The position numbers and the translations under genes were made by a program. The notes under the pieces were generated by a model that was not told the origin of the DNA, searched no databases, and worked only from the letters and a program-made list of their open reading frames with translations. Source: Escherichia phage vB_EcoM_G4498. From it: 64,000 nucleotides of DNA. Below are positions 1-64,000 of the stretch, piece after piece. Each line of letters opens with the position of its first letter. Position 1 is the stretch's first letter. The DNA is taken from the sequence record NC_054918.1; one strand, written 5' to 3'.

Positions 1-2178
1 TTAGGCCGCAAGGGCCTTCATAGTTTTAGCGATTTGGGAAACTTCATCATCACTCAAAGAGTTGCGATAACCGATGAAGTCGGAAACAATACGGAATTTC
101 TTGGTAAACTCAGCAACCATTTTATCACTGTTTTTTGAAGCATTATTTGATAATACATCAAAAAGATTAGTTACTGTCCAGATGTCATGACCGATGGTAT
201 CTTTTCCACCATTAAAATATACACCGCGCAATGAACTAACTATATTAGCGAGTCGTGTATATTCTTCAGAAACTTCATCTGTACTGAAGTACTTCATCAT
301 AAAATCTAGTTCAGGATACTTGATAATTTTATCAATATATCGTTGAGCTGAACTTGAATAACCTACGTACTTATCATAATCTACATCATCAAAAGCATCT
401 ACATATAAATCACGCAGAGTTTCAAAAATACATTGGCACTGACCGAGTTCTTTTACCTTTTTCTGCAAAAGCGGACGAATAACATAAAACTCATTAATGC
501 CAATAAGATTAGCCATACGAATCAAAATATTCATAGATGGATGACAAAGAGATGTAGTACCATCCATAGAGAAAATATCAGAACGATGCATATACGCTAC
601 ATACCCAGTAATTTCATCTGCTTCTGATGTGAGCGTAAATAATTCCTCTTTTTCCCAGCGCCCGTCTTTAATTTCAAACTTAAATGCTGTAGCAGCTTTA
701 GGACGAGAAGCTTTACTTTTAACTACCTTTGGAATATAGCTTTTAACTAAAGCTTCAATTTCTGACAAATAATGAATGTTAACTTCATCACTTTCAAACA
801 TCGCCATAATATCAGGAAGTAAATCAATCTGCGATTCTACTTCTGGATTAATAAACAGAAGACGCTCATTATGATGAATATTCAAAGTGTTATTAAATTC
901 ACTATCATCTAACGCTCGTGCTAATCCACGAACAATATTAACACGATTTTTAATATTATCAATAACGATATTAATTTTTGTTGTATTAATACCAAACAGA
1001 CGATAACTTGATGCAACGGCTGAAGTTTCATGACTTTGCTTAATGCGCTTCAGTCGAGGGTCAAGATTTACTTCATACACAACTCCTGCATTACATAACT
1101 TATTGTCAGGTTCAAACATGCTCTGCATCTTTTTATATGACAGATTTTTAGTCGTGAATTTGACTGAATTACTAATCATATAATCTCGAGCAGAATATCC
1201 CATCTTCATCAATTCACGATATGTGTGACGAGGAGATGTAGATTCTTTAAATCGTTTTACATCTTCATTAAATGCTTTCTCACTGAGTTCTTTAACTCGT
1301 TCAATAATATTTTTACGAGTACGATCATCTAGTGAAAGAGCTTCGCGTGATGGAGCAATATCAAGCGAACCCATTGGAAACTTAATGTAATTCACTTCAT
1401 TACGAATGCTTAGCCAGTTACGGTCTTTAATAACACCATCGATAGGATAAACAATACCGCCATAGATAGCATATAATCCACCACGATCAGGCCAGTATCT
1501 TTCTGGATTTATGCCGTAATAATCATCAAAATCCGGAAAATAATCAATTTCGCGGTCAAGACCATTAATGATAGCCAAATCTTTGAATGGTCGCATGATA
1601 TAAGAAACTTCATAAGCAAAGTTTCTAAAGTCTTTTTCTTCAACTGGAACTACGATTTCAATACCAGTTTTATCATCTGGACCCATTTCTTTTACGAATG
1701 TAGGTTTAATCTGTGGACCATCACCATCCATGTAAGCTACATAACCACGAATTTCACCTTTATGATACGAAGTAATACTAAATGTATCAGTATAACTAAA
1801 CGGAGATTTAGAACCTAAACCAAACCCGCCAATAAAGTCATTAGATTCAGCCTTAGATGAACTGAAGTATGAATTATATAACCCAGGAGAATTATCATCA
1901 CCCTGAATATCAAAATCACTCATACCCGGACCAAAATCTCGACAAACAAATCGCGGATCTAATCGTCCTGGAACTTGTATGATAAATTTTTCAGGATTTC
2001 CATTAAGTGCATGGGCATCAATCATATTAGTAATTAATTCACGGACTACTGCACGAATCTTGTTTGTATACAAATCAGATGACAGAATTTTAAATACTTT
2101 AGGAGATGCTGTGATGCTAAATGCTTTTGATTTAGAACCATTGCCAAGAATTGTTTCTTTTTCAGTGGTGATAATCAT
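1..2178 (-). CDS. rIIA: rIIA protein, complete 725 aa (GHKL/HATPase-like N-terminus)
   Basis: Full-length ORF. The sequence [20 protein letters not shown]... matches my memory of T4 rIIA along its length. The stop codon is at 1-3. Confidence 0.95.
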
Positions 2179-2188
2179 AATTTCCTCA

Positions 2189-2392
2189 TTAATTCATATT
2201 ACGCTTAATAACTTCAGCAACTTCTAGTAATTCATCTTTAGTTGCAGTGTCGGATTGAATTTTATCTCTAATATCTTTAAAGCGGTTTTTAAATTCTTCG
2301 GCTTCTCCCATATCGAAAAAGCGTTGAATGATTCTATATTCTCGATGAACTGCTTTATCAAAAAGTTCTAAATTTACTTTATATGATTTCAT
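2189..2392 (-). CDS. rIIA.1: small protein at the T4 rIIA.1 position (67 aa)
   Basis: ORF directly upstream of rIIA, with an early promoter at 2418-2447. Confidence 0.7.
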
Positions 2393-2417
2393 TTCAATAT
2401 CCTCATTTGCCCAATTA

Positions 2418-2447
2418 ATTATACCACATCCTTGTGGTAAAGTAAAC
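2418..2447 (-). promoter_or_regulatory. early (sigma-70) promoter
   Basis: Minus strand GTTTAC (2442-2447), 18 nt, TATAAT (2418-2423). Upstream of rIIA.1/rIIA. Confidence 0.7.
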
Positions 2448-4264
2448 TACTGGCTCATCCATTCTTTACGAAGGTCAGCATTATCTCCCATGAGCATTTC
2501 AAAAAGCTCTTTCCAGTTCTCAGGAAGTTTAACAACATCATATACTGGATTTTGAATCATCTCACGATATTCAGATTTTTCCAAAGAGCCAAGTCCTTTA
2601 ATATAACGGATGCTATGTTTAGGTAGAGCATCTTTAGCACTCTCATATTCAGCGACTGTATAAAACCATTCTTGTTTTTTACCAATCTGTGCGATGATTA
2701 CAGGAGTTTTGACAAAGCGAATTCGTCCTTGCTCAAACAGTTCTGGCCAATTACTAAAAAATCCAAGCAGAGAAGGATAAATGCTTCCTAGACCATCATG
2801 GTCAGCATCAGTCATAATAGCAATATTATGATAATTCAAGTTTTCAGCTTTTTCACCGAGAACTAATCCAGTGATTGCGCAAATATCAAACAGTTCTTTG
2901 TTTTTAAGCATGTCAGCATATGACATACCCCAACTGTTGAGAACTTTACCACGTAATGGATAACCACCGTGAAGTTCTTTATCACGAACATCAATAAGAT
3001 ATCCGATAGCCGAATCACCCTCAGTCAAGAAAAGAGTAGTATCAGCATCTTTACCACAAAGATTCGCTTTAATATGTTTATGAACCTTAGCTTTAGAAGC
3101 CTTTTTAGCTGCTTTAGTTTCTGCTGCTTTTTCTGCCGCCAATTTACGAGCCAAAGCAGCTTCAATAATCGGCATTAGAATTGCTTCATTATTTAGAATA
3201 GCGCGTGAAATCTTTTTAGCATCAAGTTGAATATGACTACGAATTTCGCCAAATGGAGAAGTCAAACGCTCTTTAGTTTGAGAATCAAATCGCATGTTTT
3301 TCATATCACGAACAAACATAACGATAGTCAAACATTCTTTAACACGCGCTTTAGTTACATCAATTTTGAACTTACGTTTGATTTGTGGAATAAGGTCTTC
3401 ACAAATATCATCCATAACACAGTCAATGTGATGGCCACCATTCTTAGTGTGAATGTTATTGACGTATGTTAATTGACGAAAACCATCCGGTGAACGACCA
3501 ACCGCAATAGAACAATTTTCTTGTTCTTGAACAATAGCATGCTCATCATATTGGCGTGCATATTTCTTAAAATTGCCCTGAACCTTTTTACCATTAAAGG
3601 TAAATTGAATATCAGGATAAACAACAGCAAGTGTCTGGAGACGATCTAATGTAATGTCAAGATAAACTTGAGATAATTCATTAGTTTCAAATGACATAAA
3701 ATCTGGAATGAAAGTAACACGAGTTCCTTTCCATTTTCCAGGAATAGTTTCCCATGATTTATTTTCCATGCCATTTGAACAACGAACTACAATATTATTT
3801 TGACCATCGCCAGTTTCACCGACAAACATCACAGAAAAAATGTTAGTTAAACTAGAACCAACACCATTCATACCACCGGTGACGCGTTCTTTATCATCAC
3901 CAAAGTTACCACCTGCTTTTGGAATAGTCCACGCAGCAACTGGACCAGGAATTTCTTCACCGGTAGGTGTTTTGACCATCGCTTGTGGAATACCACGACC
4001 GTTATCTTCAACTGTTACTTGATTGTTTTTAATAGTAACATTAATTTTATTTGCGAATTTAAACTTAGTACGAATACCTTCATCTACTGAGTTATCGATA
4101 ATTTCATCAATAAGCTTAACAAGACCAGGTACATACTGAACACTTTCCCATTTACCAAACAGAAAGCGCTCATGCATTTCATTAGCGGAAGAGCCAATGT
4201 ACATGCCGCTACGCTTTTTGATATGTTCAATATCGCTCAGAATTTTAATTTCATTCTTAATCAT
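2447..4264 (-). CDS. 39: DNA topoisomerase II large subunit, uninterrupted 605 aa (T4 39 + 60 equivalent)
   Basis: GHKL ATPase and Toprim motifs. The sequence ...GEKAENLNYHNIAIMTDADHDGLGSIYPSLLGFF... is continuous. ATG at 4262-4264; the track ORF begins one codon earlier at a GTG. Confidence 0.95.
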   Translation of the reverse strand: MIKNEIKILSDIEHIKKRSGMYIGSSANEMHERFLFGKWESVQYVPGLVKLIDEIIDNSVDEGIRTKFKFANKINVTIKNNQVTVEDNGRGIPQAMVKTPTGEEIPGPVAAWTIPKAGGNFGDDKERVTGGMNGVGSSLTNIFSVMFVGETGDGQNNIVVRCSNGMENKSWETIPGKWKGTRVTFIPDFMSFETNELSQVYLDITLDRLQTLAVVYPDIQFTFNGKKVQGNFKKYARQYDEHAIVQEQENCSIAVGRSPDGFRQLTYVNNIHTKNGGHHIDCVMDDICEDLIPQIKRKFKIDVTKARVKECLTIVMFVRDMKNMRFDSQTKERLTSPFGEIRSHIQLDAKKISRAILNNEAILMPIIEAALARKLAAEKAAETKAAKKASKAKVHKHIKANLCGKDADTTLFLTEGDSAIGYLIDVRDKELHGGYPLRGKVLNSWGMSYADMLKNKELFDICAITGLVLGEKAENLNYHNIAIMTDADHDGLGSIYPSLLGFFSNWPELFEQGRIRFVKTPVIIAQIGKKQEWFYTVAEYESAKDALPKHSIRYIKGLGSLEKSEYREMIQNPVYDVVKLPENWKELFEMLMGDNADLRKEWMSQ

Positions 4265-4291
4265 CACTTATCCTCGTTTGGTTTCGGGAAT

Positions 4292-4318
4292 ATTATACTC
4301 CGGTAATCATAAAGCTAA
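4292..4318 (-). promoter_or_regulatory. probable MotA-dependent middle promoter for gene 39
   Basis: Minus strand TTAGCTTTA (one mismatch to the MotA box a/t-a/t-TGCTT-t/c-A), 12 nt, TATAAT. Confidence 0.45.
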
Positions 4319-4334
4319 AGGCCCGAAGGCCTTT
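4317..4334 (-). terminator. UUCG-tetraloop hairpin
   Basis: Minus strand AAAGGCC-UUCG-GGCCUUU. Overlaps the stop of 4334-4594. Confidence 0.6.
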
Positions 4335-4594
4335 TATTTAAAACGAATAGTCGAATCCTTGAAGAATAGTCCAGAACATACTGTTCCTTCTACTTTCTGC
4401 CCAGTAGGTCCAATAGCACGAAATCCAGTATGTTGGAAATCATTTTCAGAACAACCGAACCAGTTATATCCAGTGATTTCAATATTAGTAAAACCGCTTG
4501 AAGACAAAACTTTGGTTGCATTATCAGCATCAGTACATCCTACTAAAGACACTGCTAATACTAATGCCGCGATAGAACGATTAATATATTTCAT
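4334..4594 (-). CDS. predicted lipoprotein (39.1 position)
   Basis: Signal peptide with lipobox ...AVSLVGC. ATG at 4592-4594; an alternative GTG at 4601-4603 overlaps the upstream stop. Confidence 0.6.
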   Translation of the reverse strand: MKYINRSIAALVLAVSLVGCTDADNATKVLSSSGFTNIEITGYNWFGCSENDFQHTGFRAIGPTGQKVEGTVCSGLFFKDSTIRFK

Positions 4595-4599
4595 AATTT

Positions 4600-4971
4600 T
4601 CACTTAAATTTAATGGCTTGAAGAAGACTAATAATTCTCAAGCGACTTCCTTCATCTTTAACTGTAAAAGAAAGAGGGTCACCAGATTTCATAGTGATAG
4701 TGCATTCAAAAGCAAAACCTTCGGGAACTTCTTCGAAGAAGTCAAATTCTTCATCATAAATTAGAACATTACTCTGAAAACTGTGAAGAATTTTTCCGTC
4801 ATTTCCAGATGCTGTACTAATCATTGTAACATTATTACCTTTCATATCTTCAACGATAAATTCGCTTGTAGATATTACAGCATTAATAGAACCATTCCTA
4901 TAAATAGCAGAAAATAGATATTTCTTTTCTTCACCTTCGCGAATGCGATATTTCTTACCGATTTTAAACAT
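4600..4971 (-). CDS. hypothetical protein, 123 aa, with a GoF-like C-terminal motif
   Basis: Intact ORF. EEFDFFEEV resembles EAEFFNEV in the goF product. Confidence 0.6.
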   Translation of the reverse strand: MFKIGKKYRIREGEEKKYLFSAIYRNGSINAVISTSEFIVEDMKGNNVTMISTASGNDGKILHSFQSNVLIYDEEFDFFEEVPEGFAFECTITMKSGDPLSFTVKDEGSRLRIISLLQAIKFK

Positions 4972-4973
4972 AA

Positions 4974-5150
4974 TTACCCTTTAAGTAAGTCGTAAAATCC
5001 GCCATTCACATGCTTAGGGGCAGAGACTAACCGAATAGCAATCCGATGACAATCAGGACATACATCAGTATCTCTTTCAGAAATTTTCTTGATTTTTTCG
5101 TATTCTTTTGCGCAGTCTTTTGATTGACATTTATAATCATAAAGCGGCAT
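4974..5150 (-). CDS. small zinc-ribbon protein, 58 aa (below the ORF-track cutoff)
   Basis: My own translation: MPLYDYKCQSKDCAKEYEKIKKISERDTDVCPDCHRIAIRLVSAPKHVNGGFYDLLKG. It has CxxxxC...CxxC and fills the gap between flanking genes exactly. Confidence 0.6.
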   Translation of the reverse strand: MPLYDYKCQSKDCAKEYEKIKKISERDTDVCPDCHRIAIRLVSAPKHVNGGFYDLLKG

Positions 5151-5152
5151 AA

Positions 5153-5566
5153 TTATTCCTTAAAGTGAGCTTTCAACATCTGATACAAGGACCATGCCTG
5201 TTCATCATTTTCAATAGTAACTTTCATTACAGGGAATTTAGATTGATCAGTTATCGGTGCAGATTCTTCCTGCTCTTCAGCTGCCTGGTATGGATTTTCA
5301 ACTTCATTAAAGAATTCAGCTTCATTCGATGAAAGCCAAATAAAATCTTCATCCAAAATATCTTTACCAGAAGATAGTACTAAATTTCCAGCAAATGACA
5401 TAATTTTAATAGGACGCCCAAGAGCATCCACATCTAAAATTTTAAAAGGATGCATACCTAAACGGCGTGCATAGATTCCGTTATCAGTATGGTCTTTAAT
5501 AAAATTTTCTTGAGCTTGTTTATTTTTAAATTGATACCATTTATTAACTTCAAATTTAATAGCCAT
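5153..5566 (-). CDS. goF: GoF mRNA-metabolism modulator (137 aa)
   Basis: Position after 39.x and size are close to T4 GoF. Recognition is from memory only. Confidence 0.6.
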
Positions 5567-5781
5567 TAATAAATTTCCTTCCAGTAAGTTGTACCATCTT
5601 CAGTGATTTCACGAAATACACCGTAAATTGGTTGTTTATCCCCAACCTTTTCATACACATAAACCGAAGTCAAGTGAGTAAACTTAGCAGTGTGTTCCTT
5701 TTGAACTACTACCAAATCTGGATCGAATAACACATCTTCAAATTCGTCATTAGTGCAGTTCTGAACAATTTTACGTTTCAT
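5566..5781 (-). CDS. cef: Cef, modifier of suppressor tRNAs (71 aa)
   Basis: Size and position match T4 cef. It overlaps the goF start by 1 nt. Confidence 0.55.
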
Positions 5782-5853
5782 TACAATTTCCTCGTTAATT
5801 GAACATTGGAGCGATGCGTTTCAGAAGAGTAGCAGCACCTTTGGCAAATTTTC

Positions 5854-5929
5854 CATTTTATTCTCCAAGTTATTTTCTGTATCAGTAGTTGATATTGATA
5901 TAGTACCATAATCAACTACTGATGTATAT
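5854..5929 (-). repeat. promoter/leader cassette copy A (degenerate) with a 13-bp inverted repeat
   Basis: Arms atcagtagttgat (5881-5893) and atcaactactgat (5911-5923) flank TACTAT (5900-5905). GGAGAATAAAATG leads into an 11-codon mini-ORF. Confidence 0.6.
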
Positions 5930-5952
5930 AGTTTTATGAAAAATTTTAAACT

Positions 5953-6444
5953 TTATGCATAGCGAGCTTTGCTGTAGTGTTTAATCCAACTTTCAGGAAT
6001 GACTTTGTATGTTCCTAAAAATACCGCGTTGTATAACTTAACGCCATCTTCTACCCATTGATCAGTAATGTATGCACACATAGCGCGAGTACGGTTAACA
6101 ACACCTTCCTCACCTTCAGTAAATTCAAACTCATAAGGAGCAACGAACTTGATAGCTTGACCGAGTTTCCACTTAAAGTCTACACCTACATGCGAAGTAT
6201 CAATCGTTTCAATTCCTTTAGCGGGAACAGCTTTCAAAAACGCAGGCTCAAGAAATTTCCATCGAACATAACCAAACTGAGGTTTAGACATTCCATCTTT
6301 AGGAATGATACGCACTTTTACTTCAGAATCTTCATCTTTAACACCATGTTTAAGCTGAATGCTTACGACTTCAACCAATTTTCCTGCTGCTTTAGAACGG
6401 GATTTATCAGATACACGAGCAATTTCACCGATATTAATATTCAT
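5953..6444 (-). CDS. motB: MotB-position DNA-binding protein (163 aa)
   Basis: Size and position match T4 motB. An early promoter lies at 6489-6518. Confidence 0.55.
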   Translation of the reverse strand: MNINIGEIARVSDKSRSKAAGKLVEVVSIQLKHGVKDEDSEVKVRIIPKDGMSKPQFGYVRWKFLEPAFLKAVPAKGIETIDTSHVGVDFKWKLGQAIKFVAPYEFEFTEGEEGVVNRTRAMCAYITDQWVEDGVKLYNAVFLGTYKVIPESWIKHYSKARYA

Positions 6445-6488
6445 AATTATCTCTCACTTGTTAAAAAGATTTTATACTCCGCAGGACC

Positions 6489-6518
6489 ATTATACTCTGG
6501 TCCCAAGAGTTTGTAAAC
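6489..6518 (-). promoter_or_regulatory. early promoter
   Basis: GTTTAC-N18-TATAAT upstream of motB. The -10 sits in the loop of a GGACC/GGTCC hairpin. Confidence 0.7.
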
Positions 6519-6520
6519 TA

Positions 6521-7063
6521 TTAATTCAAAATAGCTACCACTGCACTACGAGGTACTACACTAAAATCACCTGCATGAACAACGTTCAGAAGTTCAACAC
6601 CATCTTCAATCCACTGGTCTGTTACCCAACCACAGACCGAAATAAATGGGGTCTTGATAGCTACAGCACGAGTTAGAAGGTCAGTAGGATCGCATTCTTG
6701 GAAGAGGATAAGCTCTGCTTCAAAGACTATAGTTTTAATTACTTCATCATTATCTAAGCGTTGTGCTCGAATCACATAAGCTTTATTCTTATCATGCCAA
6801 TTACTTTTTGAAAAACTTTTAACCACAAACTCGCCTTCACCCAAAACACTGGTCAATGCTTTATAACCCAAACTTAGTTCAGTAGTTTTAATTTCAGTTT
6901 CAACCAGTTTGTAGGTTTTGCCAATTTCGATGGTTCGAGCAGTCATAAAGGTTTCCTTAATTTCTAATGGTTTAACAAGAGTGCCGTACATGCTTGCTAT
7001 ATCCATATCAAATATTTTATCTATAGGATTTGGGGTGTATTCAGGATTATAATTAAATTTCAT
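6521..7063 (-). CDS. hypothetical protein (motB.1 position), C-terminal domain paralogous to MotB
   Basis: CGWVTDQWIEDGVELLNVVHAGDFSVVP aligns with CAYITDQWVEDGVKLYNAVFLGTYKVIP in the preceding gene. Confidence 0.6.
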   Translation of the reverse strand: MKFNYNPEYTPNPIDKIFDMDIASMYGTLVKPLEIKETFMTARTIEIGKTYKLVETEIKTTELSLGYKALTSVLGEGEFVVKSFSKSNWHDKNKAYVIRAQRLDNDEVIKTIVFEAELILFQECDPTDLLTRAVAIKTPFISVCGWVTDQWIEDGVELLNVVHAGDFSVVPRSAVVAILN

Positions 7064-7065
7064 AA

Positions 7066-7566
7066 TTATCTCATTTCAATAAAATCTACAAGTTCAGCAT
7101 GGGATTTGCGGAACATTACTTGGTGCCCGCCAATGATAACTTGGTCATCTGGCACTTCGTATACAGCAAGATAAAATCCTTTAGAAGATAATTCTTCACG
7201 CTCTTCTCGTGTGAACCATCTCATCATATCATATTCACTAGCGAAAGCAAAATGATAAAGAGCTATAAACCATCCTGGAATATGATATTCTACTCCAACA
7301 TAATCTTTCTTGAACTTAGTATTAATTGCTGTATTAGCGTTTTTAACTAATAGTTTATCTTCATGCGGTACAGGAATTCTTTTATTATTATCGCTATGAT
7401 GCATAAAATTAGGTCTGTCATAACCTACGCGTAATAACCACTCTTCGCTCCATGAATCTATTATACTCCTGTATGGTGTTATTTGAACACAAAGATTTCG
7501 ACGCATTGTTATAGCATCTTCACAATTAAGAATACTAAAAGATGATTCAACACGATAAATTTTCAT
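7066..7566 (-). CDS. hypothetical protein (motB.2 position), 166 aa
   Basis: Start moved to the ATG at 7564-7566 (SD GAGGA). The track start lies inside the early promoter at 7594-7623. Confidence 0.6.
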   Translation of the reverse strand: MKIYRVESSFSILNCEDAITMRRNLCVQITPYRSIIDSWSEEWLLRVGYDRPNFMHHSDNNKRIPVPHEDKLLVKNANTAINTKFKKDYVGVEYHIPGWFIALYHFAFASEYDMMRWFTREEREELSSKGFYLAVYEVPDDQVIIGGHQVMFRKSHAELVDFIEMR

Positions 7567-7593
7567 TTTATTATCCTCAGTAGCTATGGTGTT

Positions 7594-7623
7594 ATAGTAC
7601 CACAACTAACCGAGGAAGTAAAC
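7594..7623 (-). promoter_or_regulatory. early promoter
   Basis: GTTTAC-N18-TACTAT upstream of 7066-7566. Confidence 0.65.
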
Positions 7624-7629
7624 AACTTT

Positions 7630-8313
7630 TTATCGTTTTGTTGGAAGAGACAGAGGATCGCACTCTTCCTCTGACGGAGCATCTTCAAGACCCATAGCAT
7701 ATCGCAAAGCGTACTTCATCATCAGGATGTCTTTCGCACAGTCATGAATAGAATCATGTGCAACGAATCCATCTAAAGTTCCCTTTGGAAGAGGACATGT
7801 GGTCATATCACGAACAAGCAGAAGTGCTTCAATTCTGGTACGAATATCACGCTGATTCCAGAATTTACATGGTTCTAACTTAAATGTGTCAAGCTCATTC
7901 TCAGATACACCATTAAGGCGTTGAATATCACGAATGAGATCGACTAAAATTGGAAAATCAAACGACATTCCACGGCACCAGCCTTGAGATTTCCAAGGAT
8001 CGATATTATGTGCATTGATGTAATCATTAAATTTCGCAATACCGTCGATAGTGCTTACATCTTCATCGGACGGTGCAATATTTTTTCGAGCTTCAGGAGA
8101 TTGATTCTTCCACCATTCGATAGTACTTTTAGTAAAAAGACGATGTCCTTTTTGGCTTTTTAAATCAAATTTGATTTTAATGCCACGTGAAACTAATTCA
8201 TCGAATGTTTCAACCACTTCTGGATTAGGGTCAAAAGCAATTACAGCTAAATCAATAACCGCTGCTTTTTCACCGCTTCCCATTGTTTCAAAATCTATAA
8301 TAAAATCAAACAT
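7630..8313 (-). CDS. dexA: exonuclease A (DEDD-type 3-prime to 5-prime exonuclease), 227 aa
   Basis: N-terminal FDFIIDFETMG Exo-I motif. Size and position match T4 DexA. Confidence 0.85.
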   Translation of the reverse strand: MFDFIIDFETMGSGEKAAVIDLAVIAFDPNPEVVETFDELVSRGIKIKFDLKSQKGHRLFTKSTIEWWKNQSPEARKNIAPSDEDVSTIDGIAKFNDYINAHNIDPWKSQGWCRGMSFDFPILVDLIRDIQRLNGVSENELDTFKLEPCKFWNQRDIRTRIEALLLVRDMTTCPLPKGTLDGFVAHDSIHDCAKDILMMKYALRYAMGLEDAPSEEECDPLSLPTKR

Positions 8314-8555
8314 TAAATTTTCCTCGCTAAATCACGAATTTGACCTACAGTATAGTCTTGAATATAAACTTTATTAATAGGCTCATCAATAAATTTTGCC
8401 ATAGATTCAATATCTTTTTGTATCTCTTCAAGACTGTATACTATCTTTAAAGCTTTTTCGCGAATAGTAACATTATCAGGTCCTGAATTTTCTTGAATGA
8501 CAGCTTTAACATTTGCCATAAGAGATTTAAACTGGTACCAACTTAATTCAATCAT
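8313..8555 (-). CDS. small helical protein (dexA.1 position), 80 aa
   Basis: ATG at 8553-8555 preceded by GAGG. Paralogous to the next gene. Confidence 0.6.
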   Translation of the reverse strand: MIELSWYQFKSLMANVKAVIQENSGPDNVTIREKALKIVYSLEEIQKDIESMAKFIDEPINKVYIQDYTVGQIRDLARKI

Positions 8556-8793
8556 TAATAATCGCCTCATAAAGATAGCTAATTTCGCCTAAAACGTAAT
8601 CATTGATTGTAACAGTTTTCACTTCACCACAAAAGAATTCTAACGCAATTAAATCTCGTTCAATTTCTTCTAATTGAAGCATCAACTTACTAGATTCAAT
8701 TTTTACAGTTTCACGATTTTTACCATGAGCAATTTCATAAATTTCGCTAACTTTATCCTGAAGAAGATAAAACTGATCTTTAGTTATTTCCAC
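8548..8793 (-). CDS. small helical protein (dexA.2 position), about 81 aa, probable GTG start
   Basis: No ATG is available. GTG at 8791-8793 lies 7 nt after GAGGA. Aligns with the 8313-8555 product (QF...LEEI.(K/R)D...(Q/N)DY(T/V)(V/L)G(Q/E)I). Confidence 0.5.
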   Translation of the reverse strand: MEITKDQFYLLQDKVSEIYEIAHGKNRETVKIESSKLMLQLEEIERDLIALEFFCGEVKTVTINDYVLGEISYLYEAIIND

Positions 8794-9040
8794 GAATAGC
8801 TTCCTCAAATTTAATTAGTAATTTACAGACACTTTCATCTAGTGTAATTACCGTATCTGTATTACTGTGATATGATTGTTTTTCAATTCGTTTAATTGCT
8901 AATATAGTATCACTTATAAGATAAAGCTTATGAAGGAGCTCAGCTCCTGTTACCATAACATTAAGATTATCTTGCTTATTAGTATGCTTCCTTATACCAT
9001 CTATTAGACGATTTAAATATTTTGAATTGATGTTAATCAT
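8780..9040 (-). CDS. small hypothetical protein, 86 aa
   Basis: ATG with a GAGGA SD directly downstream of the dda stop. Confidence 0.6.
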   Translation of the reverse strand: MININSKYLNRLIDGIRKHTNKQDNLNVMVTGAELLHKLYLISDTILAIKRIEKQSYHSNTDTVITLDESVCKLLIKFEEAIRGNN

Positions 9041-9046
9041 ATATCC

Positions 9047-10366
9047 TCACACATAAAATACGTCATAACGACCACGGGTAACACCAACATAAAGAAGTTG
9101 TTGAGCCAATTCAGCATCTGCATAATGAATACAAGGCGTATAAATGAAAGCACGGTCTACAGACATACCCTGAGCTTTATGGAATGTTGATGCAGGAAGT
9201 GCTTTCACTTTACTAAACTGTGATTTAGCATCCCAAAAATCACTCCACGGAGCTTTTCCGCCTTTGTTCCAATTTTTATAAGTTTCTGCAGTTTTACCTA
9301 AAAATAGGTTAAACTTATATAGCTCTTCATCAGATGAAATTATTTTAATCTTTTCACGATAATATTCATCATCGCCGTAAGTTTCTACTGTTAAATCCCA
9401 ATGACGAATTAAGTATTCTCCAGGAACACCACGGGCTTTAACAAACGTTGATGTATACTCTGCTTCTATAATACGAACTAATTGTCCGTTATTAAAAATA
9501 ATTTCTGACACAGGCTTTCCATCAATTTTATATGTTTTAATTAATGGTTCCTGCATTACAATAATTTCACCTACAATAAAATCTTTATCAGTTTCAAAAA
9601 TCTTTTTACGAATAATGCTATTTAACTTGTCAACAGATTTATTCGTAAATGCCATCACGCGATTTTCAAACAAATCATCTAGAGATTTGACGATTGAAAA
9701 ATAATTTACCATAAAATCGCGTAAAGCGGTATCACCAGTAAATCCACGTACTCCATGCCCGTCAACAACTTTATCATAAATCCACTTACCGTTACGAACG
9801 TCAGTAGCTACATCAATAATAGGAGCATTACTGCGTTTAACTTCAGTAAGTTCACACTGATAAAAATCTTTGTGTGTAAAGAATGGACTGATATAAGCAG
9901 TATTTTCTCCTGGATCAACAGGTCTAATTTGCTTATTATCACCTATTCCAATTATAGTACACCAAGGTGGAATAGTTGAAAGCAGAATTTTAAATAGCTT
10001 TCTATCATACATTGACACTTCGTCGCAGATTAATACCCTGCATTTAGCTAAATCTGGTACTTCCTTCTGTTCAAAAAGAACGTTTTCTTCATACGTAACT
10101 GGGTTAATTTTAAGAATACTGTGAATAGTACTCGCTTCTTTCCCCGACAGTTTTGAAAGAATCTTTTTAGCTGCATGTGTAGGAGCTGCCAAAATGATAC
10201 CAGTTTCGCCTGTTGATATTAAAGCTTCAATGATGAACTTAGTAAGAGTAGTCTTACCAGTACCAGCAGGTCCATTAATAGTTACATGATGTTTCTTTTC
10301 TTTAATAGCCCTCATAACGATGTTAAAGGCATTTTTCTGGCCTTCTGTCAAATCATCAAATGTCAT
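9047..10366 (-). CDS. dda: Dda DNA helicase (SF1B), 439 aa
   Basis: Walker A GPAGTGKTT. Sequence and length match T4 Dda. Confidence 0.95.
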   Translation of the reverse strand: MTFDDLTEGQKNAFNIVMRAIKEKKHHVTINGPAGTGKTTLTKFIIEALISTGETGIILAAPTHAAKKILSKLSGKEASTIHSILKINPVTYEENVLFEQKEVPDLAKCRVLICDEVSMYDRKLFKILLSTIPPWCTIIGIGDNKQIRPVDPGENTAYISPFFTHKDFYQCELTEVKRSNAPIIDVATDVRNGKWIYDKVVDGHGVRGFTGDTALRDFMVNYFSIVKSLDDLFENRVMAFTNKSVDKLNSIIRKKIFETDKDFIVGEIIVMQEPLIKTYKIDGKPVSEIIFNNGQLVRIIEAEYTSTFVKARGVPGEYLIRHWDLTVETYGDDEYYREKIKIISSDEELYKFNLFLGKTAETYKNWNKGGKAPWSDFWDAKSQFSKVKALPASTFHKAQGMSVDRAFIYTPCIHYADAELAQQLLYVGVTRGRYDVFYV

Positions 10367-10674
10367 CGGAAAGTCCCTGCAATTGGAATACTAACAATAC
10401 GCCCAGTATCTAGAATTCGTTGATATAATCTTTGTGTATCTACATCAGGCTTAACATGTTTAACTTCTATTTTATTAAACCAAAACTTGCGTGGAGTCTC
10501 AACTAGTCTTGGAATTCCCATACCTAAAGCTAGTTTATATTGGTCTTTGAGAGTAGTAAAAACTCTATCAGCAATCTCTCTTTCAAAAAACACAGCAGGA
10601 CGATGTTCATCAAGTGGAACTGGCGCCGTAAATCCGTCTTTGTCTCGGTAAACTATCGCATATACATAAACCAT
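10363..10674 (-). CDS. hypothetical protein (dda.1 position), 103 aa
   Basis: ORF whose stop overlaps the dda start by 4 nt. Confidence 0.65.
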   Translation of the reverse strand: MVYVYAIVYRDKDGFTAPVPLDEHRPAVFFEREIADRVFTTLKDQYKLALGMGIPRLVETPRKFWFNKIEVKHVKPDVDTQRLYQRILDTGRIVSIPIAGTFR

Positions 10675-10675
10675 A

Positions 10676-11422
10676 TTATCCTCGGATAAGTTTAAAAATT
10701 GAACAATTTAGCGGGTATCCTCTTTTCAGTTTAAGTTTATCAATAAAAGACAAATTTTGATACCGCTCTACACCTTGAATAATTTTATCACACATATCAT
10801 ATTGCATTTCTGCTTCTGACAGCTTTTTCACAATTTTCCAATCCGAGCCTTTAAGAAGAACGTTCAATTTAACAACTTCAGCGCCTTCTGCTATGCGAGA
10901 ACCATCAATACGTGCTTTAAGTGCTATAATCCTTAGCTTAATGTCAGAGGTCTGTTTTGATTTAGAAAGCTGAGAAATGTGTTCAATTCGGTTTTCACGT
11001 TTTTTCTGTATAGCTTTAATTTGATTATAAGTCTTTTTGATTTTAGCCCATTTCTTTTCATCTAAATTTAGTTTATGAACTTTTTTCGCAGATGAACGAC
11101 CAATTCGCAAAGCAAATAAATCCCGTTTTTCAATCAACTCTTCTAAAGTATAATCAGAACGAAATGTATTATACTTTTTCTTTACTGCAATAACATTCCC
11201 TTTAATGTATCCAATGTTATTATTAAAACGTTCTAATGATAATTTCTCTCCTTCAATACGATTATCAAAAGGTTCTCCCGAGTAAGCACAAACTTTTTGA
11301 TCTAAAATGTTCTTAATGTAATTGAAGTCTAAGTTAAAATCTTTAGAACGTCTTTTTGCAGATGCCTGAGTATGCTCTAGACGACGTTTAATTTTACGAA
11401 TTTGATTATTAGACAGCTTCAT
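10676..11422 (-). CDS. srd: Srd (sigma-70-similarity protein; reported RNase E modulator), 248 aa
   Basis: Size and position match T4 srd. An early promoter lies at 11459-11488. Confidence 0.7.
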   Translation of the reverse strand: MKLSNNQIRKIKRRLEHTQASAKRRSKDFNLDFNYIKNILDQKVCAYSGEPFDNRIEGEKLSLERFNNNIGYIKGNVIAVKKKYNTFRSDYTLEELIEKRDLFALRIGRSSAKKVHKLNLDEKKWAKIKKTYNQIKAIQKKRENRIEHISQLSKSKQTSDIKLRIIALKARIDGSRIAEGAEVVKLNVLLKGSDWKIVKKLSEAEMQYDMCDKIIQGVERYQNLSFIDKLKLKRGYPLNCSIFKLIRG

Positions 11423-11458
11423 ATTTTTCTCACATCTTACGGACGGTTAACTACTTAT

Positions 11459-11488
11459 ACTATAACATTTTTACCTTAACTTGTAAAC
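11459..11488 (-). promoter_or_regulatory. early promoter
   Basis: GTTTAC-N18-TATAGT upstream of srd. Confidence 0.65.
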
Positions 11489-11545
11489 AACTTTATGTAA
11501 AAATGCTTTAAAACTTTCATGGTATAATGAATCTAAGTCCTTCCA

Positions 11546-12148
11546 TTATAGATTAAATCCTTCAAAATCAAGAGTATAGATAGTGTATGTTGAATACTTT
11601 TTGTACTCATATCTATCTGCAATTCTAAATACACTTCCAGCTGGTATCATTACTTCTTGTTCATCTGAAACTAATTCCATATTACGATAACGATGGCTAT
11701 CTGGAAACTTAAAGTTTGGATTGTATTCTTTACAGCGTAGAGCTTTTATAGCATACTCCTGGAAATTGAATACCATAGGAGCTTTGAATTCAAAAATAAC
11801 TTGTGTGTTATACTCTAAACCGGAAGCAAAATGTAGAGCTATATTTTTATCATATGAAGCTGATACTACTTTATCAAATGTAATAATATCAATTCCTTGA
11901 TTTAATATTTGTTTAGTCTCAGCTGGAACACCTCTCCAAAGAGGTTTATCGTTTGGAACCAAACGAGATTTGATTATTTCATTTAACCAAGTATGGTCAT
12001 CTGGCTTATTAGTAATACAATGAATTAAAAGTTCAATTTCAGATAAATTAAACCCTTCAGAAAGTAATTCTTCACGAATAGAAGCACGCACCGATGCATC
12101 CATTGATTTTATTTTAAAATCTTTTAGTTGCATTACTGAGTATTTCAT
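11546..12148 (-). CDS. modA: ModA ADP-ribosyltransferase, 200 aa
   Basis: R-S-E ART motifs (LWRGV, SASYD, EQEVMIP). Size matches T4 ModA. Confidence 0.85.
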   Translation of the reverse strand: MKYSVMQLKDFKIKSMDASVRASIREELLSEGFNLSEIELLIHCITNKPDDHTWLNEIIKSRLVPNDKPLWRGVPAETKQILNQGIDIITFDKVVSASYDKNIALHFASGLEYNTQVIFEFKAPMVFNFQEYAIKALRCKEYNPNFKFPDSHRYRNMELVSDEQEVMIPAGSVFRIADRYEYKKYSTYTIYTLDFEGFNL

Positions 12149-12768
12149 TCAACTACCTCAATATCATAAACTTTAAATGTTCCAAATGAATCGTGTAATT
12201 TTTCTTTTGAAATAGAAGTTATTTTATACTTTCCAATTGGAATCATCCATTCTTGTTCACGCACAATCATCATTAAGTTATCAGTACGCTCTGAATCTAA
12301 TCCATCAGTATCTTCATACGTGTACTTAAACTCAGTATTAGGAGAAGAAAGTATAATATCGCTGATATGGTCAGAATAATTAAAAGCTTTATTAGTTTTT
12401 AAGCGAAGTATTATTTTAGTAAAATATTCAGCGTAAGAAAAAGAACATGCTGTGAGCAAACTAGTAGTAAATGAATCTACTCTATTCGTTGAAAACACTT
12501 CTCCGACTTGTAAATCTTTAATGAGTTCTTTTGTCGATTTTGATATACCACGATATAGCTGATAAGGCGATTTAGTTAAATGCTTTTTAACGATTTTATT
12601 CAACTGCCGATGAAGAGCTTCATTCTTTTTGGCTTCCATACATTGCCAAAGAACTGACTGCTCAAAGTCAGTAAATTTTTCACAGACCTTTTTATACATA
12701 TCATATTGAAAATCAACGCTTTCAGCTTTTATAGATAACTGTTCAACATCTGCAAGATTAATAATCAT
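12145..12768 (-). CDS. modB: ModB ADP-ribosyltransferase, 207 aa
   Basis: ART motifs (LYRGIS, EQEWMIP). Paralog of modA; size matches T4 ModB. Confidence 0.85.
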   Translation of the reverse strand: MIINLADVEQLSIKAESVDFQYDMYKKVCEKFTDFEQSVLWQCMEAKKNEALHRQLNKIVKKHLTKSPYQLYRGISKSTKELIKDLQVGEVFSTNRVDSFTTSLLTACSFSYAEYFTKIILRLKTNKAFNYSDHISDIILSSPNTEFKYTYEDTDGLDSERTDNLMMIVREQEWMIPIGKYKITSISKEKLHDSFGTFKVYDIEVVE

Positions 12769-12794
12769 GATAGCCTCCGTATACTTCAGAAGCT

Positions 12795-12824
12795 ATCATA
12801 TCATCGTTAGAAAGGAAAGTAAAC
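12795..12824 (-). promoter_or_regulatory. early promoter
   Basis: GTTTAC-N18-TATGAT upstream of modB. Confidence 0.6.
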
Positions 12825-12835
12825 AACTTTTTGAA

Positions 12836-13018
12836 TTATTTTGCCCAGGGAGCCCAAGGCGGAGGGTCAAGATGGTATGAAGCTAGTTCTTCTAGAAGAG
12901 CATCTGGGGCTTCAATTCCATAATTCTGTAATACTATACGGTACTCTTTCTTATAATCACTAGAATCATTCTGGATATTCGTAGAATGATTATCTTCTAA
13001 CATCTCAAATAAATCCAT
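12836..13018 (-). CDS. small hypothetical protein, 60 aa
   Basis: ORF in the operon context after modB. Confidence 0.55.
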   Translation of the reverse strand: MDLFEMLEDNHSTNIQNDSSDYKKEYRIVLQNYGIEAPDALLEELASYHLDPPPWAPWAK

Positions 13019-13026
13019 ATTAATTC

Positions 13027-13497
13027 CTAGCGATAAAAACCAAAGTGACGATTAGCTTCAACAATCTTTCTTTCTTCTTCAGACATTCTCCAGCGTAGTC
13101 CAACATCAAAATGAGCCCAGACCATCTTAACAAATGCGTGTATGTCTTTAATATCTTCAATAATGAATGTTTTACTTTTAAAAGGCTGACTCGCTAATTT
13201 AACTTTATCATCTTCAAACAGGTCAAAAAGACCATATTCATGAGCTCTTTTATAGCCTTTAATAGTTAAAGCTTCAGAAGAAGAAAACGGTGAATCAGTA
13301 TTCTGCAAAATATCTTCAGTATGCTTTATAATTAGAATAATATTTTCTGGATATTTTCTTTCTTTTATATCTTTAATTAAAAAATCCGGATTTTCTGCTA
13401 AAGGAATAATTAATGAGCATTTTTTATCAAGTGTATTTACTGATTTACCTTCTTTAGACATAAATTCTATTGAATAATGTTTTGCTACTTCAATCAT
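13027..13497 (-). CDS. hypothetical protein, 156 aa
   Basis: Intact ORF with same-strand packing. Confidence 0.6.
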
Positions 13498-13654
13498 GGG
13501 ATTTCCTTTTGCCTACTAATGGACCGTCAGGAATTTTGTTTTCCTGAATGTATTTCTCATTTTCTTCCATCATTTTACTACCGATTTTAAGAAGCAAATC
13601 TAACGCTTCATTTGCTTTAGCCTTAGCCTCTTCTAACGTCATGTTCTTGTTCAT
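13490..13654 (-). CDS. small hypothetical protein, 54 aa (not in the ORF track)
   Basis: My own translation: [58 protein letters not shown] overlap with the srh stop; its stop overlaps the next start. Confidence 0.5.
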
Positions 13655-13854
13655 GATTTATCCCCATAGATGTCTCTCATCAATTTAAGCGCTGAGCGCT
13701 CTAATTTCTTTTCTTTCTCAGCACTAATCATTGATTTCATCCATTCTTCTGATTCGTTCTGCATTTCTTTATTTGCCTGTTCAACCCAACCGTCATCAAT
13801 ATACATTGAGTTTGGTCTATTGAACCATTCAAGCATCTTCTTCAGAACTTTCAT
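13651..13854 (-). CDS. srh: Srh (sigma-32-similarity protein), 67 aa
   Basis: Size and position next to mrh match T4. Confidence 0.6.
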
Positions 13855-14314
13855 TCGTTTTACCTAAAACAATAGTAGGAGCATCGTCAAATTTATGAAT
13901 TTTTAGCAAATTTGGATTTAAACTATTCCATAAAGAGGTAATAAAATATGATAGCGCATTTTCTTCCGTAATTATAAATTTATTTCCCTTATCTATTTTC
14001 CAGTCATATATTGAATCATATGAATATAATGGCAGCGGTTTATTATTATAATATGCTTCAGCAACATCAATATAGTTAGATTTAGTAAATGCTTGAATTG
14101 CCATAAATGGAGAATTTTGTACAGTTTCAATAATTCCGATCTTTTTAAGTTTTATTTCAACATCTTCTGGAATTGGCATTGAAATAAAATCTTCTACTAG
14201 ATACATGTCATTGTCATATCTTTTATCAATCATTACTGCTACGGTAATTGGAACATCCTTGACAAACGCCATACTAATACTATTGATAGACATTTCAAAC
14301 AAAATTGCTTCCAT
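13829..14314 (-). CDS. mrh: Mrh (modulator of host heat-shock sigma factor), 161 aa
   Basis: ATG at 14312-14314 after GAGG gives 161 aa, the T4 Mrh size. Confidence 0.65.
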
Positions 14315-14322
14315 AATTTTCC

Positions 14323-14664
14323 TCAATCGCAAGATGTAGATGAACAACTAGAATCACAAGAACTTCCGCATGAATCACCTGCCCATACATGAACAGGAAC
14401 ATTAGTGTCATATGAATCAGAACTAGACTGTGTATTCTGTGTGTTAGATGATGTAGTAGGTACTGACCATCGCCAAGGATTTTTATAATATTCTTGGGCT
14501 TCTTCATAAGTCATAGTAACTGCTTCTACTGTTCCATCTCCCATATAAACATACTCAACTACAGTTAAAGGAAGGTAGTCATTTGAAATAGGAACTACAC
14601 CTTCTCCCGGAGTTGTAGAGAAAAAATCTGTAAAGAAATTTTTAAACCAATTAAAGATAAACAT
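14323..14664 (-). CDS. hypothetical protein with a Cys/Ser-rich C-terminal tail, 113 aa
   Basis: Intact ORF. The tail reads [18 protein letters not shown]. Confidence 0.6.
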
Positions 14665-14870
14665 TACAAAAAGCCTCTTTTGAATTCGACTTGCTTCTCA
14701 CCATAATCATATCGAATCTCTGCATTAAATTCGACAGAACCATCTGCGTACATCATAAATGAATGAACAACAACTTCTGTAGACCATGGTTGCAGTTCAT
14801 ATTTCTTCATTACATGCCGTGAAATGATAATATCTAAATCTTCATTTGGTTTAATCCAACGATTTAACAT
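14664..14870 (-). CDS. small hypothetical protein, 68 aa
   Basis: ORF downstream of the early promoter at 14897-14926. Confidence 0.6.
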   Translation of the reverse strand: MLNRWIKPNEDLDIIISRHVMKKYELQPWSTEVVVHSFMMYADGSVEFNAEIRYDYGEKQVEFKRGFL

Positions 14871-14896
14871 AGTGCTCTCCTCTATAAGATAATTCT

Positions 14897-14926
14897 ATTA
14901 TACCATACTCATTTTGGAAAGTAAAC
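14897..14926 (-). promoter_or_regulatory. early promoter
   Basis: GTTTAC-N18-TATAAT immediately after the soc terminator. Confidence 0.7.
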
Positions 14927-14940
14927 CGTTTAAATGAAAA

Positions 14941-14962
14941 AAGGACTCCCGAAGGAGTCCTT
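14941..14962 (-). terminator. rho-independent terminator after soc
   Basis: AAGGACUCC-UUCG-GGAGUCCUU followed by a U-run. Confidence 0.8.
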
Positions 14963-14966
14963 GAAT

Positions 14967-15212
14967 TTATTCACCAGTTACTTTCCACAAATCTTCATTT
15001 GCAGCAATCCATTCAGTACGTTGATTTTCTTCATATACTGTAGAATATGCTGCTTTTTCTGAAGGGAATGTCTGGTAATGTGCACCAGAAATTTTGTGAA
15101 CGTCAGAATAAAGAGGGAAAGCTACGGAAATTTCCTTTCCTTCAATTTTCTTATTTCCATCTAATTTCTGCTCAAATGTTTTGATATTAACATAACCGCG
15201 AGTACTAGCCAT
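14967..15212 (-). CDS. soc: Soc small outer capsid protein
   Basis: MASTRGYVNIKTFEQKLDGNKKIEGKEISVAFPLYSDVHKISGAHYQTF... matches T4 Soc. Late TATAAATA box at 15243-15250 and a UUCG terminator after the stop. Confidence 0.95.
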   Translation of the reverse strand: MASTRGYVNIKTFEQKLDGNKKIEGKEISVAFPLYSDVHKISGAHYQTFPSEKAAYSTVYEENQRTEWIAANEDLWKVTGE

Positions 15213-15242
15213 GTAATTCTCCTTTTATTTAAATTACATGAT

Positions 15243-15250
15243 TATTTATA
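15243..15250 (-). promoter_or_regulatory. late promoter TATAAATA for soc
   Basis: Exact TATAAATA on the minus strand, 31 nt before the soc ATG. Confidence 0.8.
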
Positions 15251-15280
15251 ATAAATTCTCGCGGCTTTTAAGACGAGCTG

Positions 15281-15799
15281 TTAATAACCTCGGTCTTGAC
15301 GAGCGAAATTTTCAGCATTTTTCAGATAATAAAGTTTAAAGATTTCTTCTGCTGTAAGACCAAGACCTTGAAACATGTTCAGAACAAAATGGAGAATATC
15401 AATCATTTCGAATTTGATTTCTAACTGGTCCTGTGGAGACAAATCAGTAATCAGAGTTTCACGACGTTCACCATGCTGAGCTTTCCACGGCTTCCATACA
15501 GCAGATGCATCTTTTTCGCCATTACTCATACCACCAAGAGAAGTCAGAAGTTCGCGGAATTCATCATCAATATAATCTTTCTGATTACGCAGCCAATCAA
15601 CAACTTCACCTGCAGTAGCCAAATCATCAGGATGACGGTTATATTCAGGTTTATCTTTAGCTAAACGAACTTGCAGAGATTTCTGCATATCAAGCATTAC
15701 CTGCAGCGGGTCTTTTTCATCACCGAGAATATCCCAATATTCATTTTGAGCTTTATCAGCGCCTTCGATCAGTTGACTACATTCGTTGAAATGTGGCAT
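15281..15799 (-). CDS. 56: dCTPase/dUTPase (gp56), 172 aa
   Basis: MazG-like all-alpha NTP pyrophosphatase sequence. Matches T4 gp56 in size and position. Confidence 0.9.
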   Translation of the reverse strand: MPHFNECSQLIEGADKAQNEYWDILGDEKDPLQVMLDMQKSLQVRLAKDKPEYNRHPDDLATAGEVVDWLRNQKDYIDDEFRELLTSLGGMSNGEKDASAVWKPWKAQHGERRETLITDLSPQDQLEIKFEMIDILHFVLNMFQGLGLTAEEIFKLYYLKNAENFARQDRGY

Positions 15800-15800
15800 G

Positions 15801-16451
15801 TTATTTTTCCTTTCTTATGAAGTTTTCTATCATATGTCTATAGCAGATATTAGGATAACCTGCCTTGACAGCTATTTTATTAAATTTTGTGCGCTTAGGT
15901 CTATTATTATAAACCCATAATTCATAAAGCGCATCATAACTATTCCATATTTCTCCTCGCCTAGGATTTGGTAAACCATATCGAGGTGAATTTTTACCGC
16001 TAAATCTTCCTTTTCGGGCTTTACTCATATTAGCCTTGGCTTCATCGGATATAATTTTACCTTTATGAGCTAGACGCATTTTGGCTTTAGTTTCTTCTGG
16101 GGTCTTTTTGCCTTTAATCCATGACGGCTTGCCATATCTAGGATTATTTTCACCCGAGAAAAGAACAGAGTTTTGGATTTTAAGGGTTTCTATTAATCTA
16201 CTTGTTAATTTAACACCTTTATTATATCGCATTAAATTTACAGCATAATGCAATCCTCTCACATCTGGATATATTTTAGTTAATAATCTATGAGCTATAA
16301 AATGCTCACGCGCAGTTAACTCAACAAGATTGTTTTTGTCATCTGCTCCTCCTATACATCTAGGAATTATATGATGGCGTTCTTTATATCCGCCAAGATG
16401 CCGGCATTTAGCTTTTGTAATTAAAGCCGAGTAAATTTTTTGGTAATTCAC
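15801..16451 (-). CDS. free-standing HNH homing endonuclease (Mob-like), 216 aa, GTG start
   Basis: HHIIPR...NLV.LT.REH HNH core. NUMOD3-like repeats (NNPRYGKP, KNSPRYGLP). GTG at 16449-16451 after AAGGA. Confidence 0.85.
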   Translation of the reverse strand: MNYQKIYSALITKAKCRHLGGYKERHHIIPRCIGGADDKNNLVELTAREHFIAHRLLTKIYPDVRGLHYAVNLMRYNKGVKLTSRLIETLKIQNSVLFSGENNPRYGKPSWIKGKKTPEETKAKMRLAHKGKIISDEAKANMSKARKGRFSGKNSPRYGLPNPRRGEIWNSYDALYELWVYNNRPKRTKFNKIAVKAGYPNICYRHMIENFIRKEK

Positions 16452-16484
16452 ATATATCCTTTCAATTCATGGGTTAGTAGATTA

Positions 16485-16510
16485 ATTATACAATAAATAT
16501 ATAAAGCAAT
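16485..16510 (-). promoter_or_regulatory. MotA-dependent middle promoter upstream of the HNH gene and gene 56
   Basis: Minus strand ATTGCTTTA (perfect MotA box), 11 nt, TATAAT. Confidence 0.6.
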
Positions 16511-16521
16511 AAGGAGGACAT

Positions 16522-16722
16522 ATGGTACAAAAATTAATGGCACTTGTTAATGCCATAAAAGGTAATAAGAAACGTATAGCTTTTACTATTTCTGCTATGG
16601 TAGGAATTTTACTCTGGAACTTTATTTTATCACCTGTTGCAATTGCACATGGTATTAATATTCCAGTAGTTACTCTTGATACATTCGTAGATTTAGCATT
16701 TGCTTTAGTTGGGTTAATTTAA
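16522..16722 (+). CDS. small two-TM membrane protein, 66 aa, plus strand
   Basis: Strong SD AAGGAGG 4 nt before the ATG and phage-like A/T-ending codons. Two hydrophobic segments. The 3-prime end overlaps the gene 61 stop convergently. Confidence 0.45.
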   Translation: MVQKLMALVNAIKGNKKRIAFTISAMVGILLWNFILSPVAIAHGINIPVVTLDTFVDLAFALVGLI

Positions 16723-17747
16723 ATCTTAGCATATTTAGATAGCCGCATTTTAGCCATCAACCCCTGGGCAATATTATTTTTCATATATTCCATAATTTGT
16801 TCAGGGGTTGCACCTTCCTTTCTAATCATATCATTAACATCTTTTGATTTCCAGGGAGATTTATCCCAAAACATAACCCTTTCTCCTACATCAACTAATT
16901 TAGTCATTCGCTTGATAGTGTCAGGGTGACGAGGTTCATTATCTAAAACCCACACTCGTCTATCTTTAAATGGAACAACTTCTAGGTCTAATTGACCACC
17001 CGTAATAGCTATACCATTTTCAATAAAAAGTGAATCTATAGGTCCTTCTAGAACATATACATCACCATCTTTAACTCGTTCAACACCGTAAATTTTTGTT
17101 GCCTCAGGATAAGCTTTAATGGTGATATATTTTTGAGGAGCATCTTTCTTTAATGCACGTCCTTGAAAAGACTCAGCTTTTCCATTAGCATTATAAATTG
17201 GAATAACAAGACGAGGCTCAGAAATTTCCTTTTTGTATGTTCCCGGTGCTATGCTATTAACTAATTTAGGCCATTCGGTTGTAAACCAAAGATATTTCCA
17301 TTTATCCTTTGGAATACAACGAGCTTTTACATATTTTATAATTGGATGGTCTTCCGCCAGTTTATCTAATCTAACACATGACGGAAGAGATTTAATTATT
17401 TTCTTCTCAGGTTGCTTAGGAAGTTCTTTAGGTTTTTCTACTGGACGACTTTTACCTTTTTCTTTTCTTATTTCAAAAATATACTCACGATATAAATCAG
17501 GTTCAAACTCCTTTAAATATATTCCGATTGGTGCATGATAGTTACAGTTATAACAATGAATATTTCCTTCATTATTATCGCCGTAATACCATCCACGGGC
17601 TTTATTTTGGTCGGTTTTTGAATCTCCACAAACAGGGCATCTAAACCGTAATTTAAAAGTTGAACTATTATTTACTTGTGTGAATTTAGGTAAATGAGCT
17701 AGCGCACGGTATGCAAACTCATTATCAATCCAAGGTATTGATGACAT
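16719..17747 (-). CDS. 61: DNA primase gp61, 342 aa
   Basis: Zinc ribbon CPVCGDS...CYNC plus Toprim. Matches T4 gp61. Confidence 0.95.
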   Translation of the reverse strand: MSSIPWIDNEFAYRALAHLPKFTQVNNSSTFKLRFRCPVCGDSKTDQNKARGWYYGDNNEGNIHCYNCNYHAPIGIYLKEFEPDLYREYIFEIRKEKGKSRPVEKPKELPKQPEKKIIKSLPSCVRLDKLAEDHPIIKYVKARCIPKDKWKYLWFTTEWPKLVNSIAPGTYKKEISEPRLVIPIYNANGKAESFQGRALKKDAPQKYITIKAYPEATKIYGVERVKDGDVYVLEGPIDSLFIENGIAITGGQLDLEVVPFKDRRVWVLDNEPRHPDTIKRMTKLVDVGERVMFWDKSPWKSKDVNDMIRKEGATPEQIMEYMKNNIAQGLMAKMRLSKYAKI

Positions 17748-17749
17748 TT

Positions 17750-17914
17750 TTACTCTTCTTTTTCTTTAGATTCCTCTTTTTTCTTTTTAGGAATCTGTTC
17801 AGGACCTTTATTTACTACAGCGCCTGATGCTGTTCCAGTAGAGATATTTTCAGGATTACCACCTGAATCTCCAGCGACCATATCTTCTTTGATAAATTCT
17901 TTATATGTTTTCAT
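17750..17914 (-). CDS. small protein (61.1 position), 54 aa, with a capsid-targeting-like N-terminus (not in the ORF track)
   Basis: My own translation: MKTYKEFIKEDMVAGDSGGNPENISTGTASGAVVNKGPEQIPKKKKEESKEKEE. Fills the gap exactly. Confidence 0.55.
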   Translation of the reverse strand: MKTYKEFIKEDMVAGDSGGNPENISTGTASGAVVNKGPEQIPKKKKEESKEKEE

Positions 17915-17915
17915 A

Positions 17916-18542
17916 TTAACCTCTATTCATAAAAGCATTAAAAATTTGGTCATCAATAGAAACATTCACTTTAGACTGTTTTTCTGATGGTAATTCATAT
18001 CCACATATTACAATTTTATGATCAATATCAAAATACACAGAAGCAATATGATTAATGATGTTTTCAGTAAAGTCTAAATCAACATCAATATCTTTTTGAC
18101 CACAGCCCAAAGGATAAATAATGCGAGTAATTCGATTATCTTTAACAAAGATTCCACCGATATACTCTGTGCTGCGTTCAAAGTCTACACGCCGACGAAA
18201 TGAAAAATATTCAGGCTCTTTATGAGCTCGGCTCATAGGACACAACGAGTAACTAGAATAAGAGATGTCAAATCCTACGCCTTCAATATGAGCCAAATTA
18301 TCATGATTAAACCAATTATAATCGTACGCCAAGTCCATTAGATTATAATATGTGAAAGGCACCGGATTAACATCACTAGTCGCAAGCATGTAATTAGCAA
18401 CTGCTATAATTTCGTTGTTTTTAACGAATACAAACCGCGATTGATGCGAATGACCTGGACCTGCGTTTTCACGATTAATGATATAACACTGGGCACCTTT
18501 ATATTTGTACGTGTCTTTGCACTTGTGCATTTGATAAAGCAT
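17916..18542 (-). CDS. adfA: gp61.2-position protein, 208 aa (family reported as AdfA, anti-DarTG)
   Basis: Position between 61.1 and sp and size. The assignment to the AdfA family is from memory of the literature, not from alignment. Confidence 0.5.
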   Translation of the reverse strand: MLYQMHKCKDTYKYKGAQCYIINRENAGPGHSHQSRFVFVKNNEIIAVANYMLATSDVNPVPFTYYNLMDLAYDYNWFNHDNLAHIEGVGFDISYSSYSLCPMSRAHKEPEYFSFRRRVDFERSTEYIGGIFVKDNRITRIIYPLGCGQKDIDVDLDFTENIINHIASVYFDIDHKIVICGYELPSEKQSKVNVSIDDQIFNAFMNRG

Positions 18543-18835
18543 TATTCACCTACCACTTCAGCGATGATATTTTTATTATTGAAGTTTTTATCACAATACA
18601 GAACGTAATTATACTGCATTACACCACCAGACTTAAGCTGTTTTTGTACTTCAGCTTTCATTTCAGGGCGATCACGCTCAACGATATTCATAATATCTGC
18701 TTCAATCTGAGTTTCAACCTCAGTCTGATCTGCGGTCATAGACCATTCACACAAATCTTTATCATAACCTGCCATAGCAGGCTGAGCAGCACAAGAAGCC
18801 AAAGCAAAAATTGCAGCAAAAACAAATTTTTTCAT
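18542..18835 (-). CDS. sp: Spackle periplasmic superinfection-exclusion protein, 97 aa
   Basis: Signal peptide MKKFVFAAIFALASCAAQPAMA. The sequence matches my memory of T4 Sp. Confidence 0.9.
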   Translation of the reverse strand: MKKFVFAAIFALASCAAQPAMAGYDKDLCEWSMTADQTEVETQIEADIMNIVERDRPEMKAEVQKQLKSGGVMQYNYVLYCDKNFNNKNIIAEVVGE

Positions 18836-18863
18836 GATAATCTCCTCAGTAGTTTATGTTTAT

Positions 18864-18893
18864 ATAGTATCTCAATTTCCAACAAAAGTAAAC
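18864..18893 (-). promoter_or_regulatory. early promoter
   Basis: GTTTAC-N18-TACTAT upstream of sp. Confidence 0.65.
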
Positions 18894-19147
18894 TATTTTA
18901 TTTCCTCAAGTTCGTTAATCAATAAAAGTTCTCTGACGCTAAAAACAAAGAAAAATGTGTTCCCATCAACCAGAGCATGACCGCTAATAGAACACCCTCT
19001 GCGGAATTTAGAAACTTCACAATCTAGAACTGTAAAGGGTTTTAATCCTATGACTTTAGCTATGCGTCTATTCAGTTCACAACCACTTGCGAATTTTTCC
19101 AAATCTTCTTCTGATTTAAACTGATATTCTCTATTAACTAGCATCAT
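18893..19147 (-). CDS. GoF-like small protein, 84 aa
   Basis: VNREYQFKSEEDLEKF...RRIAKVIGLKPFTVLD aligns with [16 protein letters not shown]...[13 protein letters not shown] of the goF product. It has its own early promoter at 19179-19208. Confidence 0.65.
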   Translation of the reverse strand: MMLVNREYQFKSEEDLEKFASGCELNRRIAKVIGLKPFTVLDCEVSKFRRGCSISGHALVDGNTFFFVFSVRELLLINELEEIK

Positions 19148-19178
19148 TTTCTTTTCTCCGCGATTAGCTGATAGAATT

Positions 19179-19208
19179 ACTATAACACAACTCTATCAGC
19201 TTGTAAAC
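19179..19208 (-). promoter_or_regulatory. early promoter
   Basis: GTTTAC-N18-TATAGT upstream of the GoF-like ORF. Near-duplicate of 19667-19696. Confidence 0.65.
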
Positions 19209-19210
19209 TA

Positions 19211-19453
19211 CTATTTTACTAGCATCAATAACTGTTTCTCTAACTTGACGATTTTACGAAAGTATCTTTTGCATTGGCGAATCTGCCGCTTCGTAGGGCG
19301 CACAGCAAACTTAATAAATTCAACTCGACCAAATGGAGGACTTTCTTCTGCTGGAATATCTAACACCAATTCCCACGTATCTGCAATAAGTGCTTTGAAT
19401 TGAGTATTTTTCCTGACATTATACGGAGTAGGTTTAAATAAAACAATGTGCAT
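19211..19453 (-). CDS. small basic protein, 80 aa, translationally coupled to dmd (61.4/TifA-position candidate)
   Basis: ATG at 19451-19453 after GAGGA, 1 nt past the dmd stop. Basic C-terminus RPTKRQIRQCKRYFRKIVK. Confidence 0.55.
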   Translation of the reverse strand: MHIVLFKPTPYNVRKNTQFKALIADTWELVLDIPAEESPPFGRVEFIKFAVRPTKRQIRQCKRYFRKIVKLEKQLLMLVK

Positions 19454-19454
19454 A

Positions 19455-19637
19455 TTATCCTCGGCAATCCACTTCGCATACTTTCTTGTCATCAATGAAA
19501 GCTTTAACTAATGCTTTATTAACTTCAGCATATTGAGTAGTAGCCCATTGAACGTCGTCTTTCATCATTGTGATTTCTTTAGTAAACATGCTTTCATTCT
19601 TAAACCACCCCATAAAAACTACCTTTACCAATTCCAT
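19455..19637 (-). CDS. dmd: Dmd antitoxin (inhibitor of RnlA/LsoA), 60 aa
   Basis: MELVKVVFMGWFKNESMFTKEITMMKDDVQW... matches T4 Dmd in size and position. Confidence 0.85.
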   Translation of the reverse strand: MELVKVVFMGWFKNESMFTKEITMMKDDVQWATTQYAEVNKALVKAFIDDKKVCEVDCRG

Positions 19638-19666
19638 AACAATCTCCTCATTTAACCAACAAGACT

Positions 19667-19696
19667 ACTATACCATAGTCCTGTCAGCTTGTAAAC
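19667..19696 (-). promoter_or_regulatory. early promoter
   Basis: GTTTAC-N18-TATAGT upstream of dmd. Confidence 0.65.
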
Positions 19697-21123
19697 TAAA
19701 ATTTTAATTCATTTGCCAAAGCATCTAACTGGGCTCGAGTAGATTCGTTTCTTTGATAGCGATTCTGCTCAGCCTGAATCTGCTGTGAACCTGCTACTTC
19801 GTTAACTTCAGTTGGAGTAGAATCTTGCTCAATTTCTACCCATTTTTGATTTCCTTTTTGAACACCCATCAAAAACTTATTCCATTTATTCTTATCACCA
19901 TATCGTGATTTGATTTGCTTAATGAGTTGTTGTTCAGCAGCTGCTAACTCCTCGGTTTCAATGACCGCAAGCATAAAATCAGCTGTTGCTGGAAGACCAG
20001 CAGATTCTGCAATATCGCTCATGTTAACATCAGAAGAATCCCAAGCTTGTTTACCAACCTGCGCTGCAGTCCAAAGAACAGTTTCGGTTTCAACAGCCAG
20101 AGCACGCAATTCCTCTGCAATAGCTTTAACAGTTGTGTAACTATTTTCTGAATAAACTCTAATGCGGCAAGATTTACAAATACCTAGATAGTCGACAATA
20201 ATGATTGTTGGAACAAAATTCTTCTTGAGCTTCAATTCGTTTAAAAGTGATCGAAATGTATTAGCATCTGCTCCACCGGTAGGATACTGTTTAACGATTA
20301 AACGACCGAGAGTAGATTTCTCACGCCATTTTTCCATTTTTCCTTTATACTCAGCGTAAGAAATATGCCCATCATCAATGTCATCAAGAGAAACATCAAG
20401 CATATTAGCATCAATACGCTTAGCACAGACTTCTTCTGCCATTTCCATGGAAATGTAAAGAACGTTATGACCAAGCTGCAAATAATCTGCTGCCAATGAA
20501 CACAATCCTAATGACTTACCAACGTTAACGCCAGCCATTAAAACGTTCAGTGTTCCAGTCTCAGCTCCGCCTTTAGTAATTTTGTTTAGAATTCTGAGTT
20601 TAAATGGAACCTTACGAGCTTTATTCATATAAGATAGCCAACGCGCTTCGTAGTCATCCATCCAGTCATGACCAACGTAGCTATCAAATGAAATTGATAA
20701 TGCTTGCCGCATGATGTCAGGAATAGCACCAACATCCGGCATTTTCTTATTTCGTTTTTCCGGAGGAAGCTCAGCATTAGTTTGAATTTCGATTATTTTA
20801 GACGTAGCATTAAACATCGCCCTTTGCTGAACATATTTTTCTGTTTCTTTTACTAACCAGCTGTGGTCTTCCGGAGAATCAGCCAGTTTTGAAATAAGTG
20901 TTTTTACACCAGAATATTCTGTTTCAGTAAATGAACTATTTTCTAATGCAACATTTAACGCATTAATAGATGGAACGCTATGATACTCATTAACATGAGA
21001 TTTAATTAATTTGAATGTATTTTTAGCTGGACCACTTTCAAAATATTCTGAATCCATATATGGCCAAACTTTTGAAAAATAAGCTTGATCAAATATGAGA
21101 TGAGAAAGAATAATTTCTACCAC
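19696..21123 (-). CDS. 41: replicative DNA helicase gp41, 475 aa
   Basis: DnaB-family Walker A GVNVGKS. Matches T4 gp41. Confidence 0.95.
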   Translation of the reverse strand: MVEIILSHLIFDQAYFSKVWPYMDSEYFESGPAKNTFKLIKSHVNEYHSVPSINALNVALENSSFTETEYSGVKTLISKLADSPEDHSWLVKETEKYVQQRAMFNATSKIIEIQTNAELPPEKRNKKMPDVGAIPDIMRQALSISFDSYVGHDWMDDYEARWLSYMNKARKVPFKLRILNKITKGGAETGTLNVLMAGVNVGKSLGLCSLAADYLQLGHNVLYISMEMAEEVCAKRIDANMLDVSLDDIDDGHISYAEYKGKMEKWREKSTLGRLIVKQYPTGGADANTFRSLLNELKLKKNFVPTIIIVDYLGICKSCRIRVYSENSYTTVKAIAEELRALAVETETVLWTAAQVGKQAWDSSDVNMSDIAESAGLPATADFMLAVIETEELAAAEQQLIKQIKSRYGDKNKWNKFLMGVQKGNQKWVEIEQDSTPTEVNEVAGSQQIQAEQNRYQRNESTRAQLDALANELKF

Positions 21124-21132
21124 ACTTACTCC

Positions 21133-21483
21133 TTAAAAGAATTTAAATTTTTTCTTTGACCTTTTATTAAATGCATCTTGTAGTTGCATTGTAATACATT
21201 TTTCTACATGAGGAGCTAACTCAGCTTTTCTTTCTTGGTCAAGAACAGCAAAGTCCATTACAACCTTTCCATCAACCCAATCCAGTTTAGTTACATACAC
21301 TATATGTGTAGAACCATCTTCTAGTTTAATGACAATCTCCTGGATAACATTTTCCATAGCGGATTTAATTATCTTAAGAGACTCATTAAAAAGACGTTCT
21401 TTTCTTTCTTCTTCCCCCTCCGAAGAGGGGGATTCATCGATAATTTCTAGATCTAAATCTAAATCTAAATCATCTTTATTCAT
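21133..21483 (-). CDS. 40: gp40 head-vertex assembly chaperone, 116 aa
   Basis: Position between uvsX and 41. The ATG at 21481-21483 overlaps the last uvsX codons. Confidence 0.7.
   Translation of the reverse strand: MNKDDLDLDLDLEIIDESPSSEGEEERKERLFNESLKIIKSAMENVIQEIVIKLEDGSTHIVYVTKLDWVDGKVVMDFAVLDQERKAELAPHVEKCITMQLQDAFNKRSKKKFKFF
21414..21431 (-). other. 7-bp GC-rich UUCG hairpin inside the gene 40 coding sequence
   Basis: Minus strand CCCCCUC-UUCG-GAGGGGG, encoding SPSSEGE, about 45 nt downstream of the uvsX stop. Confidence 0.6.
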
Positions 21484-22657
21484 TAAATTCTTCCATATCA
21501 CTTAACTGTTCGAGGTCAGTTTCTAAATCAGCAGCTGATTTACTTTTACTTTCTGGAGATTTAAATTTTTCAACCTTTGAGTTAATCAATTCATCAACTT
21601 CAGCTTCAACAATTTCATTGCTATCAATAGCACCTAACTGATAAGCACGTTTAATAGCATCTCGGAATGGTTGATGCTTAAATAAAGGACCCCAGAATGT
21701 AGTGCAGTTGGTATCTTTTGCACGCCAAGATTTTTCTTCGCGAATCATCTCACCGGTTTCTTCATCAAGAAATTCACGAGCATACCAACCGTTCTTAGGT
21801 TTTACCACGAATCCTAATTCTAGAGCCATATCTAACAATCCAGAATAAGGATCGATACCACCGTCAAATTTAACATCAATAAAGAATTTACTTTTTTCTT
21901 TAACGGTACGAGATTTTTCTACATTTAGAACAAATTGATACCCCTGAAGATCAGAACCATCTTTAATCTGGCGCTTACCGATAATGAATACGGTATCAGC
22001 TGAATACATTACGCCTGTACCACCTGTCATCACGGTTTTACTAAACATTTCAATTGTTTCAATTGTATGGTTAACCGCAACGCACGGAATATTTTTAATG
22101 CTAAAATAAGGAGTAACAATACGGAATAATGACTTCAGTGATTTAGCACGAGTCATATCTGCCACAGATTTTTCATTCAAGGCATCTTCCGTTTCTTTCT
22201 TAGAAGCCATATTACCGATTGAGTCGATGAATACAATAACCTTTTCACCACGCTCAATAGCTTCAAGCTGGTTCACCATATCAATTTTCAGTTGTTCAAC
22301 TGACTGAATCGGCGTATGAATTACTCGTTCCGGGTCAACTCCCATGGATCGCAAATAAGCTGGAGTAATACCAAATTCACTATCATAGAATAGACAAACC
22401 GCGTCAGGATATTTGTTCAAATATGCCGCAACCATAGTCAAAGACATATTTGATTTAAAGTGTTTAGAAGGCCCTGCGAAAATAGTTAAACCAGACTGCA
22501 TACCGCCATCAATCGCACCAGAAATAGCAATATTAAGCATTGGAATTTTTGTACGAATTACATCCTTTTCATTAAAGAATTTAGATGTAGTCAGTTCAGC
22601 AGTCATTTTAGAAGTGGAAGCTTTAATCAAACGGGATTTTAAATCTGCAATAGACAT
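21476..22657 (-). CDS. uvsX: UvsX recombinase (RecA/Rad51 family), 393 aa
   Basis: Near-identical to my memory of T4 UvsX (GPSKHFKS Walker A and the acidic C-terminus). Confidence 0.95.
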   Translation of the reverse strand: MSIADLKSRLIKASTSKMTAELTTSKFFNEKDVIRTKIPMLNIAISGAIDGGMQSGLTIFAGPSKHFKSNMSLTMVAAYLNKYPDAVCLFYDSEFGITPAYLRSMGVDPERVIHTPIQSVEQLKIDMVNQLEAIERGEKVIVFIDSIGNMASKKETEDALNEKSVADMTRAKSLKSLFRIVTPYFSIKNIPCVAVNHTIETIEMFSKTVMTGGTGVMYSADTVFIIGKRQIKDGSDLQGYQFVLNVEKSRTVKEKSKFFIDVKFDGGIDPYSGLLDMALELGFVVKPKNGWYAREFLDEETGEMIREEKSWRAKDTNCTTFWGPLFKHQPFRDAIKRAYQLGAIDSNEIVEAEVDELINSKVEKFKSPESKSKSAADLETDLEQLSDMEEFNE

Positions 22658-22711
22658 TCATTTTTTTCCATAGGCATCATTATATTTTCCTCACTGGTTA
22701 AAGATAGAGTA

Positions 22712-22737
22712 ATTATAACACAATAAATTTAGGCATT
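22712..22737 (-). promoter_or_regulatory. probable middle promoter for uvsX
   Basis: AATGCCTAA (one mismatch), 11 nt, TGTTATAAT extended -10. T4 has a well-known PuvsX middle promoter at this position. Confidence 0.5.
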
Positions 22738-23578
22738 AATCAACTGCTATTGGATGAATAGCATTAAACTTATGAAATGCTTCTGATTTTTCTTTACGCG
22801 AAACGCACATGCGAAGAACCTTTAATGGCTCGTCTTCTTCACCCAACGATTTTCGTTTTTCAATATTAGAAGTTTTCCAACGAGCTTGCTCTGGAAACTC
22901 TCTATTGATTTGCTCAAGCGCTCTATTATGTTTAGAATTACTACGAATTGAACTGCACCCTCCAGGAGCTTGTGCTTTTCCAGATACAACCAGATATTTG
23001 AACAAGGCCAAATGCGGATAACCTTGATTAATTAAATTGAGAAATGCATACATATCTTCGCACAAATCAATTTTTCCATACCCAATTTGTTCTGTCGTAA
23101 GTTTTCCAAGGTCATACCATGTATTCGTGAATCCATATGAATTTTCACGATAATTACCCCAAGATGAAGTAATTTTAAAAATTGGTAGGCGAGCATGACC
23201 GTGATAATACCCACAATCCATGGCATCTTCGACGTATTGAATCAATTCATAGAACTGTTCACGAGTCAATTGATTGACTTTATCCACACAACGACGATCA
23301 TCTCTTTTTCGCATTGAACTCATACGAATAGTAGTATCATCGTCAATCATCCAGATTCGTTGACCTGCATACATATCAGTAATTGCTTTACGAGTACCGG
23401 CAATTCCATTAACATCATCAGGAATAGTTACAATTTTAGCTTTAGACCCATAGGCATCATAATAAGCTTTTTCTTCATGTTCACGTACTACGATATGAGG
23501 TTCATAATCAGTCGGAAACATATCAAGGGCAGAAACTGCCCCTACACGTTGATAGCTCGGAATTACGAATTGAATCAT
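22736..23578 (-). CDS. GT-A-like glycosyltransferase, probable beta-1,6-glucosyl-HMC-alpha-glucose transferase (beta-alpha-gt) of T2/T6 type, 280 aa
   Basis: DxD motif IWMIDDDTTI. Sits where T4 has beta-gt but is unrelated to my memory of the T4 beta-gt sequence. Confidence 0.65.
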   Translation of the reverse strand: MIQFVIPSYQRVGAVSALDMFPTDYEPHIVVREHEEKAYYDAYGSKAKIVTIPDDVNGIAGTRKAITDMYAGQRIWMIDDDTTIRMSSMRKRDDRRCVDKVNQLTREQFYELIQYVEDAMDCGYYHGHARLPIFKITSSWGNYRENSYGFTNTWYDLGKLTTEQIGYGKIDLCEDMYAFLNLINQGYPHLALFKYLVVSGKAQAPGGCSSIRSNSKHNRALEQINREFPEQARWKTSNIEKRKSLGEEDEPLKVLRMCVSRKEKSEAFHKFNAIHPIAVD

Positions 23579-24216
23579 TTAAGTGCCTTACATTTGTCAA
23601 AATGGTATCTTGTCATATTTGGCCCACGTCCTTTTAGTCCGCAATGCGGACATATTTTTTCTATCAAATTATGAGGTTTTCCTTTACGATTTTTAGACAT
23701 CGTTTCTTTAATTATTTTAGCTTTTTCTACGCCAAAAATTTCTTCATAAGTTTTACCAGAATTTTCCTTGGCTCGATTTATAATTCCATATGCCTGCTCA
23801 TTTTTACCATACATTGGATTACCTTCGCCTTTCATTCTTTTAGAATGATCAGGACGCTTGATTCCACGAAAGGCATTTCCGCACTTATATCTTTCTTCTG
23901 GAGATAGTTTTTTACCGTACATTCCATTTAATTTGCCTGGAAAACTTCCTCCCCATGCTTCATTCTTTAAATTATATGAATCCGGACAATTAGCAGCATC
24001 TAAACAAGTTAAAATAATTTCTTCAACCTGTCTAAACATTGGTCCTTCATATAATATTTCTTTATTAAAGGATTTTATTCCATATTTCTTTTTAGCATGT
24101 TGCCAAACTACACCCGAACCATCATAATTCGGGTTGTGACCATCATGACTTCCTATATACCACTTTTTAGTTTTAGGATGTTTATACTTATAAACATGCG
24201 GCACATTTACTTCCAT
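23575..24216 (-). CDS. free-standing GIY-YIG (Seg-like) homing endonuclease, 213 aa
   Basis: VYKYKH-x6-KWYIGS GIY-YIG motif. NUMOD3-like repeats. C-terminal CPHCG...NMTRYHFDKC zinc finger. Confidence 0.8.
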   Translation of the reverse strand: MEVNVPHVYKYKHPKTKKWYIGSHDGHNPNYDGSGVVWQHAKKKYGIKSFNKEILYEGPMFRQVEEIILTCLDAANCPDSYNLKNEAWGGSFPGKLNGMYGKKLSPEERYKCGNAFRGIKRPDHSKRMKGEGNPMYGKNEQAYGIINRAKENSGKTYEEIFGVEKAKIIKETMSKNRKGKPHNLIEKICPHCGLKGRGPNMTRYHFDKCKALK

Positions 24217-24947
24217 TTTCCAGTATAATCCTTTTTAGCAATATGAGTCTCACCGGTGTTCCACCAATGGTCAACTAAATAAAACTGATTTTCGTACACA
24301 TGAAGACTTCCAACGTTCCATATAATAGAACCTGCTTTATATTGCCGCGATGGGTCGCCTGCATTCAAATCAGATACTAATTTATCTAGTACGTATTTTT
24401 GCCAAGCATAATCATTACGATAGCCTGCCCAGCAATCATTGCTTCTCATGCTAACAACCGCATTGACTTTCTTATCACGAATCAGGTACTGTACTGTATT
24501 AGTACACATGAAATCTGACATACCATCTTTATTGTAGTCAAATTGCATGGATGGACGAGTATAAATCATGATACCACGCCGAGAATCAGGATTTTGACCA
24601 AGTTCAGCTAAACACATATCATACTGGGCATAGTTATCTTCTGACCAAATAGCCCAACCATAATTCGAGTTAATTTCGCCTTTAGAAGATGCTACCTGCT
24701 GCCAAATCTTTGGTGTTTCACCTGGAATATCTTTAACAAACAAGCTCTTAGATTTATACCATTCAAGTTCACGCTGAATGTATTCATCATTAAGAGCGCC
24801 AAAAATAAACGGTTCATCTGCTACAAATGATGCGCCAATAATTTCAATAGTTTTAACACCAGTTTTATCAACTACGAAATCTTTTTCTTTTAATGCAAGC
24901 CCCAAATGAAGACGGATTTCTTCAACTGTCATAGAGTCACTAATCAT
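24207..24947 (-). CDS. 42: dCMP hydroxymethylase gp42, 246 aa
   Basis: Thymidylate-synthase-like sequence. Matches T4 gp42 in size and position. Confidence 0.95.
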   Translation of the reverse strand: MISDSMTVEEIRLHLGLALKEKDFVVDKTGVKTIEIIGASFVADEPFIFGALNDEYIQRELEWYKSKSLFVKDIPGETPKIWQQVASSKGEINSNYGWAIWSEDNYAQYDMCLAELGQNPDSRRGIMIYTRPSMQFDYNKDGMSDFMCTNTVQYLIRDKKVNAVVSMRSNDCWAGYRNDYAWQKYVLDKLVSDLNAGDPSRQYKAGSIIWNVGSLHVYENQFYLVDHWWNTGETHIAKKDYTGKWK

Positions 24948-24954
24948 TTAAACC

Positions 24955-25104
24955 TCAATTGATACATTCATATTTAACTTGTAACAGTAATAAACCCCAA
25001 CCTAAAATAATAGTTGGAATCATAAGAGGAACCGTTACACTATAGTATATACTTATTATAATCATCAAGATTAAAAGCAACACTGTTATAATTTTGCTTT
25101 TCAT
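24955..25104 (-). CDS. small membrane protein, 49 aa (not in the ORF track)
   Basis: My own translation: MKSKIITVLLLILMIIISIYYSVTVPLMIPTIILGWGLLLLQVKYECIN. ATGA overlap with the imm stop. Confidence 0.5.
   Translation of the reverse strand: MKSKIITVLLLILMIIISIYYSVTVPLMIPTIILGWGLLLLQVKYECIN
25055..25080 (-). promoter_or_regulatory. possible middle promoter for gene 42
   Basis: TTGCTTTTA, 12 nt, TATAAT. Lies inside the 49-aa ORF. Confidence 0.4.
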
Positions 25105-25352
25105 TCCTTCTCTCTGATGATAATTACCTGGTTTGGTTGTGCAGACTTTTTAGTTTCACCCGCAATTGACCAAATAAATGTAATAAACCAACCAATAATT
25201 GACCAGTTAAACAGTAAAGACGTGAAAAAGATTCCTACTGTCGATTTTGACCCACGCATCAAAGCAATAAACCATGGAAGCATGTATATAATAATAGCCA
25301 ACACGCCTGAAACTAAAACCATAAAAATTGAACCTGCTACTAAAGTTTCCAT
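25101..25352 (-). CDS. imm: Imm superinfection-immunity membrane protein, 83 aa
   Basis: Two-TM 83-aa protein. Size and position match T4 Imm. Confidence 0.85.
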   Translation of the reverse strand: METLVAGSIFMVLVSGVLAIIIYMLPWFIALMRGSKSTVGIFFTSLLFNWSIIGWFITFIWSIAGETKKSAQPNQVIIIREKE

Positions 25353-25359
25353 GTTTTCC

Positions 25360-25740
25360 TCACTTAGTCAAATTTTTTACACATGAATTATAAGAATTCA
25401 CTACATACTCCATCGGAGCATTTTTACCAGTACGCCATTGGTAATTATTAGCCCAATTAGCCCAAATTTCGGCGCAGTAGTTTTCAATTTTTTCTTCGTG
25501 TGTAATTACATCAGAATTACGATATGCTTGAGCAGATTCATCTGGACGAATAGCTTCGTCAAAATTCGCCTGCATTTGTTCGACTGTTTGCTTTGGAGCT
25601 TCTTTATAACACTTGACATTAGGATTATAAAATTTGCTTGAACAGTTTACAATTTTTCCTGCATCAGACTGATTTACTACCGGTCCTTGAGCTACACAAC
25701 CAGTAAGACCTAATGCAATAACCAAAATAGCGATTTTCAT
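25360..25740 (-). CDS. predicted lipoprotein (imm.1 position), 126 aa
   Basis: Lipobox LGLTGC after the signal peptide. Confidence 0.65.
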   Translation of the reverse strand: MKIAILVIALGLTGCVAQGPVVNQSDAGKIVNCSSKFYNPNVKCYKEAPKQTVEQMQANFDEAIRPDESAQAYRNSDVITHEEKIENYCAEIWANWANNYQWRTGKNAPMEYVVNSYNSCVKNLTK

Positions 25741-25750
25741 AATAATTTCC

Positions 25751-25987
25751 TCAAATGCAAGTAGTAATTACTCCAGTAGTGCTTATGCAGGTATTACCCA
25801 TTTGCACACCTAAAGATCCATTTGTATTCACATGAAGATTATCATCAATTTTAACTGATATTTTACCATTAGTGTGAATAACAGTGCTAGATTCAATCAC
25901 AGGTTGAGTATCATTTTCAACACTAACAAATGGAACTGCTGCTAATGCAACTAAACAAACTGCTAAGCATCCCATAACAATTTTCAT
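25751..25987 (-). CDS. small secreted/membrane-anchored protein, 78 aa
   Basis: Start moved to the ATG at 25985-25987 (MKIVMGCLAVCLVALAA...). The upstream track codons are the promoter/leader cassette. Confidence 0.6.
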   Translation of the reverse strand: MKIVMGCLAVCLVALAAVPFVSVENDTQPVIESSTVIHTNGKISVKIDDNLHVNTNGSLGVQMGNTCISTTGVITTCI

Positions 25988-26054
25988 TTTATTCTCCAAA
26001 TCCGTATCAGTAGTTGATAGTTGTATAGTACCATGGAAGAACATTCTTGTAAAC
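25985..26054 (-). repeat. promoter/leader cassette copy B
   Basis: Minus strand GGTACTATACAACTATCAACTACTGATACGGATTTGGAGAATAAAATGAAA. Confidence 0.75.
26025..26054 (-). promoter_or_regulatory. early promoter
   Basis: GTTTAC-N18-TACTAT. Part of leader cassette copy B. Confidence 0.65.
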
Positions 26055-26140
26055 AGTTTTGTGAAAATTTTTTAGGGAATTCTAAATGTCCAGAATCATC
26101 TGTTTTTCATAAGTATAGATTTATATTACTTGTATGAAAA

Positions 26141-26158
26141 AGGGACCCGGAGGTCCCT
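26141..26158 (-). terminator. terminator hairpin after gene 43
   Basis: AGGGACC-UCCG-GGUCCCU followed by UUUUC. Confidence 0.7.
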
Positions 26159-26170
26159 AGATTTATTCTA

Positions 26171-28867
26171 TCAGCCAAACAGGAAGTCTAACGAAGCTTT
26201 TTCTTCATAGTCCATACCAGCCGATTCACACATGCCCGCAAGCGGTTTAACAAACGATTTTTGGAACAAAGTTGAGTAGTCAATCCAAGACAGTACGTCA
26301 GAACGAATTTCTTTTGGAAGTTCTGTACCCGACGGCCAAGCAATGCATTTGTCACCAAATGGATTTCCTTCACGCAATGGAAGAACCATTACTTTATTTC
26401 CATCCAAAATTGGAGCTACACCTAAACCGCTAACAGCTCGACGATAAGTTAGCACACCACGAATATGGAACGGACATTTAAATCCTGGCCAACCTTTATC
26501 ATCATATTTCGCTATATCGTTCGCAGTTTTTACTTCAGCAATAACTTTATAGTCAAGTTGACGATATTCTTTCTCGAAGTTCTTGTAATATTCTTGGACA
26601 GACTCTTCACCTTCCTGAAGAATACGACGAATACTTTCTTCGAGAGCTTCTTGGACCGCTTTAGGCGTTGAACTTTGCTGAGTTTCCATACCCATGATTT
26701 TTAGATGCGGTTCAGCAAATCGCTTATCTTCCATATCATAAACGTTCAGAGCATAACGCTTTTTCGCTTTCCAAAATCCACCAACACCCTTTGAACCAAG
26801 TGGAGGGCAAGAAATAGCTTCACGGTCCATATGCATCAGATGCTCGCGGTTATTCATATAATCACATAACTCACGATATGCAACATCAATCATAGGTTCC
26901 ATCTTTTTCTTACCGAACTGATTCATGAATTCAACTAAATCGTTCTGCTCTTTGAATCGGTCAAGACCAACTTTTTCAATAACTTTATCTACACAAACAT
27001 ATACCGAATCAGTATCACCTGCTGCGATGAAATCTTCACCATTAGTTCCGCATACTTTATTCAGATATTCATTAATTTTACGAGCAATCCACTGAATACC
27101 GACTTGGCCGAAAATTGTGATAGCAGTAGCATTTCGCAGATCATAATAACGGAAATGAATATTACCAAGAGCACCATAAAGACTATTAATGAGAATTTTA
27201 CGGTTCAGCTGATTTGTGTTAGCAAGTGTAGCTGCTTTTTCACATTCTTCAATCAAACTATTGAGAACAGATTCAGTATAATTCGATAGTTCATTTAAGA
27301 AATCATCACTGAACTTAACATATCGTTCAACTTCAGGTTTAGTTGAACAAGACCCTGCGCCTTTCATAATAATCTTTTTAATAGCTTCGGCATTCATTTC
27401 TTCAGCGAACATTTTCTTTTTCCAATCTTTACGCTGGAAAAATACTTTAGCGATTTCCTTTGGAATGATACCTTCTTGATGCTTATCATACATCCATCCA
27501 TTCGGAGAACAAGAATATTCATCACTTGGTTTAGGAGCTGTTCCTGCGATATATTCATGAATTGGATGAACTTTAAACTGTCCACGAATAGTCTCAGGAC
27601 TAATGTTAACCTGACGAATAATGCTCGGATACAGAGACGTCAAGTCAAAACTCATAATATATCGACGAGCAATTGGTTTAGGTTCAAACACAAATGCACC
27701 CGGAAAACTCTGTTTAACGTGCGAACCTTGTTGAGGAATAACCTTGTGTTCACCTTTCAATGAGTTAAAAATAATAGCATCCCAAGTTTTAATAGGACTC
27801 ATTACACCAGAAAAAGGCATTTTAGCGTAATAAGACATACTTAAAACTAGATCGATAAACCCGCGAATTTTATCAATTGCTTGAACTGATTCTACGTCAA
27901 TGATGTTATAACTAATGTATCGTTGATGATTAGTCTCACGAAGTTTATTAATAGGACCGTCGTATGGTAATTTACCTTTTTTGGTTTCATGTTGAGCAAC
28001 TGATTCCAAAGAGAATGACGGCAAATTAGTAAAAGCGAATTTCTTGTACAAATCTAAATAATCAAGAATAGATACGCCATCAATAGAATAAATTTCTTTG
28101 CTACCGTACATATTTTGAATTAGTTTAGATTTTACTCGACCGATTGGAGAGAAGCGTTTCATACTGCGTTCACCTAGAATCATTTTAACACGATTCATGA
28201 TATACGGAACGTCAAACCCCTCAATATTCCAACCAGTAAAAATAGCAGGTCGTTTCTGTTCCCAGAGATTAATATATTCCATGAGCATATCACGCTCATT
28301 ATCGAATGGCATATAAATTACTCGGTCAAGAATTTCTTGAGGAACTTCATCACCACCTTCACAGTCAAGCTTAGCAGCTAACTTTGCATCCCATTTTGAT
28401 ACTGAACCGTACATTGAATTCAAAAGGTCGAAAACATAAAAACGGTCATCAATTGAATCGTAATGAGTGATAGCATCAATTTCATATTCAGCTTTCATTG
28501 GGTCAGGAAATTTATCACCAGTAACCTCAATGTCGCAGTTAGCTACACGAACAAATTTTCGGTCATAAACAATTTCTGAACCATACGTATCACTGATATA
28601 AGCGAGTTTAAAATCGTTCATACCGAGAGCTTCGAGACCGATGTCTTCCATTCGTTTCATCCAATCTCGAGCATCTTTCATTGATGGAAATTTTTGAGGA
28701 GCACAGTTTTTACCATAGATGTCTTTGTACTTTGACTCTTCCTTACAATGTCTAAACATAGTTGGAAGATATTCTACTTCACGAGTACGTTCCTTTCCGT
28801 TTTCATCAATATAACGTTCAACAATGTTATTTCCGACTGTTTCGATAGAGATATAAAATTCTTTCAT
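26171..28867 (-). CDS. 43: DNA polymerase gp43 (family B), 898 aa
   Basis: Exo and Pol motifs (DIE, SLYPS, YGDTDS-like AAGDTDS). Length matches T4 gp43. Confidence 0.97.
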   Translation of the reverse strand: MKEFYISIETVGNNIVERYIDENGKERTREVEYLPTMFRHCKEESKYKDIYGKNCAPQKFPSMKDARDWMKRMEDIGLEALGMNDFKLAYISDTYGSEIVYDRKFVRVANCDIEVTGDKFPDPMKAEYEIDAITHYDSIDDRFYVFDLLNSMYGSVSKWDAKLAAKLDCEGGDEVPQEILDRVIYMPFDNERDMLMEYINLWEQKRPAIFTGWNIEGFDVPYIMNRVKMILGERSMKRFSPIGRVKSKLIQNMYGSKEIYSIDGVSILDYLDLYKKFAFTNLPSFSLESVAQHETKKGKLPYDGPINKLRETNHQRYISYNIIDVESVQAIDKIRGFIDLVLSMSYYAKMPFSGVMSPIKTWDAIIFNSLKGEHKVIPQQGSHVKQSFPGAFVFEPKPIARRYIMSFDLTSLYPSIIRQVNISPETIRGQFKVHPIHEYIAGTAPKPSDEYSCSPNGWMYDKHQEGIIPKEIAKVFFQRKDWKKKMFAEEMNAEAIKKIIMKGAGSCSTKPEVERYVKFSDDFLNELSNYTESVLNSLIEECEKAATLANTNQLNRKILINSLYGALGNIHFRYYDLRNATAITIFGQVGIQWIARKINEYLNKVCGTNGEDFIAAGDTDSVYVCVDKVIEKVGLDRFKEQNDLVEFMNQFGKKKMEPMIDVAYRELCDYMNNREHLMHMDREAISCPPLGSKGVGGFWKAKKRYALNVYDMEDKRFAEPHLKIMGMETQQSSTPKAVQEALEESIRRILQEGEESVQEYYKNFEKEYRQLDYKVIAEVKTANDIAKYDDKGWPGFKCPFHIRGVLTYRRAVSGLGVAPILDGNKVMVLPLREGNPFGDKCIAWPSGTELPKEIRSDVLSWIDYSTLFQKSFVKPLAGMCESAGMDYEEKASLDFLFG

Positions 28868-28903
28868 AGATATTCCTTAGTTTATAGCCCGAGTTATTAG
28901 GCT
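28865..28903 (-). promoter_or_regulatory. gene 43 translational operator (gp43 autoregulation hairpin plus SD and ATG)
   Basis: Minus strand AGCCU-AAUAACUC-GGGCU hairpin (28886-28903), followed by AAGGA and the ATG. The 8-nt loop AAUAACUC is the classic T4 operator loop. Confidence 0.8.
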
Positions 28904-28925
28904 CTTGATATATTATACTCCAAAT

Positions 28926-28943
28926 AAGGGGCCGAAGCCCCTT
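28926..28943 (-). terminator. UUCG hairpin after regA
   Basis: AAGGGGC-UUCG-GCCCCUU. Confidence 0.65.
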
Positions 28944-28945
28944 GC

Positions 28946-29314
28946 TTAATTACCAATCGTATATTTAGGAACGAGTTTCCATTCATGTTTTTGTTTAAAA
29001 GAAATAACTCGGAAGTTATTAGTTAAATCTTTCATAAAAGTTCTTTGACCAGGAACGATTTCAATCAGTCCCCAATCTTCTAATAGCCATGCAATCGAAT
29101 CACGACGAACTTCATCTTCTTCTGTCATTTCAACTTGGCGACCATCCATACGAAGCATTTCTTTAAAATGAACGATATAGTATAGTCCTTTTTTCTGAAG
29201 AATATGACAGGACTGATACAGAACTTTATCTTTATTATTAGCAATTCCCATACGAGTCAAAGTTTCTTTTACTTTCAGAAAATCTTCAGGTTTTTTAAGA
29301 GTAATTTCAATCAT
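28946..29314 (-). CDS. regA: RegA translational repressor, 122 aa
   Basis: MIEITLKKPEDFLKVKETLTRMGIANNKDKVLYQSCHILQKKGLYYIVHFKEM... matches T4 RegA. Confidence 0.95.
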   Translation of the reverse strand: MIEITLKKPEDFLKVKETLTRMGIANNKDKVLYQSCHILQKKGLYYIVHFKEMLRMDGRQVEMTEEDEVRRDSIAWLLEDWGLIEIVPGQRTFMKDLTNNFRVISFKQKHEWKLVPKYTIGN

Positions 29315-29315
29315 T

Positions 29316-29879
29316 TTACCATTCCAATGCTAGTTTTTTGAGTTGTTTCTGTTCTTTTACGTTCTTAGTCACTTCTTTCAAAAAATCATCCGTGACTAAA
29401 CCTTTTAGTTCTTTTAATACTAAAGGAAGTTTTCCATTTTTAGTAAGAATTGATTTATAGTTAATTGCATCATTTGTATTAACTTGATACCGCTTAGCAA
29501 GTAACCTAATAATCAATACTTCGGTGGAATCTTCAACCAGTTTTGCCCATTTACCATATCTTTTACCACGAGGAACTGCAGCCATTAGATAATTAAAATG
29601 AGCTTCATCACTTAAACCTGATCCAATTAAATTCATAGCATATACAGCTGGCATGCACTCTGGAAATTGTGATAATGCATTTTCAACCATGAATTTTGAA
29701 TAATCTTTTTGAGCAATAGAGCATTTAGTTTTATTATTAATAGCTCCAATTATTTCAAAAAACTCATTTTCAGCTTTTTCTTTAAAAGAATCAGCAGCGG
29801 ATTGGACAGCTGTCCAATCTTTTGAATACCAAGCAACTTGATGCTCGTTTAATTGAATATCATCTTCAAATAAGCTCAT
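29316..29879 (-). CDS. 62: clamp-loader small subunit gp62, 187 aa
   Basis: Start at [22 protein letters not shown] (ATG 29877-29879), as in T4. Confidence 0.9.
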
Positions 29880-29880
29880 A

Positions 29881-30840
29881 TCACTTCCACTGCATTTCAC
29901 ATGCTAATTGAATGAAAAGATAAGCTAAATGCAATTCAGTATTAGCTGCAATTCCATGATACTGATTATTTTCACCAACAATTTCGTACATACGAATAAT
30001 ACTTTGTGGAGTTACGCGTGAATAGATTTCTTCGGCAAGTTTACCCACGAACCACGAATAATCAGCCGCATATTTTGGTGCTAAAGCTCTGAGTTGTTTA
30101 ACATCTTTATTTTTGAGAGACTCAAGAACATCATCAATAGCACCACGATCGTTAGTAACCAGTGATAAAATACCAGCATCCAAAACACCTTTAGATGAAT
30201 AACTATCGAGCTCGCCAATAGTTTTACGAAAATCAGGAAAATTCTTTTTAACCAAAGCTGCTACAACTTTCATATCAGCTATAGCAATTCCTTCATGCTT
30301 GCAGATTTCAGTCAATCGACGAATCATCTGCTTCATCATTTCAATTTTATCTTCATCAGTTGGTTGACCGAATGTAATAACTCGGCAGCGTGACTGAAGC
30401 GGTTTAATAATACCATCAATATTGTTAGCAGTAATAATAATACTACAGTTTGAACTATAAGCTTCCATAAAGGAACGAAGATGTCGCTGAGACTCTGCTA
30501 GCCCTGAACGGTCAAATTCATCAATAACGATTACTTTTTGACGACCATCAAATGAAGCGGCACTGGCAAAATTAGTCAAAGGACCACGAACGAAATCAAT
30601 TTTACAATCTGATCCATTCACAAACATCATATCAGCATTTACATCATGACACAATGCTTTTGCTACAGTTGTTTTACCTGTTCCTGGAGAAGGAGAATGA
30701 AGAATAATATGTGGAATCTTACCTTTACTTGTAATAGATTTAAAGGTTTCTTTATCAAAGGCGGGAAGAATACATTCATCGATAGTAGATGGACGATATT
30801 TCTGTTCAAGAATGTGTTCTTTTTCATTTACTGTAATCAT
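29881..30840 (-). CDS. 44: clamp-loader ATPase gp44, 319 aa
   Basis: Walker A SPGTGKTT. Start at [17 protein letters not shown] (ATG 30838-30840) after GAGG. Confidence 0.95.
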
Positions 30841-30853
30841 AATTTCCTCATTC
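30826..30853 (-). promoter_or_regulatory. probable RegA-binding translation-initiation region of gene 44
   Basis: Minus strand GAAUGAGGAAAUUAUGAUUACUGUAAAUG matches my memory of the gene 44 RegA operator. Confidence 0.5.
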
Positions 30854-30874
30854 AAGTTTTAGTGTAAATTATAA

Positions 30875-30888
30875 AGGGCCGAAGCCCT
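30875..30888 (-). terminator. UUCG hairpin after gene 45
   Basis: AGGGC-UUCG-GCCCU followed by UUAUAAU. Confidence 0.6.
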
Positions 30889-30891
30889 CTA

Positions 30892-31578
30892 TTAAAAATC
30901 GTGGGTAGAATCAGCTTCAAGAGCTACTACATAATTCGCGTGTTCACCTTCAAATTTAGCAGCGCCTTGTTTACCTTTTGCCCAGAGCAGAAGTTTATAA
31001 TTTCCTGGTTGCATTTTCATATTTGCCATATTGATAATGAAATTAAATGTATTTTCACCATCATAATCACCAAGAGTCAAAGAATATTTAACACGGGTCA
31101 GAGCAGAATCTTCTACTTTATTAAAACCGTTAATTACGATTTTACCTTCTTTTACCGTGATAGCAATTGTATCAATTTGCAGACCACGAGATACACGCAA
31201 CAGTTGTTGAAGGTCTTCAGCTTTAATTTCAGTAACAACAGATGCTACCGGGAATGGAATTGGTTTATTAGGAGCAACTACTGTACTCGGATCGGCTGCT
31301 GGCCAAAAAATTGTTGAACGAGCATCAGCAATTTTAATATTTCCATCTTCTGACTGGGAAATTTCTGCATCATCATTAACTAGCGACAGAATACCGAGAA
31401 AACCGTTCAAATCGTAAATTGCTACATCAAAATCAATAACGTCAGAAATATTTGCTTCCGCATAAGTTGTACCATTAACTGCGCGAGTCATAATAAATTG
31501 ACCGGATTTAAGCATAATACCGGAGTTAATAGTAGCGAAATTTTTAAGCAGAGCAGTAGTATCTTTAGACAGTTTCAT
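30892..31578 (-). CDS. 45: sliding clamp gp45, 228 aa
   Basis: MKLSKDTTALLKNFATINSGIMLKSGQFIMTRAVNGTTYAEANISD... matches T4 gp45. Confidence 0.95.
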   Translation of the reverse strand: MKLSKDTTALLKNFATINSGIMLKSGQFIMTRAVNGTTYAEANISDVIDFDVAIYDLNGFLGILSLVNDDAEISQSEDGNIKIADARSTIFWPAADPSTVVAPNKPIPFPVASVVTEIKAEDLQQLLRVSRGLQIDTIAITVKEGKIVINGFNKVEDSALTRVKYSLTLGDYDGENTFNFIINMANMKMQPGNYKLLLWAKGKQGAAKFEGEHANYVVALEADSTHDF

Positions 31579-31609
31579 GTAATTTCCTTCAATTCAAATG
31601 AGATTTAAT

Positions 31610-31634
31610 TTTATAACTAATTTAATAAAGCAAT
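31610..31634 (-). promoter_or_regulatory. probable middle promoter for gene 45
   Basis: ATTGCTTTA (perfect MotA box, overlapping the rpbA stop), 10 nt, TATAAA. Confidence 0.5.
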
Positions 31635-32023
31635 TAACGATTAAAATCAGCCGCAATTGTTTCCGCAACAATTTGAGCAGCAACAATTAGACGTTCATCT
31701 GCATTACCACAATAATCATCTTCAAGGCGTTCACCACATGAAGTCATAATAAATTTAGCACCGGCGTTTAGGGATTCTGTAGTATGTTTGCGCATTAGTT
31801 CAATCCATTTATTACTTACTTCACGATCGATAGCTTCATAATACGCATGACGAGCAGGTGCAGATTTAATTTTGTTCTGAATAACTTCCATTGCGTTATC
31901 AGAAAGAGACAAAACCCATGCTCGACGAATTTTATTTTGGTTTTGTGGATTTGATTCAGAACGCACGTGTTTTGGCTGAATATCTTTTACGTCAACAGTA
32001 TAATTCACAGTAATTTTAGTCAT
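31634..32023 (-). CDS. rpbA: RpbA RNA-polymerase-binding protein, 129 aa
   Basis: Size and position after 45 match T4 rpbA. Confidence 0.8.
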
Positions 32024-32032
32024 AATACACCT

Positions 32033-32224
32033 TTAGTCATAATAATCAGTAACAGTCCAAGCTTCATTTCTATTGGACATTATTTTTGTATATTCTGCTT
32101 TAAATGCATTCCTAAGCATAGATTCAGTAACTATATGCTCTTCATTAGAAAAATTATTTCTCAGAATATATCGTTTTATTTCAGGAATAGTTAATAGATG
32201 CTGTCCAGTTGAATATTCTGCCAC
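32033..32224 (-). CDS. small hypothetical protein (45.1/45.2 position), 63 aa, GTG start
   Basis: GTG at 32222-32224 lies 4 nt after GGAGG. Confidence 0.55.
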   Translation of the reverse strand: MAEYSTGQHLLTIPEIKRYILRNNFSNEEHIVTESMLRNAFKAEYTKIMSNRNEAWTVTDYYD

Positions 32225-32234
32225 AGTTCCTCCG

Positions 32235-32242
32235 TATAAATA
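32235..32242 (+). promoter_or_regulatory. late promoter TATAAATA for the plus-strand HNH endonuclease gene
   Basis: Exact TATAAATA on the plus strand, 34 nt before the ATG at 32276. Confidence 0.7.
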
Positions 32243-32275
32243 TGTTTATCACTCGCTGTATCAAAAGGATATGTT

Positions 32276-32992
32276 ATGAATTATAAACTAATTTATGAAA
32301 AGTTAATCTCTAATGCTAAATCTCGAAAACTTGATTGCTATACTGAATCTCATCACATTATACCACGCTGTTTAAACGGTAGTGATGATGCTTCAAACTT
32401 AGTAGATTTAACGCCAGAAGAGCACTATGTAGCTCATCAACTTTTAGTAAAAATTTATCCTTCTGAACCAAAATTAGTCTATGCTGCTAACATGATGACA
32501 GTTTCCACGAAATACGCTAAACGCAACAATAAAACTTTCGGTTGGATTCGTCGTAAACTCTGGGAAATAGAAAAGAACAAAGAATTCTCCCAGGAGACAC
32601 GAAAGAAAATGTCTGATGCAGTAGCTAATAAAGCAAGACTAACTTGTCCTCATTGCGGTAAGTCTGGATTAAGCGGGAATATGAATCGTTGGCATTTTGA
32701 TAACTGTCCAAATCACCCTAATCCTAAAGTTAGACCACCATTGTCTAAAGAACACAGAAATAATATCTCAAACGGGCTTAAAGCAATCGTTCTTGAAGAA
32801 ACATCCTGCGAATTCTGTGGAATGATAGGCAAGAAATGCGTTATCGCAGCGCATAGAAATTTCTGCAAGAAAAATCCAAATGGACGCAAGAAAACTGAAA
32901 AGACTGGTACTTGCGTCCATTGTGGTAAAGTTACCACTTTCGGAAATTTATCAAGATGGCATAATGATAACTGTAAATATAAACCTAGCTAA
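32276..32992 (+). CDS. free-standing HNH homing endonuclease with three C-terminal zinc-finger repeats, 238 aa, plus strand
   Basis: The N-terminus is paralogous to the 15801-16451 product (MNY..IY..LI..AK.R.L..Y.E.HHIIPRC..G.DD..NLV.LT.(R/E)EH). Exact late promoter TATAAATA at 32235-32242 and an AAGGA SD. Confidence 0.85.
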   Translation: MNYKLIYEKLISNAKSRKLDCYTESHHIIPRCLNGSDDASNLVDLTPEEHYVAHQLLVKIYPSEPKLVYAANMMTVSTKYAKRNNKTFGWIRRKLWEIEKNKEFSQETRKKMSDAVANKARLTCPHCGKSGLSGNMNRWHFDNCPNHPNPKVRPPLSKEHRNNISNGLKAIVLEETSCEFCGMIGKKCVIAAHRNFCKKNPNGRKKTEKTGTCVHCGKVTTFGNLSRWHNDNCKYKPS

Positions 32993-34673
32993 TCTTAGCT
33001 AAACTAAATCTACCAACTTTTTCCATCTGAATATGCTGACCATATTCTTGTGGGTCATGGTCTTTATGCGAAATTATGAAGAAGTTGGTATCCTTCAAAC
33101 CATCTAAAATTTTAGCTACATTTTTAATACCTTCAGCATCAAATGCACCGTCATATACTTCATCAAGAAATAAACAGCTTATTTTAACACCTGAAACTTT
33201 TTCAGCAATATCACGCCAAGTAAATAAAAGAGCAATATCAATTCGCGCTTTTTCACCTTGACTGAATGAAGCATAACTAAAATCTTCACGACCACGGGAT
33301 TTAATTGTCTCATTAAATTCTTCATCTAATGTAAACACATAATCCGCTTCCATTATTTTAAGATAATGGTTAATCTGCTTATTAAATAATGGAATGTACT
33401 TTTTAATAATAGCACCTTTAATACCAGAATCTTTGAGCATATCAGTCAAAATTCCTCGGTGGTATTTTTCCATTACTAAATTAGTTTTTGTCTTAACAAT
33501 TTTATCAAGTTCTTCTTGAAGCAGTGCTATTTCATCAGCATGGTCAATAAACTCAGAAGATGCTTTTTCTATAGCTGCTTTAACTTTTTTAGCTTTATCT
33601 ACTGTCGTGATTAGAGATTGCTTTTTATTGCGAATATCATTTGCCAACGACTGCTGGGTTTTAATATTATCTCGGTATTCATCAACAAGAACTTTTAAAT
33701 TATCACGATGTGTTGAAAGCTGTTCAAACGAATGCGTGCATTCAGAAACTTTATCTTTAATTTTAGAAACAACTTTATCACCGGAACTTAATTGCGACAA
33801 ACAGGTTGGACATAATCCACCTTCGTGATACATATTAATGACTTTATTATATGAGTCAATTTTTGATTTAATTAAAACTGCTTCTTGACCGATTTTATTA
33901 AATGCATCAGTCGGGTCTTCATCCAAAACAATATTAACTAATCTTTCATTAGCTTCTTCTATTTCCGATTTTAGCGTTCTAGCTTCTTTTGCCAAATCAT
34001 CGTACATATTTTGCAGACGAGTAAGATTGTCACCCGTTAATTTTTTCTGGCGTTCAACGTTATCATTATATATTTTAATTTGTTGGATAATACTATCTTT
34101 TTTAACATCAAGCACTTGGTTTTGTGAATTTAATTCACGTATTAGTGCTTTATTAAGCTTATCCATTTCAGCTAATGTTCCTACCTCAAGCAGGTCTTCC
34201 ACAAGCTTTCTTCGCGCAGGGGTCGACAAACCCATGAAAGGGGTATACCCTGCTGTACCAAGGACAACAATCTGCTTGAAACTGGCATATGACATTCCGA
34301 TAAGCTGTTCAAATTCTGCTTGGAAATCTTTACTGCTGGCAGATTCATTAAGACGTGTACCGTTAACGGTGATTTCGAAAACGTTTGGTTTTTGTCCTCT
34401 TTTGATATAGTACTTTTTCTCATCATATTCCATCCACAGTTCAACTAAAAGTTCTTTCTTATTTGTGCTGTTTATTAATTGACCTTTCTTTACATCACGA
34501 AATGGTTTGCCAAAAAGCCCAAATGTGATGGCTTCTAACATAGTAGACTTACCACCGCCATTTCGGCCAGTAATAAGAGTTTTTTGAACCTTATCTAGTT
34601 GAATGTCAATAGGATTTCCACCTACTGACATTATATTTTGATACCTAACTCGGTTTAGTTTAAAATTCTTCAC
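32985..34673 (-). CDS. 46: gp46 recombination nuclease subunit (Rad50/SbcC-like ATPase), 562 aa
   Basis: Walker A GRNGGGKST, a coiled coil with a CPTC zinc hook, and a signature/Walker B near the C-terminus. Confidence 0.95.
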   Translation of the reverse strand: MKNFKLNRVRYQNIMSVGGNPIDIQLDKVQKTLITGRNGGGKSTMLEAITFGLFGKPFRDVKKGQLINSTNKKELLVELWMEYDEKKYYIKRGQKPNVFEITVNGTRLNESASSKDFQAEFEQLIGMSYASFKQIVVLGTAGYTPFMGLSTPARRKLVEDLLEVGTLAEMDKLNKALIRELNSQNQVLDVKKDSIIQQIKIYNDNVERQKKLTGDNLTRLQNMYDDLAKEARTLKSEIEEANERLVNIVLDEDPTDAFNKIGQEAVLIKSKIDSYNKVINMYHEGGLCPTCLSQLSSGDKVVSKIKDKVSECTHSFEQLSTHRDNLKVLVDEYRDNIKTQQSLANDIRNKKQSLITTVDKAKKVKAAIEKASSEFIDHADEIALLQEELDKIVKTKTNLVMEKYHRGILTDMLKDSGIKGAIIKKYIPLFNKQINHYLKIMEADYVFTLDEEFNETIKSRGREDFSYASFSQGEKARIDIALLFTWRDIAEKVSGVKISCLFLDEVYDGAFDAEGIKNVAKILDGLKDTNFFIISHKDHDPQEYGQHIQMEKVGRFSLAKIS

Positions 34674-34933
34674 AAAAGATTCCTTTTAATGTATCTTTTA
34701 GACCATTCTATCATATCATCATAATCTAAAAAGTATTCATCAAATTCAGCCATGCAAACAACGCCTTGTGCTGTTTTTGATGTAATATAAATTATTCCAA
34801 CATATCTAGAATCTTCTTCGGTATAATCAATGTTTGCTATGAATTCATCATTAATGTCAAATGTCGAAAACTTCACAGTATGCATCCTTAATACAAGATA
34901 CAGCCATATCTCGTAATGATTTAGGTGTGTCAT
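34670..34933 (-). CDS. small hypothetical protein (46.1 position)
   Basis: ORF between 47 and 46. The true start is uncertain (alternative ATG at 34883-34885). Confidence 0.5.
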   Translation of the reverse strand: MTHLNHYEIWLYLVLRMHTVKFSTFDINDEFIANIDYTEEDSRYVGIIYITSKTAQGVVCMAEFDEYFLDYDDMIEWSKRYIKRNLL

Positions 34934-35120
34934 TATCTAAAATGTTGAAGTTAAAAGATACAGCCCAGTCAGTGCAGACTGTAACCTTTTTAATACAATT
35001 ATCTTCAACCTCTAACGGTTCAAACCAATATTCAATAATTTCTTTATGCCCAATATCATCTTTTACTTCGCATTCAAAATGCTGACTCATCATAACATTT
35101 TTAAATTCATCAAAAGTCAT
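34857..35120 (-). CDS. small hypothetical protein (46.2 position), 87 aa
   Basis: ORF overlapping the gene 47 stop by 4 nt. Confidence 0.55.
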   Translation of the reverse strand: MTFDEFKNVMMSQHFECEVKDDIGHKEIIEYWFEPLEVEDNCIKKVTVCTDWAVSFNFNILDNDTPKSLRDMAVSCIKDAYCEVFDI

Positions 35121-36136
35121 TGTGTTGCCTCTACATATAGCTGATTTGCATATTGAATAAGTGCTTCACGGTCAGAATCGGTGATGTCTGGAATTGCATT
35201 AATGTATTCTTCCATCAACGTCTGAAGAGATTGAACTTCAACTTCTTCACTGTCATCTGACTCGACAGAGTTATCAATTTTTGACACAACTCGTAATGAA
35301 TGCACAACTTTTTCTAGTTCAGATTCGAACTTCGTTAGATTTTTGTCTACTTCAGTTACTATAACACGTACTGATAGATTTGTAAAATCTTTATAGTCAA
35401 TTTTTCCTTTAAATGGATAATGAATTCTACGATGCCAGGTAGTGTTGTTTGGAATAAATTCCATTCGTTCTGTTTCTGTATCAAACATCCAGAACCCGCG
35501 AGGGTCATTCTCGTCACCTGCAGTTAGTGTCCATGGTGTCCCAATATATCTGACGTTAGCAGCCTCAGAAATAGTATGGAAGTGACCAGACCACACCTCT
35601 TTATAAGTCTTAAGGAAATCAGGTTCAAGACCATGAGATTTCATTCCTTTATAAAAATAAAATCCATTCAGCTCCCAGTGACCAACACAAAAAGAAGCAG
35701 AAGAAGTTTTTATGTGCTCGAGAATTTCACCAGTATTTTCTTCACACATCCAAGGAATTAAATCAATCAAACATCCGTCAAAATCTACTGTAGTAGGCTT
35801 ATCATATACTTTAACATTATGATATTTAGCCAAAAGCTCAGTAGAGGCATTTGGAGTTAAAGTATTTTTAAAGTGCATATCATGGTTTCCTACAACAGTA
35901 TGTAGGGTAATACCAGCATCATCAAGCATTTGAACTATTTCACGAGCGAACTCCATAGTTTTATGCGTGATTGCTTTTCGCACATCAAAAATATCGCCGT
36001 ATTGAATCCAGGTAGTAATTCCATTTTTCTTAGAATATTCTATCGCTTGCTTAATTCCATCCAACTGAATGGATTGAACCCATTCATCATCGGCTTTAAC
36101 ACCTAAATGCCAATCACCTAAATTTAAAATTTTCAT
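35117..36136 (-). CDS. 47: gp47 recombination nuclease subunit (Mre11/SbcD-like), 339 aa
   Basis: Metallophosphoesterase motifs (GDWH, GDIFD, GNHD, GHFH). Matches T4 gp47. Confidence 0.95.
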   Translation of the reverse strand: MKILNLGDWHLGVKADDEWVQSIQLDGIKQAIEYSKKNGITTWIQYGDIFDVRKAITHKTMEFAREIVQMLDDAGITLHTVVGNHDMHFKNTLTPNASTELLAKYHNVKVYDKPTTVDFDGCLIDLIPWMCEENTGEILEHIKTSSASFCVGHWELNGFYFYKGMKSHGLEPDFLKTYKEVWSGHFHTISEAANVRYIGTPWTLTAGDENDPRGFWMFDTETERMEFIPNNTTWHRRIHYPFKGKIDYKDFTNLSVRVIVTEVDKNLTKFESELEKVVHSLRVVSKIDNSVESDDSEEVEVQSLQTLMEEYINAIPDITDSDREALIQYANQLYVEATQ

Positions 36137-36273
36137 ATATCAAGAACCGTCATTGAAATGCAAAATAAAATTATTGAAATAAATCCATCTGGAGTGCTAA
36201 AGAACCCAATCCAACATGCTCTAGTGAATAGATAAAATGCAAGAAAAAGTATCACATATCCAAGAAATATCAT
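36133..36273 (-). CDS. small membrane protein, 46 aa (47.1 position; not in the ORF track)
   Basis: My own translation: MIFLGYVILFLAFYLFTRACWIGFFSTPDGFISIILFCISMTVLDI. ATGA overlap with the gene 47 start. Confidence 0.45.
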   Translation of the reverse strand: MIFLGYVILFLAFYLFTRACWIGFFSTPDGFISIILFCISMTVLDI

Positions 36274-36298
36274 TATATCAAACTCCGTATAAAGCTAA
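36272..36298 (-). promoter_or_regulatory. probable middle promoter for genes 47/46
   Basis: TTAGCTTTA, 12 nt, TATAAT. Same cassette as 4292-4318. Confidence 0.45.
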
Positions 36299-36314
36299 AG
36301 GGCCGAAGCCCTTT
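36297..36314 (-). terminator. UUCG hairpin after a-gt
   Basis: AAAGGGC-UUCG-GCCCUUU. Overlaps the a-gt stop. Confidence 0.65.
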
Positions 36315-37515
36315 ATTTTGTAATAATGTCAAACTGTTCTTTAAAACAGAAGCTTGAATCTTGGTGCTGATACAAAAATTCATATGCTTTTTCTCGCTCA
36401 CGGTCATAAAGAGCTCGGTCAGATGACAGTTCTTTAATACGTTCAAACGCTGATTCCATATCATTTTCATCAAACCAAATGATACCGCTATCATGCGAGG
36501 TCAAAGGAGTATTATCAACACGGAATTTTAAATTTTCGCCAGTAGATTTCCAAAATACCGGAATTGTTCCACATGCACCAAGCTCGAGATGAGTATATTC
36601 TAAAGAGCGCTGTAGATATTTTTTATCCAACTTACTCAACTGATAACCAAATCCGGATTTACTCATACGTTCAAGCATTTCGCTATTTACATAACGATCG
36701 AGAATTTGCGTTGGTAAATTAGGAGCAATTTTAATTTGGTCTACTTGATGAAGACGATAATACTCGTATGGAATTCCTTTTTCTTTAATAGGAATGAACG
36801 CTGGAGAACGTTCCAGACCTTCCATAATAGTACTTAGTCCTGCAGGTTTAAGATGTTTTTCGTGAAAATCAAACATCTGATAAAAACCTTTCCATGTAGT
36901 CGTACGACCAATCCAACGGTTGACATTCATGTTAATTTCAGAAACATCTTTCCAGTAGGTTGACCGAACCTTCGCAATATCCATAGGAGGCTGAAAGTTA
37001 TATACGGTCGGCGCTTCTTCAATATCATCAAACAGAGAAACAGTTTCTGGATACCATTCTTTCATCAGAACTTTATTAAAATCACCATTATCAGAATGGC
37101 TAAAAATAACATCAGCTCGACGAACAGTTTCTTCTAATCCCAAATTTCGACGCAAAGAAAGAGAAGAATGGTCATGTTGATAAACTACAACACGAACCGA
37201 AGGTTTAATGTTATCAATAATTTTTTTATAGTTATTAATAGTGTCTTCTTCAACTGAAGTAGCAGGAACTGAATTGATAATTAGAATATCACAATCATTT
37301 ACCAGCTTAAGTGTTTTATCGTATTCTTTTGCCAATAAAACCGGAATTGAAAATGATTTATAATCATGCGCACAGTTACGAGTAAATGATTTATCTTTGG
37401 CATAAACCAAAGTTACTTCATGACCATTTTTAATAAACCAATCACGTTGCTCGAGTGAGAATTTTGTTACACCACAACCTTCAAGACCTCGAGCCATAAA
37501 AATACATACTTTCAT
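36313..37515 (-). CDS. a-gt: DNA alpha-glucosyltransferase, 400 aa
   Basis: M(K/R)(V/I)CIFMARGLEGCGVTKFSLEQRDWFIKNGHEVTLVYAKDKSFTR... closely matches T4 a-gt. Confidence 0.95.
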   Translation of the reverse strand: MKVCIFMARGLEGCGVTKFSLEQRDWFIKNGHEVTLVYAKDKSFTRNCAHDYKSFSIPVLLAKEYDKTLKLVNDCDILIINSVPATSVEEDTINNYKKIIDNIKPSVRVVVYQHDHSSLSLRRNLGLEETVRRADVIFSHSDNGDFNKVLMKEWYPETVSLFDDIEEAPTVYNFQPPMDIAKVRSTYWKDVSEINMNVNRWIGRTTTWKGFYQMFDFHEKHLKPAGLSTIMEGLERSPAFIPIKEKGIPYEYYRLHQVDQIKIAPNLPTQILDRYVNSEMLERMSKSGFGYQLSKLDKKYLQRSLEYTHLELGACGTIPVFWKSTGENLKFRVDNTPLTSHDSGIIWFDENDMESAFERIKELSSDRALYDREREKAYEFLYQHQDSSFCFKEQFDIITK

Positions 37516-37539
37516 TTAATATCCTCTTTGTTTTGGTTT

Positions 37540-37565
37540 ATTTTACCAAAAATTTATAAAGCAAT
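37540..37565 (-). promoter_or_regulatory. MotA-dependent middle promoter for a-gt
   Basis: ATTGCTTTA (perfect), 11 nt, TAAAAT. Confidence 0.55.
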
Positions 37566-37566
37566 A

Positions 37567-37584
37567 TAGGAGCCGAAGCTCCTA
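37567..37584 (-). terminator. UUCG hairpin
   Basis: UAGGAGC-UUCG-GCUCCUA. Contains the stop of 37582-37755. Confidence 0.6.
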
Positions 37585-37755
37585 TCCGCATAATACGCCA
37601 TACAAAGGCTCATTAGAACTTCTAAATTTTATGCGCTTATATGTTATAGTTCCTTCTGCTTTAGCTTTATCATAAGACTCTTTAAAGCGTCTCATCATTT
37701 CCTCTTTAGAGGAACGAATTTTATTATAATCTATTTCAGAAGTCTGGATGTTCAT
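37582..37755 (-). CDS. small hypothetical protein, 57 aa (not in the ORF track)
   Basis: My own translation: MNIQTSEIDYNKIRSSKEEMMRRFKESYDKAKAEGTITYKRIKFRSSNEPLYGVLCG. The stop lies inside the UUCG terminator stem. Confidence 0.5.
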   Translation of the reverse strand: MNIQTSEIDYNKIRSSKEEMMRRFKESYDKAKAEGTITYKRIKFRSSNEPLYGVLCG

Positions 37756-37758
37756 CTT

Positions 37759-37962
37759 TCATAACTGCCACCATTTTTTGACTTGATAAGAATCAACCCA
37801 CACTTTCATATTAGGGTCTGCTCTTACAATAGGAGGATTAACTTCTTTAATTGAACTATCATGGTATTCTTTTTCAGAAATTTTCACACAAAGATGACCA
37901 TTCAAAGATTCAGTAAATCCTGCATTAATTTTAAGACGCTTGAATTTTACGTGTGTAAGCAT
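37759..37962 (-). CDS. small hypothetical protein, 67 aa
   Basis: ATG at 37960-37962 after GAGGA. Confidence 0.55.
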   Translation of the reverse strand: MLTHVKFKRLKINAGFTESLNGHLCVKISEKEYHDSSIKEVNPPIVRADPNMKVWVDSYQVKKWWQL

Positions 37963-38248
37963 CAATCATATCCTCAATTTGCGATCTAGTAGTCTTCCAA
38001 AGAATACTGATGAGTTCATCGTTATATGGCTGTTTTAGAATATCCCGACTTTTCTTGATAGCATATTCGTATTGAGCAAAATTATTATTTTCAGCCGCAA
38101 TCTGAGCATGCTTATAAAGACGATTCAGTTCGCGTTTGTTTTTAGACAATAACTTATTTGCTTTTCTTTCTGCTTCAAGACGGTTCTTTTCTTCAATAGA
38201 AGAAATAAGCTTTTCCACTTCATCATTAATTTCGGGTTTATCAATCAT
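37931..38248 (-). CDS. hypothetical helical protein, 105 aa
   Basis: Intact ORF with operon packing. Confidence 0.6.
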   Translation of the reverse strand: MIDKPEINDEVEKLISSIEEKNRLEAERKANKLLSKNKRELNRLYKHAQIAAENNNFAQYEYAIKKSRDILKQPYNDELISILWKTTRSQIEDMIDAYTRKIQAS

Positions 38249-38249
38249 A

Positions 38250-38468
38250 TTATTTCTCTAATATAAAATAAAAATCATCATCTGTTAAATGATACCTGTA
38301 ATTTAATTCTACACCATTAGATTTAAAAGCGGTATCATACGGATTTTCTGGATCAATATCAATGTCAAGAGCTAAAACTTCCCTGAGATACATTTTAAGT
38401 AAATAGGGAATAGCTTCAACTTCAGGTATTTCTTCCAAGAATCCGGAGAGGTTAATCGTTAGCCTCAT
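38250..38468 (-). CDS. small hypothetical protein, 72 aa
   Basis: Intact ORF immediately downstream of gene 55. Confidence 0.6.
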
Positions 38469-39009
38469 ATAAAAAATCCAAACTAGGAGAATCGTCTACA
38501 ACACTTTTCTTTTCAGCCCCCGGTGTTCTATAGGTTGATTCTTCGTAATGCGTCATTTTATCATAGATGTCTTGAATAAAAGTTTCATCTACTAACGCAA
38601 CCATATCGTCGTCACGGCTGTCATAGACATTGTGAACGAAGTAACTATATTTCTTTGCAACTTCCTTACGTTCTTTTTTAATACGTTGGACGAATGCATT
38701 AAAACAAGCTTGAGTTATATATGCATGTGGGTTTTTATATTTCGTTTCATCAAAATTGTGAAGCCCCTTAATAGAAGCTTCTATACCATCTGCAATCATT
38801 TCTTGTTTCCAAGACTGGGTGTATCCTGAAAAGTTGAAACGTTTAGATAAGCCTTCTGCAATAAGCATAATGGCTAATCCGATAGTATCATTCTGACGAA
38901 CTACTTTATTTGGGTCTTTATTATTTGCTAATTCTGTTTTCCAATCAATAATAGCCTGTAAAAGCTCTTTATTGTTTACGTAATTATATTTAGGCTTAGT
39001 TTCTGACAT
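38452..39009 (-). CDS. 55: gp55 late-transcription sigma factor, 185 aa
   Basis: [41 protein letters not shown]... matches T4 gp55. ATG at 39007-39009 after GAGG. Confidence 0.95.
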
Positions 39010-39087
39010 TTTCACCTCTTAGCTCAATTCATAGATCTATTATATCATAATATTTGAAGATCTATCTTAAAGCATAGAGGATATCAG

Positions 39088-39357
39088 TTATCTAAGTAAG
39101 CAGTATGCTTGGAACACTTTCTCCATCATCTTTTTAAATTCATGAATATCTATATAATGACTAGTTAAATCAGCATGATATAAAAAGTCTAAAAACTTTT
39201 CATGTGTGCTAACATATTCACTTTCATTTAATTCAGAAACATGACTTTCCCAATATCCAACACCAGTCTTATTTGGGAAAAATGAAATTTTCATATATTG
39301 GTCAACATAGAAAATGCCATAATTTTCAATAGTAATAGAAATATTAATAAATTTCAT
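39088..39357 (-). CDS. hypothetical protein (55.x region), 89 aa
   Basis: Intact ORF. Confidence 0.55.
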   Translation of the reverse strand: MKFINISITIENYGIFYVDQYMKISFFPNKTGVGYWESHVSELNESEYVSTHEKFLDFLYHADLTSHYIDIHEFKKMMEKVFQAYCLLR

Positions 39358-39569
39358 ACATTCATCAACTTAGCCGCTTCGAGAGCTGCATCTAGTGAAT
39401 CAAATTGGTCAACATATTCAATCAATTCGCCGTAATTAGCATATAACCACCATTGGCTAAATTCATACTCAAGGATGAATCCGTTTCCTTCAATTTGAGT
39501 TAAACCAATGCCATTTGTATTTACTTCATATCCAGCAAGACGCAAATCGTTAATAAGAGCTTCGTTCAT
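39354..39569 (-). CDS. hypothetical protein (55.x region), 71 aa
   Basis: Intact ORF with a 4-nt overlap with the downstream gene. Confidence 0.55.
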   Translation of the reverse strand: MNEALINDLRLAGYEVNTNGIGLTQIEGNGFILEYEFSQWWLYANYGELIEYVDQFDSLDAALEAAKLMNV

Positions 39570-39571
39570 AA

Positions 39572-39898
39572 TTATACCTTAGCAATTTTCAGGTCTGCAA
39601 ATTTTTTCTTGCGTTGATTTTTCATGCGACGAATAGTTTTATCGGAAATTTCATGCTTTTGATAAGCTTTAGATTCTACACCAAAAGCTTTAACATCAAA
39701 TTCTGACAAGATATATTGAACCAACAATTCACGGACAGTATTGCGTCCAATCTTCTGATCATTCTGTTTCATCGTCTGATGAAGCTCTTTTTCCCATTTA
39801 TCCAAAATTTGAGGAGTTACAATATCGCCTTTTTCTAGCAAAGAAACTACTTTATCGTATGCGTAAGAATTGATGGCGTTTTTAATTTGAATAGTCAT
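39572..39898 (-). CDS. hypothetical protein (55.x region), 108 aa, basic C-terminus
   Basis: Intact ORF. Confidence 0.6.
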   Translation of the reverse strand: MTIQIKNAINSYAYDKVVSLLEKGDIVTPQILDKWEKELHQTMKQNDQKIGRNTVRELLVQYILSEFDVKAFGVESKAYQKHEISDKTIRRMKNQRKKKFADLKIAKV

Positions 39899-39936
39899 AC
39901 ATTATCCTCAATTGCGTTAAAATTTTATTATCCAAA

Positions 39937-39952
39937 AAGGGCCGAAGCCCTT
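39937..39952 (-). terminator. UUCG hairpin
   Basis: AAGGGC-UUCG-GCCCUU followed by a U-run. Confidence 0.65.
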
Positions 39953-40151
39953 AGCTAAACTTTTTGGCACCCTTCCAGCCTTCATACATCATTGCGGCTG
40001 ATATTAATATTGCTCCTGAGCAACTTGAATATTTGTGATTCCAAAACCAGTTTAGAAAAACTTCGTCATCAATACCTTGTGCTATCATATTTTCAAAGAA
40101 CTGACGACGAGCTTCGGCAATTCGCTGCGATAATTTAGATTCAGGATTCAT
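39951..40151 (-). CDS. hypothetical protein, 66 aa
   Basis: Intact ORF. The stop lies within the UUCG hairpin at 39937-39952. Confidence 0.55.
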   Translation of the reverse strand: MNPESKLSQRIAEARRQFFENMIAQGIDDEVFLNWFWNHKYSSCSGAILISAAMMYEGWKGAKKFS

Positions 40152-40283
40152 TTAAATTTTCCAATTACCGTTTTCATCAATGAATTTAATCCAGTCATTT
40201 ACTGACCACTTAGTTGTATCGCCTTTTGGAGTAACATTTAAAGTATATAGCCCTTGCTTAAAAAGCATTCGTTTGATATTCAT
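40152..40283 (-). CDS. small hypothetical protein, 43 aa
   Basis: Start moved to the ATG at 40281-40283 after GAGG (MNIKRMLFKQGLYTLNV...). Confidence 0.45.
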   Translation of the reverse strand: MNIKRMLFKQGLYTLNVTPKGDTTKWSVNDWIKFIDENGNWKI

Positions 40284-40290
40284 ATTTTCC

Positions 40291-40584
40291 TCAGCTGTAA
40301 CGATAACACTCGTTTGATTTACGTTTAGCAACTCGTTGAGAAGTATTATAATCAAAATCATCGTCAATGTAAACTGATTTTTTCAACTTTCTTACTTCAC
40401 CACGTAATTGGCGATTTAGCTCATCTTTAACTTCTGAATCAATACCTTTCATTCTACGCCATTTATCTGAGCGAAAAATGTTTTCAACCATATCTTTATG
40501 ACTTACACCATCAGGAGCTTTACGCTTTCCGAAATAGTCATAATCACGTACTTTTAAATCTTTACGACGATACGTTTTACCCAT
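40291..40584 (-). CDS. highly basic hypothetical protein, 97 aa
   Basis: Start at MGKTYRRKDLKVRDYDYFGKRKAP (ATG 40582-40584), overlapping the upstream stop. Confidence 0.55.
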   Translation of the reverse strand: MGKTYRRKDLKVRDYDYFGKRKAPDGVSHKDMVENIFRSDKWRRMKGIDSEVKDELNRQLRGEVRKLKKSVYIDDDFDYNTSQRVAKRKSNECYRYS

Positions 40585-40759
40585 GGAGTTTAATTTCCTT
40601 AGCAACTGAACTAAATACAGCACGGTCACAAATCATGTGTTTATGTAACTTAAGTATAAGATAATAAACATCATAACCATTTACGTAAGTAACGCGAACA
40701 GCATTACCATTAATAAGATAATACTGTCCCTTTTTAATTTCTTTATCAATCATAACCAT
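40577..40759 (-). CDS. small hypothetical protein, 60 aa
   Basis: ORF downstream of the early promoter at 40790-40819. Confidence 0.55.
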   Translation of the reverse strand: MVMIDKEIKKGQYYLINGNAVRVTYVNGYDVYYLILKLHKHMICDRAVFSSVAKEIKLHG

Positions 40760-40789
40760 ATCAATTCCTCAAAGGCAATTCATGTGTTA

Positions 40790-40819
40790 ATAATACCACA
40801 GTTTGAGCTCGCTGTAAAC
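40790..40819 (-). promoter_or_regulatory. early promoter
   Basis: GTTTAC-N18-TATTAT upstream of 40577-40759. Shares the upstream ttcacaaagtt element with 26054+ and 52940+. Confidence 0.55.
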
Positions 40820-40900
40820 AACTTTGTGAAAAATATTTTAGGGAATGATAAGAAAGGAACGATAGCTTAGAATGGTAATATACAGAATGTGAGAAAGAAA

Positions 40901-40913
40901 GGCCCAGAGGGCC
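40901..40913 (-). terminator. short GC hairpin after nrdH
   Basis: GGCCC-UCU-GGGCC followed by UUUCUUUCUC. Confidence 0.45.
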
Positions 40914-40917
40914 CGTC

Positions 40918-41226
40918 TTAATCTTCTATGATATCTCTATCATATCCAAGTGAAATGAGAGTTTCTTTGAAGTGTTTAATGTTCTTTTGTCTAGAATCAT
41001 TAATGAAAATGACTGGATAACGAATGTTAAGAGATGTGAATCCAGCTCGTTTAGCAAGAGATACAATCAGTGGACGATCATACTCAATCTTACCATTATT
41101 TGTAAGAACTTTATAGAAAGTAAAAGGAGCATTGAGCTCCTTTAGAAGTTTTGTAACTGATTGACATCCAGGACAACGACCTACTTCATCTGGAATTCCA
41201 TAGACTTCAATCTTATTTTGTTTCAC
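40918..41226 (-). CDS. nrdH: NrdH glutaredoxin-like protein, 102 aa
   Basis: CPGC redox motif. Size and position match T4 NrdH. Confidence 0.85.
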   Translation of the reverse strand: MKQNKIEVYGIPDEVGRCPGCQSVTKLLKELNAPFTFYKVLTNNGKIEYDRPLIVSLAKRAGFTSLNIRYPVIFINDSRQKNIKHFKETLISLGYDRDIIED

Positions 41227-41228
41227 AA

Positions 41229-41441
41229 CTATTCCTTACTAAGAGCAGCATTCAGCTTGTTAGTAATTTTATCCAGACGCTCATTGAACTCACTAGAAGA
41301 TAATCCCTTTTCTGGAGAAATCAAACTAATCACGAAAAATATAGCAATAAAAGGAATAAGGAAAATAGCTCCAACTGCCATAAACAGAAAGAATGTTACA
41401 GTTGTAAGAAAATCAGCTAAACCTTTACGAAATTTATACAT
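41229..41441 (-). CDS. small membrane protein, 70 aa
   Basis: Long hydrophobic stretch FFLFMAVGAIFLIPFIAIFFVISLI. Confidence 0.55.
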   Translation of the reverse strand: MYKFRKGLADFLTTVTFFLFMAVGAIFLIPFIAIFFVISLISPEKGLSSSEFNERLDKITNKLNAALSKE

Positions 41442-41556
41442 ATTTTACCCTTAATTAATTAACCAAGCATTGATAAGCACTAAACTATACTGCGAATAAA
41501 ATTCTGGACCAAAATGAAAAATCATATCATTTATAGTATCCATAATGTAATTCAAT

Positions 41557-42027
41557 TTAATCATGTTTCCACACCCCATCGGTATTTGACCAAAGTCGCT
41601 GATTATCTGATCCTCGCCACAGCTTTTTAGTCGGAAGATTTTTCTCATACTTCCCATCAATAATAACATCAACATATTTAAGCATTTCTAGTTGTTTAAT
41701 ATCTTCAAACTTATATCCTGTCCACAACCAAATGCTTTTATTGGGATAAAGATTTTTTACTGTTTGAACAATGCAATGAATAACATCTCGATTGTCAGGA
41801 TAGAGAGGGTCTCCTCCAGTTATAGTTAATCCTTCTATATAATCATTATTCAAACATTCAATCAATTGTTCTAGTGTTTCACCAGTGAATGGAATACCAT
41901 TTCTAGCATTCCATGTTGATTTATTATAACACCCTTCACATTTATGCAAACAACCTGTAACGAAAAGAACGACCCTGCAACCAGGGCCATTCACAAAATC
42001 GCAAGGATAAAATCTATCATAATTCAT
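41557..42027 (-). CDS. nrdG: NrdG anaerobic RNR activase (radical SAM), 156 aa
   Basis: CxxxCxxC cluster motif GCLHKCEGCYN. Size matches T4 NrdG. Confidence 0.92.
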   Translation of the reverse strand: MNYDRFYPCDFVNGPGCRVVLFVTGCLHKCEGCYNKSTWNARNGIPFTGETLEQLIECLNNDYIEGLTITGGDPLYPDNRDVIHCIVQTVKNLYPNKSIWLWTGYKFEDIKQLEMLKYVDVIIDGKYEKNLPTKKLWRGSDNQRLWSNTDGVWKHD

Positions 42028-43841
42028 TGGTGCTTAACCCTATGCATGATTTCTTTATTTTTACCGAGATTAAATCCGCGTTCGTTCGGATTTCCCAAAT
42101 AACCGCATGTTCTTCTTATGGTATTCATCTTTTTAGGATCAGTTTCTCCACAAATAGAACAAACAAATCCGTTTTCAGTAGGAATCATTTCATGGGTACT
42201 TCCGCATGTAAAACATTTATCTACTGGCATATTAACACCAAAATAATCTAAATGTTGTGCAGCATAATCCCATACAGCCTCAAGACCTTTTAGGTTATTT
42301 TTCATATCAGGAAGTTCAACATAAGAAATGTGACCACCTGTCGCAATGAAATGATATGGCGCTTCACGAGAAATCTTTTCAAACGGAGTAATATTTTCTT
42401 CTACTGAAACGTGGAAACTGTTAGTGTACCAGCCTTTATCGGTAACATCTTTTACACTTCCATATTTTTCTGTATCAAGTTTACAGAAGCGGTAACAAAG
42501 GTTTTCAGCAGGAGTCGAATATAAACTAAAAGCAAATCCGGTTCTTTCAGTCCACTGTTTAAGATGAGCATTCATTTTAGTTAAAATTTCTTGTCCAATA
42601 TCACGACCGACAAGAATATTCAATTCGTGAATACCAATGTATCCCAAAGACACTGAACTTCTGCCGTTTTTAAATAACTCAATTATATCGTCATCAGGTT
42701 TAAGACGAACCCCGAATGCACCTTCTTGGTAAAGAATAGGAGCAACAGTCGCTTTAACTCCTTTTAAGGAACTAATTCTACACATCAAAGCTTCAAAACA
42801 CAGATCCATTCGTTCATTAAATAGCTCAACAAATTTCTGCTCATTGAATTGAGTTCCAATATAAGAATCTAATGCGATGCGAGGAAGATTCAATGTTACA
42901 ACACCAAGATTATTACGTCCATCAAGAATTTCATTACCGGTTGAATCTTTCCACACACTCAAAAAACTGCGGCAACCCATTGGAGAAACAGGAATAGATG
43001 AACCGGTGATAGCTTTGTTATTCTTAGCCGAAATGATGTCAGGATACATTCTTTTGCTTGCACACTCTAAAGCAAGCTGTTTAATATCATAGTTAGGATC
43101 GTCTTTATAAAGATTAACACCTTCTTCAACGAACATAACAAGCTTAGGGAAAATAGGAGTTATCCCATCACGACCAAGACCTTTAATACGATTTTTCAGA
43201 ATTGCTTTCTGAATCATTCGTTCAGTCCAGTCAGTTCCTGTACCAAATGTAATTGTTACAAAAGGTGTTTGTCCGTTTGAACTAAAGAGAGTATTTACTT
43301 CATATTCATAAGCTTGGAATGCATCGTATACATCTTTTTCTGTTTTAGATTGAGCATAATTTAACGCATCAGCGATTTGCCATTTTTCTGCATCCTCAAT
43401 ATGTTTTGCATAGGTGCGTTTAACATAAGGAGAAAGTACTTTATCTACATTAGCAAAAGTCGTTCCGCCGTATTGATGGGAAGCAACCTGTGCAGTAATT
43501 TGTGCCATAATTGCAGTAGCAACACCGATTGATTTAGGAGTTTCAATCTGTGCATTACCAAGCTTAAATCCATTCTCAAGCATTCCTTTTAAATCTACTA
43601 AACAACAATTAGTAAATGGAAGAGCAGGGGAATAATCAATATCGTGGAAATGGATAATTCCGCTTTCATGCGCTTTCATAATAAAAGACGGGACCATATT
43701 TTTGGCAATGTGTTTAGACACAATACCAGCCATAAGGTCCCGTTGAGTTGGAAAAACACGAGAATCTTTATTAGCATTCTCATTCAAAAGGTCTTTATTA
43801 GTTTTATGAATCAATCCTTCAATTTCTTTTTCAATTGTCAT
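42024..43841 (-). CDS. nrdD: NrdD anaerobic ribonucleotide reductase (glycyl radical enzyme), 605 aa, intronless
   Basis: Continuous 605-codon ORF with the C-terminal glycyl-radical region RRTCGYLG and a Cys4 motif. Confidence 0.95.
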   Translation of the reverse strand: MTIEKEIEGLIHKTNKDLLNENANKDSRVFPTQRDLMAGIVSKHIAKNMVPSFIMKAHESGIIHFHDIDYSPALPFTNCCLVDLKGMLENGFKLGNAQIETPKSIGVATAIMAQITAQVASHQYGGTTFANVDKVLSPYVKRTYAKHIEDAEKWQIADALNYAQSKTEKDVYDAFQAYEYEVNTLFSSNGQTPFVTITFGTGTDWTERMIQKAILKNRIKGLGRDGITPIFPKLVMFVEEGVNLYKDDPNYDIKQLALECASKRMYPDIISAKNNKAITGSSIPVSPMGCRSFLSVWKDSTGNEILDGRNNLGVVTLNLPRIALDSYIGTQFNEQKFVELFNERMDLCFEALMCRISSLKGVKATVAPILYQEGAFGVRLKPDDDIIELFKNGRSSVSLGYIGIHELNILVGRDIGQEILTKMNAHLKQWTERTGFAFSLYSTPAENLCYRFCKLDTEKYGSVKDVTDKGWYTNSFHVSVEENITPFEKISREAPYHFIATGGHISYVELPDMKNNLKGLEAVWDYAAQHLDYFGVNMPVDKCFTCGSTHEMIPTENGFVCSICGETDPKKMNTIRRTCGYLGNPNERGFNLGKNKEIMHRVKHQ

Positions 43842-44311
43842 TTTAAACTCTTTCTAAGCTGCTTCTTAAATGAAGCTATTAACTGTGTTTTAGTGTCAGA
43901 TTCATTATATTCAAATCCTCTTTGAAGCATCTCAGCCATCATTTCCTCTTTTCCTAAACGAGAAAATTCCTTTGATTTATCTCCAACAAAGTTAGGGTGA
44001 ATATTATTTTGGGTGTAATCGGATTTTAAGTAAGTAAGTAAATTTTCTAACCATTCAAGATAATCAACACCTTGTCCCTTTAAGCCAGAACGATTAAATT
44101 TATGCTTCATTTGACCTTCTGCGGCATTGCATAGATTACAAAGCAATCCACGCACCTTTCCTGCTTTTGGTCCATTTAATTCATGGTCATGGTCGAGGTG
44201 ATTAGCTTGAACATCAGGATTTAGTTCTCGTTGGCAAATTAAGCATTTACCGTTTTGTGCATTATAAAATTTTTGTTTTTCTTCTTTATATAATTTGCCA
44301 GTCAATAACAT
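43838..44311 (-). CDS. 49: endonuclease VII (Holliday-junction resolvase) gp49, 157 aa
   Basis: MLLTGKLYKEEKQKFYNAQNGKCLICQRELNPDVQANHLDHDHELNG... matches T4 gp49. Confidence 0.95.
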   Translation of the reverse strand: MLLTGKLYKEEKQKFYNAQNGKCLICQRELNPDVQANHLDHDHELNGPKAGKVRGLLCNLCNAAEGQMKHKFNRSGLKGQGVDYLEWLENLLTYLKSDYTQNNIHPNFVGDKSKEFSRLGKEEMMAEMLQRGFEYNESDTKTQLIASFKKQLRKSLK

Positions 44312-44317
44312 AATAAA

Positions 44318-44342
44318 ACCCTTACCTTAAATAGATAAGGGT
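44318..44342 (-). promoter_or_regulatory. hairpin abutting the gene 49 start
   Basis: ACCCUUA-N11-UAAGGGU, followed by UUUUAUUAUG. A hairpin that regulates initiation of the long gp49 form is described for T4. Confidence 0.45.
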
Positions 44343-44353
44343 ATTTATTATTT

Positions 44354-44839
44354 TCAAGTATTGTAAAACATTTGATGCAATCGCTTATATTGCTGAATCA
44401 TTCGGTCAGAAAAAGAAATTTGAGTTTCAAGCCATTCAATGTATTCTGCAGCAGCTTGCATCAGGTTACCTTCATAGCCATCGTTATTTTCTTGTGCAGC
44501 TAATTTAGCTAATGCGTATGAAATACGTTCACCTTGAAAATCGGCTTTAGGCTTCTGAACAACTTGATTAGTTCGCTCTACAACTTCTTCAATTTCGCCA
44601 TTTTCGACTGATTCAGTATTCCACAAACACCAATACGTAATTGGCTTATCGTAGATGTTAATAATCTTTCCGTCGGAAAGTTCAATTTCAATAATTCCAG
44701 TATCAGGTTCTATATCATCTTCGCATTCTTTTGCAAGTTCACGAACTTTAAAGACAGTACCTGCACTAAGTTCCGGCCAGTAATTACACAGCCCTGTATC
44801 AGCACGATTAATTCTAAACCACTTATCTACTGTAATCAT
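44354..44839 (-). CDS. pin: PinA inhibitor of host Lon protease, 161 aa
   Basis: ATG at 44837-44839 after GGAG gives 161 aa, the T4 Pin size. Position next to 49. Confidence 0.7.
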   Translation of the reverse strand: MITVDKWFRINRADTGLCNYWPELSAGTVFKVRELAKECEDDIEPDTGIIEIELSDGKIINIYDKPITYWCLWNTESVENGEIEEVVERTNQVVQKPKADFQGERISYALAKLAAQENNDGYEGNLMQAAAEYIEWLETQISFSDRMIQQYKRLHQMFYNT

Positions 44840-44879
44840 GTCCCATCTCCATATCAATTAAATCATTTATCGTTGGTTC

Positions 44880-44909
44880 ATTATATACTGTTTCTTCATC
44901 AGTGTAAAC
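44880..44909 (-). promoter_or_regulatory. early promoter
   Basis: GTTTAC-N18-TATAAT upstream of pin. Confidence 0.65.
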
Positions 44910-44962
44910 CGGTTCTTCCGACTCTGGCTCTACAGTTTCCCATCTAGCCGCCCACCAAGGTT

Positions 44963-45283
44963 TTATAGCGTAATCCATTCTCGTACTGTCTGAGTTACTA
45001 CACGTTCTCGAAGCTCGACTAGTTCAACAGTCGGAACTGCATAATACCAGTCAGAATGATAAGAACCCGAACGGCATTCATTTACGGAAACATGTACGTT
45101 ATGTTTTGGACTAAAATAAACACACTGACGATATTGACATTTGCCGTCTTGCACCCAGTCTTCTATTTCGACAGGTTTAAGATAATCGGAAAAATCGAAA
45201 TCATAGTTTTCTGAAAATGCATCATGGTCTTCAATGATTTCACTCAGAACTGCATCAACATCTAATTTATTTTCAGTATTCAT
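44963..45283 (-). CDS. hypothetical acidic protein, 106 aa
   Basis: Intact ORF. Confidence 0.6.
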   Translation of the reverse strand: MNTENKLDVDAVLSEIIEDHDAFSENYDFDFSDYLKPVEIEDWVQDGKCQYRQCVYFSPKHNVHVSVNECRSGSYHSDWYYAVPTVELVELRERVVTQTVREWITL

Positions 45284-45293
45284 TTTTCACCAA

Positions 45294-45464
45294 TTAATTT
45301 CGCAATTTATTAAGTTCTTCATAATCAATCCAGGATTCTAATCCTGATGGCAAATCAGATTCAATTTCCCAAAGAAGTTCTTCAATTTTATGAAGACGAT
45401 CTAGTTCTTCAGCAGGAATAGTAACCACTGACGGAGCTCTTGCTACATTAATATCGTAAATCAT
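45294..45464 (-). CDS. small hypothetical protein, 56 aa
   Basis: Start moved to the ATG at 45462-45464 (MIYDINVARAP...), just after the upstream stop. Confidence 0.5.
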   Translation of the reverse strand: MIYDINVARAPSVVTIPAEELDRLHKIEELLWEIESDLPSGLESWIDYEELNKLRN

Positions 45465-45466
45465 AT

Positions 45467-45682
45467 TTACCCCAGTTTGACCATACAATCGCCGTATTTC
45501 CACTTAGAAATAGACTTTTCACCATTAGAATAATAAACTTCAAGTTTAGCACGATTATTTTTAATTTGAATAACCTTTGCTGCCATCAAAGTTCCATACC
45601 CATAATAAACTGCAACTTCATCACCTACATATACCGCGCTTCCGCGGTAATCGTGAATATAGTCAGTTCCTTCGAGCATCAT
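45467..45682 (-). CDS. small beta-rich hypothetical protein, 71 aa
   Basis: ATGA overlap with the nrdC stop. Confidence 0.6.
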   Translation of the reverse strand: MMLEGTDYIHDYRGSAVYVGDEVAVYYGYGTLMAAKVIQIKNNRAKLEVYYSNGEKSISKWKYGDCMVKLG

Positions 45683-45942
45683 TTAAAATATTCTCGCAGT
45701 TGGTCAAATCCACCAATATGACTTCCATCAGGAGCAAATACCTGGGGCATTGTCAAGCCGATTTGAGTATCACGACCTAATTTAGTCAGAAGCTCAGCGA
45801 TTTTCTCATCATCAAAAACACCTTTTTCCGGCATAATGTTGATAAATTCAAACGGCTGTTTCTTCACGATCAAAAGACGTTTTGCATTATCGCAATACAC
45901 ACATTTATGAATGTTACTATCATAACCATATACTTTAAACAT
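45679..45942 (-). CDS. nrdC: NrdC phage thioredoxin/glutaredoxin, 87 aa
   Basis: MFKVYGYDSNIHKCVYCDNAKRLL... CVYC active site. Matches T4 NrdC. Confidence 0.95.
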   Translation of the reverse strand: MFKVYGYDSNIHKCVYCDNAKRLLIVKKQPFEFINIMPEKGVFDDEKIAELLTKLGRDTQIGLTMPQVFAPDGSHIGGFDQLREYFK

Positions 45943-45943
45943 A

Positions 45944-46186
45944 TTATTCCTTAATTCCTAGTACTTGTTTAAAAGTCTCGTCGTAATCAAGACTTTGGCC
46001 CGTTTGTTCTTTATGTTTGTATATAATATCACTTACTTCTGATAGCATATTTTTATATGAACGAGTTAAAGCAGATTTAAGCACGCTGTATCTATCAGGA
46101 AATTTACCATGTTCATTATAATAAGCTATTGCTAATTCACGGACTGCCTTTTCAGCAGCCTCCATATATTCTTTACGCTTGGTCAT
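45944..46186 (-). CDS. hypothetical protein, 80 aa
   Basis: Start moved to [20 protein letters not shown] (ATG 46184-46186). Confidence 0.55.
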
Positions 46187-46490
46187 TTTCTTCTCGGTCA
46201 AATCGGTGTTTACAATGGCGACATTTATAACGAAGATTACTAGTCTGCCAATGGACCAATTGCACCTGTTCAGTTCCACATTCAGGGCAATTAGGAACGT
46301 TTTTAGAAGCACGTTCGCGACGTTCAACCATAACCATAATGGCATCCCAAGCAGGAGGTTTAAAGTCTAAATCGTCACAACCATGAATCTTTCCACGCAT
46401 TTCCAAATCGTCTTCTTCACCAGCCATAATAATTTTAATTAGACTAGAATTACTTGAAGCTGCAATGTCTTCTAATAGACGCTTTTTCAT
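46173..46490 (-). CDS. zinc-ribbon protein, 105 aa
   Basis: CPEC...CRHC motif. Confidence 0.6.
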
Positions 46491-47416
46491 TTCAATACCT
46501 CAATAGCATTACGTAAACCATTTGCTTTTGCATTAAGAGCTTTTAACAATTTGGTGTGTTCTGCAATTTGGGCTTCAACTTCAATCAAACGAGCATTGAG
46601 ATATTCGCGTTCTTCACTCAGATTATCAACCTTTTCTACTTTAGGCTCTTTTACAACTGTCTTATATGTATTAGGGTTCTTCAGTTTAATTAGAATGCGT
46701 GAACTGTATAACATTGAACCATTATTTTCGGTTTCGTCATACATTTCTACTACATCCATAATTTTTAACATCATGCGGAGTTTATAAGACAACGAACGAA
46801 TAGTTTTGTTGTGCTTATTAATTTCTTTAGCTGTCATGGTGCCGAGATTACGTGAGTAATAATAAGGAACCTGGATATTAATTAATACTGATGAACCACC
46901 TGGCTTGTGTGTTACTTCATCAGCAATAACCCAGTCCTTAACATGAACTGTATTTGTACGGTCATCACCCGCGGTAAACAGTTTGCGAGCATGCTTAAAA
47001 AGCATATTCACTTGGTCATTGAATTGACAAGCAAATTTATCAGCAAATTTAGTTTCAGGAATGGTAGATAACCAATCAGCCAAATGGGTCTTTTTAACAT
47101 CGTTAACAATAGTAAATTCAACCAAATCGGTTATAGATGTCGCAGATTTAACAAAGTTCGGCTTCATAAAGTTTTTAATGTTATCGTGAGCTACAGTAGA
47201 AGATAACATACGAGAACGTTTAAACCATTCAAGCAAATTGCCTAACGAATGAGAATAAGCGTTTTGAGTATCTTTACAGATATGATTTTCCTGGCTAACA
47301 TATTGAAGGAAATCACGAAGAATATTATTGATTACTGCTCTGTGTCCGATCTGATAATTACGATGTTTAGTAATAAGACTGTCAAAATAATCAATATAAT
47401 GTTTACGAGTTTTCAT
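46487..47416 (-). CDS. coiled-coil-tailed protein family member 1, 309 aa
   Basis: Globular N-terminal region plus a roughly 45-aa heptad-like C-terminus. The N-terminus TRKHYIDYFDSLI resembles member 2. Confidence 0.7.
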   Translation of the reverse strand: MKTRKHYIDYFDSLITKHRNYQIGHRAVINNILRDFLQYVSQENHICKDTQNAYSHSLGNLLEWFKRSRMLSSTVAHDNIKNFMKPNFVKSATSITDLVEFTIVNDVKKTHLADWLSTIPETKFADKFACQFNDQVNMLFKHARKLFTAGDDRTNTVHVKDWVIADEVTHKPGGSSVLINIQVPYYYSRNLGTMTAKEINKHNKTIRSLSYKLRMMLKIMDVVEMYDETENNGSMLYSSRILIKLKNPNTYKTVVKEPKVEKVDNLSEEREYLNARLIEVEAQIAEHTKLLKALNAKANGLRNAIEVLK

Positions 47417-47470
47417 GTTCTTCTCACTTGGTTAATGATTTATACTCCGAGCCATCCTTGGCTTTAAATT

Positions 47471-48472
47471 TTACTTAATTAACTGTAAAGCCTGTTCTAA
47501 ACGATCAAGACGATTAACAGATTCTTCCCAAATCCTTTTAGCCTGCTCATATTCTTTCTGCGCTTTATTAGAAATTTCTAGAACTTCTTTATAAGCTTTT
47601 TCTAATGCAATAACTTCTGGACGAATTTCTACCTGTTCAGGTGAATCATCAAGACATTCCATTAGTTCCTCAAGGGTAGTTTCTTCTTTAGGAGTATTCA
47701 CAATTTCATCACATTTTTGTTGGTAAATTTCTTTATTAGTCGGTGAGTACGCACACTTTACTTCACGAAGACTAATTATAATTTTATATCCTTCCCATCC
47801 ACACATATTTTTGAAAGGATATGTATGAATACTTTTTACAGTTTCCATACAGCCCAAAGCCGTCTCTAATTGATGAGTTATAGTGCTAGCAATTGAGAAA
47901 AATTTATTAATGTTCTTTTGATTAGCTGCTGGTGTAAAAAATCCATAATTCACAAAAATAGCTACTTTATTTTTATCAAGCTCATATTCTTTTACGATAA
48001 TCATATCAGAAGCCAAAGGATGAATTTGACGATAATCGCCATAACATAATTTAGAAGCTGATTTTAGAATTTGTCCTTTGAAAAGTCTGAAATTACTAAT
48101 CCAACGACGAGTAAAAATATTCTCAGGGTCTTCTTTGATATTAAGATGATAAGAATTAACATCACCGAACCAATTATATCCTACTACATCTTTGGTTCGT
48201 TTAATTTCTTTCCCAAAATTACCAAGAATATCCCGATTAACCAAATATGAAAGAAGACGAGATCCTTTAAAGGTTTTCTTAATGGCATCTTTATTTGTAC
48301 GACTAGAAATTTCATGAACTTCATGAATAAATTTGCCGGAAGAAACAATACTTGCATCAATATTATTGAGCCATTGATTGATAATAGAAAGAACACTATT
48401 TTGGCCAAACAGCGGTATAACTTTATCATCAATAACGCTATTGAATGATTTGATATATTCGTTACGAGTCAT
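47471..48472 (-). CDS. coiled-coil-tailed protein family member 2, 333 aa
   Basis: Start moved to MTRNEYIKSFNSVI (ATG 48470-48472, SD GAGGAG). The track start lies in the promoter at 48501-48530. Confidence 0.7.
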   Translation of the reverse strand: MTRNEYIKSFNSVIDDKVIPLFGQNSVLSIINQWLNNIDASIVSSGKFIHEVHEISSRTNKDAIKKTFKGSRLLSYLVNRDILGNFGKEIKRTKDVVGYNWFGDVNSYHLNIKEDPENIFTRRWISNFRLFKGQILKSASKLCYGDYRQIHPLASDMIIVKEYELDKNKVAIFVNYGFFTPAANQKNINKFFSIASTITHQLETALGCMETVKSIHTYPFKNMCGWEGYKIIISLREVKCAYSPTNKEIYQQKCDEIVNTPKEETTLEELMECLDDSPEQVEIRPEVIALEKAYKEVLEISNKAQKEYEQAKRIWEESVNRLDRLEQALQLIK

Positions 48473-48500
48473 ATTAATCTCCTCAGTAGAAAGTAAGAAC

Positions 48501-48530
48501 ATTATACCACATCCTTGTGGCGAAGTAAAC
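48501..48530 (-). promoter_or_regulatory. early promoter
   Basis: GTTTAC-N18-TATAAT. The spacer is nearly identical to the promoter at 2418-2447. Confidence 0.7.
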
Positions 48531-49549
48531 TAGTTCAGTGCATTTAGTGCGTTGTTCAGTTTAGAACGTTGCTTCGTGAGATTTTTGACTTTTTCTTGAG
48601 CTTTTTCTAGCATCTTTTCAGCTTCTAGCACTTCATTGGTCGCTTTAACGAGTTCATCATCTACTGCCTTGATAGACTTCTCAATCGCATCCGCGTGCCA
48701 TTTTTCAACAGGTTTAAGACTCGGATTTTCAATAGGAAGAAAATTCACTTTATTGAATTTCCATGCATCTTTATTGCCTGAACTATACATCCAAAATTTA
48801 GGATCGTTTGATGAGTAATTAGATAAATTTAAGTTATCTTGCACTTCTTGCTTTTTCTCTTGCGGGACTTCATCCTTTCTCAAAAAATCGTATTTAAATG
48901 AAACGATCATATCAAGTTCATATGTTGTTGTATGTTCCCAATTTCGCTCAAAACGAGGTAAAATCTTAGAATGAACAGCGGCAACAACATCCATATACTT
49001 AAATGCTTCTGTCAACTGCGATTTAAGGCATTCGCAAATTGAAAGAGAATTTTTTGTATTAGGTTTAAAGCTAATTCGTGCAGTTCTATTATTTTCTTTT
49101 AATGGTCTTACTTCCATCTGAAGAGTATAACCATCAAATTTCAGGTTCTTTAAGTTAATGTCAGAACCTTTTAATCGACTAGCCGTCGACAAAATTTGCT
49201 TTAATTGTTTACGGAATAGAGCAATAAATCTCCATTCAATACGATAATGATTTGGATTGAAAAATCCAGATGATAAATCGACCTTACTCTGACCAACACC
49301 TTGAACAAACAGAGGATTTTTATAATCAATAGTTTTACAGAAATCGGTGAGCTGCTCACGAGCAGTCATTTGTGTAATATACCCCGCTTTACTAAAATGA
49401 CGTAACCATTCACTGCTATTCATATATTTAAAGTGAATATCACGATTAACTTTATCAGGGTCTAAATTATTTTGGCACAAAAATGTCATAACATCACGAG
49501 TATAGCTGGCATTACGAACCATATCTTCAATTTGAGAACGAGTTTTCAT
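48530..49549 (-). CDS. coiled-coil-tailed protein family member 3, 339 aa
   Basis: Same architecture; C-terminal coiled coil ...EKMLEKAQEKVKNLTKQRSKLNNALNALN. Confidence 0.7.
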   Translation of the reverse strand: MKTRSQIEDMVRNASYTRDVMTFLCQNNLDPDKVNRDIHFKYMNSSEWLRHFSKAGYITQMTAREQLTDFCKTIDYKNPLFVQGVGQSKVDLSSGFFNPNHYRIEWRFIALFRKQLKQILSTASRLKGSDINLKNLKFDGYTLQMEVRPLKENNRTARISFKPNTKNSLSICECLKSQLTEAFKYMDVVAAVHSKILPRFERNWEHTTTYELDMIVSFKYDFLRKDEVPQEKKQEVQDNLNLSNYSSNDPKFWMYSSGNKDAWKFNKVNFLPIENPSLKPVEKWHADAIEKSIKAVDDELVKATNEVLEAEKMLEKAQEKVKNLTKQRSKLNNALNALN

Positions 49550-49557
49550 GGTGTTCC

Positions 49558-50445
49558 TTAAGATTTAAGTAAATCAACAATTTTAATTAACTTTTCACGC
49601 TCAGATTTAGCTTTACTACTCAATCCAGATAGTCTGAAAATTTCATCGTCATACTGTTGAATAGAAATATTCAGCTCTTCAATTTGCTTATTAAAATAAT
49701 CAATTTGCTCAGAATGTTTTTCATTACTGCGAACTGGTACAGGTTTTGTAGGCAATTTAGTTAAACTGGATTCATCCGGGCGATAAATTAAAATACAACT
49801 TGAACCAATCGGGCATTTAGCACCAGACACATATTCTAATGTTCCGGCTTCTTTTAAAACTTCAAAAGCTAAACAGAGATGATGCCCCATATTAACATAA
49901 TCTGTAGAGCGAGCTCTGACGTAATAATCATCGCCGCGAATACTAAATTTAAAGCATTTAAGGTCTTCTGTATTATTGGTCTTAAAAATCATTTGTTTAT
50001 CTAGACCTTTAGCTAATCGAGCGCCTAATGCTAATAATCGTCGTTGATTTTCCCACAAATCTGCGATCATTTGGTCAAATGATAATTTCGGCATTAGTCG
50101 ACCGTAAAGATCATAGCCTTTATTATAATTGCGAAGAATTTCACTTGCATTAATACGAGACAATGCTCCAATTTTATTAAGGGCTTTCATAATGCGATTA
50201 GATAAACCCATTCCAGACCCGTTTGTTCGCTGTAAATGTTTTTCTAATCCAAATCCAATATCAACTTTAAACTTATCTAAAATTTCTGCATGAACATCTC
50301 TGTCAATAACATTCAAATCCAAAGTTGGGTTAAATCTATGAAAAAATTTATCTGGCTCTCCACGACGAAGTACAGTCCATTCATTCAATTTTTTATTAAC
50401 TAAAGATTTAATTACTGCATTGACATTATTAATTACTACTGACAT
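49558..50445 (-). CDS. coiled-coil-tailed protein family member 4, 295 aa
   Basis: ATG at 50443-50445 after GAGG (MSVVINNVNAVIK...). C-terminal coiled coil. Confidence 0.7.
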   Translation of the reverse strand: MSVVINNVNAVIKSLVNKKLNEWTVLRRGEPDKFFHRFNPTLDLNVIDRDVHAEILDKFKVDIGFGLEKHLQRTNGSGMGLSNRIMKALNKIGALSRINASEILRNYNKGYDLYGRLMPKLSFDQMIADLWENQRRLLALGARLAKGLDKQMIFKTNNTEDLKCFKFSIRGDDYYVRARSTDYVNMGHHLCLAFEVLKEAGTLEYVSGAKCPIGSSCILIYRPDESSLTKLPTKPVPVRSNEKHSEQIDYFNKQIEELNISIQQYDDEIFRLSGLSSKAKSEREKLIKIVDLLKS

Positions 50446-50452
50446 ATTTTCC

Positions 50453-50860
50453 TCACTCAATTTCAATTTTACTAAATACGCAGAATATGATGGAAAAGAC
50501 TATATAAGCACCGCATACAGATTGAACTAATACCATTCCAAAGAACCAAACAATATTATCAAACAATGTCTGTTTTACGTCGAAAGGACGTAAACTTACA
50601 GTAATATTATCGCCTTTTTCTATTGATGAATACATCTCTGGGGAAATATATTCGCTAAATCTATAACCGTCTTTGAGTTCATATACGGCAATAAACGATA
50701 AACTAGACCCCTTTCCTTGAGTTCCTGTAAGGGTATTAACTACAGTAACATCATAATCTTTATAATGCATATAATCATTAATTGCGTAATAACCATATGC
50801 AATTACTATACATAAACAACATATCAATAAATTCAATCTTTTAATTATCAACTGTTTCAT
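50453..50860 (-). CDS. membrane protein with N- and C-terminal TM segments, 135 aa
   Basis: Hydrophobic segments LNLLICCLCIVIAYGYY and IVWFFGMVLVQSVCGAYIVFSIIFCVF. Confidence 0.65.
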   Translation of the reverse strand: MKQLIIKRLNLLICCLCIVIAYGYYAINDYMHYKDYDVTVVNTLTGTQGKGSSLSFIAVYELKDGYRFSEYISPEMYSSIEKGDNITVSLRPFDVKQTLFDNIVWFFGMVLVQSVCGAYIVFSIIFCVFSKIEIE

Positions 50861-50915
50861 AATAATCTCAATTAAAAGGGCTTAGAACCATTATACCATC
50901 CTTGGTATAAAGCGG

Positions 50916-51443
50916 TTATGCGAGTACCGTCTTTAACCGTTCTTCAAACTTCCGAAGAGTATTTTGGCGTTCAGCTCTTTGCTTTTTGTAAGTTTCAATA
51001 CGCTCTGAAATGAGAGTGTATCGTTCATTTACTGATTCTTTCATAAAATCAGGAATTTCACGAGAAGCTTTAATCTCGTCAAATTTATCAATAACAGCTT
51101 GCTCTTCAGCAATTAAGTTATCATACATCAAAATATCTTTCTTGATGAACTCAATATCTTCTTGAGTTACACGAGATAATTTAGATGCTTTATCCTTTTT
51201 GTACTGTTCGTTAGTATCACGAGACCAGTGTAATGTACGATTTTTATTCATATTCTTGTAAATTTCTACAATACCAATCTCATCGATAATAACGATCCAA
51301 TTCCAACGGGATTTGTAAATTTGTCCTCCATCAACAGTGATTTCACCTCCGATTGAGATGTCATTAAAGAACTTGCTTTGTGCTTCAGATTTAAATTTAC
51401 CATCATTGTAGTTTACCAAGTTGAAAATATCTTTAGCATTCAT
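50916..51443 (-). CDS. hypothetical protein with a helical/coiled C-terminal half, 175 aa
   Basis: Start at MNAKDIFNLV (ATG 51441-51443). The upstream track codons are the promoter/leader cassette. Confidence 0.65.
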   Translation of the reverse strand: MNAKDIFNLVNYNDGKFKSEAQSKFFNDISIGGEITVDGGQIYKSRWNWIVIIDEIGIVEIYKNMNKNRTLHWSRDTNEQYKKDKASKLSRVTQEDIEFIKKDILMYDNLIAEEQAVIDKFDEIKASREIPDFMKESVNERYTLISERIETYKKQRAERQNTLRKFEERLKTVLA

Positions 51444-51501
51444 TTTCTGTTCCTCCGTAGTTGATAGTTGTATAGTACCACAGAGGAACGGTCTTGTAAA
51501 C
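51441..51501 (-). repeat. promoter/leader cassette copy C
   Basis: GGTACTATACAACTATCAACTACGGAGGAACAGAAAATGAAT. Shares the first ~22 nt after the -10. Confidence 0.65.
51472..51501 (-). promoter_or_regulatory. early promoter
   Basis: GTTTAC-N18-TACTAT. Leader cassette copy C. Confidence 0.65.
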
Positions 51502-51503
51502 AA

Positions 51504-51806
51504 CTAAAAGAAACTTCTTTCACAATTTTTTCCACTGAACCACGCACTCACTGCTTTCTTAGTCTCAGGAGCAGTGTTATCCATAAACCATTCAAAGGCA
51601 GCCTTTTTATGATTCTGGAGGGCTTCTCGGGCTTTAATCTGCTCACGGTCTATTAACACTAACATATGAGCCTTTCTTGTCACCAGGGGCTTCTTATGAT
51701 TTTTTGAATACTCCCAATCATTTGTCCATCGCATCGTTGTTGCGAATTGAAGTACAGCTTCCTTAATCTTAGTTTCGTAAATTTCACGAGCCTTTGAGTA
51801 TAACAT
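51504..51806 (-). CDS. hypothetical protein, about 100 aa
   Basis: ATG at 51804-51806 lies 5 nt after GGAGG (MLYSKAREIY...). Confidence 0.55.
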   Translation of the reverse strand: MLYSKAREIYETKIKEAVLQFATTMRWTNDWEYSKNHKKPLVTRKAHMLVLIDREQIKAREALQNHKKAAFEWFMDNTAPETKKAVSAWFSGKNCERSFF

Positions 51807-51907
51807 CACTACCTCCATTTACCAGTTTAATTCTAGTCATCTTTTTGATGGCAGTCCATATAATCTATTTCTGAACTGCCTTTTTGTCATAGAAATCCTC
51901 TTATGAA

Positions 51908-52876
51908 TTATTTCAGAAGAGTAACCTCAGCGATTTCTTCCCAACCGTTTTTGTCGGTCATAATAAAGTCAGCAAGATAAAGCGCAGTACGCAGTGAAAC
52001 ATTGCGTAAACGATTAACATTGACTTTCATCCATGATAATGCTTTATAAGTTTCTTCATCAGAAAGACCACGCTTTTGCATCATGTCAGTTGAAAGAATA
52101 ACATCTTCAACCCTGACCATAATTTCTTCATTAGTGTGAACACCCAAATCCAAATAAACTGAGCGGGACACTAATGCTTGTAAATGTGGAGCAAGTTTAG
52201 TACCACGGTCTAATTCGCGGTCAATGTCAACGTTTGTGATAAAAACAATCGTTCCTTTAAATTCAAACTCACGCTCAATGCCTTTTTCTTCTAAGTAAGA
52301 AGATGCAGTGCTCCAGCAGACTTTACGGGTCTCTCCAGTGTCCAGAGCAGCTTTCAGAAGATTAAGAATGTCCATATCAGAGAAAACATCCACATCATCA
52401 ATCAAAAGGACAGAATTCTCTTCACGATTATTCCAGAGCTGTTCATAAAGACCGATACCAGAGATTTTACCGTTAATGCTTTTATATTCAATGTATCCAA
52501 TATCATTTGCTTTATTTAAAGCTTTATCTAAAGAATACGTTTTACCAATGCCTGCTGCGCCAGAGATAATTAATGAACGAATGTTTCCGTTAATAATACC
52601 ATTCGTCATCATTCCCATAACATTAAATCTTTTATTAATACGGGTTTTCATATCTTCATATGATTCTTTAACTTCTTCAACTTTTACGCCATCATATGAA
52701 ATGTCTGATTTGTAAACCCAAACACCGCGACGTTTACCGTCAATTTCAACAAAAACTTTACCATCTCCTTGTGCATCTACCGGAGCATTATCAGGGAACC
52801 ACTCACCTAAGAGTTCAAAAGTTCCAGAGATTTCTTTACCGAAGTAGATACCCTTATTGATAGTTACAGTTTTCAT
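51908..52876 (-). CDS. AAA-type ATPase (nrdC.10 position), 322 aa
   Basis: Walker A SGAAGIGKTYS and Walker B VLLIDDVD. Start at MKTVTINKG (ATG 52874-52876). Confidence 0.75.
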   Translation of the reverse strand: MKTVTINKGIYFGKEISGTFELLGEWFPDNAPVDAQGDGKVFVEIDGKRRGVWVYKSDISYDGVKVEEVKESYEDMKTRINKRFNVMGMMTNGIINGNIRSLIISGAAGIGKTYSLDKALNKANDIGYIEYKSINGKISGIGLYEQLWNNREENSVLLIDDVDVFSDMDILNLLKAALDTGETRKVCWSTASSYLEEKGIEREFEFKGTIVFITNVDIDRELDRGTKLAPHLQALVSRSVYLDLGVHTNEEIMVRVEDVILSTDMMQKRGLSDEETYKALSWMKVNVNRLRNVSLRTALYLADFIMTDKNGWEEIAEVTLLK

Positions 52877-52940
52877 TTTATTCTCCAAATCCGTATCAGT
52901 TGATAGTTGTATAGTACCATAAAGCTTTATGCTTGTAAAC
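52874..52940 (-). repeat. promoter/leader cassette copy D
   Basis: GGTACTATACAACTATCAACTGATACGGATTTGGAGAATAAAATGAAA. Differs from copy B by a 3-nt deletion. Confidence 0.75.
52911..52940 (-). promoter_or_regulatory. early promoter
   Basis: GTTTAC-N18-TACTAT. Leader cassette copy D, just after the terminator at 52971-52988. Confidence 0.65.
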
Positions 52941-52970
52941 AACTTTGTGAAAAAATTTTGAAATAAAAAA

Positions 52971-52988
52971 GGGAGCCCGAAGGCTCCC
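52971..52988 (-). terminator. rho-independent terminator after the nucleotidyltransferase gene
   Basis: GGGAGCC-UUCG-GGCUCCC followed by UUUUUUAUUU. Confidence 0.8.
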
Positions 52989-52990
52989 TA

Positions 52991-54004
52991 TCATTTATAA
53001 TAACTTCGATGGTTTTCAAGATAGACCTTCTCAAGGAAGTCATCCCAGAAACCCATGTCAACTTTTTGTTGCATACCGTTCTTAGAAGCTTCAGTAGATG
53101 CTGCTTCTACTTGATCGACCACATCTTCCAAAAACTCTTGAACCGTTTTAAATGGATGTTTACCCAACTTCACGTCGAGAATAAATGGAGCATCTTGGAG
53201 TGGATAAATCAAGTCGCCAGTTTTGTAAATTTCCAATAGTTGAAGTCCACCACGACAAGCATGACTCAGAGCTTTCCAGTCAATACCTTCGTTGGCTTCG
53301 GCCTTACGAGCGCGTTCACCGTATTCAGCATCTAATTTGTTCAGTGACTGCTTAAGCTCAATAAGAGAAAGCGTTGTCTGATATTTACGACCCAACACAG
53401 TGTAAAACGTCTGTGGGCCTGTTTTCTCATGATTATGAAACACCCATTCACAGAATTCGTTTTCTGGAAGACGATGCTTAATATCTTCAACTTTAGTGCG
53501 ACGCTGCTTAATAGAACCATCTTCTTGGTAATCAATCCATTGCTCAGGGATTTGATTAACTACTTTCAATACATCACGTAATGCAGCCAAACGAGAACCC
53601 TTGACACCGTATTTAGAAGCTTGCTTACGGACATATCCTAAATAGGATTTCATGTTAGTCGTATAAAAACGAGAACGGTTGTCTTGAATAAACTTCCACA
53701 CATCAGGCAAATCAGATTTAACCACTAGCTCAGGTGGAGTGTGAAGCATATCTAATGCTACAGTTTCACCATCTGCTGCTAATTTAAAGAAATATTTAAG
53801 ACTGTATAGTTCATGGTCAATATCATCTTTAGTGTTTTTAGATGATGTGTTGTTAGTGTTTTTACTCATGTGCTCTTTGACATTTCCGATAAGAATATCA
53901 CGAGCAGGAGGAACAAAAATTTCTTTAAAATCTACATCAGATTCTGGGGTAGAAGTTCCATAAAGATGACTACCAAAATAGCTTTTCATTACTGTTTTCA
54001 TCAT
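52991..54004 (-). CDS. Pol-beta-superfamily nucleotidyltransferase (nrdC.11 position), 337 aa
   Basis: N-terminal GSHLYGTSTPESDVDFKEIF matches the GS-x(9-13)-DxD NTase signature. ATGA overlap with the upstream stop. Confidence 0.65.
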   Translation of the reverse strand: MMKTVMKSYFGSHLYGTSTPESDVDFKEIFVPPARDILIGNVKEHMSKNTNNTSSKNTKDDIDHELYSLKYFFKLAADGETVALDMLHTPPELVVKSDLPDVWKFIQDNRSRFYTTNMKSYLGYVRKQASKYGVKGSRLAALRDVLKVVNQIPEQWIDYQEDGSIKQRRTKVEDIKHRLPENEFCEWVFHNHEKTGPQTFYTVLGRKYQTTLSLIELKQSLNKLDAEYGERARKAEANEGIDWKALSHACRGGLQLLEIYKTGDLIYPLQDAPFILDVKLGKHPFKTVQEFLEDVVDQVEAASTEASKNGMQQKVDMGFWDDFLEKVYLENHRSYYK

Positions 54005-54462
54005 TCAGCCTTATATTCAATAACAGGACATACTTTAGCTTTACGAGCTTTTAAAAATTCGACGATAATCGATTTCTTGGGTTGAATAGGAGGTAAACCT
54101 TTATACGCTCTATCAATATTTTCTACGTGTAAAGCATAATCCTTTTTCCATTTATAATCTTTATATTTTTCATGCAAATGTGCAGGAATAACAAATGAAC
54201 CGATAATAAGTAAAACAACCAAAAGCGCAAGTATAAATGCCGATGGAAGAAGAGTCCATAAACTACCGAAAATAAGCCAACGATGTAGGCTTTCTGCACA
54301 AATAATTGTTAGCCCTACGAGTATAGCACATCCAAAAATAGAAACGAAAAATGTAGGAATGGCAATAGACCAAAAATATGCGCATAGTGTCTTAGGTCGT
54401 TGCCATTCATCGTTAAACAATTTGAATAATTTATAATGCCAAGAGTTTTCATTAATAATCAT
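54001..54462 (-). CDS. multi-pass membrane protein, 153 aa
   Basis: Three hydrophobic segments. Confidence 0.65.
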   Translation of the reverse strand: MIINENSWHYKLFKLFNDEWQRPKTLCAYFWSIAIPTFFVSIFGCAILVGLTIICAESLHRWLIFGSLWTLLPSAFILALLVVLLIIGSFVIPAHLHEKYKDYKWKKDYALHVENIDRAYKGLPPIQPKKSIIVEFLKARKAKVCPVIEYKAE

Positions 54463-54464
54463 AA

Positions 54465-54986
54465 TTATCCTTTCATTGAAGGCGTAACAGTTGTTAAATA
54501 CTTAATCATAGCTTCAGCTTCTGATTTTGATAATGAAATTTCTCCATTGTTTTGACGAATAGAAATAAAATCCGGATGACGGTCACCACCAGCTTTTAAA
54601 ACACACATATAAGTATCAACTTCATCTTCAATATTTGAAATGATTGAAGCAGTTCCACATGAATGCGGTTTTTGATAAATCAATGCAGCCTTTCTTCCGC
54701 CATTTGACTGTTCATAAACTTTTAATACATCAAACAAATCACTTCTTTTATCAATAGCTAAAATGTTATTTTCATCTTCAATGTTAAATCCTTCGGATAC
54801 TTCATAAAGTGTCACCCATAAATCGCCAATATCAATAACAGCGTTCACTTTTCCATGATTTTCAAGAGCATGACAAATTTTCTTGATTTCGTCATAACTC
54901 ATTTTAATAATATCATCTCCTTGAATAAGAAAGATGTCATTTTTAAATTCAACACGAATTAAACCACTTCCACTTGAAATAAACAT
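54465..54986 (-). CDS. hypothetical protein, 173 aa, paralog of the next gene
   Basis: C-terminus ISLSKSEAEAMIKYLTTVTPSM aligns with VTFTKDEAIALKTYLDSVIPTM. Confidence 0.65.
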   Translation of the reverse strand: MFISSGSGLIRVEFKNDIFLIQGDDIIKMSYDEIKKICHALENHGKVNAVIDIGDLWVTLYEVSEGFNIEDENNILAIDKRSDLFDVLKVYEQSNGGRKAALIYQKPHSCGTASIISNIEDEVDTYMCVLKAGGDRHPDFISIRQNNGEISLSKSEAEAMIKYLTTVTPSMKG

Positions 54987-54992
54987 ATTTCC

Positions 54993-55535
54993 TCACTTTG
55001 AAATCATAGTTGGAATGACAGAATCAAGATAAGTCTTTAGCGCAATAGCTTCGTCTTTGGTAAATGTGACAATATGTGCTCGAGAATCATCATTTTGGCG
55101 AACAAGTACGACATCGCCATCTTCATAAGAAGTCTTGACATCCAAAGTCGTAGTATAGTTTGCAGCTACTGGATTAATAATGTTAGCACCGCGATCTTTA
55201 GCCCATTGAAGTTTAGCCTTTTCGGGTGTTTCGACTGTTTCAGATTCTAAGAATTCTTTCACCTTGGCAACGAATGTTGCCCAATTGTTGATAGAAAGAC
55301 ACATAAATTCAGTTTCAATATTACCGCCGTAAAGGCCACGATAAAAACGAACTTGGAGGTCGCTTGTAATATTAGTTACACCGGTAACTCCTGAGGGAGC
55401 ATAAGATAAAATCGCAGCCAGTTCCATAGGAAGAATAGTAATACTATCGTCTTCCTGCGTCAGAACGTATACATTATCACGTTTTTCGATAACCAGGTCA
55501 CCGAACAAATCAGTTGTTTCAATTACAGCTTTCAT
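54993..55535 (-). CDS. hypothetical protein, 180 aa, paralog of the previous gene
   Basis: ATG at 55533-55535 (MKAVIETTDLFGD...), just after the upstream stop. Confidence 0.65.
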   Translation of the reverse strand: MKAVIETTDLFGDLVIEKRDNVYVLTQEDDSITILPMELAAILSYAPSGVTGVTNITSDLQVRFYRGLYGGNIETEFMCLSINNWATFVAKVKEFLESETVETPEKAKLQWAKDRGANIINPVAANYTTTLDVKTSYEDGDVVLVRQNDDSRAHIVTFTKDEAIALKTYLDSVIPTMISK

Positions 55536-55536
55536 A

Positions 55537-55722
55537 TTATTTACCAATTAAAGTTTCAATATAAGAATCAAGATTTACTTTAGCTTCTTCCATAAGAGTT
55601 TTGTATTTAATCTTGTTAGCATGTCCGGAGAAAGCTGATTCATCAATAATTGTTGATGTATGAACAGCTTTACTATACGTCTCAATTAATTCTCTTAATT
55701 TAAAAGCCTGCTCACTTGTCAT
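55537..55722 (-). CDS. small helical protein family, 61 aa
   Basis: MTSEQAFKLRELIETYSKAV... Member of a repeated 57-67-aa family. Confidence 0.6.
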   Translation of the reverse strand: MTSEQAFKLRELIETYSKAVHTSTIIDESAFSGHANKIKYKTLMEEAKVNLDSYIETLIGK

Positions 55723-55826
55723 TACATACTCCTCTGAATCATATCAATAATGTTGTTTACCAAATTATAAGTAAACATTGGGTAATTATATTGAATCATC
55801 ACATACACAACAAACAAAACTTTCAT
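55722..55826 (-). CDS. very small hydrophobic peptide, 34 aa (not in the ORF track)
   Basis: My own translation: MKVLFVVYVMIQYNYPMFTYNLVNNIIDMIQRSM. SD AAGGAG and a TAATG overlap with the next start, downstream of the promoter at 55855-55884. Confidence 0.35.
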   Translation of the reverse strand: MKVLFVVYVMIQYNYPMFTYNLVNNIIDMIQRSM

Positions 55827-55854
55827 TCTCTTCTCCTTGGCAGTTGACAAGATT

Positions 55855-55884
55855 ACTATACCATAACCTTGCCAACTTGTAAAC
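55855..55884 (-). promoter_or_regulatory. early promoter
   Basis: GTTTAC-N18-TATAGT. Confidence 0.6.
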
Positions 55885-55886
55885 CA

Positions 55887-56060
55887 TTAAATGACGTTTT
55901 CGATAAAATTCTGAAGCTTTGTATGAGCATCAACCATGATTTTCAATTCTTCTTTAGCGAAAGCCGTACCTCTTTCCCGAGCAGAATACTCATAGTCAGA
56001 AACTGCATTAGCATATTCTTCAATTAGCTTCATTAAAAACATCTGCTTTTCAGTTTTCAT
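55887..56060 (-). CDS. small helical protein family, 57 aa (not in the ORF track)
   Basis: My own translation: MKTEKQMFLMKLIEEYANAVSDYEYSARERGTAFAKEELKIMVDAHTKLQNFIENVI. The start overlaps the upstream stop. Confidence 0.5.
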   Translation of the reverse strand: MKTEKQMFLMKLIEEYANAVSDYEYSARERGTAFAKEELKIMVDAHTKLQNFIENVI

Positions 56061-56244
56061 TATTCCACCTAATCATTTCAAGATATTGAACTAACTTAGC
56101 TTTGGATTTATCCAAATCCTTTTTAGCTGCTTCTATACCGTCGTATGAATATCCTTCACAATGCTCAACTGCTAATTGATATGAATCTATTTCAATATCA
56201 CGTGCTAATTTAATGATTTTTTCAAACTGTTCACGTGTTAGCAT
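56050..56244 (-). CDS. small helical protein family, 64 aa
   Basis: MLTREQFEKIIKLARDIEIDSYQ... Confidence 0.6.
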   Translation of the reverse strand: MLTREQFEKIIKLARDIEIDSYQLAVEHCEGYSYDGIEAAKKDLDKSKAKLVQYLEMIRWNNEN

Positions 56245-56246
56245 AC

Positions 56247-56450
56247 TTAAACTCTCGTATTATGATCGATAATTTCATCAAGAAACATATCTAACGCTTC
56301 TACAGCATTATTAACTTTATCTTCAAGTTCTTCAATACTTTTATTTGCAATGCCTGACGAAAACCAAGCAAAGTCACTAAGTTCCTCGTCTGCTTTACGA
56401 ATTAAAGCTACTAATTCCTTAATTTTATCTGCTTGTTCGATACTAATCAT
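56247..56450 (-). CDS. small helical protein family, 67 aa
   Basis: Start at [20 protein letters not shown] (ATG 56448-56450), with a TAATG overlap. Confidence 0.55.
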   Translation of the reverse strand: MISIEQADKIKELVALIRKADEELSDFAWFSSGIANKSIEELEDKVNNAVEALDMFLDEIIDHNTRV

Positions 56451-56638
56451 TATTCCACCACATATGAAAGAGAGAATATTGCACACGCCATGTGAGTTGC
56501 AACTTCATCACACATATTATAACGTTTCTTAAGAAGTTCTACAAGTTCTTCACTAGTAACTTCATCCATGTCGACGAAAAAATCACCATTAATGATGACG
56601 TAGATATTTCCTTCTTGATTGAGTGCTTCAATTTTCAT
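56450..56638 (-). CDS. small hypothetical protein, 62 aa
   Basis: Start at [10 protein letters not shown] (ATG 56636-56638), downstream of the promoter/leader cassette. Confidence 0.55.
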
Positions 56639-56696
56639 GATGTTCTCCTCTTTATCCGATAGTTGTATAGTATCACAGCTCAAACGGAAAGTAAAC
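56636..56696 (-). repeat. promoter/leader cassette copy E
   Basis: GATACTATACAACTATCGGATAAAGAGGAGAACATCATGAAA. Confidence 0.6.
56667..56696 (-). promoter_or_regulatory. early promoter
   Basis: GTTTAC-N18-TACTAT. Leader cassette copy E, just after the terminator at 56712-56729. Confidence 0.65.
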
Positions 56697-56711
56697 CGGT
56701 AAAATGAAAAA

Positions 56712-56729
56712 AGTCTCCCGAAGGAGACT
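56712..56729 (-). terminator. rho-independent terminator after the rI.-1-position gene
   Basis: AGUCUCC-UUCG-GGAGACU followed by UUUUUUCAUUUU. Confidence 0.8.
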
Positions 56730-56733
56730 AATG

Positions 56734-57120
56734 TTATTCGAGGGAAAGAAGATACTTACTCTGATAAAACATTCCAGTAATATCATCTATCGTGCTTTGG
56801 ATGGCTGGAGGCATTTCTTTATAAATGCTGTTAGATTGGTCTAGTATGCGATCAATCATTTTAATTGTGTCGGTAGGAAGTTTACTGGCATCTGGAATTG
56901 AAGGTGTGTATTTTCTACCAGAATACCCCAAATATTGCTCACCAAATTTATCAATCAAATCTGGCAACTCGGAGAAAATAAAATCGTATGCTTTGTGTCT
57001 AGCATAATTTTTAGTTTCAAAATGTGCAGAATGAAAATAAGCTTGTGCAGCCATTAATAAACCTAAGTATTCATCTGCCTTTGAAGGTTTTCCACTTTGT
57101 GAAAAGTCGCTGAATTTCAT
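56734..57120 (-). CDS. hypothetical protein (rI.-1 position), 128 aa
   Basis: ORF overlapping the rI stop by 4 nt. Confidence 0.65.
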
Positions 57121-57410
57121 TCAGTCTCCAATTTAATGTTCATAATTCTAGCGTATGATTGTGCCATCTCCGCGCCTCGTTCTATACATTCAAAATCAGA
57201 AGAGCACGGGTCATTTTTATAGGTCGTTCTCATAAAACTATAGAACTGTTCAGACGATTCTACGCTTTTATTTTCAAAAAGCATATAAACGTGCCTAATA
57301 CCAGATTCCATAAATTTATCAAAATGAGGATCGACATTCGCTTCAATCGATGGAGATAAAACAAATGACAATCCTAGCATGGCAAAAAGTGCCGTTGCTT
57401 TTAAGGCCAT
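57117..57410 (-). CDS. rI: RI lysis-inhibition antiholin, 97 aa
   Basis: MALKATALFAMLGLSFVLSPSIEANVDPHFDKFMESGIRHVYML... matches T4 RI. Confidence 0.92.
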   Translation of the reverse strand: MALKATALFAMLGLSFVLSPSIEANVDPHFDKFMESGIRHVYMLFENKSVESSEQFYSFMRTTYKNDPCSSDFECIERGAEMAQSYARIMNIKLETE

Positions 57411-57422
57411 AAAGGCCTCCTA

Positions 57423-57635
57423 TCATTTTTGTCCTGTATTTACTTTATGCCGATGCACGGCCTTAACTTTATCAAGGTATTTTTCAAAATTTCGCAATCT
57501 AGTATAGTCTGCCGGAGATTGGTTGAGTGATACTTCTCGACGCAAAGCTGAAATGATATTTCCAACTTCCCTACGAATTTCATCTAATTGAAGCACAGTA
57601 AGATTGCGAAGTTGCTTTTCAGTTAATTGTAGCAT
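57423..57635 (-). CDS. small hypothetical protein (rI.1 position), 70 aa
   Basis: ORF downstream of the late TATAAATA box at 57661-57668. Confidence 0.6.
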
Positions 57636-57660
57636 ATATACCCCTTTAGTTAGATAAACC

Positions 57661-57668
57661 TATTTATA
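57661..57668 (-). promoter_or_regulatory. late promoter TATAAATA for rI.1/rI
   Basis: Exact TATAAATA on the minus strand, 26 nt before the 57635 start. Confidence 0.7.
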
Positions 57669-57677
57669 ACTTTTGCA

Positions 57678-58259
57678 CTAACCGAGCTTTTTAGTTAATT
57701 CATTCCAATGTTTTCTACACAAAGAAACATAAATTTCATCACCAATACAGATTTGATTACCTTCTTTAACTGGTGTTCCATCTTCCATTAATCGAGCTGT
57801 CATAATCGCTTTTTTACCACAATGACAAACTGCCTTTAGTTCAATAAGTTTATCTGCAATCGCTAAAAGTTCTTTAGAACCTTCAAATAATTTTCCAGCG
57901 AAATCAGTCCTTAGCCCATAAGCCATAACAGGAACATTATATGTATCAACAATTCGGCTCAATTGATGCACCTGTTCAGTTTTTAAAAACTGAGCTTCAT
58001 CTACAAATACGCAATGAATATCTTTTTGTGCTTCAGCCCATTTATAGAACTCGAAAATATCCATATCATCTGTAATAATATTCGCTTCCTGCTTAATTCC
58101 AATGCGAGAAACGACTTCACAGACAGAATCGCGAGTATCAATAGCAGGCTTAAGAACTAATACACTCATTCCACGTTCTTTATAATTATGTGCAGCAGTC
58201 AAAAGAGAAGCAGATTTTCCAGCATTCATTGCTGCATAAGTAAAAATTAAACTCGCCAT
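57678..58259 (-). CDS. tk: thymidine kinase, 193 aa
   Basis: P-loop YAAMNAGKS and C-terminal zinc motifs CHCGKKA / CRKH. Matches T4 Tk. Confidence 0.95.
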   Translation of the reverse strand: MASLIFTYAAMNAGKSASLLTAAHNYKERGMSVLVLKPAIDTRDSVCEVVSRIGIKQEANIITDDMDIFEFYKWAEAQKDIHCVFVDEAQFLKTEQVHQLSRIVDTYNVPVMAYGLRTDFAGKLFEGSKELLAIADKLIELKAVCHCGKKAIMTARLMEDGTPVKEGNQICIGDEIYVSLCRKHWNELTKKLG

Positions 58260-58268
58260 ATCACCTTC

Positions 58269-58454
58269 TTAAAGCGTATTCACATAAGCTATTAATTCAT
58301 TTTCTTTCTTATCAAACCGATCAGCAAATTCTTCCTGCTGTTCGGGAGATAGCGGGCCGTATTCATCATAAAAGGTGTTTGCTTCTGTATGCTCATCTAG
58401 AAGTTCATGGATAAGCTCAAACAATTTATCTTTTTGTTCTTTGCTTAGACTCAC
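58269..58454 (-). CDS. small helical acidic protein, 61 aa, GTG start
   Basis: GTGA overlap with the upstream stop. Resembles the 55537-56450 small-protein family. Confidence 0.55.
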   Translation of the reverse strand: MSLSKEQKDKLFELIHELLDEHTEANTFYDEYGPLSPEQQEEFADRFDKKENELIAYVNTL

Positions 58455-58627
58455 AGTATGTCAATCCCCAAAAGTTTTAAAATGACTCGTTTCTGATTCA
58501 TAACCGCTACGATTGAATGACCGTTAGGGTCTTTTTGACCCGATCCAATTATAAATCCTTTTTGTGCAGAAAGTTCAATCAAAACATCAAGTTCACGTAA
58601 TAATTGATATTTTAAATCATCATTCAT
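58451..58627 (-). CDS. small hypothetical protein, 58 aa (not in the ORF track)
   Basis: My own translation: MNDDLKYQLLRELDVLIELSAQKGFIIGSGQKDPNGHSIVAVMNQKRVILKLLGIDIL. ATGA overlap upstream. Confidence 0.5.
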   Translation of the reverse strand: MNDDLKYQLLRELDVLIELSAQKGFIIGSGQKDPNGHSIVAVMNQKRVILKLLGIDIL

Positions 58628-58830
58628 TTTGGTTTACCTTCTTTAACGAAATCAGGATAAGGATAAAATCCCGAATAAAATCCTTCACCTTTATGATTGA
58701 TGCATCCTTTATTAGAACAATAGCACCAATAATCGAAATCACAAGCCATTTCATCATTACATAAAGCAAAAACAACAGGCCATTTACACTTTTCACAATG
58801 GGCATTTTTAAGAATACTAGTTTGGCTCAT
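58624..58830 (-). CDS. Cys-rich small protein, 68 aa
   Basis: Start at MSQTSILKNAHCEKCKW (ATGA overlap). Eight Cys plus His residues suggest a zinc-binding fold. Confidence 0.55.
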   Translation of the reverse strand: MSQTSILKNAHCEKCKWPVVFALCNDEMACDFDYWCYCSNKGCINHKGEGFYSGFYPYPDFVKEGKPK

Positions 58831-59039
58831 AACCATGTAACCTTTAAGCAATATTCTTCTACGTGCTGTTTACGACCTTTCTTATCAATAAAGGTATATT
58901 CAACGAATGTTCCAATGTAGTCTTTATCTACATCATGTGGACTATTAATTGGACATTTAGTACGGCAAATGCGTTCCCATTGACGAATAATTACTGCTTT
59001 ATTCTTTGGGTCATATGGATGTGGATAATGTATATTCAT
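58827..59039 (-). CDS. small hypothetical protein, 70 aa
   Basis: Start at MNIHYPHPYDPKNK (ATGA overlap with the macrodomain gene stop). Confidence 0.55.
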   Translation of the reverse strand: MNIHYPHPYDPKNKAVIIRQWERICRTKCPINSPHDVDKDYIGTFVEYTFIDKKGRKQHVEEYCLKVTWL

Positions 59040-59503
59040 AATAATGGTTCCCAATCAACAATCACAATTTCTAATTTAGAGGAATATGCATCTAAAATCC
59101 CCTCAATAATATCCCAGTTCCCTTTACCTATGCCTGCACCAATCCTAGGCATATAGATTGTAGGTTTAATCAGTTTATTTTCACCAAACTCATTTAATTC
59201 TAACATACAATTCATTAAAGCGGAATACTCAAAATTTGGCCCTGGTTGAAATTGAGTATAAAGGTTGAAGCAATACGCTTTATGAGTCCTAAAGTATTTT
59301 TCATAGACTGAGTAAGAACCGAGTTTAGTTACATCACCCCATTCAGTCTGTAATTTATCAGCTTCCAAAATTTTAGGGAAAGCTTTGGTTAATTGACCCG
59401 CTACGCCTGAACCCATAGTATGAAAACAATTACATCCATGCGCAATATTTTTACCTTCAGCGAAAAGGGCGACAATATCGCCCTTGATATATTTTACAAT
59501 CAT
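59036..59503 (-). CDS. macrodomain protein (TARG1/OARD1/DarG-like ADP-ribose binding or hydrolase fold), 155 aa
   Basis: By-eye match to the TARG1-type macro pattern: IKGDI...AHGCNCFHTMGSGVAGQL...CFNLYTQ...IYMPRIGAGIGKGNW...IVIVD. Confidence 0.65.
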   Translation of the reverse strand: MIVKYIKGDIVALFAEGKNIAHGCNCFHTMGSGVAGQLTKAFPKILEADKLQTEWGDVTKLGSYSVYEKYFRTHKAYCFNLYTQFQPGPNFEYSALMNCMLELNEFGENKLIKPTIYMPRIGAGIGKGNWDIIEGILDAYSSKLEIVIVDWEPLL

Positions 59504-59847
59504 CTAGTACTCAATCCTCGATTATAAGAATCTACCAAACGGTCAACCATTGAATGACAAGCGGCTTTATCTTTCTCCTCCGCAACTGAGCATTCTAAGG
59601 TATTCCACTTTTTAGCATATCGTTTTAATAATGTATCGTTTTTGTATCTGCTTGATTTATCTCTTTCTCCGTCTTTATATGCATATATTAATTTCTGTGC
59701 AAATTCAGCTTGGCATGCTTTATTTTTCCCACAATAATCTGCCGCAGTGCGGTTTACATATTCTCTAATTTCAGTATATGATGTATCTGCTGATGCAGAA
59801 GCAGAAAATGAAATTAATCCTATACATAAAACCAAAATTTTAGTCAT
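59500..59847 (-). CDS. vs: Vs (valyl-tRNA synthetase modifier), 115 aa, with a signal-like N-terminus
   Basis: Size and position match T4 vs. Confidence 0.6.
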   Translation of the reverse strand: MTKILVLCIGLISFSASASADTSYTEIREYVNRTAADYCGKNKACQAEFAQKLIYAYKDGERDKSSRYKNDTLLKRYAKKWNTLECSVAEEKDKAACHSMVDRLVDSYNRGLSTR

Positions 59848-60385
59848 TTACTATTTCCAAAAGTTTATTATTTTTAAGGTAATTAGCCTTTTCTAGGACT
59901 TCAGAAGCATATTTAGAACCTGCTTTAACATTCCATCCCGAATTATAAGAGGATATTGCTTTTCTTATATCGCCCTTATGTATATTTAACCAATAAGAAA
60001 GTTCAATGTACGCCCAGGAAGCTGAATTGGATCGTTTATTCAACATTCTTTTTATTTCAGCATCAGTCATATTATAACCAAGTTCCTTAACTCTCGCTCG
60101 CATAGTAGGCAAATAATTTTGGAACATTCCGTAGGCGTGATGCTTTGGTTTAGATTTTAAATTAACTCCGCCAGAGCTTTCTTGCCATAAAATGGCTGCC
60201 ATTATATGACCTAATCCGCTCTTGTGGATATTTTTGTGTGTTTTATATTTTCCATCCTTAGAAAATTGTTCCCCGAATTGATACGCGTAACGCATGTTAT
60301 CGAGTTGGACATTACTGAAAGTATGCTCGGAGCTATGTGCCATCATTGAAATGGCCAATAGACCAGCGAGTAGTGCTTTTCTCAT
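59840..60385 (-). CDS. secreted lytic-transglycosylase-like protein (vs.1 position), 181 aa
   Basis: Signal peptide plus the SLT-like motif AILWQESSGG...YGMFQ. Confidence 0.65.
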   Translation of the reverse strand: MRKALLAGLLAISMMAHSSEHTFSNVQLDNMRYAYQFGEQFSKDGKYKTHKNIHKSGLGHIMAAILWQESSGGVNLKSKPKHHAYGMFQNYLPTMRARVKELGYNMTDAEIKRMLNKRSNSASWAYIELSYWLNIHKGDIRKAISSYNSGWNVKAGSKYASEVLEKANYLKNNKLLEIVND

Positions 60386-60392
60386 GCTTACC

Positions 60393-60854
60393 TCATTGAG
60401 TTTTAATTACTGCTTTAGAAGCCTTTCCTGGTAAACGACGACTGTTAATAATTGCCATCCTACATTGAAGCGACGGGTCTTTGAACTTCTCATTAGGTTT
60501 ACAAACTGTAAATCCGAGCCAAAGATTTCCATCTGTGATTTCTAAACGTCCAGGACGATATTCAACCCCATCAATAAAATCCTCGTCAATGTCAGGACGC
60601 GGAGGCATACTTAGGAATTCATTAACTTCTAAAACATGGTCTTTTATTTTATGGAATAATTCAAAAACGTATGTCTCATCAATCTCCCGTTGAATTGCGC
60701 GATCAAGAAGATGCTGAGAATATTTTAGATGAAACGATGAGACTCCTGCTGCTTTTGATGCCTCACGAATCTCATTGTTAATTTGACGAAACTCCGACTC
60801 AAAGTGACGACGAAGCTTATTTCGACGGATAAAAACTTCTGTATTGATAGTCAT
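60393..60854 (-). CDS. regB: RegB sequence-specific endoribonuclease, 153 aa
   Basis: MTINTEVFIRRNKLRRHFESEFRQINNEIREASKAAGVSSFHLKY... matches T4 RegB. Confidence 0.93.
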   Translation of the reverse strand: MTINTEVFIRRNKLRRHFESEFRQINNEIREASKAAGVSSFHLKYSQHLLDRAIQREIDETYVFELFHKIKDHVLEVNEFLSMPPRPDIDEDFIDGVEYRPGRLEITDGNLWLGFTVCKPNEKFKDPSLQCRMAIINSRRLPGKASKAVIKTQ

Positions 60855-60881
60855 GTTGTTCTCCTCTTAACTGATAGAAAA

Positions 60882-60911
60882 ATTATACCACAGTCAAGAG
60901 GAAAAGTAAAC
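60882..60911 (-). promoter_or_regulatory. early promoter
   Basis: GTTTAC-N18-TATAAT upstream of regB. Confidence 0.7.
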
Positions 60912-60913
60912 AG

Positions 60914-61192
60914 TTATTCTTTAAATCTAATCAATTTATTCATAGACTTTGAAACTTCTGCACGAACCTCATGTAGATTTTTGAGCTGTTCAAGACGCTG
61001 CGTATAGTAAGCAATTTCATCTTCTTCGAGACAGTCCTGTGAATCTTCTTTAAGATAACGTGCATAGTCCTGAAAAGCGTTACGAACTACTTCCTGGAAA
61101 TCATCAAGACTTTGAATTTTCTTAGGAGCAGCAGATACACGACGAGGGGCAGTATAATACTCATAACCAAACCCTGCGCTTAATTGAGCCAT
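60914..61192 (-). CDS. hypothetical protein (vs.3 position), 92 aa
   Basis: Start at [13 protein letters not shown] (TAATG overlap with the vs.4 stop). Confidence 0.55.
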
Positions 61193-61458
61193 TAGTATTT
61201 TTCCTCTGGTTGGAACACTGCACGACAAGCCCACATACTGGCTTCTTTGAGTTTCGTTTTAGCAATAGTTAACTGATCGAGGCTTTCAGCATAATTCTTC
61301 GCGAATTCACAGTCTTCACAATTATCTAGTGCTTCCCAGAATTCATCGTATAAAGCGTCAAAGATAAGTCCTAAACGAACTTCAGCGTCTTTGATTGCAT
61401 TCACTTTACCGATTTTCTCTTCAGTATGTGGCTTATAACCCTTAATATCTTCAATCAT
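61192..61458 (-). CDS. acb2: Vs.4 / Acb2-family cyclic-oligonucleotide sponge (anti-CBASS), 88 aa
   Basis: Start at [25 protein letters not shown]-terminal ...[16 protein letters not shown] is the family hallmark as I recall it. Position matches T4 vs.4. Confidence 0.7.
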
Positions 61459-61672
61459 ATTTGACTTCCTCACCAGTACATAAATCATATTCAACTAAAC
61501 GAATGGGTTCATGAATGCCATATCCCTGAACAGAAATTTCTGTCGTAGGATAAATTCCATCAATATCACCCATATTCCACGCTTCATTAAATTGCTGTTC
61601 GCCTGAATTACTAAACCACTCGGCGAAAGCATTTAGCACATCTTCAGAACCTTCAATAATTATCTTTGCCAT
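61451..61672 (-). CDS. small acidic hypothetical protein (vs.5 position), 73 aa
   Basis: Intact ORF, overlapped at both ends. Confidence 0.6.
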   Translation of the reverse strand: MAKIIIEGSEDVLNAFAEWFSNSGEQQFNEAWNMGDIDGIYPTTEISVQGYGIHEPIRLVEYDLCTGEEVKYD

Positions 61673-62034
61673 TACAAACTCTCGGTAAAGGTACGAGCGA
61701 TAACGTCGCGCTGCTGTTCCGGAGTCAGAGAGTTAAAGCGAACTGCATAACCGGATACACGGATGGTCAGCTGCGGATATTTTTCCGGATGCTTAACTGC
61801 ATCTTCCAGAGTTTCACGACGCAGAACGTTAACGTTCAGGTGTTGACCACCTTCAATTTTAACTGTAGGCTGTGGCTCAATTTCAATTTCACGGGCATGC
61901 AAACCATAGAAAATTTCTGGGTCTACAAAAGAGTCCTCTTTAAAGGTTTTAGAAACGATAATTCGTGCTTGAATACCATCTTCAAAATAAATAGTACCTT
62001 TATGTGTTCCTTCAAGAATTTGATATGCTTTCAT
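61672..62034 (-). CDS. vs.6: autonomous glycyl-radical cofactor (GrcA/YfiD-like; vs.6 position), 120 aa
   Basis: The C-terminal ~60 aa, [59 protein letters not shown], carries the RVSGY glycyl-radical signature. As I recall, it is identical to E. coli GrcA. Confidence 0.85.
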
Positions 62035-62041
62035 ATAAACC

Positions 62042-62371
62042 TCAATTAGAAAATAAATTTATCCAGGATTGTTCTTTAATTAAAAATGGCTCAGAATCAT
62101 ATGCCATTAAACTTTGGGTAATTAACCCTTTAAAAGGTCCATCAATAAATTCCATGGTAAAATATGGAATTTTATTCATTAGCCGTGCATTAGGAGCAGT
62201 ACATAAAACTCTGCATCCTTTGAATACACCTTTTTGTAATTTGTATTGCTTGGGATAAAATTCGCTCAAAATGTTATTATTTGCTAAAATTTCAAAATGA
62301 TTCACCAATTTATTTTTAATAGTTTTTGGCGAAAAATAAAGATATTCGAAAAGCTGAGTGTCTGTCATCAT
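62042..62371 (-). CDS. hypothetical protein (vs.7 position), 109 aa
   Basis: ATG at 62369-62371 overlaps the upstream stop (ATGA). Confidence 0.55.
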
Positions 62372-62907
62372 TGCATTCCGATTATGAAAAACTGTGGACG
62401 AGTAATACCACCAATGCAACAGTTAATATTACAGCAGTGGTGTACAGTGTCAATATGGACACTATAAATCTTATCCATATCAGGAGATTTGACAGGCTCA
62501 TCAATTATATATAAAATTCGCGAAAGCGATAAACCTCTGAACTTGCTTCCTTTATTACCAATAAAACTGCGCACAGAATCAGTAAATAAACGAAAACGTA
62601 TATCATCATTAGAATAACGCGAAAATTCCTTTTTAATGTTATTTGCAGAAATTTTAGCGTAAGCTGAAGTATTAGAAAGAACAATAACTGTTCCGCCATC
62701 ATATAACCAATTAGCAGCAAAATTAGTCACAGCAATTGATTTACCGGATTGACGTCCACCATCTATACGAAGTGTGCAATACTGTTTAAGTAAGTCTTCA
62801 AATGGTGGGATATAATCGTTTTTACAAATTTCTTCTACTCTAGCATCAGAATGGTGTGTAAAAGCATTCATCAGGGATAGATAAGGACCAGTTAAAAATG
62901 TTCTCAT
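62368..62907 (-). CDS. P-loop NTPase (vs.8 position), 179 aa
   Basis: Walker A DGGRQSGKS and Walker B ILYIIDEP. Start at MRTFLTGPY (ATG 62905-62907) after AGAGAGAATAAA. Confidence 0.65.
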   Translation of the reverse strand: MRTFLTGPYLSLMNAFTHHSDARVEEICKNDYIPPFEDLLKQYCTLRIDGGRQSGKSIAVTNFAANWLYDGGTVIVLSNTSAYAKISANNIKKEFSRYSNDDIRFRLFTDSVRSFIGNKGSKFRGLSLSRILYIIDEPVKSPDMDKIYSVHIDTVHHCCNINCCIGGITRPQFFIIGMQ

Positions 62908-62940
62908 TTTATTCTCTCTAGGTTTGGGCCATTCCGTGGC

Positions 62941-62975
62941 GCATGAATTGTCCATTTCTGTATTTACCCATTACC
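62941..62975 (-). repeat. 35-nt element following an internal-protein gene (copy 1)
   Basis: gcatgaattgtccatttctgtatttacccattacc. 33/35 identical to 63577-63611. Confidence 0.8.
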
Positions 62976-63048
62976 GCACTTGGGCTCGACCTTATTACAT
63001 GTTGGCGGGAATCCCTCACAAAATCATGAGGTCCAGGTTGTTCCCATG

Positions 63049-63522
63049 TTATTTGAACGATTTAACGTACTGAATAGAACCTTTACTATTCACAAAGGCA
63101 ATTTTACCATTTTTGTTATACATAGTAGCAGTACGTTGATAACCGTAAGTTTGTTTACCAGATTGATAACCAACTAATGCGAAATTATCTTCACCCATTT
63201 TATTCTGTTTAGCGCGAATGCGTTCATGACCATGTGCCATAAGAACCTTAGCATCACCAGTTGCAATGGATCGACGAGTTTTTTCATCTTCAGCTGTATT
63301 AACAAAGTCGTCAAATGAATCAAATTTAGCATGAGATTTATTATACAGTTTTCCATCTACTGCATAATTATATCCTTGTACATCCATCTCAACTTCTGTA
63401 CCATCATCTAATACAGCAGTAATTTTCTGTCCTTTTTTAAATTTCAAAAGATCAGTAAAAGATTCAGCAATAATTTGAGAATTAATAGCTGCCTCAGTAA
63501 TAAATTCTTGATATGTTTTCAT
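63049..63522 (-). CDS. capsid-targeted internal head protein (IP family), 157 aa
   Basis: The N-terminus MKTYQEFITEA is the T4 internal-protein capsid targeting sequence with a prohead-protease site. The body does not match my memory of IPI/II/III. Confidence 0.75.
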   Translation of the reverse strand: MKTYQEFITEAAINSQIIAESFTDLLKFKKGQKITAVLDDGTEVEMDVQGYNYAVDGKLYNKSHAKFDSFDDFVNTAEDEKTRRSIATGDAKVLMAHGHERIRAKQNKMGEDNFALVGYQSGKQTYGYQRTATMYNKNGKIAFVNSKGSIQYVKSFK

Positions 63523-63563
63523 GTATATCCTTTAAATGTAAATAGTTTTATTCTTTAAGTTTT

Positions 63564-63589
63564 GGACAATTCACACGCATGAATTGTCC
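63564..63589 (-). other. perfect 10-bp stem / 6-nt loop hairpin between the two IP genes
   Basis: ggacaattca-cacgca-tgaattgtcc. Confidence 0.7.
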
Positions 63590-63611
63590 GTTTCTATATT
63601 TACCCATTACC
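63577..63611 (-). repeat. 35-nt element following an internal-protein gene (copy 2)
   Basis: gcatgaattgtccgtttctatatttacccattacc. Its low-coordinate end forms one arm of the perfect 10-bp hairpin at 63564-63589. Confidence 0.8.
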
Positions 63612-63630
63612 AGGTTCGAACTCGGCTTTA

Positions 63631-64000
63631 TTAAGAATTACCGCGGGCTGCATTAGCAACGGCGTAAGCGTACTGAACATTAGCGTCTTTAAACGTACCT
63701 TTAGAGGTATCTATTTCTGCCCTAAAGCCGCCTTTAGTCATAACATCGGCAAATTCTTTACGGAAAGCCATTGCATCAAGACTTCTCCATGATGATTTGT
63801 GCTTGGCAAATTCAAGACCTGCGAAGTTGACAGCTTTAGCCAATTTATTATCAATGACCCATTTACCGGCTTTAGGCACAAACTTCGGGCCTTTTTGTTT
63901 AGAGAACAGTTTTAAATTCCAGCGACGAAGGTCACTGTCGGCTTTAACAAAAGCTGCGTCTAAGTTACTAGCAACAACATCTTCAATATGAGCAAATTTA
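63631..64000 (-). CDS. 3-prime part of a gene running off the window end (probable second internal protein)
   Basis: The frame stays open from 63879 to 64000 (...KFAHIEDVVASNLDAAFVKADSDLRRWNLKLFSKQKGPKFVPKAGKW...). The track start is an internal GTG. Followed by the same 35-nt element that follows the IP gene. Confidence 0.6.
   Translation of the reverse strand, partial: KFAHIEDVVASNLDAAFVKADSDLRRWNLKLFSKQKGPKFVPKAGKWVIDNKLAKAVNFAGLEFAKHKSSWRSLDAMAFRKEFADVMTKGGFRAEIDTSKGTFKDANVQYAYAVANAARGNS

Follow-up and report, generated by a model that had tools for sequence, protein, structure and literature searches.

A Mob-family HNH endonuclease gene and the absence of dam as probably independent polymorphisms at the gene 56/gene 61 junction of a T4-like phage

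Gene content and promoter of the junction

The window, the whole 64-kb stretch of DNA analyzed here, derives from a Tequatrovirus, a T4-like phage. Between gene 56 and gene 61 it carries an HNH gene, a middle promoter, and a small ORF on the opposite strand (Table 1). An earlier description, made from the letters alone and here called the sequence-only reading, had listed an HNH ORF of 216 aa with a GTG start one nucleotide from gene 56, as well as a 66-aa ORF on the plus strand, and both are present. Position 15800 is the single base between the stop codon of the HNH gene and the ATG of gene 56 (aaaaataa c atg). The spacing between soc and gene 56 in the window is 68 nt, and segF is absent there.

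Table 1. Positions of genes and sequence elements at the gene 56/gene 61 junction of the window
Feature	Position	Strand	Details	Basis
Gene 56 (dCTPase/dUTPase)	15281-15799	minus		ORF list; Pfam dUTPase_2 match
702-bp tract common to Klebsiella Jiaodavirus	15766-16467	minus		pairwise alignment
HNH ORF	15801-16451	minus	216 aa, GTG start	ORF list
GAAAGGA direct repeat, downstream copy	15808-15814	minus	within final HNH codons (RKEK-stop)	repeat search
GAAAGGA direct repeat, upstream copy	16457-16463	minus	original gene 56 Shine-Dalgarno, now that of HNH	repeat search
MotA-type middle promoter	16485-16510	minus	ATTGCTTTA-N11-TATAAT	sequence; homology to T4 P(M)16.53
Insertion point of the dam module in dam-positive relatives	16510-16511	none	empty here	alignment of window, ELT1, AR1, and T4
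dam.1	16522-16722	plus	66-aa ORF	ORF list; PHROG 2024, E = 1.4e-31
Gene 61 (DNA primase)	16719-17747	minus	backbone gene bounding the junction	ORF list

By homology, the 66-aa ORF is dam.1 (the RB32ORF030w/RB69ORF029w family), a conserved backbone gene for a small membrane protein. It is preceded by a Shine-Dalgarno sequence, AAGGAGG, at 16511-16517, and at its other end the stop codons of dam.1 and gene 61 overlap (TTAA). The product is identical at 64 of 66 residues in T4, where the ORF is intact but unannotated in the RefSeq record, and the T6 record annotates it as dam.1. The gene is conserved across genera with dN/dS values of 0.1-0.5. It is not specific to this junction, since T4, T6, and other genera possess it as well. 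The sequence-only reading had also assigned the product two transmembrane segments. One of these is clear (residues ∼19-42; mean Kyte-Doolittle hydropathy, 1.98), but the second is uncertain, as the C-terminal segment is less hydrophobic (at most 1.47) and two of its residues are Asp. A literature search on dam.1 returned nothing specific.

Middle promoters were defined by a MotA box, (a/t)(a/t)TGCTT(t/c)A, near −30 and a −10 element, TAnnnT, located 11-13 bp downstream. The only match to this pattern in the junction lies on the minus strand at 16485-16510 and reads ATTGCTTTA-tatatttattg-TATAAT. Across the whole window, the pattern occurs 19 times against 7.1 expected, a count reached in 0 of 100 shuffled sequences. 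The T4 record X01416 annotates the mot box, −10 element, and Shine-Dalgarno sequence of P(M)16.53 at the homologous place; the T6 promoter is identical in sequence to that of the window, and AR1 agrees with the window over the aligned promoter region. On this comparison, the element corresponds by homology to T4 P(M)16.53, which is the middle promoter of gene 56 and oriA (oriA primer promoter); transcription from it would proceed toward the HNH gene and gene 56. Pattern scans found neither a promoter nor a terminator on the gene's own strand inside the HNH gene, which by this measure is promoterless. The MotA promoter that had been ascribed to an endonuclease cassette is indeed present upstream of the HNH gene, but it belongs to the conserved backbone, being found in HNH-less T6 and as P(M)16.53 in T4.

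The HNH gene and its relatives

The GTG start codon is supported by homologues, in which the N-terminal sequence MNY(Q/E)KIY opens with the same codon, an ATG in Dhakavirus and a GTG in Jiaodavirus. The sole in-frame ATG upstream of it is followed immediately by a stop codon. In some T4 endonuclease genes, the Shine-Dalgarno sequence or start codon is sequestered by RNA structure; such a structure was looked for around the HNH Shine-Dalgarno sequence and GTG and was not found (z = −0.38).

The assignment of the product as a mobile HNH endonuclease was confirmed by several comparisons. Pfam NUMOD3 matched over two stretches with 29.3 bits (cutoff, 20.4), and residues 1-210 matched PHROG 655, "homing endonuclease," with an E value of 1.3e-59. 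The protein is 46% identical to T4 MobE over ∼78% of its sequence and 35% identical to T4 MobD over 98% of the length. The Pfam HNH match of the single sequence reached 18.8 bits, under the cutoff of 21.4, an NCBIfam search gave only a faint match to the HNH domain of IscB, and a search of solved structures with the single sequence returned nothing significant. A profile built from Mob paralogues did match, over the stretch with the HNH motif, the HNH domains of a group II intron maturase (6me0; E = 0.0027) and McrA (6ghc; E = 0.016). The HNH motif of the protein is ERHHIIPRCIGGADDKNNLVELTAREHFIAH, and H26, H27, N41, H50, and H54 are invariant across six Mob paralogues, so that the His general base, the Asn, and the metal-binding His of the catalytic motif are all in place. 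The gene shows the arrangement of a Mob-type gene, with an N-terminal HNH domain followed by a DNA-binding region of NUMOD3 repeats, together with an intergenic location between conserved genes and presence or absence among close relatives. Purifying selection on the protein is shown at the sequence level, with a dN/dS of 0.20 relative to the copy at locus L017 at 20% protein divergence. The gene is an ordinary, so far uncharacterized member of the Mob family, on which a literature search returned nothing specific. We consider it likely that the protein is a Mob-family free-standing homing endonuclease whose polymorphism is independent of that of dam. One GenBank record labels the gene "putative mobile endonuclease D."

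Free-standing endonuclease genes have been reviewed as promoterless cassettes (PMC2988022), and T4 MobE, which is promoterless, nicks nrdB, the gene downstream of it, in a strand-specific manner within the 5′ region (PMC2790892). The HNH protein shares all HNH motif residues with MobE, and its gene would likewise require an upstream promoter and lies directly upstream of a conserved nucleotide metabolism gene. Unlike mobE, which is located between nrdA and nrdB, it is inserted between P(M)56 and gene 56, its C-terminal domain resembles the MobD type, and it has a GTG start and no detected internal terminator on its own strand. With MobD it shares the C-terminal motif W..YD.LY.LW...N.PKR..F.......GYP, whereas mobD resides at nrdC.11/mobD.1 (PMC2988022); the two are not orthologues, because their identity is too low. 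T4 SegF is likewise a free-standing endonuclease encoded beside gene 56, which is its target gene (PMC2988022), but it is of the GIY-YIG family and occupies the opposite side, between soc and gene 56. Among the homing endonucleases of T-even phages, the HNH gene represents a further Mob-family member, with a defined insertion site, sharp boundaries of co-conversion, and spread across genera; with SegF across from it, gene 56 has a selfish nuclease on either side.

Distribution of HNH and dam among T4-like phages

The statement that the 64 kb encode no Dam-like ORF was borne out. The best tblastn match of T4 Dam in the window had an E value of 0.53, and the motif [DNS]PP[YFWH] occurred in no ORF segment of at least 100 aa, so that the window encodes no T4 Dam homologue with a DPPY motif. 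In the complete genome of FL08, the closest complete genome with the same junction layout, the best match had an E value of 1.0, and five motif matches fell in segments without similarity to Dam. Because dam is absent from the window and from the whole FL08 genome, it is plausible from these searches that the phage possesses no GATC methylase of its own. Any GATC methylation in such phages is probably supplied by the host, and this could affect how sensitive they are to host defenses that depend on methylation or are blocked by it. A literature search on T6 methylation returned nothing specific.

A contiguous dam-less junction was found in 321/473 (∼68%) of the matching phage records, and RB14 also carries this haplotype; T4-type Dam at ≥90% identity was found in ∼182 records. 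Since most Tequatrovirus genomes, including that of T6, lack dam, its absence marks nothing special about this phage. The dam module measures ∼0.87 kb in T4 and ELT1 and is longer in T2 and IME537, where an extra ORF beside dam faintly resembles the DpnII restriction enzyme.

All four combinations of the two genes occur. T4 has dam and no HNH gene (56-dam-dam.1-61), as does T2, with the same order plus one extra ORF. ELT1 and IME537 have both genes, in the order 56-HNH-dam, and AR1 and T6 have neither (56-dam.1-61). In the window and in FL08, the HNH gene is present and dam is not (56-HNH-dam.1-61). The junctions of T6, AR1, and RB14 share the dam-less haplotype of the window, with the promoter directly beside dam.1, but lack the HNH insertion. 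The sequence-only reading had placed dam between gene 56 and gene 61 from the T4 map; the gene maps show it there in T4 and T2, but T6 has neither dam nor HNH. The breakpoints also differ: the HNH gene lies on the gene 56 side of the promoter, and dam is inserted on the far side, by the dam.1 Shine-Dalgarno sequence. Between ELT1 and the window, identity is 98-100% in the HNH gene but only ∼83% in the adjoining promoter haplotype.

That reading had further proposed a single event in which an HNH cassette with its own middle promoter replaced dam. The HNH gene does sit roughly where T4 has dam, and most HNH-positive records among those listed lack dam. The latter follows from the 68% share of dam-less junctions alone, and the promoter is identical in HNH-less T6, matched by AR1, and homologous to T4 P(M)16.53. 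Replacement is refuted because all four combinations exist with separate breakpoints on opposite sides of the promoter, and we regard it as extremely improbable. Judging from these comparisons, the HNH insertion and the absence of dam are probably two independent, common polymorphisms that meet at the 56/61 junction.

A separate matter is whether dam was ancestral at the junction and underwent a lineage-specific deletion, or whether the dam-less junction came first and dam was inserted in the T4/T2 lineage. Deletion is in keeping with the presence of dam at the junction in the classical references T4 and T2 and with the wide occurrence of Dam homologues among T4-like phages. However, a compact 61-dam.1-56 arrangement without dam is found in Jiaodavirus, Dhakavirus, and four further loci (L013, L016, L019, and L022), and in other genera Dam is encoded elsewhere on the map (RB49 and KP15; beside denV in GomatiRiver_11). 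Moreover, the promoter and leader of dam-positive and dam-negative haplotypes are only ∼83% identical in local alignment and visibly unlike each other in the alignment of the window, ELT1, AR1, and T4; the difference between them is therefore old and not a recent clean deletion. The company of the DpnII-like ORF in T2 and IME537 suggests that dam is an acquired module. We consider deletion somewhat unlikely. The importance of these observations is modest, but they correct a tempting misreading, as most Tequatrovirus genomes do without dam, which is an accessory module.

Spread of the HNH tract and the start of gene 56

Alignments with HNH-less relatives place the HNH gene between the Shine-Dalgarno sequence and the ATG of gene 56. 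In AR1, T4, T6, and T2, the leader containing GAAAGGA directly precedes gene 56, and in the window the same 7 bp form a direct repeat with two copies 649 bp apart. The insertion site is the same in Jiaodavirus, Dhakavirus, and L017. Identity between the window and Jiaodavirus begins sharply at AATTGAAAGGA (16467) and ends at ...CAACTGATCG (15766), a tract that reaches from 16 nt before the GTG, through the HNH gene, to nucleotide 34 of gene 56. Successive quarters of the HNH gene are 96, 96, 80, and 93% identical between the two, and the two ends of the tract are near-identical, whereas the flanks are 70-76% (gene 61) and 73-83% (gene 56) identical. The similarity of the tract between genera, within such divergent flanks, indicates horizontal spread; transfer of a sharply bounded HNH tract across genera is shown by this comparison, and the 702 bp would constitute a mobile, co-converted unit. 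HNH copies of ≥90% protein identity were found in ∼54 phage records, the total of Tequatrovirus records being roughly 470-500. Scans of IMG/VR with gp56 and two junction patterns, which are informative for other genera and contig L008 only, yielded few contigs of Tequatrovirus, and the HNH gene was found in none of these.

Gene 56 of the window carries an HNH-linked 5′ variant (aac ATG CCA CAT TTC AAC), and the gene 56 starts of T6, AR1, and RB14 have the naive form ATGGCT(C/T)AC. These linked substitutions were considered as a signature of co-conversion and then downgraded, since the variant is also common in HNH-less genomes. It occurs without the HNH gene in ∼30 records among those listed, and the aataacATGCCACATTTC allele of the gene 56 start is borne by HNH-less phages such as Sf23 and ESH35. 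Because it is found without HNH too, the variant alone proves neither co-conversion nor immunity of the target site, and the HNH-less alleles that carry it may be pre-insertion forms rather than scars. The comparison of the Jiaodavirus tract is the stronger evidence of co-conversion.

A homing cycle consistent with this architecture can be proposed. The HNH gene would use the preexisting gene 56/oriA middle promoter and, for its GTG start, the original Shine-Dalgarno sequence of gene 56. The final HNH codons would provide gene 56 with a duplicate (GAAAGGA), and the essential dCTPase gene would therefore remain expressed from the shared transcript. In mixed infection, the enzyme would nick or cut the DNA of an endonuclease-less phage at or near the gene 56 start, and recombinational repair would transfer the endonuclease gene to that DNA along with ∼34 nt from the 5′ end of gene 56. 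The enzymatic activity, nicking mode, and target site of the protein are predictions in this scheme. The gene 56 start is the predicted target because T4 MobE makes its nick in the 5′ part of its immediate downstream neighbor, and by this analogy we put nicking or cutting at or near that start a little below an even chance. The target could lie elsewhere, because free-standing endonucleases often cut hundreds of base pairs from their insertion site (PMC2988022).

More tentatively, the 702-bp cassette may target the translation initiation region of gene 56, carry both a replacement Shine-Dalgarno sequence and an immune version of the first 11 codons, and have jumped between at least three T4-like genera, with precise loss through the 7-bp GAAAGGA repeats leaving resistant "scar" alleles in dozens of phages. 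This fuller account is possible, although we would not presume it. If it is true, the whole homing cycle of invasion, fixation, and loss is readable in natural isolates at one locus.

The HNH gene could instead be decaying or domesticated, having lost the ability to home and being kept only since its deletion would disturb gene 56 expression. Its GTG start suggests low translation, its Pfam HNH score is under the cutoff, and many genomes with the linked gene 56 variant seem to have lost the HNH gene precisely or never had it. Such decay is unlikely, given that every HNH motif residue is invariant among the Mob paralogues, that dN/dS remains 0.20 over 20% protein divergence, and that DNA identity of up to 96% to the copy from another genus, within far more divergent flanks, points to recent horizontal spread.

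Another reading is that the main role of the endonuclease is not its own spread but competition between phages (marker exclusion) or recombination-driven amplification of neighboring genes. Marker exclusion of T2 gene 56 is mediated by T4 SegF, whose gene lies across gene 56 from the HNH gene's position (PMC2988022), and a recent paper reports that SegB promotes amplification of anti-defense loci (PMC13096335). Sequence does not tell these roles from plain homing, with which they are not mutually exclusive, and no duplication was seen at the locus within the window; a main role of either kind appears quite improbable. Homing by a Mob-family endonuclease is the reading that we retain for the HNH gene.

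The metagenomic contig L038, which has a truncated HNH gene and duplicated fragments of gene 56, was set aside as possibly misassembled. The IMG/VR contig L008 is HNH-less, yet it carries the linked gene 56 variant.

The gene 56/61 junction and its natural states

The 2.6-kb junction between gene 56 (dCTPase/dUTPase) and gene 61 (DNA primase) matched 761 phage records, nearly all from Escherichia, Shigella, or Yersinia T4-like phages, with Escherichia phage FL08 (Tequatrovirus) as the top match (99.0% identity). The window starts at rIIA, and its first 25 kb shares 95 to 96% identity with several Tequatrovirus genomes. The ORFs found at the junction agree with the layout described in the sequence-only reading, in which an HNH endonuclease gene with a GTG start precedes gene 56, its stop codon a single base away from the ATG of gene 56, and a short ORF lies on the plus strand. 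The short ORF is here identified as dam.1.

Features of the junction, the window, and the comparison loci
Feature	Location	Strand	Description
Gene 56	window 15281-15799	minus	ORF
HNH gene	window 15801-16451	minus	ORF, 216 aa, GTG start
dam.1	window 16522-16722	plus	ORF, 66 aa
Gene 61	window 16719-17747	minus	ORF
Putative middle promoter	window 16485-16510	minus	ATTGCTTTA-N11-TATAAT
Candidate late promoter	window 16492-16499	plus	AATAAATA
Tract near-identical to Jiaodavirus	window 15766-16467		702 bp
soc/gene 56 spacing	window 15213-15280		68 nt
Hairpin directly downstream of soc	window 14941-14962		AAGGACTCC-TTCG-GGAGTCCTT
Second Mob-like HNH ORF	window 32276-32990	plus	238 aa
Same gene in FL08	FL08 26093-26809		annotated "homing endonuclease"
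T4 dam.1	L004 4739-4939 (NC_000866 17738-17938)		unannotated in RefSeq
T2_31	L066 (T2, MH751506) 2999-3544		ORF directly upstream of dam
T2_31-like ORF	L069 (IME537) 2223-2783		ORF directly upstream of dam
HNH-less linked gene 56 start	L008 975-1004		IMG/VR contig
Truncated HNH locus	L038 2743-4405		IMGVR_UViG_2974741249_000001

At least five natural junction states occur among the phages compared. Gene 56 is followed by dam, dam.1, and gene 61 in T4; by dam, T2_31, dam.1, and 61 in T2; by HNH, dam, dam.1, and 61 in ELT1; by HNH, dam, a T2_31-like ORF, dam.1, and 61 in IME537; by dam.1 and 61 only in AR1 and T6; and by HNH, dam.1, and 61 in the window and FL08. A four-way alignment of the window, ELT1, AR1, and T4 revealed two separate breakpoints. 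The HNH gene separates the gene 56 leader (...GAATTGAAAGGA...) from the ATG of gene 56. The dam insertion lies beyond the promoter, where it separates the MotA box from the AAGGAGG Shine-Dalgarno sequence that serves dam.1. ELT1 and the window have HNH genes that are 98 to 100% identical, yet the adjoining promoter haplotypes are only ∼83% identical, indicating that the endonuclease has passed between dam-positive and dam-negative backgrounds. The earlier proposal that an HNH cassette replaced dam is thus refuted by the independent insertion points and by the presence of the HNH gene in both backgrounds.

dam and dam.1

The absence of a Dam-like ORF from the 64 kb was confirmed: the best tblastn match of T4 Dam to the window had an E value of 0.53, and no DPPY-like motif was found in window ORF segments of ≥100 aa. 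No Dam homolog was found in all 167,645 bp of FL08 (best match, E = 1.0), which is the nearest relative among complete genomes sharing this junction, and we strongly expect from these searches that dam is missing from this phage altogether. The sequence features of the junction are real, and the dam-less form is the majority state, present as a contiguous junction in 321/473 (68%) of the matching records, including RB14, Shfl2, T6, and AR1, with the remaining records matching the dam.1 part only. T4-type Dam at ≥90% identity was found in ∼182 records.

The dam-less junction could reflect a deletion of dam here or the ancestral condition. We tentatively favor the acquisition of dam as an accessory module in the T4/T2 lineage, because other genera have the dam-less order 61, dam.1, 56, because their Dam proteins, where present, are encoded at other map positions, and because an ORF faintly resembling DpnII lies beside dam in T2 and IME537. 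This extra ORF of 181 to 186 aa contains a D...E-I-K motif and has a faint, subthreshold Pfam match (E = 0.0096) to DpnII, a restriction enzyme specific for GATC; it may be the remnant of a GATC restriction-modification module.

The 66-aa ORF matches PHROG 2024, a family of unknown function, and is annotated as dam.1 in T6 and as similar to RB69ORF029w/RB32030w in T2. T4 has it intact (64/66 residues identical to those of the window), with an AAGGAGG Shine-Dalgarno sequence, in the 310 nt that separate dam from gene 61 and that RefSeq leaves blank. The stop codons of dam.1 and gene 61 overlap on opposite strands (TTAA) both in T4 and at window positions 16719 to 16722. The ORF is kept in other genera down to 25 to 50% identity, with a dN/dS of 0.1 to 0.5, and this conservation shows dam.1 to be a true gene of the backbone that belongs to neither indel. 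The sequence-only reading had assigned it two transmembrane segments, one of which is convincing and the other not. The octamer AATAAATA falls within the spacer of the opposite-strand middle promoter, upstream of the dam.1 ATG by 22 nt, and agrees at 7/8 positions with TATAAATA, the consensus of T4 late promoters; its counterpart in T4, equally far upstream of dam.1, is GATAAATA. This octamer may be a late promoter for dam.1.

A promoterless endonuclease cassette

The MotA-box promoter reported previously was found as described, and it is the sole match to the middle-promoter pattern in the junction (19 matches in the whole window versus 7.1 expected by chance). At the homologous position, T4 X01416 annotates the mot box and −10 element of middle promoter P(M)16.53, together with the Shine-Dalgarno sequence and start of "gene 69," today's gene 56. 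According to the T4 RefSeq note, oriA lies just within gene 56 and has the P(M)16.53 transcript as its primer RNA. T6, which has no HNH gene, carries an identical promoter (ATTGCTTTA-tatatttattg-TATAAT), and AR1 equals the window over the aligned promoter region. By these comparisons, the putative middle promoter is part of the backbone, and the HNH gene is therefore a promoterless cassette downstream of a pre-existing promoter. A review of T4 mobile elements presents seven T4 seg and mob genes as promoterless cassettes (PMC2988022), and mobE has been demonstrated to work as one (PMC2790892). On its own strand, the HNH gene contains no promoter or terminator match, so gene 56 should be read off the same transcript. 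The HNH 5′ leader showed no significant RNA structure, and the GTG start would be the sole visible brake on translation.

The HNH protein, so far uncharacterized, is typical of the Mob family of free-standing HNH homing endonucleases. Its match to PHROG 655 ("homing endonuclease") has an E value of 1.3e-59, its Pfam NUMOD3 score is above threshold, and its Pfam HNH score is slightly below threshold; dozens of GenBank records already annotate the gene as a homing endonuclease. Its closest T4 paralogs are MobE (46% identity over 78% of the length) and MobD (35% over 98%). Residues H26, H27, N41, H50, and H54 of the HNH motif are invariant when four more Mob-type proteins are aligned (the homolog from L017, an IMG/VR locus of another genus; two FL08 Mob paralogs; and a second paralog sampled from both the window and FL08), and a profile built from the Mob alignment matches two HNH domains, one in a group II intron maturase (6me0) and the other in McrA (6ghc). 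The GTG start is supported by the conserved N terminus of the homologs, MNY(Q/E)KIY, which begins at the same codon (ATG in Dhakavirus), and a dN/dS of 0.20 between the window and L017 copies indicates purifying selection. The second Mob-like ORF of the window, on the strand opposite to most of its neighbors, has a weak Pfam HNH match and, across 164 N-terminal residues, shares 36% identity with the junction protein.

Transfer across genera and the gene 56 start

The same endonuclease family occupies the same site (61, dam.1-like ORF, HNH, 56) in other genera, with protein identities of 92.6% in Klebsiella phage 15882-6-3 (Jiaodavirus), 78% in Escherichia phage UGJNEcP3 (Dhakavirus), and 79 to 81%, depending on the method, in L017. 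Between the window and Jiaodavirus, DNA identity is 96/96/80/93% over the quarters of the HNH gene, compared with 70 to 76% in gene 61 and 73 to 83% in gene 56. In the pairwise alignment, near-identity begins sharply at AATTGAAAGGA, 16 nt before the GTG, and stops sharply 34 nt into gene 56; there is no recognizable homology upstream of it and only backbone-level identity downstream. This 702-bp tract, including the gene 56 start, is a transferred segment.

Homology and position suggest a MobE-like enzyme. MobE nicks its immediate downstream neighbor, nrdB, in the 5′ region and in a strand-specific manner, and is inherited via double-strand-break repair after nicking (PMC2790892). By analogy, we infer that the target would be the gene 56 start in endonuclease-less phages, which fits the cotransferred 34 nt and a substitution cluster and 2-nt insertion around the ATG. 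The cut sites of free-standing endonucleases can, however, be far from their genes (PMC2988022). SegF of T4, encoded on the opposite flank of gene 56, also targets gene 56 (PMC2988022). Gene 56 thus has endonuclease insertion sites on both flanks, although the window lacks the SegF gene.

The Shine-Dalgarno sequence that originally belonged to gene 56 now serves the HNH gene, whose last codons (AGA AAG GAA AAA TAA) recreate GAAAGGA for gene 56, yielding two copies of this 7-bp sequence 649 bp apart. Every HNH-positive copy examined (window, FL08, ELT1, and Jiaodavirus) has the gene 56 start "aataac ATG CCA CAT TTC AAC"; the naive start in T4, T2, T6, and AR1 is "a(a/c)ta ATG GCT (C/T)AC TTT AA(T/C)." The HNH-linked start "GAAAGGAAAAATAACATGCCACATTTC" is joined straight to the leader, without the HNH gene, in ∼30 Tequatrovirus records among those listed, including MF158046 (Sf23), ON528745 (ESH35), and OZ035729 (LF73P1), and in IMG/VR contig L008. 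These alleles are the exact expected leftover of a deletion between the GAAAGGA repeats, but they could equally represent the allele into which the HNH gene first inserted.

Locus L038 carries a 5′-truncated HNH copy (81% identity) followed by a gene 56 start fragment, another copy of the promoter and leader, and two incomplete gene 56 ORFs that differ in allelic type; either the locus is rearranged or the assembly is chimeric. On the other flank of gene 56, the spacing to soc is short and lacks the GIY-YIG endonuclease gene segF found there in T4; in T6 and T2, soc.1 and soc.2 lie between soc and gene 56 instead. The perfect 9-bp GC-rich hairpin downstream of soc has a terminator score on both strands and appears, by position alone, to be the counterpart of the palindrome that T4 X01416 labels terminator t 15.02.

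Follow-up and report, generated by a model that had tools for sequence, protein, structure and literature searches.

The window, that is, the whole stretch of DNA that was analysed, corresponds to the ~64 kb at the start of a T2/T6-like Tequatrovirus genome. Three open reading frames were found in it at the coordinates given by an earlier sequence-only reading, and so was every peptide quoted there. The first (HNH216; 15801-16451, minus strand, 216 aa, GTG start) lies between gene 56 and gene 61, the second (GIY213; 23575-24216, minus strand, 213 aa) between gene 42 and the beta-alpha-glucosyltransferase gene, and the third (HNH238; 32276-32992, plus strand, 238 aa) between 45.2 and 46. HNH216 and HNH238 are predicted to be Mob-type HNH enzymes, and GIY213 a Seg-type GIY-YIG enzyme. 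The Pfam GIY-YIG and HNH models stayed below their cut-offs on all three proteins; the trio matched PHROG 655 and 314, both of them 'homing endonuclease' families. The catalytic residues are conserved, and the AF2 models are confident and have the expected folds. In each protein, several small DNA-binding modules would be strung out behind an N-terminal nuclease domain. We found no paper on any of the three genes themselves.

Architecture and Context of the Three Genes

HNH216 matched PHROG 655 at E=1.3e-59, and BLASTP aligned it over its full length with T4 MobD (35% identity, E=2e-34) and with the N-terminus of RB3 MobE (E=2e-29). Its HNH catalytic module (aa 1-60; 16272-16451, minus strand) aligns with HNH238 and with T4 MobB, MobC and MobD. 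The catalytic positions H26, H27, N41 and H50 vary little or not at all among 39 HNH238 homologues and correspond to H26/H27/N39/H48 of I-TevIII, the mutation of which abolished cleavage (PMC1865063). The module is followed by NUMOD3 repeats in two stretches (NNPRYGKP, KNSPRYGLP; aa 100-162; 15966-16154, minus strand; Pfam PF07460), and by a C-terminal HTH-like DNA-binding module (aa 168-211; 15819-15950, minus strand) common to T4 MobD and the GIY-YIG enzyme SegA. Residues 126-211 matched residues 131-214 of T4 SegA (BLASTP E=3e-8), and the MobD alignment extends to residue 211. HNH216 would thus have the MobD architecture of HNH domain, NUMOD3 repeats and HTH-like module.

As the alignment of alleles with and without the endonuclease gene showed, the last HNH216 codons recreate the gene 56 ribosome-binding region, GAAAGGAAAAATAAC before the ATG (15800-15814, minus strand), an imperfect direct repeat of which, TTGAAAGGATATAT (16452-16465, minus strand), serves HNH216. 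Upstream of both genes, a putative T4 middle promoter could be read from the sequence (16485-16510, minus strand), with the MotA box ATTGCTTTA at 16502-16510, an 11-nt spacer, and the -10 element TATAAT at 16485-16490; it was named by its match to the middle-promoter consensus. Its conservation in empty alleles makes it the resident promoter of gene 56. HNH216 would probably be expressed from it, with gene 56 using the ribosome-binding site that HNH216 recreates.

The first 10 nt of GIY213 lie within the end of gene 42, and its stop overlaps the next ATG (ATGA); wedged in this way into the 42/beta-alpha-gt operon, it would be expressed with it. The protein matched PHROG 314 (E=2.3e-31) and, under that model's cut-off, TIGR01453 (E=3.3e-5), there was no match to Pfam PF01541, and the N-terminus resembled T4 SegA and SegB (E~4e-10, 38-44% identity, BLASTP). 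The catalytic domain (aa 1-90; 23947-24216, minus strand) contains Y20, G22, E65 and N82, which are invariant in 18 homologues, and was modelled as beta-beta-alpha-beta-alpha with pLDDT mostly >90. Next to it are the NUMOD3-like repeats NGMYGKK and GNPMYGKN (23797-23937, minus strand). Such repeats had been claimed for both HNH216 and GIY213; in the Pfam run those of HNH216 scored 29.3 bits, above the cut-off of 20.4, and those of GIY213 just under it (18.0 bits, E=0.0027). Additionally, residues 87-210 of GIY213 cross-matched PHROG 655 (E=1.2e-8), and GIY213 matched the NUMOD3 region of HNH216 (BLASTP E=0.002). A single C2HC finger, CPHCGLKGRGPNMTRYHFDKC (23590-23652, minus strand), was identified by pattern scan and BLASTP and modelled by AF2 as beta-beta-alpha (residues 186-212). 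GIY213 would therefore read as a GIY-YIG domain with NUMOD3-like helices and one C2HC finger. One public record gives it the putative label 'SegD'.

HNH238 runs antisense to every neighbouring gene and shares 8 nt with the 3' end of gene 46. It matched PHROG 655 (E=9e-69), and its N-terminus matched T4 MobB (44%, E=8e-29) and MobD (E=1e-22; BLASTP). Three C2HC fingers were located by pattern scan on the plus strand, each modelled by AF2 as a beta-beta-alpha unit: finger 1, CPHCGKSGLSGNMNRWHFDNC (32645-32707; residues 121-143), finger 2, CEFCGMIGKKCVIAAHRNFC (32807-32866; residues 175-196), and finger 3, CVHCGKVTTFGNLSRWHNDNC (32912-32974; residues 210-232). The sequence-only reading had described three copies of one motif, with seven residues after CxxCG; the spacing is in fact six, and fingers 1 and 3 fit the motif, whereas the middle one is degenerate, being CX2C-X11-HX3C without N-M-x-R-W. 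This finger resembles finger 1 of I-TevIII (CDFCGHIGKGPGFYLKHNDRC), and BLASTP aligned fingers 2-3 with both fingers of that enzyme (E=9e-7). HNH238 would consist of an HNH domain and three C2HC fingers.

A putative T4 late promoter, TATAAATA (32235-32242, plus strand), lies 34 nt upstream of the HNH238 ATG, and an AAGGA ribosome-binding site at 32264-32268 (plus strand); both were read from the sequence. The octamer, which matches the late-promoter consensus, occurs only four times in 64 kb, as compared with 10.8 expected, and two of the other three copies are just upstream of soc and rI.1/rI. HNH238 may thus be expressed antisense from its own late promoter, an assignment that, like that of the HNH216 middle promoter, is a consensus match read by eye.

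Distribution, Flanking Tracts and Proposed Homing

Between 57 and 76 public phage genomes carry each gene at 95-100% identity, often with a homing endonuclease annotation, and the occupancy among related genomes is about 4-15%. The presence/absence polymorphism is precise: HNH216 adds exactly 651 bp to the empty allele of wV7, GIY213 is a 632-bp insertion relative to wV7/T6, and HNH238 lengthens its locus by 714 bp over the empty T4/T2/wV7 allele.

In the homologous region, T4 has mobA, segF, segA, mobB, mobC, I-TevII and mobD. The sequence-only reading had listed mobA, segF, mobC and mobD correctly, omitted segA, mobB and I-TevII, and placed there I-TevIII, which lies in nrdB, outside the region. 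None of these seven T4 genes occurs in the window. The earlier reading had called all the sites on its own list empty, but at that of mobD there are three non-endonuclease ORFs. T4, in turn, is without all three insertions described here, and the finger shared by two of them is homologous, the two points on which the earlier reading could have failed. The proposal to use T4 as the endonuclease-free allele holds for 45.2/46 but not for 56/61 and 42/beta-gt, because in T4 genes 56 and 61 are separated by dam, and the beta-gt that adjoins 42 is unrelated.

The genes adjoining the insertions diverge on one side. The 3' tract of gene 42 adjoining GIY213 (24207-24476, minus strand) is 65-85% identical to wV7, and the rest of the gene 97-100%; codons 157-246 contain 28 synonymous and 12 non-synonymous differences, as compared with 5 and 0 in codons 1-156. 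This tract allele is at least 95% identical in 81 records, and GIY213 is carried by 76; most other records have 80-90% identity. Likewise, the 3' tract of gene 46 adjoining HNH238 (32985-33190, minus strand) is 63-90% identical to wV7, with 98-100% identity beyond it; its allele is at least 90% identical in 58 records, HNH238 is carried by 58-63, and most other records fall below 90%. Both tracts are sharply bounded, and the records that carry them track those that carry the genes. In gene 56 the divergent patch is limited to the first 36 nt (15764-15799, minus strand), which are 75% identical to wV7 and match the gene-56 start of Klebsiella Jiaodavirus at 34/36 nt, with both mismatches at the inner edge. 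This patch also occurs in genomes without HNH216, e.g., Sf23 and Klebsiella phage Shark_ER15, and so is not a strict endonuclease marker.

To judge from these alignments, the sharply bounded divergence on one side of each insertion, in gene 56, 42 or 46, appears to be a signature left by intronless homing. During mixed infection, each enzyme would nick or cut the homologous region of a phage without the gene, probably inside the adjoining conserved gene, and repair by recombination from the endonuclease-carrying genome would copy in the gene together with the flanking tract. HNH216 would probably target gene 56 at its start or ribosome-binding site, GIY213 the 3' portion of gene 42, and HNH238 either the gene 46 3' end or the 45.2/46 spacer. 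T4 endonucleases are known for targets in neighbouring genes, middle or late promoters, overlapping start and stop codons, and DNA-binding domains arranged as beads on a string (PMC2988022). The gene features seen here agree with that review.

It is unlikely, though worth weighing, that these genes are decaying or domesticated remnants, immobile and kept for signals that their neighbours need or as DNA-binding regulators only. Gene 56 takes its ribosome-binding site from the 3' end of HNH216, and the HNH238 insertion rewrote the gp46 C-terminus (...RFTVMV* to ...RFSLAKIS*) and the start of 45.2 (ATG to GTG plus an Ala codon), which would make a clean HNH238 deletion costly. Such embedded signals favour retention, and I-TevI doubles as a repressor (PMC2988022). 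Moreover, GIY213 is down to one finger while its closest relatives carry two to four, and as I-TevIII needs both of its two, GIY213 could be a weakened enzyme. However, the three ORFs are intact with conserved catalytic residues, and copies of near identity are found in dozens of otherwise diverged genomes. HNH216 has even crossed a genus boundary: the copies in this phage and in Klebsiella Jiaodavirus 5N have 90% identity, far above that of the flanking genes (74% in gene 56, 65% in gene 61). The occupancy is patchy and combinatorial, as active elements would show. HNH216, GIY213 and HNH238 are very probably free-standing homing endonuclease genes, independent of one another and of kinds that have long been known in T4.

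Shared Modules and Their History

As had been claimed, the two HNH proteins share their N-terminal catalytic module: residues 1-164 of HNH216 align with 1-151 of HNH238 (BLASTP E=3e-30), the first 60 being nearly collinear. The GIY213 C-terminus likewise carries the same finger as HNH238, matching its finger 1 at E=5e-9 and finger 3 at E=5e-4 (BLASTP). The view that two nuclease folds, Mob-type HNH and Seg-type GIY-YIG, are combined in one genome with a common repertoire of modules (NUMOD3, C-terminal HTH-like module, C2HC fingers) is therefore supported.

The three genes lie inside 17 kb of one genome and T4-like phages are avid recombiners, as if the modules could have been exchanged recently among them. 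Such an exchange is nevertheless very improbable: between the genes, identity is only 52-62% in the finger DNA and 60% in the HNH module, exact words in common reach no more than 10-14 nt, and each gene is found with the same architecture in phages without the other two (e.g., G28, fPS-2, RB32). Shared modules so diverged in DNA indicate that the shuffling is ancient and not local; on these comparisons, the sharing reflects family history, not recombination inside this genome.

The shared finger, CX2C-X12-HX3C, is of the I-TevIII type, which is already characterised; experiments on I-TevIII from RB3 showed that each of its fingers (CX2C-X12/13-HX3C) binds one zinc and that DNA binding and dimerisation depend on them (PMC1865063). 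Its family comprises at least 1,048 protein cluster representatives matching at E<=1e-3, and among the best 150 clusters at least 48 are GIY-YIG fusions and 45 HNH fusions. Short Cys-rich motifs easily recur, and no Pfam model in the copy searched, NUMOD3 included, recognised the finger beyond scattered sub-threshold zinc-ribbon matches, but a chance or convergent Cys/His pattern has a negligible probability and is refuted, as far as sequence statistics allow, by the pairwise match, the size of the family, the conservation of non-ligand positions over 386 fingers (P2, H3, G5, K6, G8, M13, R15, W/Y16, F18, D19, N20), the same beta-beta-alpha unit in both AF2 models, and a six-frame scan in which all four occurrences of C..C-x(8-14)-H-x3-C in 64 kb fell within GIY213 and HNH238.

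Comparison with Known Systems

The two HNH proteins share with the T4 Mob proteins the N-terminal module MNY..IY...HHI.P....DD..NLV.LT..EH..AH.LL.KIY, and HNH216 corresponds to MobD end to end, including the NUMOD3-rich middle and the HTH-like C-terminus. As with the genes of MobD, MobE, MobB and MobC, which are intergenic and free-standing, none of the three in the window lies in an intron. The sites differ, being 56/61 and 45.2/46 here, and nrdC.11/mobD.1, alpha-gt/alpha-gt.2, nrdG/nrdD and nrdA/nrdB in T4. HNH238 differs further in having three C2HC fingers in place of the Mob C-terminal region and in its antisense orientation, which among T4 endonuclease genes is found only in segD (PMC2988022).

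RB3 I-TevIII has the same type of finger and the same order, with the HNH domain first and the fingers C-terminal. In contrast to the free-standing proteins of the window, it is encoded within the nrdB group I intron, and its HNH domain is of another subtype than the Mob module; GIY213, moreover, joins the finger to a GIY-YIG domain. In GIY213, as in SegA and SegB, the GIY-YIG domain is followed by NUMOD3-type helices. Like several T4 endonuclease genes (PMC2988022), the gene is squeezed in between conserved neighbours, with stop and start codons that overlap. Its site, 42/beta-alpha-gt in phages with the T6-type glucosyltransferase, is different, and it ends in a C2HC finger, whereas SegA ends in an HTH-like module. 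GIY213 also has the overall plan of I-TevI from the td intron, in which a GIY-YIG domain and a linker precede small DNA-binding modules, among them a zinc finger and one NUMOD3-type helix (PMC2988022). The finger of I-TevI, however, is a four-Cys finger in the linker that acts as a distance ruler and not as a DNA binder, while that described here is C2HC, terminal and of the I-TevIII type.

NUMODs, as the work of Sitbon and Pietrokovski (2003) is presented in PMC1564403, are small DNA-binding modules common to GIY-YIG and HNH homing endonucleases. The presence of NUMOD3 in the window is in keeping with that concept, whereas the C2HC finger is unmatched by this model. The modular 'beads-on-a-string' design of such enzymes is established knowledge (PMC2988022, PMC1865063, PMC1564403), and the trio are ordinary selfish genes with DNA-binding modules that have already been described.

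Results

Setting and distribution of the three genes

The gene order of the window is that of T4 from rIIA onward, about 500 Tequatrovirus genomes match its positions 15000-33500 at 95-99% identity (megablast), and a 280-aa beta-glucosyl-HMC-alpha-glucosyltransferase is encoded at 22736-23578 in place of T4 beta-gt; as judged from its sequence, the phage is T2/T6-like. The three open reading frames that a sequence-only reading had taken for homing endonuclease genes, and every peptide quoted from them, were present: HNH216 (216 aa, 15801-16451, minus strand, between genes 56 and 61), GIY213 (213 aa, 23575-24216, minus strand, between gene 42 and the glucosyltransferase gene) and HNH238 (238 aa, 32276-32992, plus strand, between genes 45.2 and 46). 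Eleven Seg, Mob and I-Tev proteins of T4 and RB3, used as tblastn queries against the window, revealed no endonuclease gene besides these three. Beginning with RB32, public genomes have contained near-identical copies with a homing endonuclease annotation. The trio was not found together in a collection of 50,697 genomes, because no record there reaches beyond 95% coverage of the query; pairs do occur, namely GIY213 and HNH238 in G28 and LF73P1, HNH216 and HNH238 in JE01, and HNH216 and GIY213 in ELT1 and WL-3.

Family membership of the proteins

Mob-type enzymes are characterized by site-specific nicking or cleavage and by preferential inheritance in crosses, and Seg-type enzymes by double-strand cuts that leave 2-nt 3' overhangs close to the site of insertion, and by intronless homing. 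The catalytic-domain models of Pfam and NCBIfam fell short here: the two HNH proteins scored 18.8 and 14.8 bits with the Pfam HNH model, under its cut-off of 21.4, GIY213 had no match to the Pfam GIY-YIG model PF01541, and its 24 bits with TIGR01453 were under the cut-off of 56. Thus, families were assigned through PHROGs, pairwise BLASTP and conserved residues, and the Seg membership of GIY213 through pairwise and PHROG evidence. PHROGs returned "homing endonuclease" for all three proteins, with reciprocal cross-matches via their DNA-binding regions.

The N-terminal module that had been noticed as common to both HNH proteins aligned between them at E=3e-30, and matched MobB, MobC, MobD and MobE at BLASTP E-values of 2e-34 to 5e-17. 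HNH216 was a full-length relative of MobD (E=2e-34), with MobE as its closest N-terminus, and the N-terminus of HNH238 was also Mob-type (MobB, E=8e-29). The catalytic residues H26, H27, N41 and H50 were found in both proteins, aligning with H26, H27, N39 and H48 of I-TevIII (PMC1865063); among 39 homologues, N41, H50 and H54 were invariant and H26 and H27 at least 90% conserved. The GIY-YIG domain of GIY213 was of the SegA/SegB type (BLASTP E~4e-10), its Y20, G22, E65 and N82 were invariant in 18 homologues, and its AF2 model displayed a beta-beta-alpha-beta-alpha arrangement with high confidence. The expected nuclease folds were seen in the confident models of both HNH238 and GIY213 (AlphaFold pLDDT 91.5 and 82.2), and sequence searches of these two proteins against PDB chains returned nothing meaningful. 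Taken together, these results support the assignment of HNH216 and HNH238 as putative Mob-type (T4 MobA-E), and of GIY213 as a putative Seg-type (T4 SegA-G), free-standing homing endonuclease genes.

DNA-binding modules

NUMOD3-like repeats had been proposed for HNH216 and GIY213. The former passed the gathering cut-off of Pfam PF07460 (29.3 against 20.4 bits), but GIY213 remained just under it (18.0 bits, E=0.0027), and HNH238 scored 12.4 bits; PHROG 655 and HNH216 both cross-match GIY213, which supports the likeness there, short of Pfam membership. Additionally, the last ~85 residues of HNH216 matched the C-terminus of SegA, a GIY-YIG enzyme (E=3e-8); this is a second cross-family module, which the initial reading had missed.

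The finger shared by GIY213 and HNH238 proved homologous between the two proteins: the C-terminal finger of GIY213 aligned with finger 1 of HNH238 at E=5e-9 and with finger 3 at E=5e-4. Its pattern had been recognized correctly, except that the spacer given as x7 is x6 (CxxCG-x6-N), which makes the motif CX2C-X12-HX3C. Two of the three copies reported in HNH238 fit it, and the middle one is a degenerate X11 variant, so that X12 spacing occurs in three of the four fingers of the window. A six-frame scan of the window found the pattern in GIY213 and HNH238 only.

The CX2CX12-13HX3C motif was defined in I-TevIII by Robbins et al., who also took up explicitly how catalytic and DNA-binding modules have been shuffled between GIY-YIG and HNH enzymes (PMC1865063). 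The two fingers of RB3 I-TevIII (CDFCGHIGKGPGFYLKHNDRC and CPYCDKKDLSPSTYKRWHGDNC) align with fingers 2-3 of HNH238 (BLASTP E=9e-7; also 5e-5). Zinc binding by the finger and its requirement for DNA binding have been demonstrated for I-TevIII only, where about one zinc is bound per finger, Cys mutants lose DNA binding and cleavage, and the fingers play a part in dimerization (PMC1865063).

With the finger region as query, HMMER retrieved at least 1,048 representatives of 50% identity clusters at E<=1e-3, with up to 8-9 fingers per protein. Among the best 150 of these, a Seg/I-Tev-like GIY-YIG N-terminus was present in 48, a Mob-type HNH in 40 and an I-TevIII-type HNH in 5, and many of the remaining 57 visibly had GIY-YIG-like motifs. 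A Pfam census of finger-family proteins returned NUMOD3 (40), GIY-YIG (20), SegE_GIY-YIG (18), HNH (9) and HNH_3 (6) and no dedicated finger model, and the finger copies of the window were recognized by no Pfam model. Family-wide, X12 spacing was counted 387 times, X13 67 times and X11 12 times, and 386 fingers gave the consensus (V/I/L)-T-C-P-H-C-G-K-x-G-x3-N-M-K-R-W-H-F-D-N-C-K. Every finger in the AF2 models of HNH238 and GIY213 was predicted as beta-beta-alpha, and classical C2H2 fingers have the same ligand spacing. A Foldseek search of the HNH238 model against the PDB gave no match at E<=0.001, its weak, non-significant top matches being C2H2 arrays (CTCF, ZFAT, BCL11A) and HNH domains. 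As these matches are suggestive only, it is the ligand spacing and the predicted beta-beta-alpha fold that support a likeness to classical zinc fingers.

HNH216 and gene 56

The relative wV7 is empty at all three endonuclease sites. Compared with the empty allele, HNH216 adds exactly 651 bp, inserted between the ribosome-binding site of gene 56 and its ATG; the last codons of HNH216 (AGA AAG GAA AAA TAA) recreate this ribosome-binding site, and an imperfect copy of it lies ahead of the HNH216 GTG start. As the upstream MotA-box/-10 pair is conserved in empty alleles, HNH216 is probably co-transcribed with gene 56.

Three kinds of 56/61 allele exist among relatives: empty (1,816 bp), with HNH216 (2,467 bp), and with dam, alone or together with an extra ORF (2,640-3,245 bp), the last type being carried by T4, T2 and G28. 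The displacement of dam by HNH216 as a single event is unsupported, since HNH216 is a 651-bp addition to the empty allele. The dam methyltransferase gene is absent from the 56/61 site (15800-16520) and from the rest of the 64-kb window.

At its start, gene 56 has a 36-nt stretch with 75% identity to wV7. These ~36 nt are nearly identical to the Klebsiella-phage version, after which the gene switches to the Tequatrovirus type. HNH216 itself is 90% identical between the window and Klebsiella Jiaodavirus 5N, compared with 74% for gene 56 and 65% for gene 61. The patch resembles a scar left by co-conversion during a transfer across genera, between Escherichia and Klebsiella phages. The altered 5' end is ruled out as a strict marker of HNH216 by genomes that have it and no endonuclease gene, for example Sf23 and the Klebsiella phage Shark_ER15; there, either the gene would have been lost or the patch would be older than the gene.

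Several other features were observed around this site. Klebsiella phage vB_KpnM_5N has a second annotated homing endonuclease gene directly upstream of gene 61 (3964-4186), at a site unoccupied in the window. At 16522-16722 (plus strand), between the gene 56 promoter region and gene 61, lies a conserved 66-aa hydrophobic ORF (phrog_2024) on the opposite strand, with a strong AAGGAGG ribosome-binding site; it is annotated in wV7, Sf23 and G28, and its DNA is conserved in T4, yet the T4 reference record does not annotate it. Gene 56 of the window (15281-15799) is ~75% identical to that of T4 (16270-16785), compared with ~97% for adjoining genes. Gene 56 is the known target of T4 SegF, whose gene is missing from the window, as in T2-type phages.

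GIY213 and gene 42

GIY213 is a 632-bp insertion; at its ATG the gene shares 10 nt with the end of gene 42, and its TGA overlaps the glucosyltransferase ATG, giving the same ATGA junction as in the empty allele. Over its last ~270 nt, gene 42 is 65-85% identical to wV7, in contrast to 97-100% upstream. This divergent allele is at least 95% identical in 81 records, with GIY213 present in 76, figures that compare totals and not individual records; most other records have a gene 42 allele of 80-90% identity.

HNH238 and gene 46

HNH238, antisense to every neighbor, is a 714-bp insertion that replaced the ~55-bp 45.2/46 spacer. With it, 45.2 acquired a GTG start and an Ala codon in place of ATG, and gp46 now ends in SLAKIS* instead of TVMV*. 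Over the last ~200 nt of gene 46, identity to wV7 is 63-90%, compared with 98-100% beyond; this divergent allele is at least 90% identical in 58 records and HNH238 is present in 58-63, again as totals, not matched record by record. Relatives of HNH238 with three fingers (36-60% protein identity) are annotated in several more T4-like genera as overlapping the gene 46 homologue or lying beside it; they come from phages of Cronobacter, Enterobacter and Klebsiella, an example being NC_048645.1 (36215-36583). The sequences suggest that this endonuclease lineage may have been tied to the gene 46 site for a long time.

A perfect TATAAATA, an octamer that we take to be the T4 late-promoter consensus, lies 34 nt upstream of HNH238. 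It is rarer than expected in the window (4 copies, at 4899, 15243, 32235 and 57661, against 10.8 +/- 3.2), and three of these copies precede an ORF start by ~25-35 nt, that of HNH238 and those of the late genes soc and rI.1/rI. The fourth (4899-4906, plus strand) is antisense inside a 123-aa ORF (phrog_622) missing from T4. Scans for sigma-70 promoters and terminators near two of the three endonuclease genes gave uninformative, chance-level results.

T4 endonuclease sites in the window

In T4, an insertion splits topoisomerase gene 39 into 39 and 60 and carries mobA, 60.1 and the translational-bypass element of gene 60; the window lacks this insertion (2782-2847; T4 2793-3911), and its large subunit gene appears unsplit. 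mobC is absent between nrdG and nrdD (42007-42027; T4 42916-43518), and nrdD has neither a group I intron nor I-TevII (43303-43306; T4 44814-45850). The mobD position (54001-55547, minus strand) holds a 153-aa membrane protein gene (phrog_944) and two tandem paralogues encoding 173 and 184 aa (both phrog_1502, of unknown function).

Discussion

As a discovery, the result is small. It extends known families by three free-standing homing endonuclease genes that many public T-even genomes already contain in annotated form. The genes, the families, the finger and the idea of modular shuffling are already known; the initial observation was confirmed and its interpretation is supported. The practical value is modest and lies in the defined empty alleles and the sharply bounded tracts in genes 56, 42 and 46, which narrow the likely target sites and yield specific, testable target predictions for the three enzymes. 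The genes would be convenient cases for mapping Mob and Seg targets and for studying how I-TevIII-type fingers read DNA, and HNH216 additionally offers a case of putative transfer between Escherichia and Klebsiella phages.

We consider it rather unlikely that the CX2C-X12-HX3C finger represents a very large, seemingly uncurated family of classical geometry, with GIY-YIG or HNH nuclease domains joined to tandem finger arrays. If it did, phages would possess natural "zinc-finger nucleases" in these proteins, and their finger-by-finger DNA recognition might be decodable from the many pairs of insertion sites and targets in T4-like genomes, with the three genes, their defined empty alleles and their bounded tracts as entry points.

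The modules shared between the genes show 52-62% DNA identity within the window, with a longest common word of 10-14 nt; on this divergence, the sharing of modules among them is old.

None of the three genes is present in T4. In the homologous region, T4 carries mobA (with the gene 60 insertion), segF, segA, mobB, mobC, I-TevII (with the nrdD intron) and mobD. The list given in the sequence-only reading was right for mobA, segF, mobC and mobD, but omitted segA and mobB and named I-TevIII instead of I-TevII; all seven T4 genes are indeed missing from the window, but the mobD site is occupied rather than empty. HNH216 and HNH238 each occupy their sites in ~30-60 of 650-760 related records, and the boundaries of the flanking divergent tracts are sharp at the codon level. 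As indirect evidence, these tracts, the record counts and the cross-genus identity appear to match intronless homing, as described for SegF/56, SegG/32, SegA/uvsX and MobE/nrdB (PMC2988022).

Follow-up and report, generated by a model that had tools for sequence, protein, structure and literature searches.

A 66-codon open reading frame (ORF) in the genome of Escherichia phage vB_EcoM_G4498 is oriented against nearly all of its neighbors, raising the questions of whether it is a gene, how it would be expressed, and what its product might do. The window analyzed here is a stretch of 64,000 nucleotides from this genome (NC_054918.1). It represents the early region of a Tequatrovirus (T4-like phage), in which soc and genes 56, 61, 61.1, 61.2, sp, 61.4, dmd, and 41 onward follow one another, all on the minus strand. 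The ORF lies on the plus strand at 16522 to 16722, with an ATG at 16522 and a TAA stop codon at 16720 to 16722, and its translation is MVQKLMALVNAIKGNKKRIAFTISAMVGILLWNFILSPVAIAHGINIPVVTLDTFVDLAFALVGLI. A first-pass annotation, made by a model from the letters alone, described it as one of only two plus-strand genes, and this holds: the other encodes an HNH endonuclease (32276 to 32992). In the nearly identical phage G50, the ORF is the sole plus-strand coding sequence within the first 65 kb, so that no other gene in this roughly 65-kb stretch of early-region DNA reads in the late sense.

The start codon at 16522 and the peptide stretches quoted in that annotation are present as described, as is the preference for A/T-ending codons. 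A or T occupies 85% of the third codon positions, compared with 73 to 80% in the adjoining genes, and among the six frames, that of the ORF scores best under local codon usage. Length alone would not distinguish the ORF from chance, since the 64-kb window contains numerous spurious ORFs of 60 or more amino acids; it stands out by its conservation, combined with how rare the flanking signals are. At its 3′ end, the ORF runs 4 nt into the convergent primase gene 61 (16719 to 17747, minus strand), as reported earlier, and the stop codons of the two genes interlock in the sequence TTAA at 16719 to 16722. The same 4-nt overlap of stop codons is found in T4, RB14, Mosigvirus, Dhakavirus, and RB69. 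A gap replaces the overlap in Gaprivervirus, where it measures 108 nt, and in a Klebsiella phage.

Conservation in related phages, which the first-pass annotation had named as a way of checking the gene, proved to be extensive. A tblastn search with the ORF protein found it in 695 phage records, and in 685 of these the match covers at least 80% of its length. Orthologs are present in seven Tevenvirinae lineages and share 22 to 97% amino acid identity with the window protein; outside Tequatrovirus, the values range from 55% down to 22 to 27%. The slot between genes 56 and 61 holds a plus-strand ORF of 63 to 69 codons in Mosigvirus, Gaprivervirus, Kanagawavirus (where it is unannotated), Dhakavirus, a Klebsiella T4-like phage, and RB69. 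The T4 copy is 97% identical and is located at 17738 to 17938, within a 310-nt stretch between dam and gene 61. It is unannotated in NC_000866 and AF158101 and is called in newer automated T4 annotations. Two profile searches enlarged the family, the members of which stayed within Tevenvirinae phages of Enterobacterales. Disrupted copies of the ORF are rare, with two records giving split matches.

The family is already catalogued as a hypothetical protein with no assigned function, under the names RB69ORF029w, RB32ORF030w, and phrog_2024. With hmmscan, the window protein matched phrog_2024 at an E value of 1.4e-31, residues 2 to 66 aligning with positions 1 to 65 of the 65-position profile. 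It is 100% identical to RB32ORF030w of RB14 (ACP30675.1), which is labeled "similar to RB69ORF029w." The exact sequence (ACP30675.1 and others) is present on 259 contigs, and a single-protein scan of viral contigs returned 5 loci. Searches of Pfam, NCBIfam, and the antiphage defense and counterdefense models of PADLOC (E ≤ 10) gave no match to the protein, and an exhaustive phmmer search of 1.84 billion representatives returned just family members and long repetitive hydrophobic proteins. Comparison of the AlphaFold model with BFVD using Foldseek yielded family members alone and no characterized protein. The single-entry names "Holin," "DNA packaging ATPase," and "dCTP pyrophosphatase" were set aside as annotation noise, hundreds of other entries being named "hypothetical protein." In a literature search, RB69ORF029w and RB32ORF030w were not found in the main text of any paper, and neither a T4 Ribo-seq study nor a T4 small-ORF reannotation study was found; the search of literature and databases located no transcript, ribosome-occupancy, or protein evidence for any ortholog.

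The start codon is preceded by the Shine-Dalgarno (SD) sequence AAGGAGG at 16511 to 16517 (plus strand). This heptamer has no second copy on either strand of the 64-kb window, in agreement with its earlier description as the strongest SD present. The spacer between it and the ATG is just 4 nt (ACAT) in the window and 6 nt in T4. The ATG and SD are kept in seven lineages, and (A)GGAGG or AAGGAG is found upstream of every ortholog. Further upstream, at 16492 to 16499 (plus strand) and 22 nt before the ATG, is the octamer AATAAATA, which the first-pass annotation had correctly placed and scored as a 7/8 match to a late promoter box. It is a variant of the T4-type late box TATAAATA, with A in place of T at −13, and is followed downstream by the AT-rich sequence TATAAA. 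In a review of T4 late transcription, the box occupies −13 to −6, 32 of 50 sites are perfect, and A(−13) is the most common variant, with 9 of 50 sites (PMC2988020). Because the box spans −13 to −6, this published geometry predicts a transcription start near A16505 (position 16505, plus strand) and a 17-nt leader, AGCAATAAGGAGGACAT.

A NATAAATA box stands before the ORF in every lineage sampled, 12 to 22 nt upstream of the orthologous ATG; among them are Tequatrovirus, Mosigvirus, Gaprivervirus, Dhakavirus, Kanagawavirus, and the Klebsiella T4-like phages. The variant AATAAATA is shared by the window, RB14, Mosigvirus, and Dhakavirus. T4 and T2 carry GATAAATA (G at −13), Gaprivervirus carries CATAAATA (C at −13), as does the Klebsiella phage, which has GATAAATA further upstream, and the Kanagawavirus box is a perfect TATAAATA. 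According to Nolan et al., T(−13) is poorly conserved among relatives, A or T being common. Their HMM scan of RB69 found late promoters only upstream of known late-gene orthologs and listed no plus-strand site near ORF029w. In the T4, T2, and RB14 arrangements, upstream similarity starts at the box, whatever neighbor lies upstream, as would be expected if a functional unit had its left edge there.

The motif ATAAATA is depleted about five-fold in the window, with 8 copies compared with 39 ± 6 expected from dinucleotide-preserving shuffles. Five of the 8 copies lie 22 to 33 nt upstream of a correctly oriented ATG, namely, those of soc, gene 49, rI.-1/rI, the plus-strand HNH gene, and the 66-codon ORF, and the gene 49 box is the same AATAAATA variant. 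Orphan plus-strand boxes without ORFs are located at 4899, 18113, and 61986. Late, gp55-dependent expression of the 66-codon ORF is likely, since the box is present in every lineage sampled, ATAAATA is depleted, and other copies are late promoters (soc, gene 49, and rI.-1). The late-type box itself, which is conserved in position across seven lineages and bears the commonest natural variant at −13, is plausibly functional.

The minus strand carries signals of its own in this interval. A MotA-type middle promoter, ATTGCTTTA-N11-TATAAT (16485 to 16510, minus strand), was recognized by pattern matching and would drive the HNH gene and gene 56; the pattern TGCTTTA-N11-TATAAT (16508 to 16485) gave 2 matches versus 0.04 expected. 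The middle promoter sequence is also present in RB14, which lacks the HNH gene, and a predicted middle promoter, Pm:16038, has been published for the equivalent 88-nt intergenic gap of RB69. The first-pass annotation held that the RBS region is at the same time the MotA box of the opposite strand. Opposed signals do overlap here, in that the late box AATAAATA sits in the spacer of the minus-strand middle promoter in the window and in RB14-type genomes, but the MotA box, at 16502 to 16510, lies directly next to the RBS without coinciding with it. In T4, P(E)17.40 is annotated as a potential dam promoter, and by our arithmetic from that annotation, its −35 element falls on the late box.

A scan of the plus strand for intrinsic terminators found none within 1.2 kb downstream of the ORF, so late RNA may run antisense into gene 61. 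Such an antisense RNA could itself be the main product of the locus, damping primase mRNA at late times of infection, with the peptide secondary. The convergent and overlapping genes fit this proposal, as do the orphan plus-strand boxes, which have no ORFs to express. It leaves unexplained, however, the purifying selection at the amino acid level, the strongest SD of the window, and the invariant W, N, P, and G residues described below. In addition, the Klebsiella phage has a GC-rich inverted repeat, AGGGGCtttgGCCCCT, which by eye is a putative hairpin terminator, between the ORF and gene 61, and the 108-nt gap intervenes in Gaprivervirus. We consider it very unlikely that antisense RNA is the main product, although antisense and coding roles could coexist.

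In the predicted protein, a basic cluster, KGNKKR (residues 13 to 18; 16558 to 16575, plus strand), is predicted from the charge map and the positive-inside rule to lie on the cytoplasmic side of a single transmembrane (TM) helix (residues 19 to 42; 16576 to 16647, plus strand), and such a cluster precedes the TM helix in all orthologs. The TM helix was identified by hydropathy and AlphaFold, with a Kyte-Doolittle maximum of 2.0 over residues 23 to 41, and bears the conserved motif W-N-(F/Y)...P in its outer half. AlphaFold2, run with 13 family sequences, gave a model with a pLDDT of 79.5 and helices at residues 2 to 12, 16 to 42, and 52 to 63; the loop at residues 43 to 51 contains the conserved (H/Q)-G-x-x-(L/I/V)-P. 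The short C-terminal helix (residues 52 to 63; 16675 to 16710, plus strand) has an acidic face (D53 and D57) and is predicted from the model, hydropathy, and charges to be periplasmic or interfacial. The charges of the protein are at its N terminus, and the C terminus, ...LAFALVGLI, is uncharged after D57.

The first-pass annotation reported two hydrophobic helices. The first of these is the TM span, but VDLAFALVGLI was rejected as a second, because a 12-residue helix, here with an acidic face, is too short to cross the bilayer. For RB69ORF029w, published predictions comprise one TM helix at residues 21 to 41 by TMHMM and no signal peptide by SignalP. Together, the models indicate that the product is probably a single-pass inner-membrane protein with its N terminus inside and about 24 residues outside. 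Such a protein would probably escape standard proteomics, as its sole tryptic peptide of convenient size is LMALVNAIK and the rest is a 48-residue hydrophobic fragment.

A small, probably late protein predicted to insert into the membrane might permeabilize that membrane alone, whether as a holin or as a similar effector of lysis or exclusion, and the first-pass annotation had offered an exclusion or holin-like membrane protein as an example. One UniProt entry (phage OE5505) is labeled "Holin," and M1 and M6 bear a loose resemblance to a dual-start motif. However, the orthologs do not keep the second Met, and the label, assigned automatically, stands alone against hundreds of entries for a hypothetical protein. 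A single TM helix, followed by a hydrophobic, uncharged C terminus in place of a charged hydrophilic tail, also argues against a holin, as does the lack of any match in Pfam, NCBIfam, or PADLOC. The neighbors are genes 56 and 61, with no endolysin or spanin gene adjoining, and T4-type phages already have holin T. The holin-like label was therefore dropped on the grounds of the one TM helix, the missing charged tail, and the lack of linkage to lysis genes, and a holin acting by itself is very improbable.

The hydrophobic segment could also be read as a cleavable signal peptide that releases a 24-residue periplasmic peptide. By our own reading of the −3/−1 positions, P38 falls at −5, positions −3 and −1 hold small residues (A-I-A, then H-G), and all orthologs combine a basic n-region with Pro at −5 and a small residue (A, S, or T) at −1. 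The h-region, on the other hand, has about 19 residues and is anchor-like, and an invariant W-N inside the segment would be unusual for a disposable signal peptide. The published results for RB69ORF029w, negative by SignalP and positive by TMHMM, likewise disfavor cleavage, which we regard as conceivable but highly unlikely, and the uncleaved single-pass anchor is preferred here.

Selection on the ORF was assessed within and between genera. Among 14 distinct Tequatrovirus alleles, mean pS is 0.12 versus a pN of 0.025, dN/dS is 0.1 to 0.3, and every replacement is conservative (V/I, A/T, N/S, or I/L). Between genera, pS is 0.64 to 0.76, which is largely saturated, versus a pN of 0.32 to 0.37. 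Residues W32, N33, P38, G44, and G64 are invariant and P48 is nearly so; apart from G64, these residues are grouped within the outer half of the TM helix and the loop that adjoins it.

These values bear on whether the ORF is translated at all. The stretch might instead be conserved because gene 61 has its 3′ flank or terminator here and gene 56 part of its promoter region, with the frame incidental. The T4 reference curators made no call here, the AT-rich window contains many spurious ORFs of at least 60 amino acids, and the frame that continues gene 61 past its stop codon is open in the window and in T4. A weak terminator-like hairpin, ATGGCAttaacaagTGCCAT followed by TAATTTTTGT (16537 to 16556, minus strand; about −9 kcal/mol), also lies within codons 6 to 12 of the ORF. 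The hairpin was rejected as the cause of ORF conservation, however, because it is kept only within Tequatrovirus and is absent in other genera. A read-through extension of the primase was rejected as well, because the frame is interrupted in PuKrdSF2, Kanagawavirus, Gaprivervirus, and the Klebsiella phage.

Against an untranslated stretch, synonymous change is far above nonsynonymous change, the protein motifs persist at 22 to 55% protein identity where the DNA is about 58% identical, and the length of 63 to 69 amino acids, the ATG, and the SD are kept in seven lineages. The excess of synonymous change and the retention of motifs and length across lineages indicate a translated gene, and we consider its absence of translation extremely unlikely. 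From these sequence comparisons, we conclude that the 66-codon ORF is a real gene that is under purifying selection, syntenic across seven lineages, independent of the HNH gene, and equipped with conserved signals. The initial reading of a gene for a small membrane protein with a strong RBS is supported.

The neighboring HNH gene (15801 to 16451; phrog_655, NUMOD3 plus HNH) is an insertion that separates the gene 56 start codon from its RBS. A megablast search with positions 15700 to 17800 matched 565 records, only 30 of which cover the HNH-containing middle, while the rest match the flanks only. In an alignment with RB14, which lacks the HNH gene, homology resumes at 16457 (101/104 positions), 65 nt before the ORF. 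Upstream of the ORF, there is nothing in RB14, dam in T4, another gene in T2, and dam plus HNH in ELT1 and IME537, and RB14, T4, and T2 all retain the ORF with its box and RBS despite this different upstream content. Free-standing endonuclease genes sometimes carry passengers, and the HNH gene and the ORF are adjacent in the window, but the earlier suggestion that the ORF is cargo of the HNH cassette is refuted, since more than 95% of ORF carriers have no HNH gene (about 685 carriers versus 30 records with HNH; it is lacking in RB14, T4, T2, Mosigvirus, Gaprivervirus, Dhakavirus, Kanagawavirus, and the Klebsiella phage) and since the 65 nt between the insertion boundary at 16457 and the ORF are native promoter DNA common to RB14. 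The ORF is instead part of the resident backbone. Insertions recur in the gap that separates gene 56 from the ORF, which can hold dam, HNH, dam plus HNH, or another gene, and the promoter box of the ORF forms the fixed right-hand boundary of this site.

Overall, the locus is probably a self-contained Tevenvirinae module with a gene for a likely late inner-membrane protein. The module would consist of a late promoter, a strong RBS, and the 66-codon ORF, arranged tail-to-tail with gene 61 and back-to-back with the gene 56 promoter. After the onset of replication, RNA polymerase with gp55, gp33, and gp45 would open AATAAATA and start transcription from near A16505. The 17-nt leader would present AAGGAGG, allowing translation of the 66-amino-acid product. 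The product would insert into the inner membrane in a single pass, with its N-terminal amphipathic helix and KGNKKR in the cytoplasm and the (H/Q)G..P loop and acidic-faced helix in the periplasm. The conserved residues of the outer TM half and the loop might then dock onto another membrane protein.

This last step draws on the pattern of conservation. Clustering of conserved residues in the outer TM half and juxtamembrane loop is typical of small proteins that dock onto membrane proteins, and conserved Asn and Pro residues inside a TM helix usually signify specific helix packing. Docking on another membrane protein is favored because the protein has both the conserved Asn and Pro in its TM helix and the clustered invariant residues. 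That it acts by binding a membrane partner is a tentative proposal, which we regard as possible. Going further, with the conservation pattern as a guide, we would guess that it binds, helix to helix, to a membrane protein of the phage or the host and thereby modulates lysis timing, lysis inhibition, late exclusion, or another late event at the envelope, each specific role being unlikely when taken singly. One version would make it a missing component of the T-even envelope program: by docking through W-N...P...HG..P onto holin T, antiholin RI, or an inner-membrane protein of the host, it would set lysis timing or inhibition or block late superinfection. This version is a long shot; if it were true, the docking component would be a new player in a phage phenotype with one of the longest histories of study.

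T4 is the reference organism of the group, yet NC_000866 and AF158101 omit a gene that is kept in every enterobacterial T-even lineage sampled. For T4 geneticists, the gain is a small, probably late membrane protein target, the partner of which could be relevant to the control of lysis, to exclusion, or to the integrity of the membrane. The contribution is a modest one: the finding tidies the T4 gene list and provides a clean target, and the evidence does not point to a new kind of system.

Among known systems, RB69ORF029w, RB32ORF030w, and phrog_2024 represent the same gene in the same slot between genes 56 and 61, with one predicted TM helix. They differ in the upstream neighbor only, which is HNH in the window, and no late promoter was previously predicted for the family. 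The promoters of soc, gene 49 (endonuclease VII), and rI.-1/rI similarly place (A/T)ATAAATA 22 to 30 nt ahead of the ATG, with a short leader containing an SD in between, and their late use is established. Those genes are on the minus strand, whereas the 66-codon ORF is on the plus strand with no other promoter, and its late use is predicted from sequence.

The phage-encoded holin T and antiholin RI are both anchored in the inner membrane, N terminus in and C terminus out, and work through protein-protein contacts, as proposed for the 66-amino-acid protein. They share no sequence or fold similarity with it, its gene shows no linkage to t, rI, or e, and both have sizeable periplasmic domains, compared with its approximately 24 periplasmic residues. 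Imm and Sp (spackle) are likewise small envelope proteins encoded in the same early genome region. Imm has two TM helices, however, and Sp is a secreted periplasmic protein; both are encoded on the early (minus) strand, and the 66-amino-acid protein matches no Pfam family, that of Imm included. Escherichia coli MgrB and AcrZ and ORF52 of BSPM4, a phage protein that tunes holin function (PMC11657625), have no homology to the protein and resemble it by architecture alone, but they are bitopic, of similar size, and conserved mainly in the TM and juxtamembrane segments, and they serve as no more than a working analogy.

The gap between gene 56 (dCTPase, minus strand) and the small plus-strand ORF (66 amino acids; 16522-16722) is a recurrent insertion site, located at 16457-16521 in the window, with equivalents in T4 (17626-17737) and T2. 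It is empty in RB14 and is occupied by an HNH homing-endonuclease gene in the window, by dam in T4, by both dam and this HNH gene in ELT1 and IME537, and in T2 by a 181-amino-acid ORF different from both. The fixed right-hand edge of the site, in all arrangements compared, is the late promoter box of the small ORF (16492-16499, plus strand).

The HNH gene of the window (15801-16451, minus strand) encodes 216 amino acids from a GTG start codon. Its insertion (15801-16457) splits the ribosome binding site (RBS) of gene 56 exactly from the start codon; the native gene 56 RBS now serves the HNH gene, and AAAGGAAAAATAA is restored before gene 56 by the 3′ end of the HNH gene. The gene 56 product begins MPHFNE in the window versus MAHFNE in RB14, and the alignment is ragged at the first codons; these differences suggest a co-conversion tract.

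On the minus strand opposite the small ORF (16522-16718), the frame of the primase gene (gene 61; 16719-17747, minus strand) runs on beyond the primase TAA for more than 66 codons without another stop in the window, T4, T2, and Mosigvirus, and is interrupted in PuKrdSF2 and other genera. Because of these interruptions, a read-through extension of the primase is disfavored, and the open frame is probably a by-product of the codon pattern on the opposite strand. Within the small ORF, approximately 165 nt downstream of gene 61, the minus strand also contains a hairpin with a T-run (16537-16556) that resembles a weak terminator; it is restricted to Tequatrovirus and could attenuate gene 61 read-through into the gene 56 promoter region.

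Across the whole window, the late promoter core ATAAATA is approximately 5-fold underrepresented (8 occurrences, versus 39 ± 6 in shuffled sequences), a depletion compatible with stray late promoters being selected against in this early region. Three plus-strand late-type boxes, TATAAATA (4899-4906), GATAAATA (18113-18120), and AATAAATA (61986-61993), are not followed by a credible ORF; late antisense RNAs complementary to early genes may start at these sites. The plus strand also carries a perfect match to the MotA-box-plus-−10 pattern TGCTTTA-N12-TATAAT (11504-11528), for which 0.04 chance occurrences are expected in the window. By the coordinates of the near-identical phage G50, this match apparently has srd on one side and, on the other, the first of the mod genes for RNA polymerase ADP-ribosylase; to our knowledge, the known middle transcripts all run in the opposite polarity.

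The second plus-strand gene of the window (32235-32992, including its upstream region) encodes an HNH endonuclease of 238 amino acids, sharing 36% identity over 174 aligned residues with the HNH protein encoded at 15801-16451. The gene has a perfect TATAAATA 33 nt upstream of its ATG, and its 3′ end overlaps by 8 nt a minus-strand ORF (32985-34673), presumably gene 46 by position relative to the G50 annotation. G50 itself lacks this HNH gene.

The small ORF has a 69-amino-acid orthologue in the Kanagawavirus Enterobacter phage IME523 (1468-1677), unannotated in RefSeq record NC_070777; this orthologue has a perfect TATAAATA upstream and shares 24 nt with the end of the primase gene.
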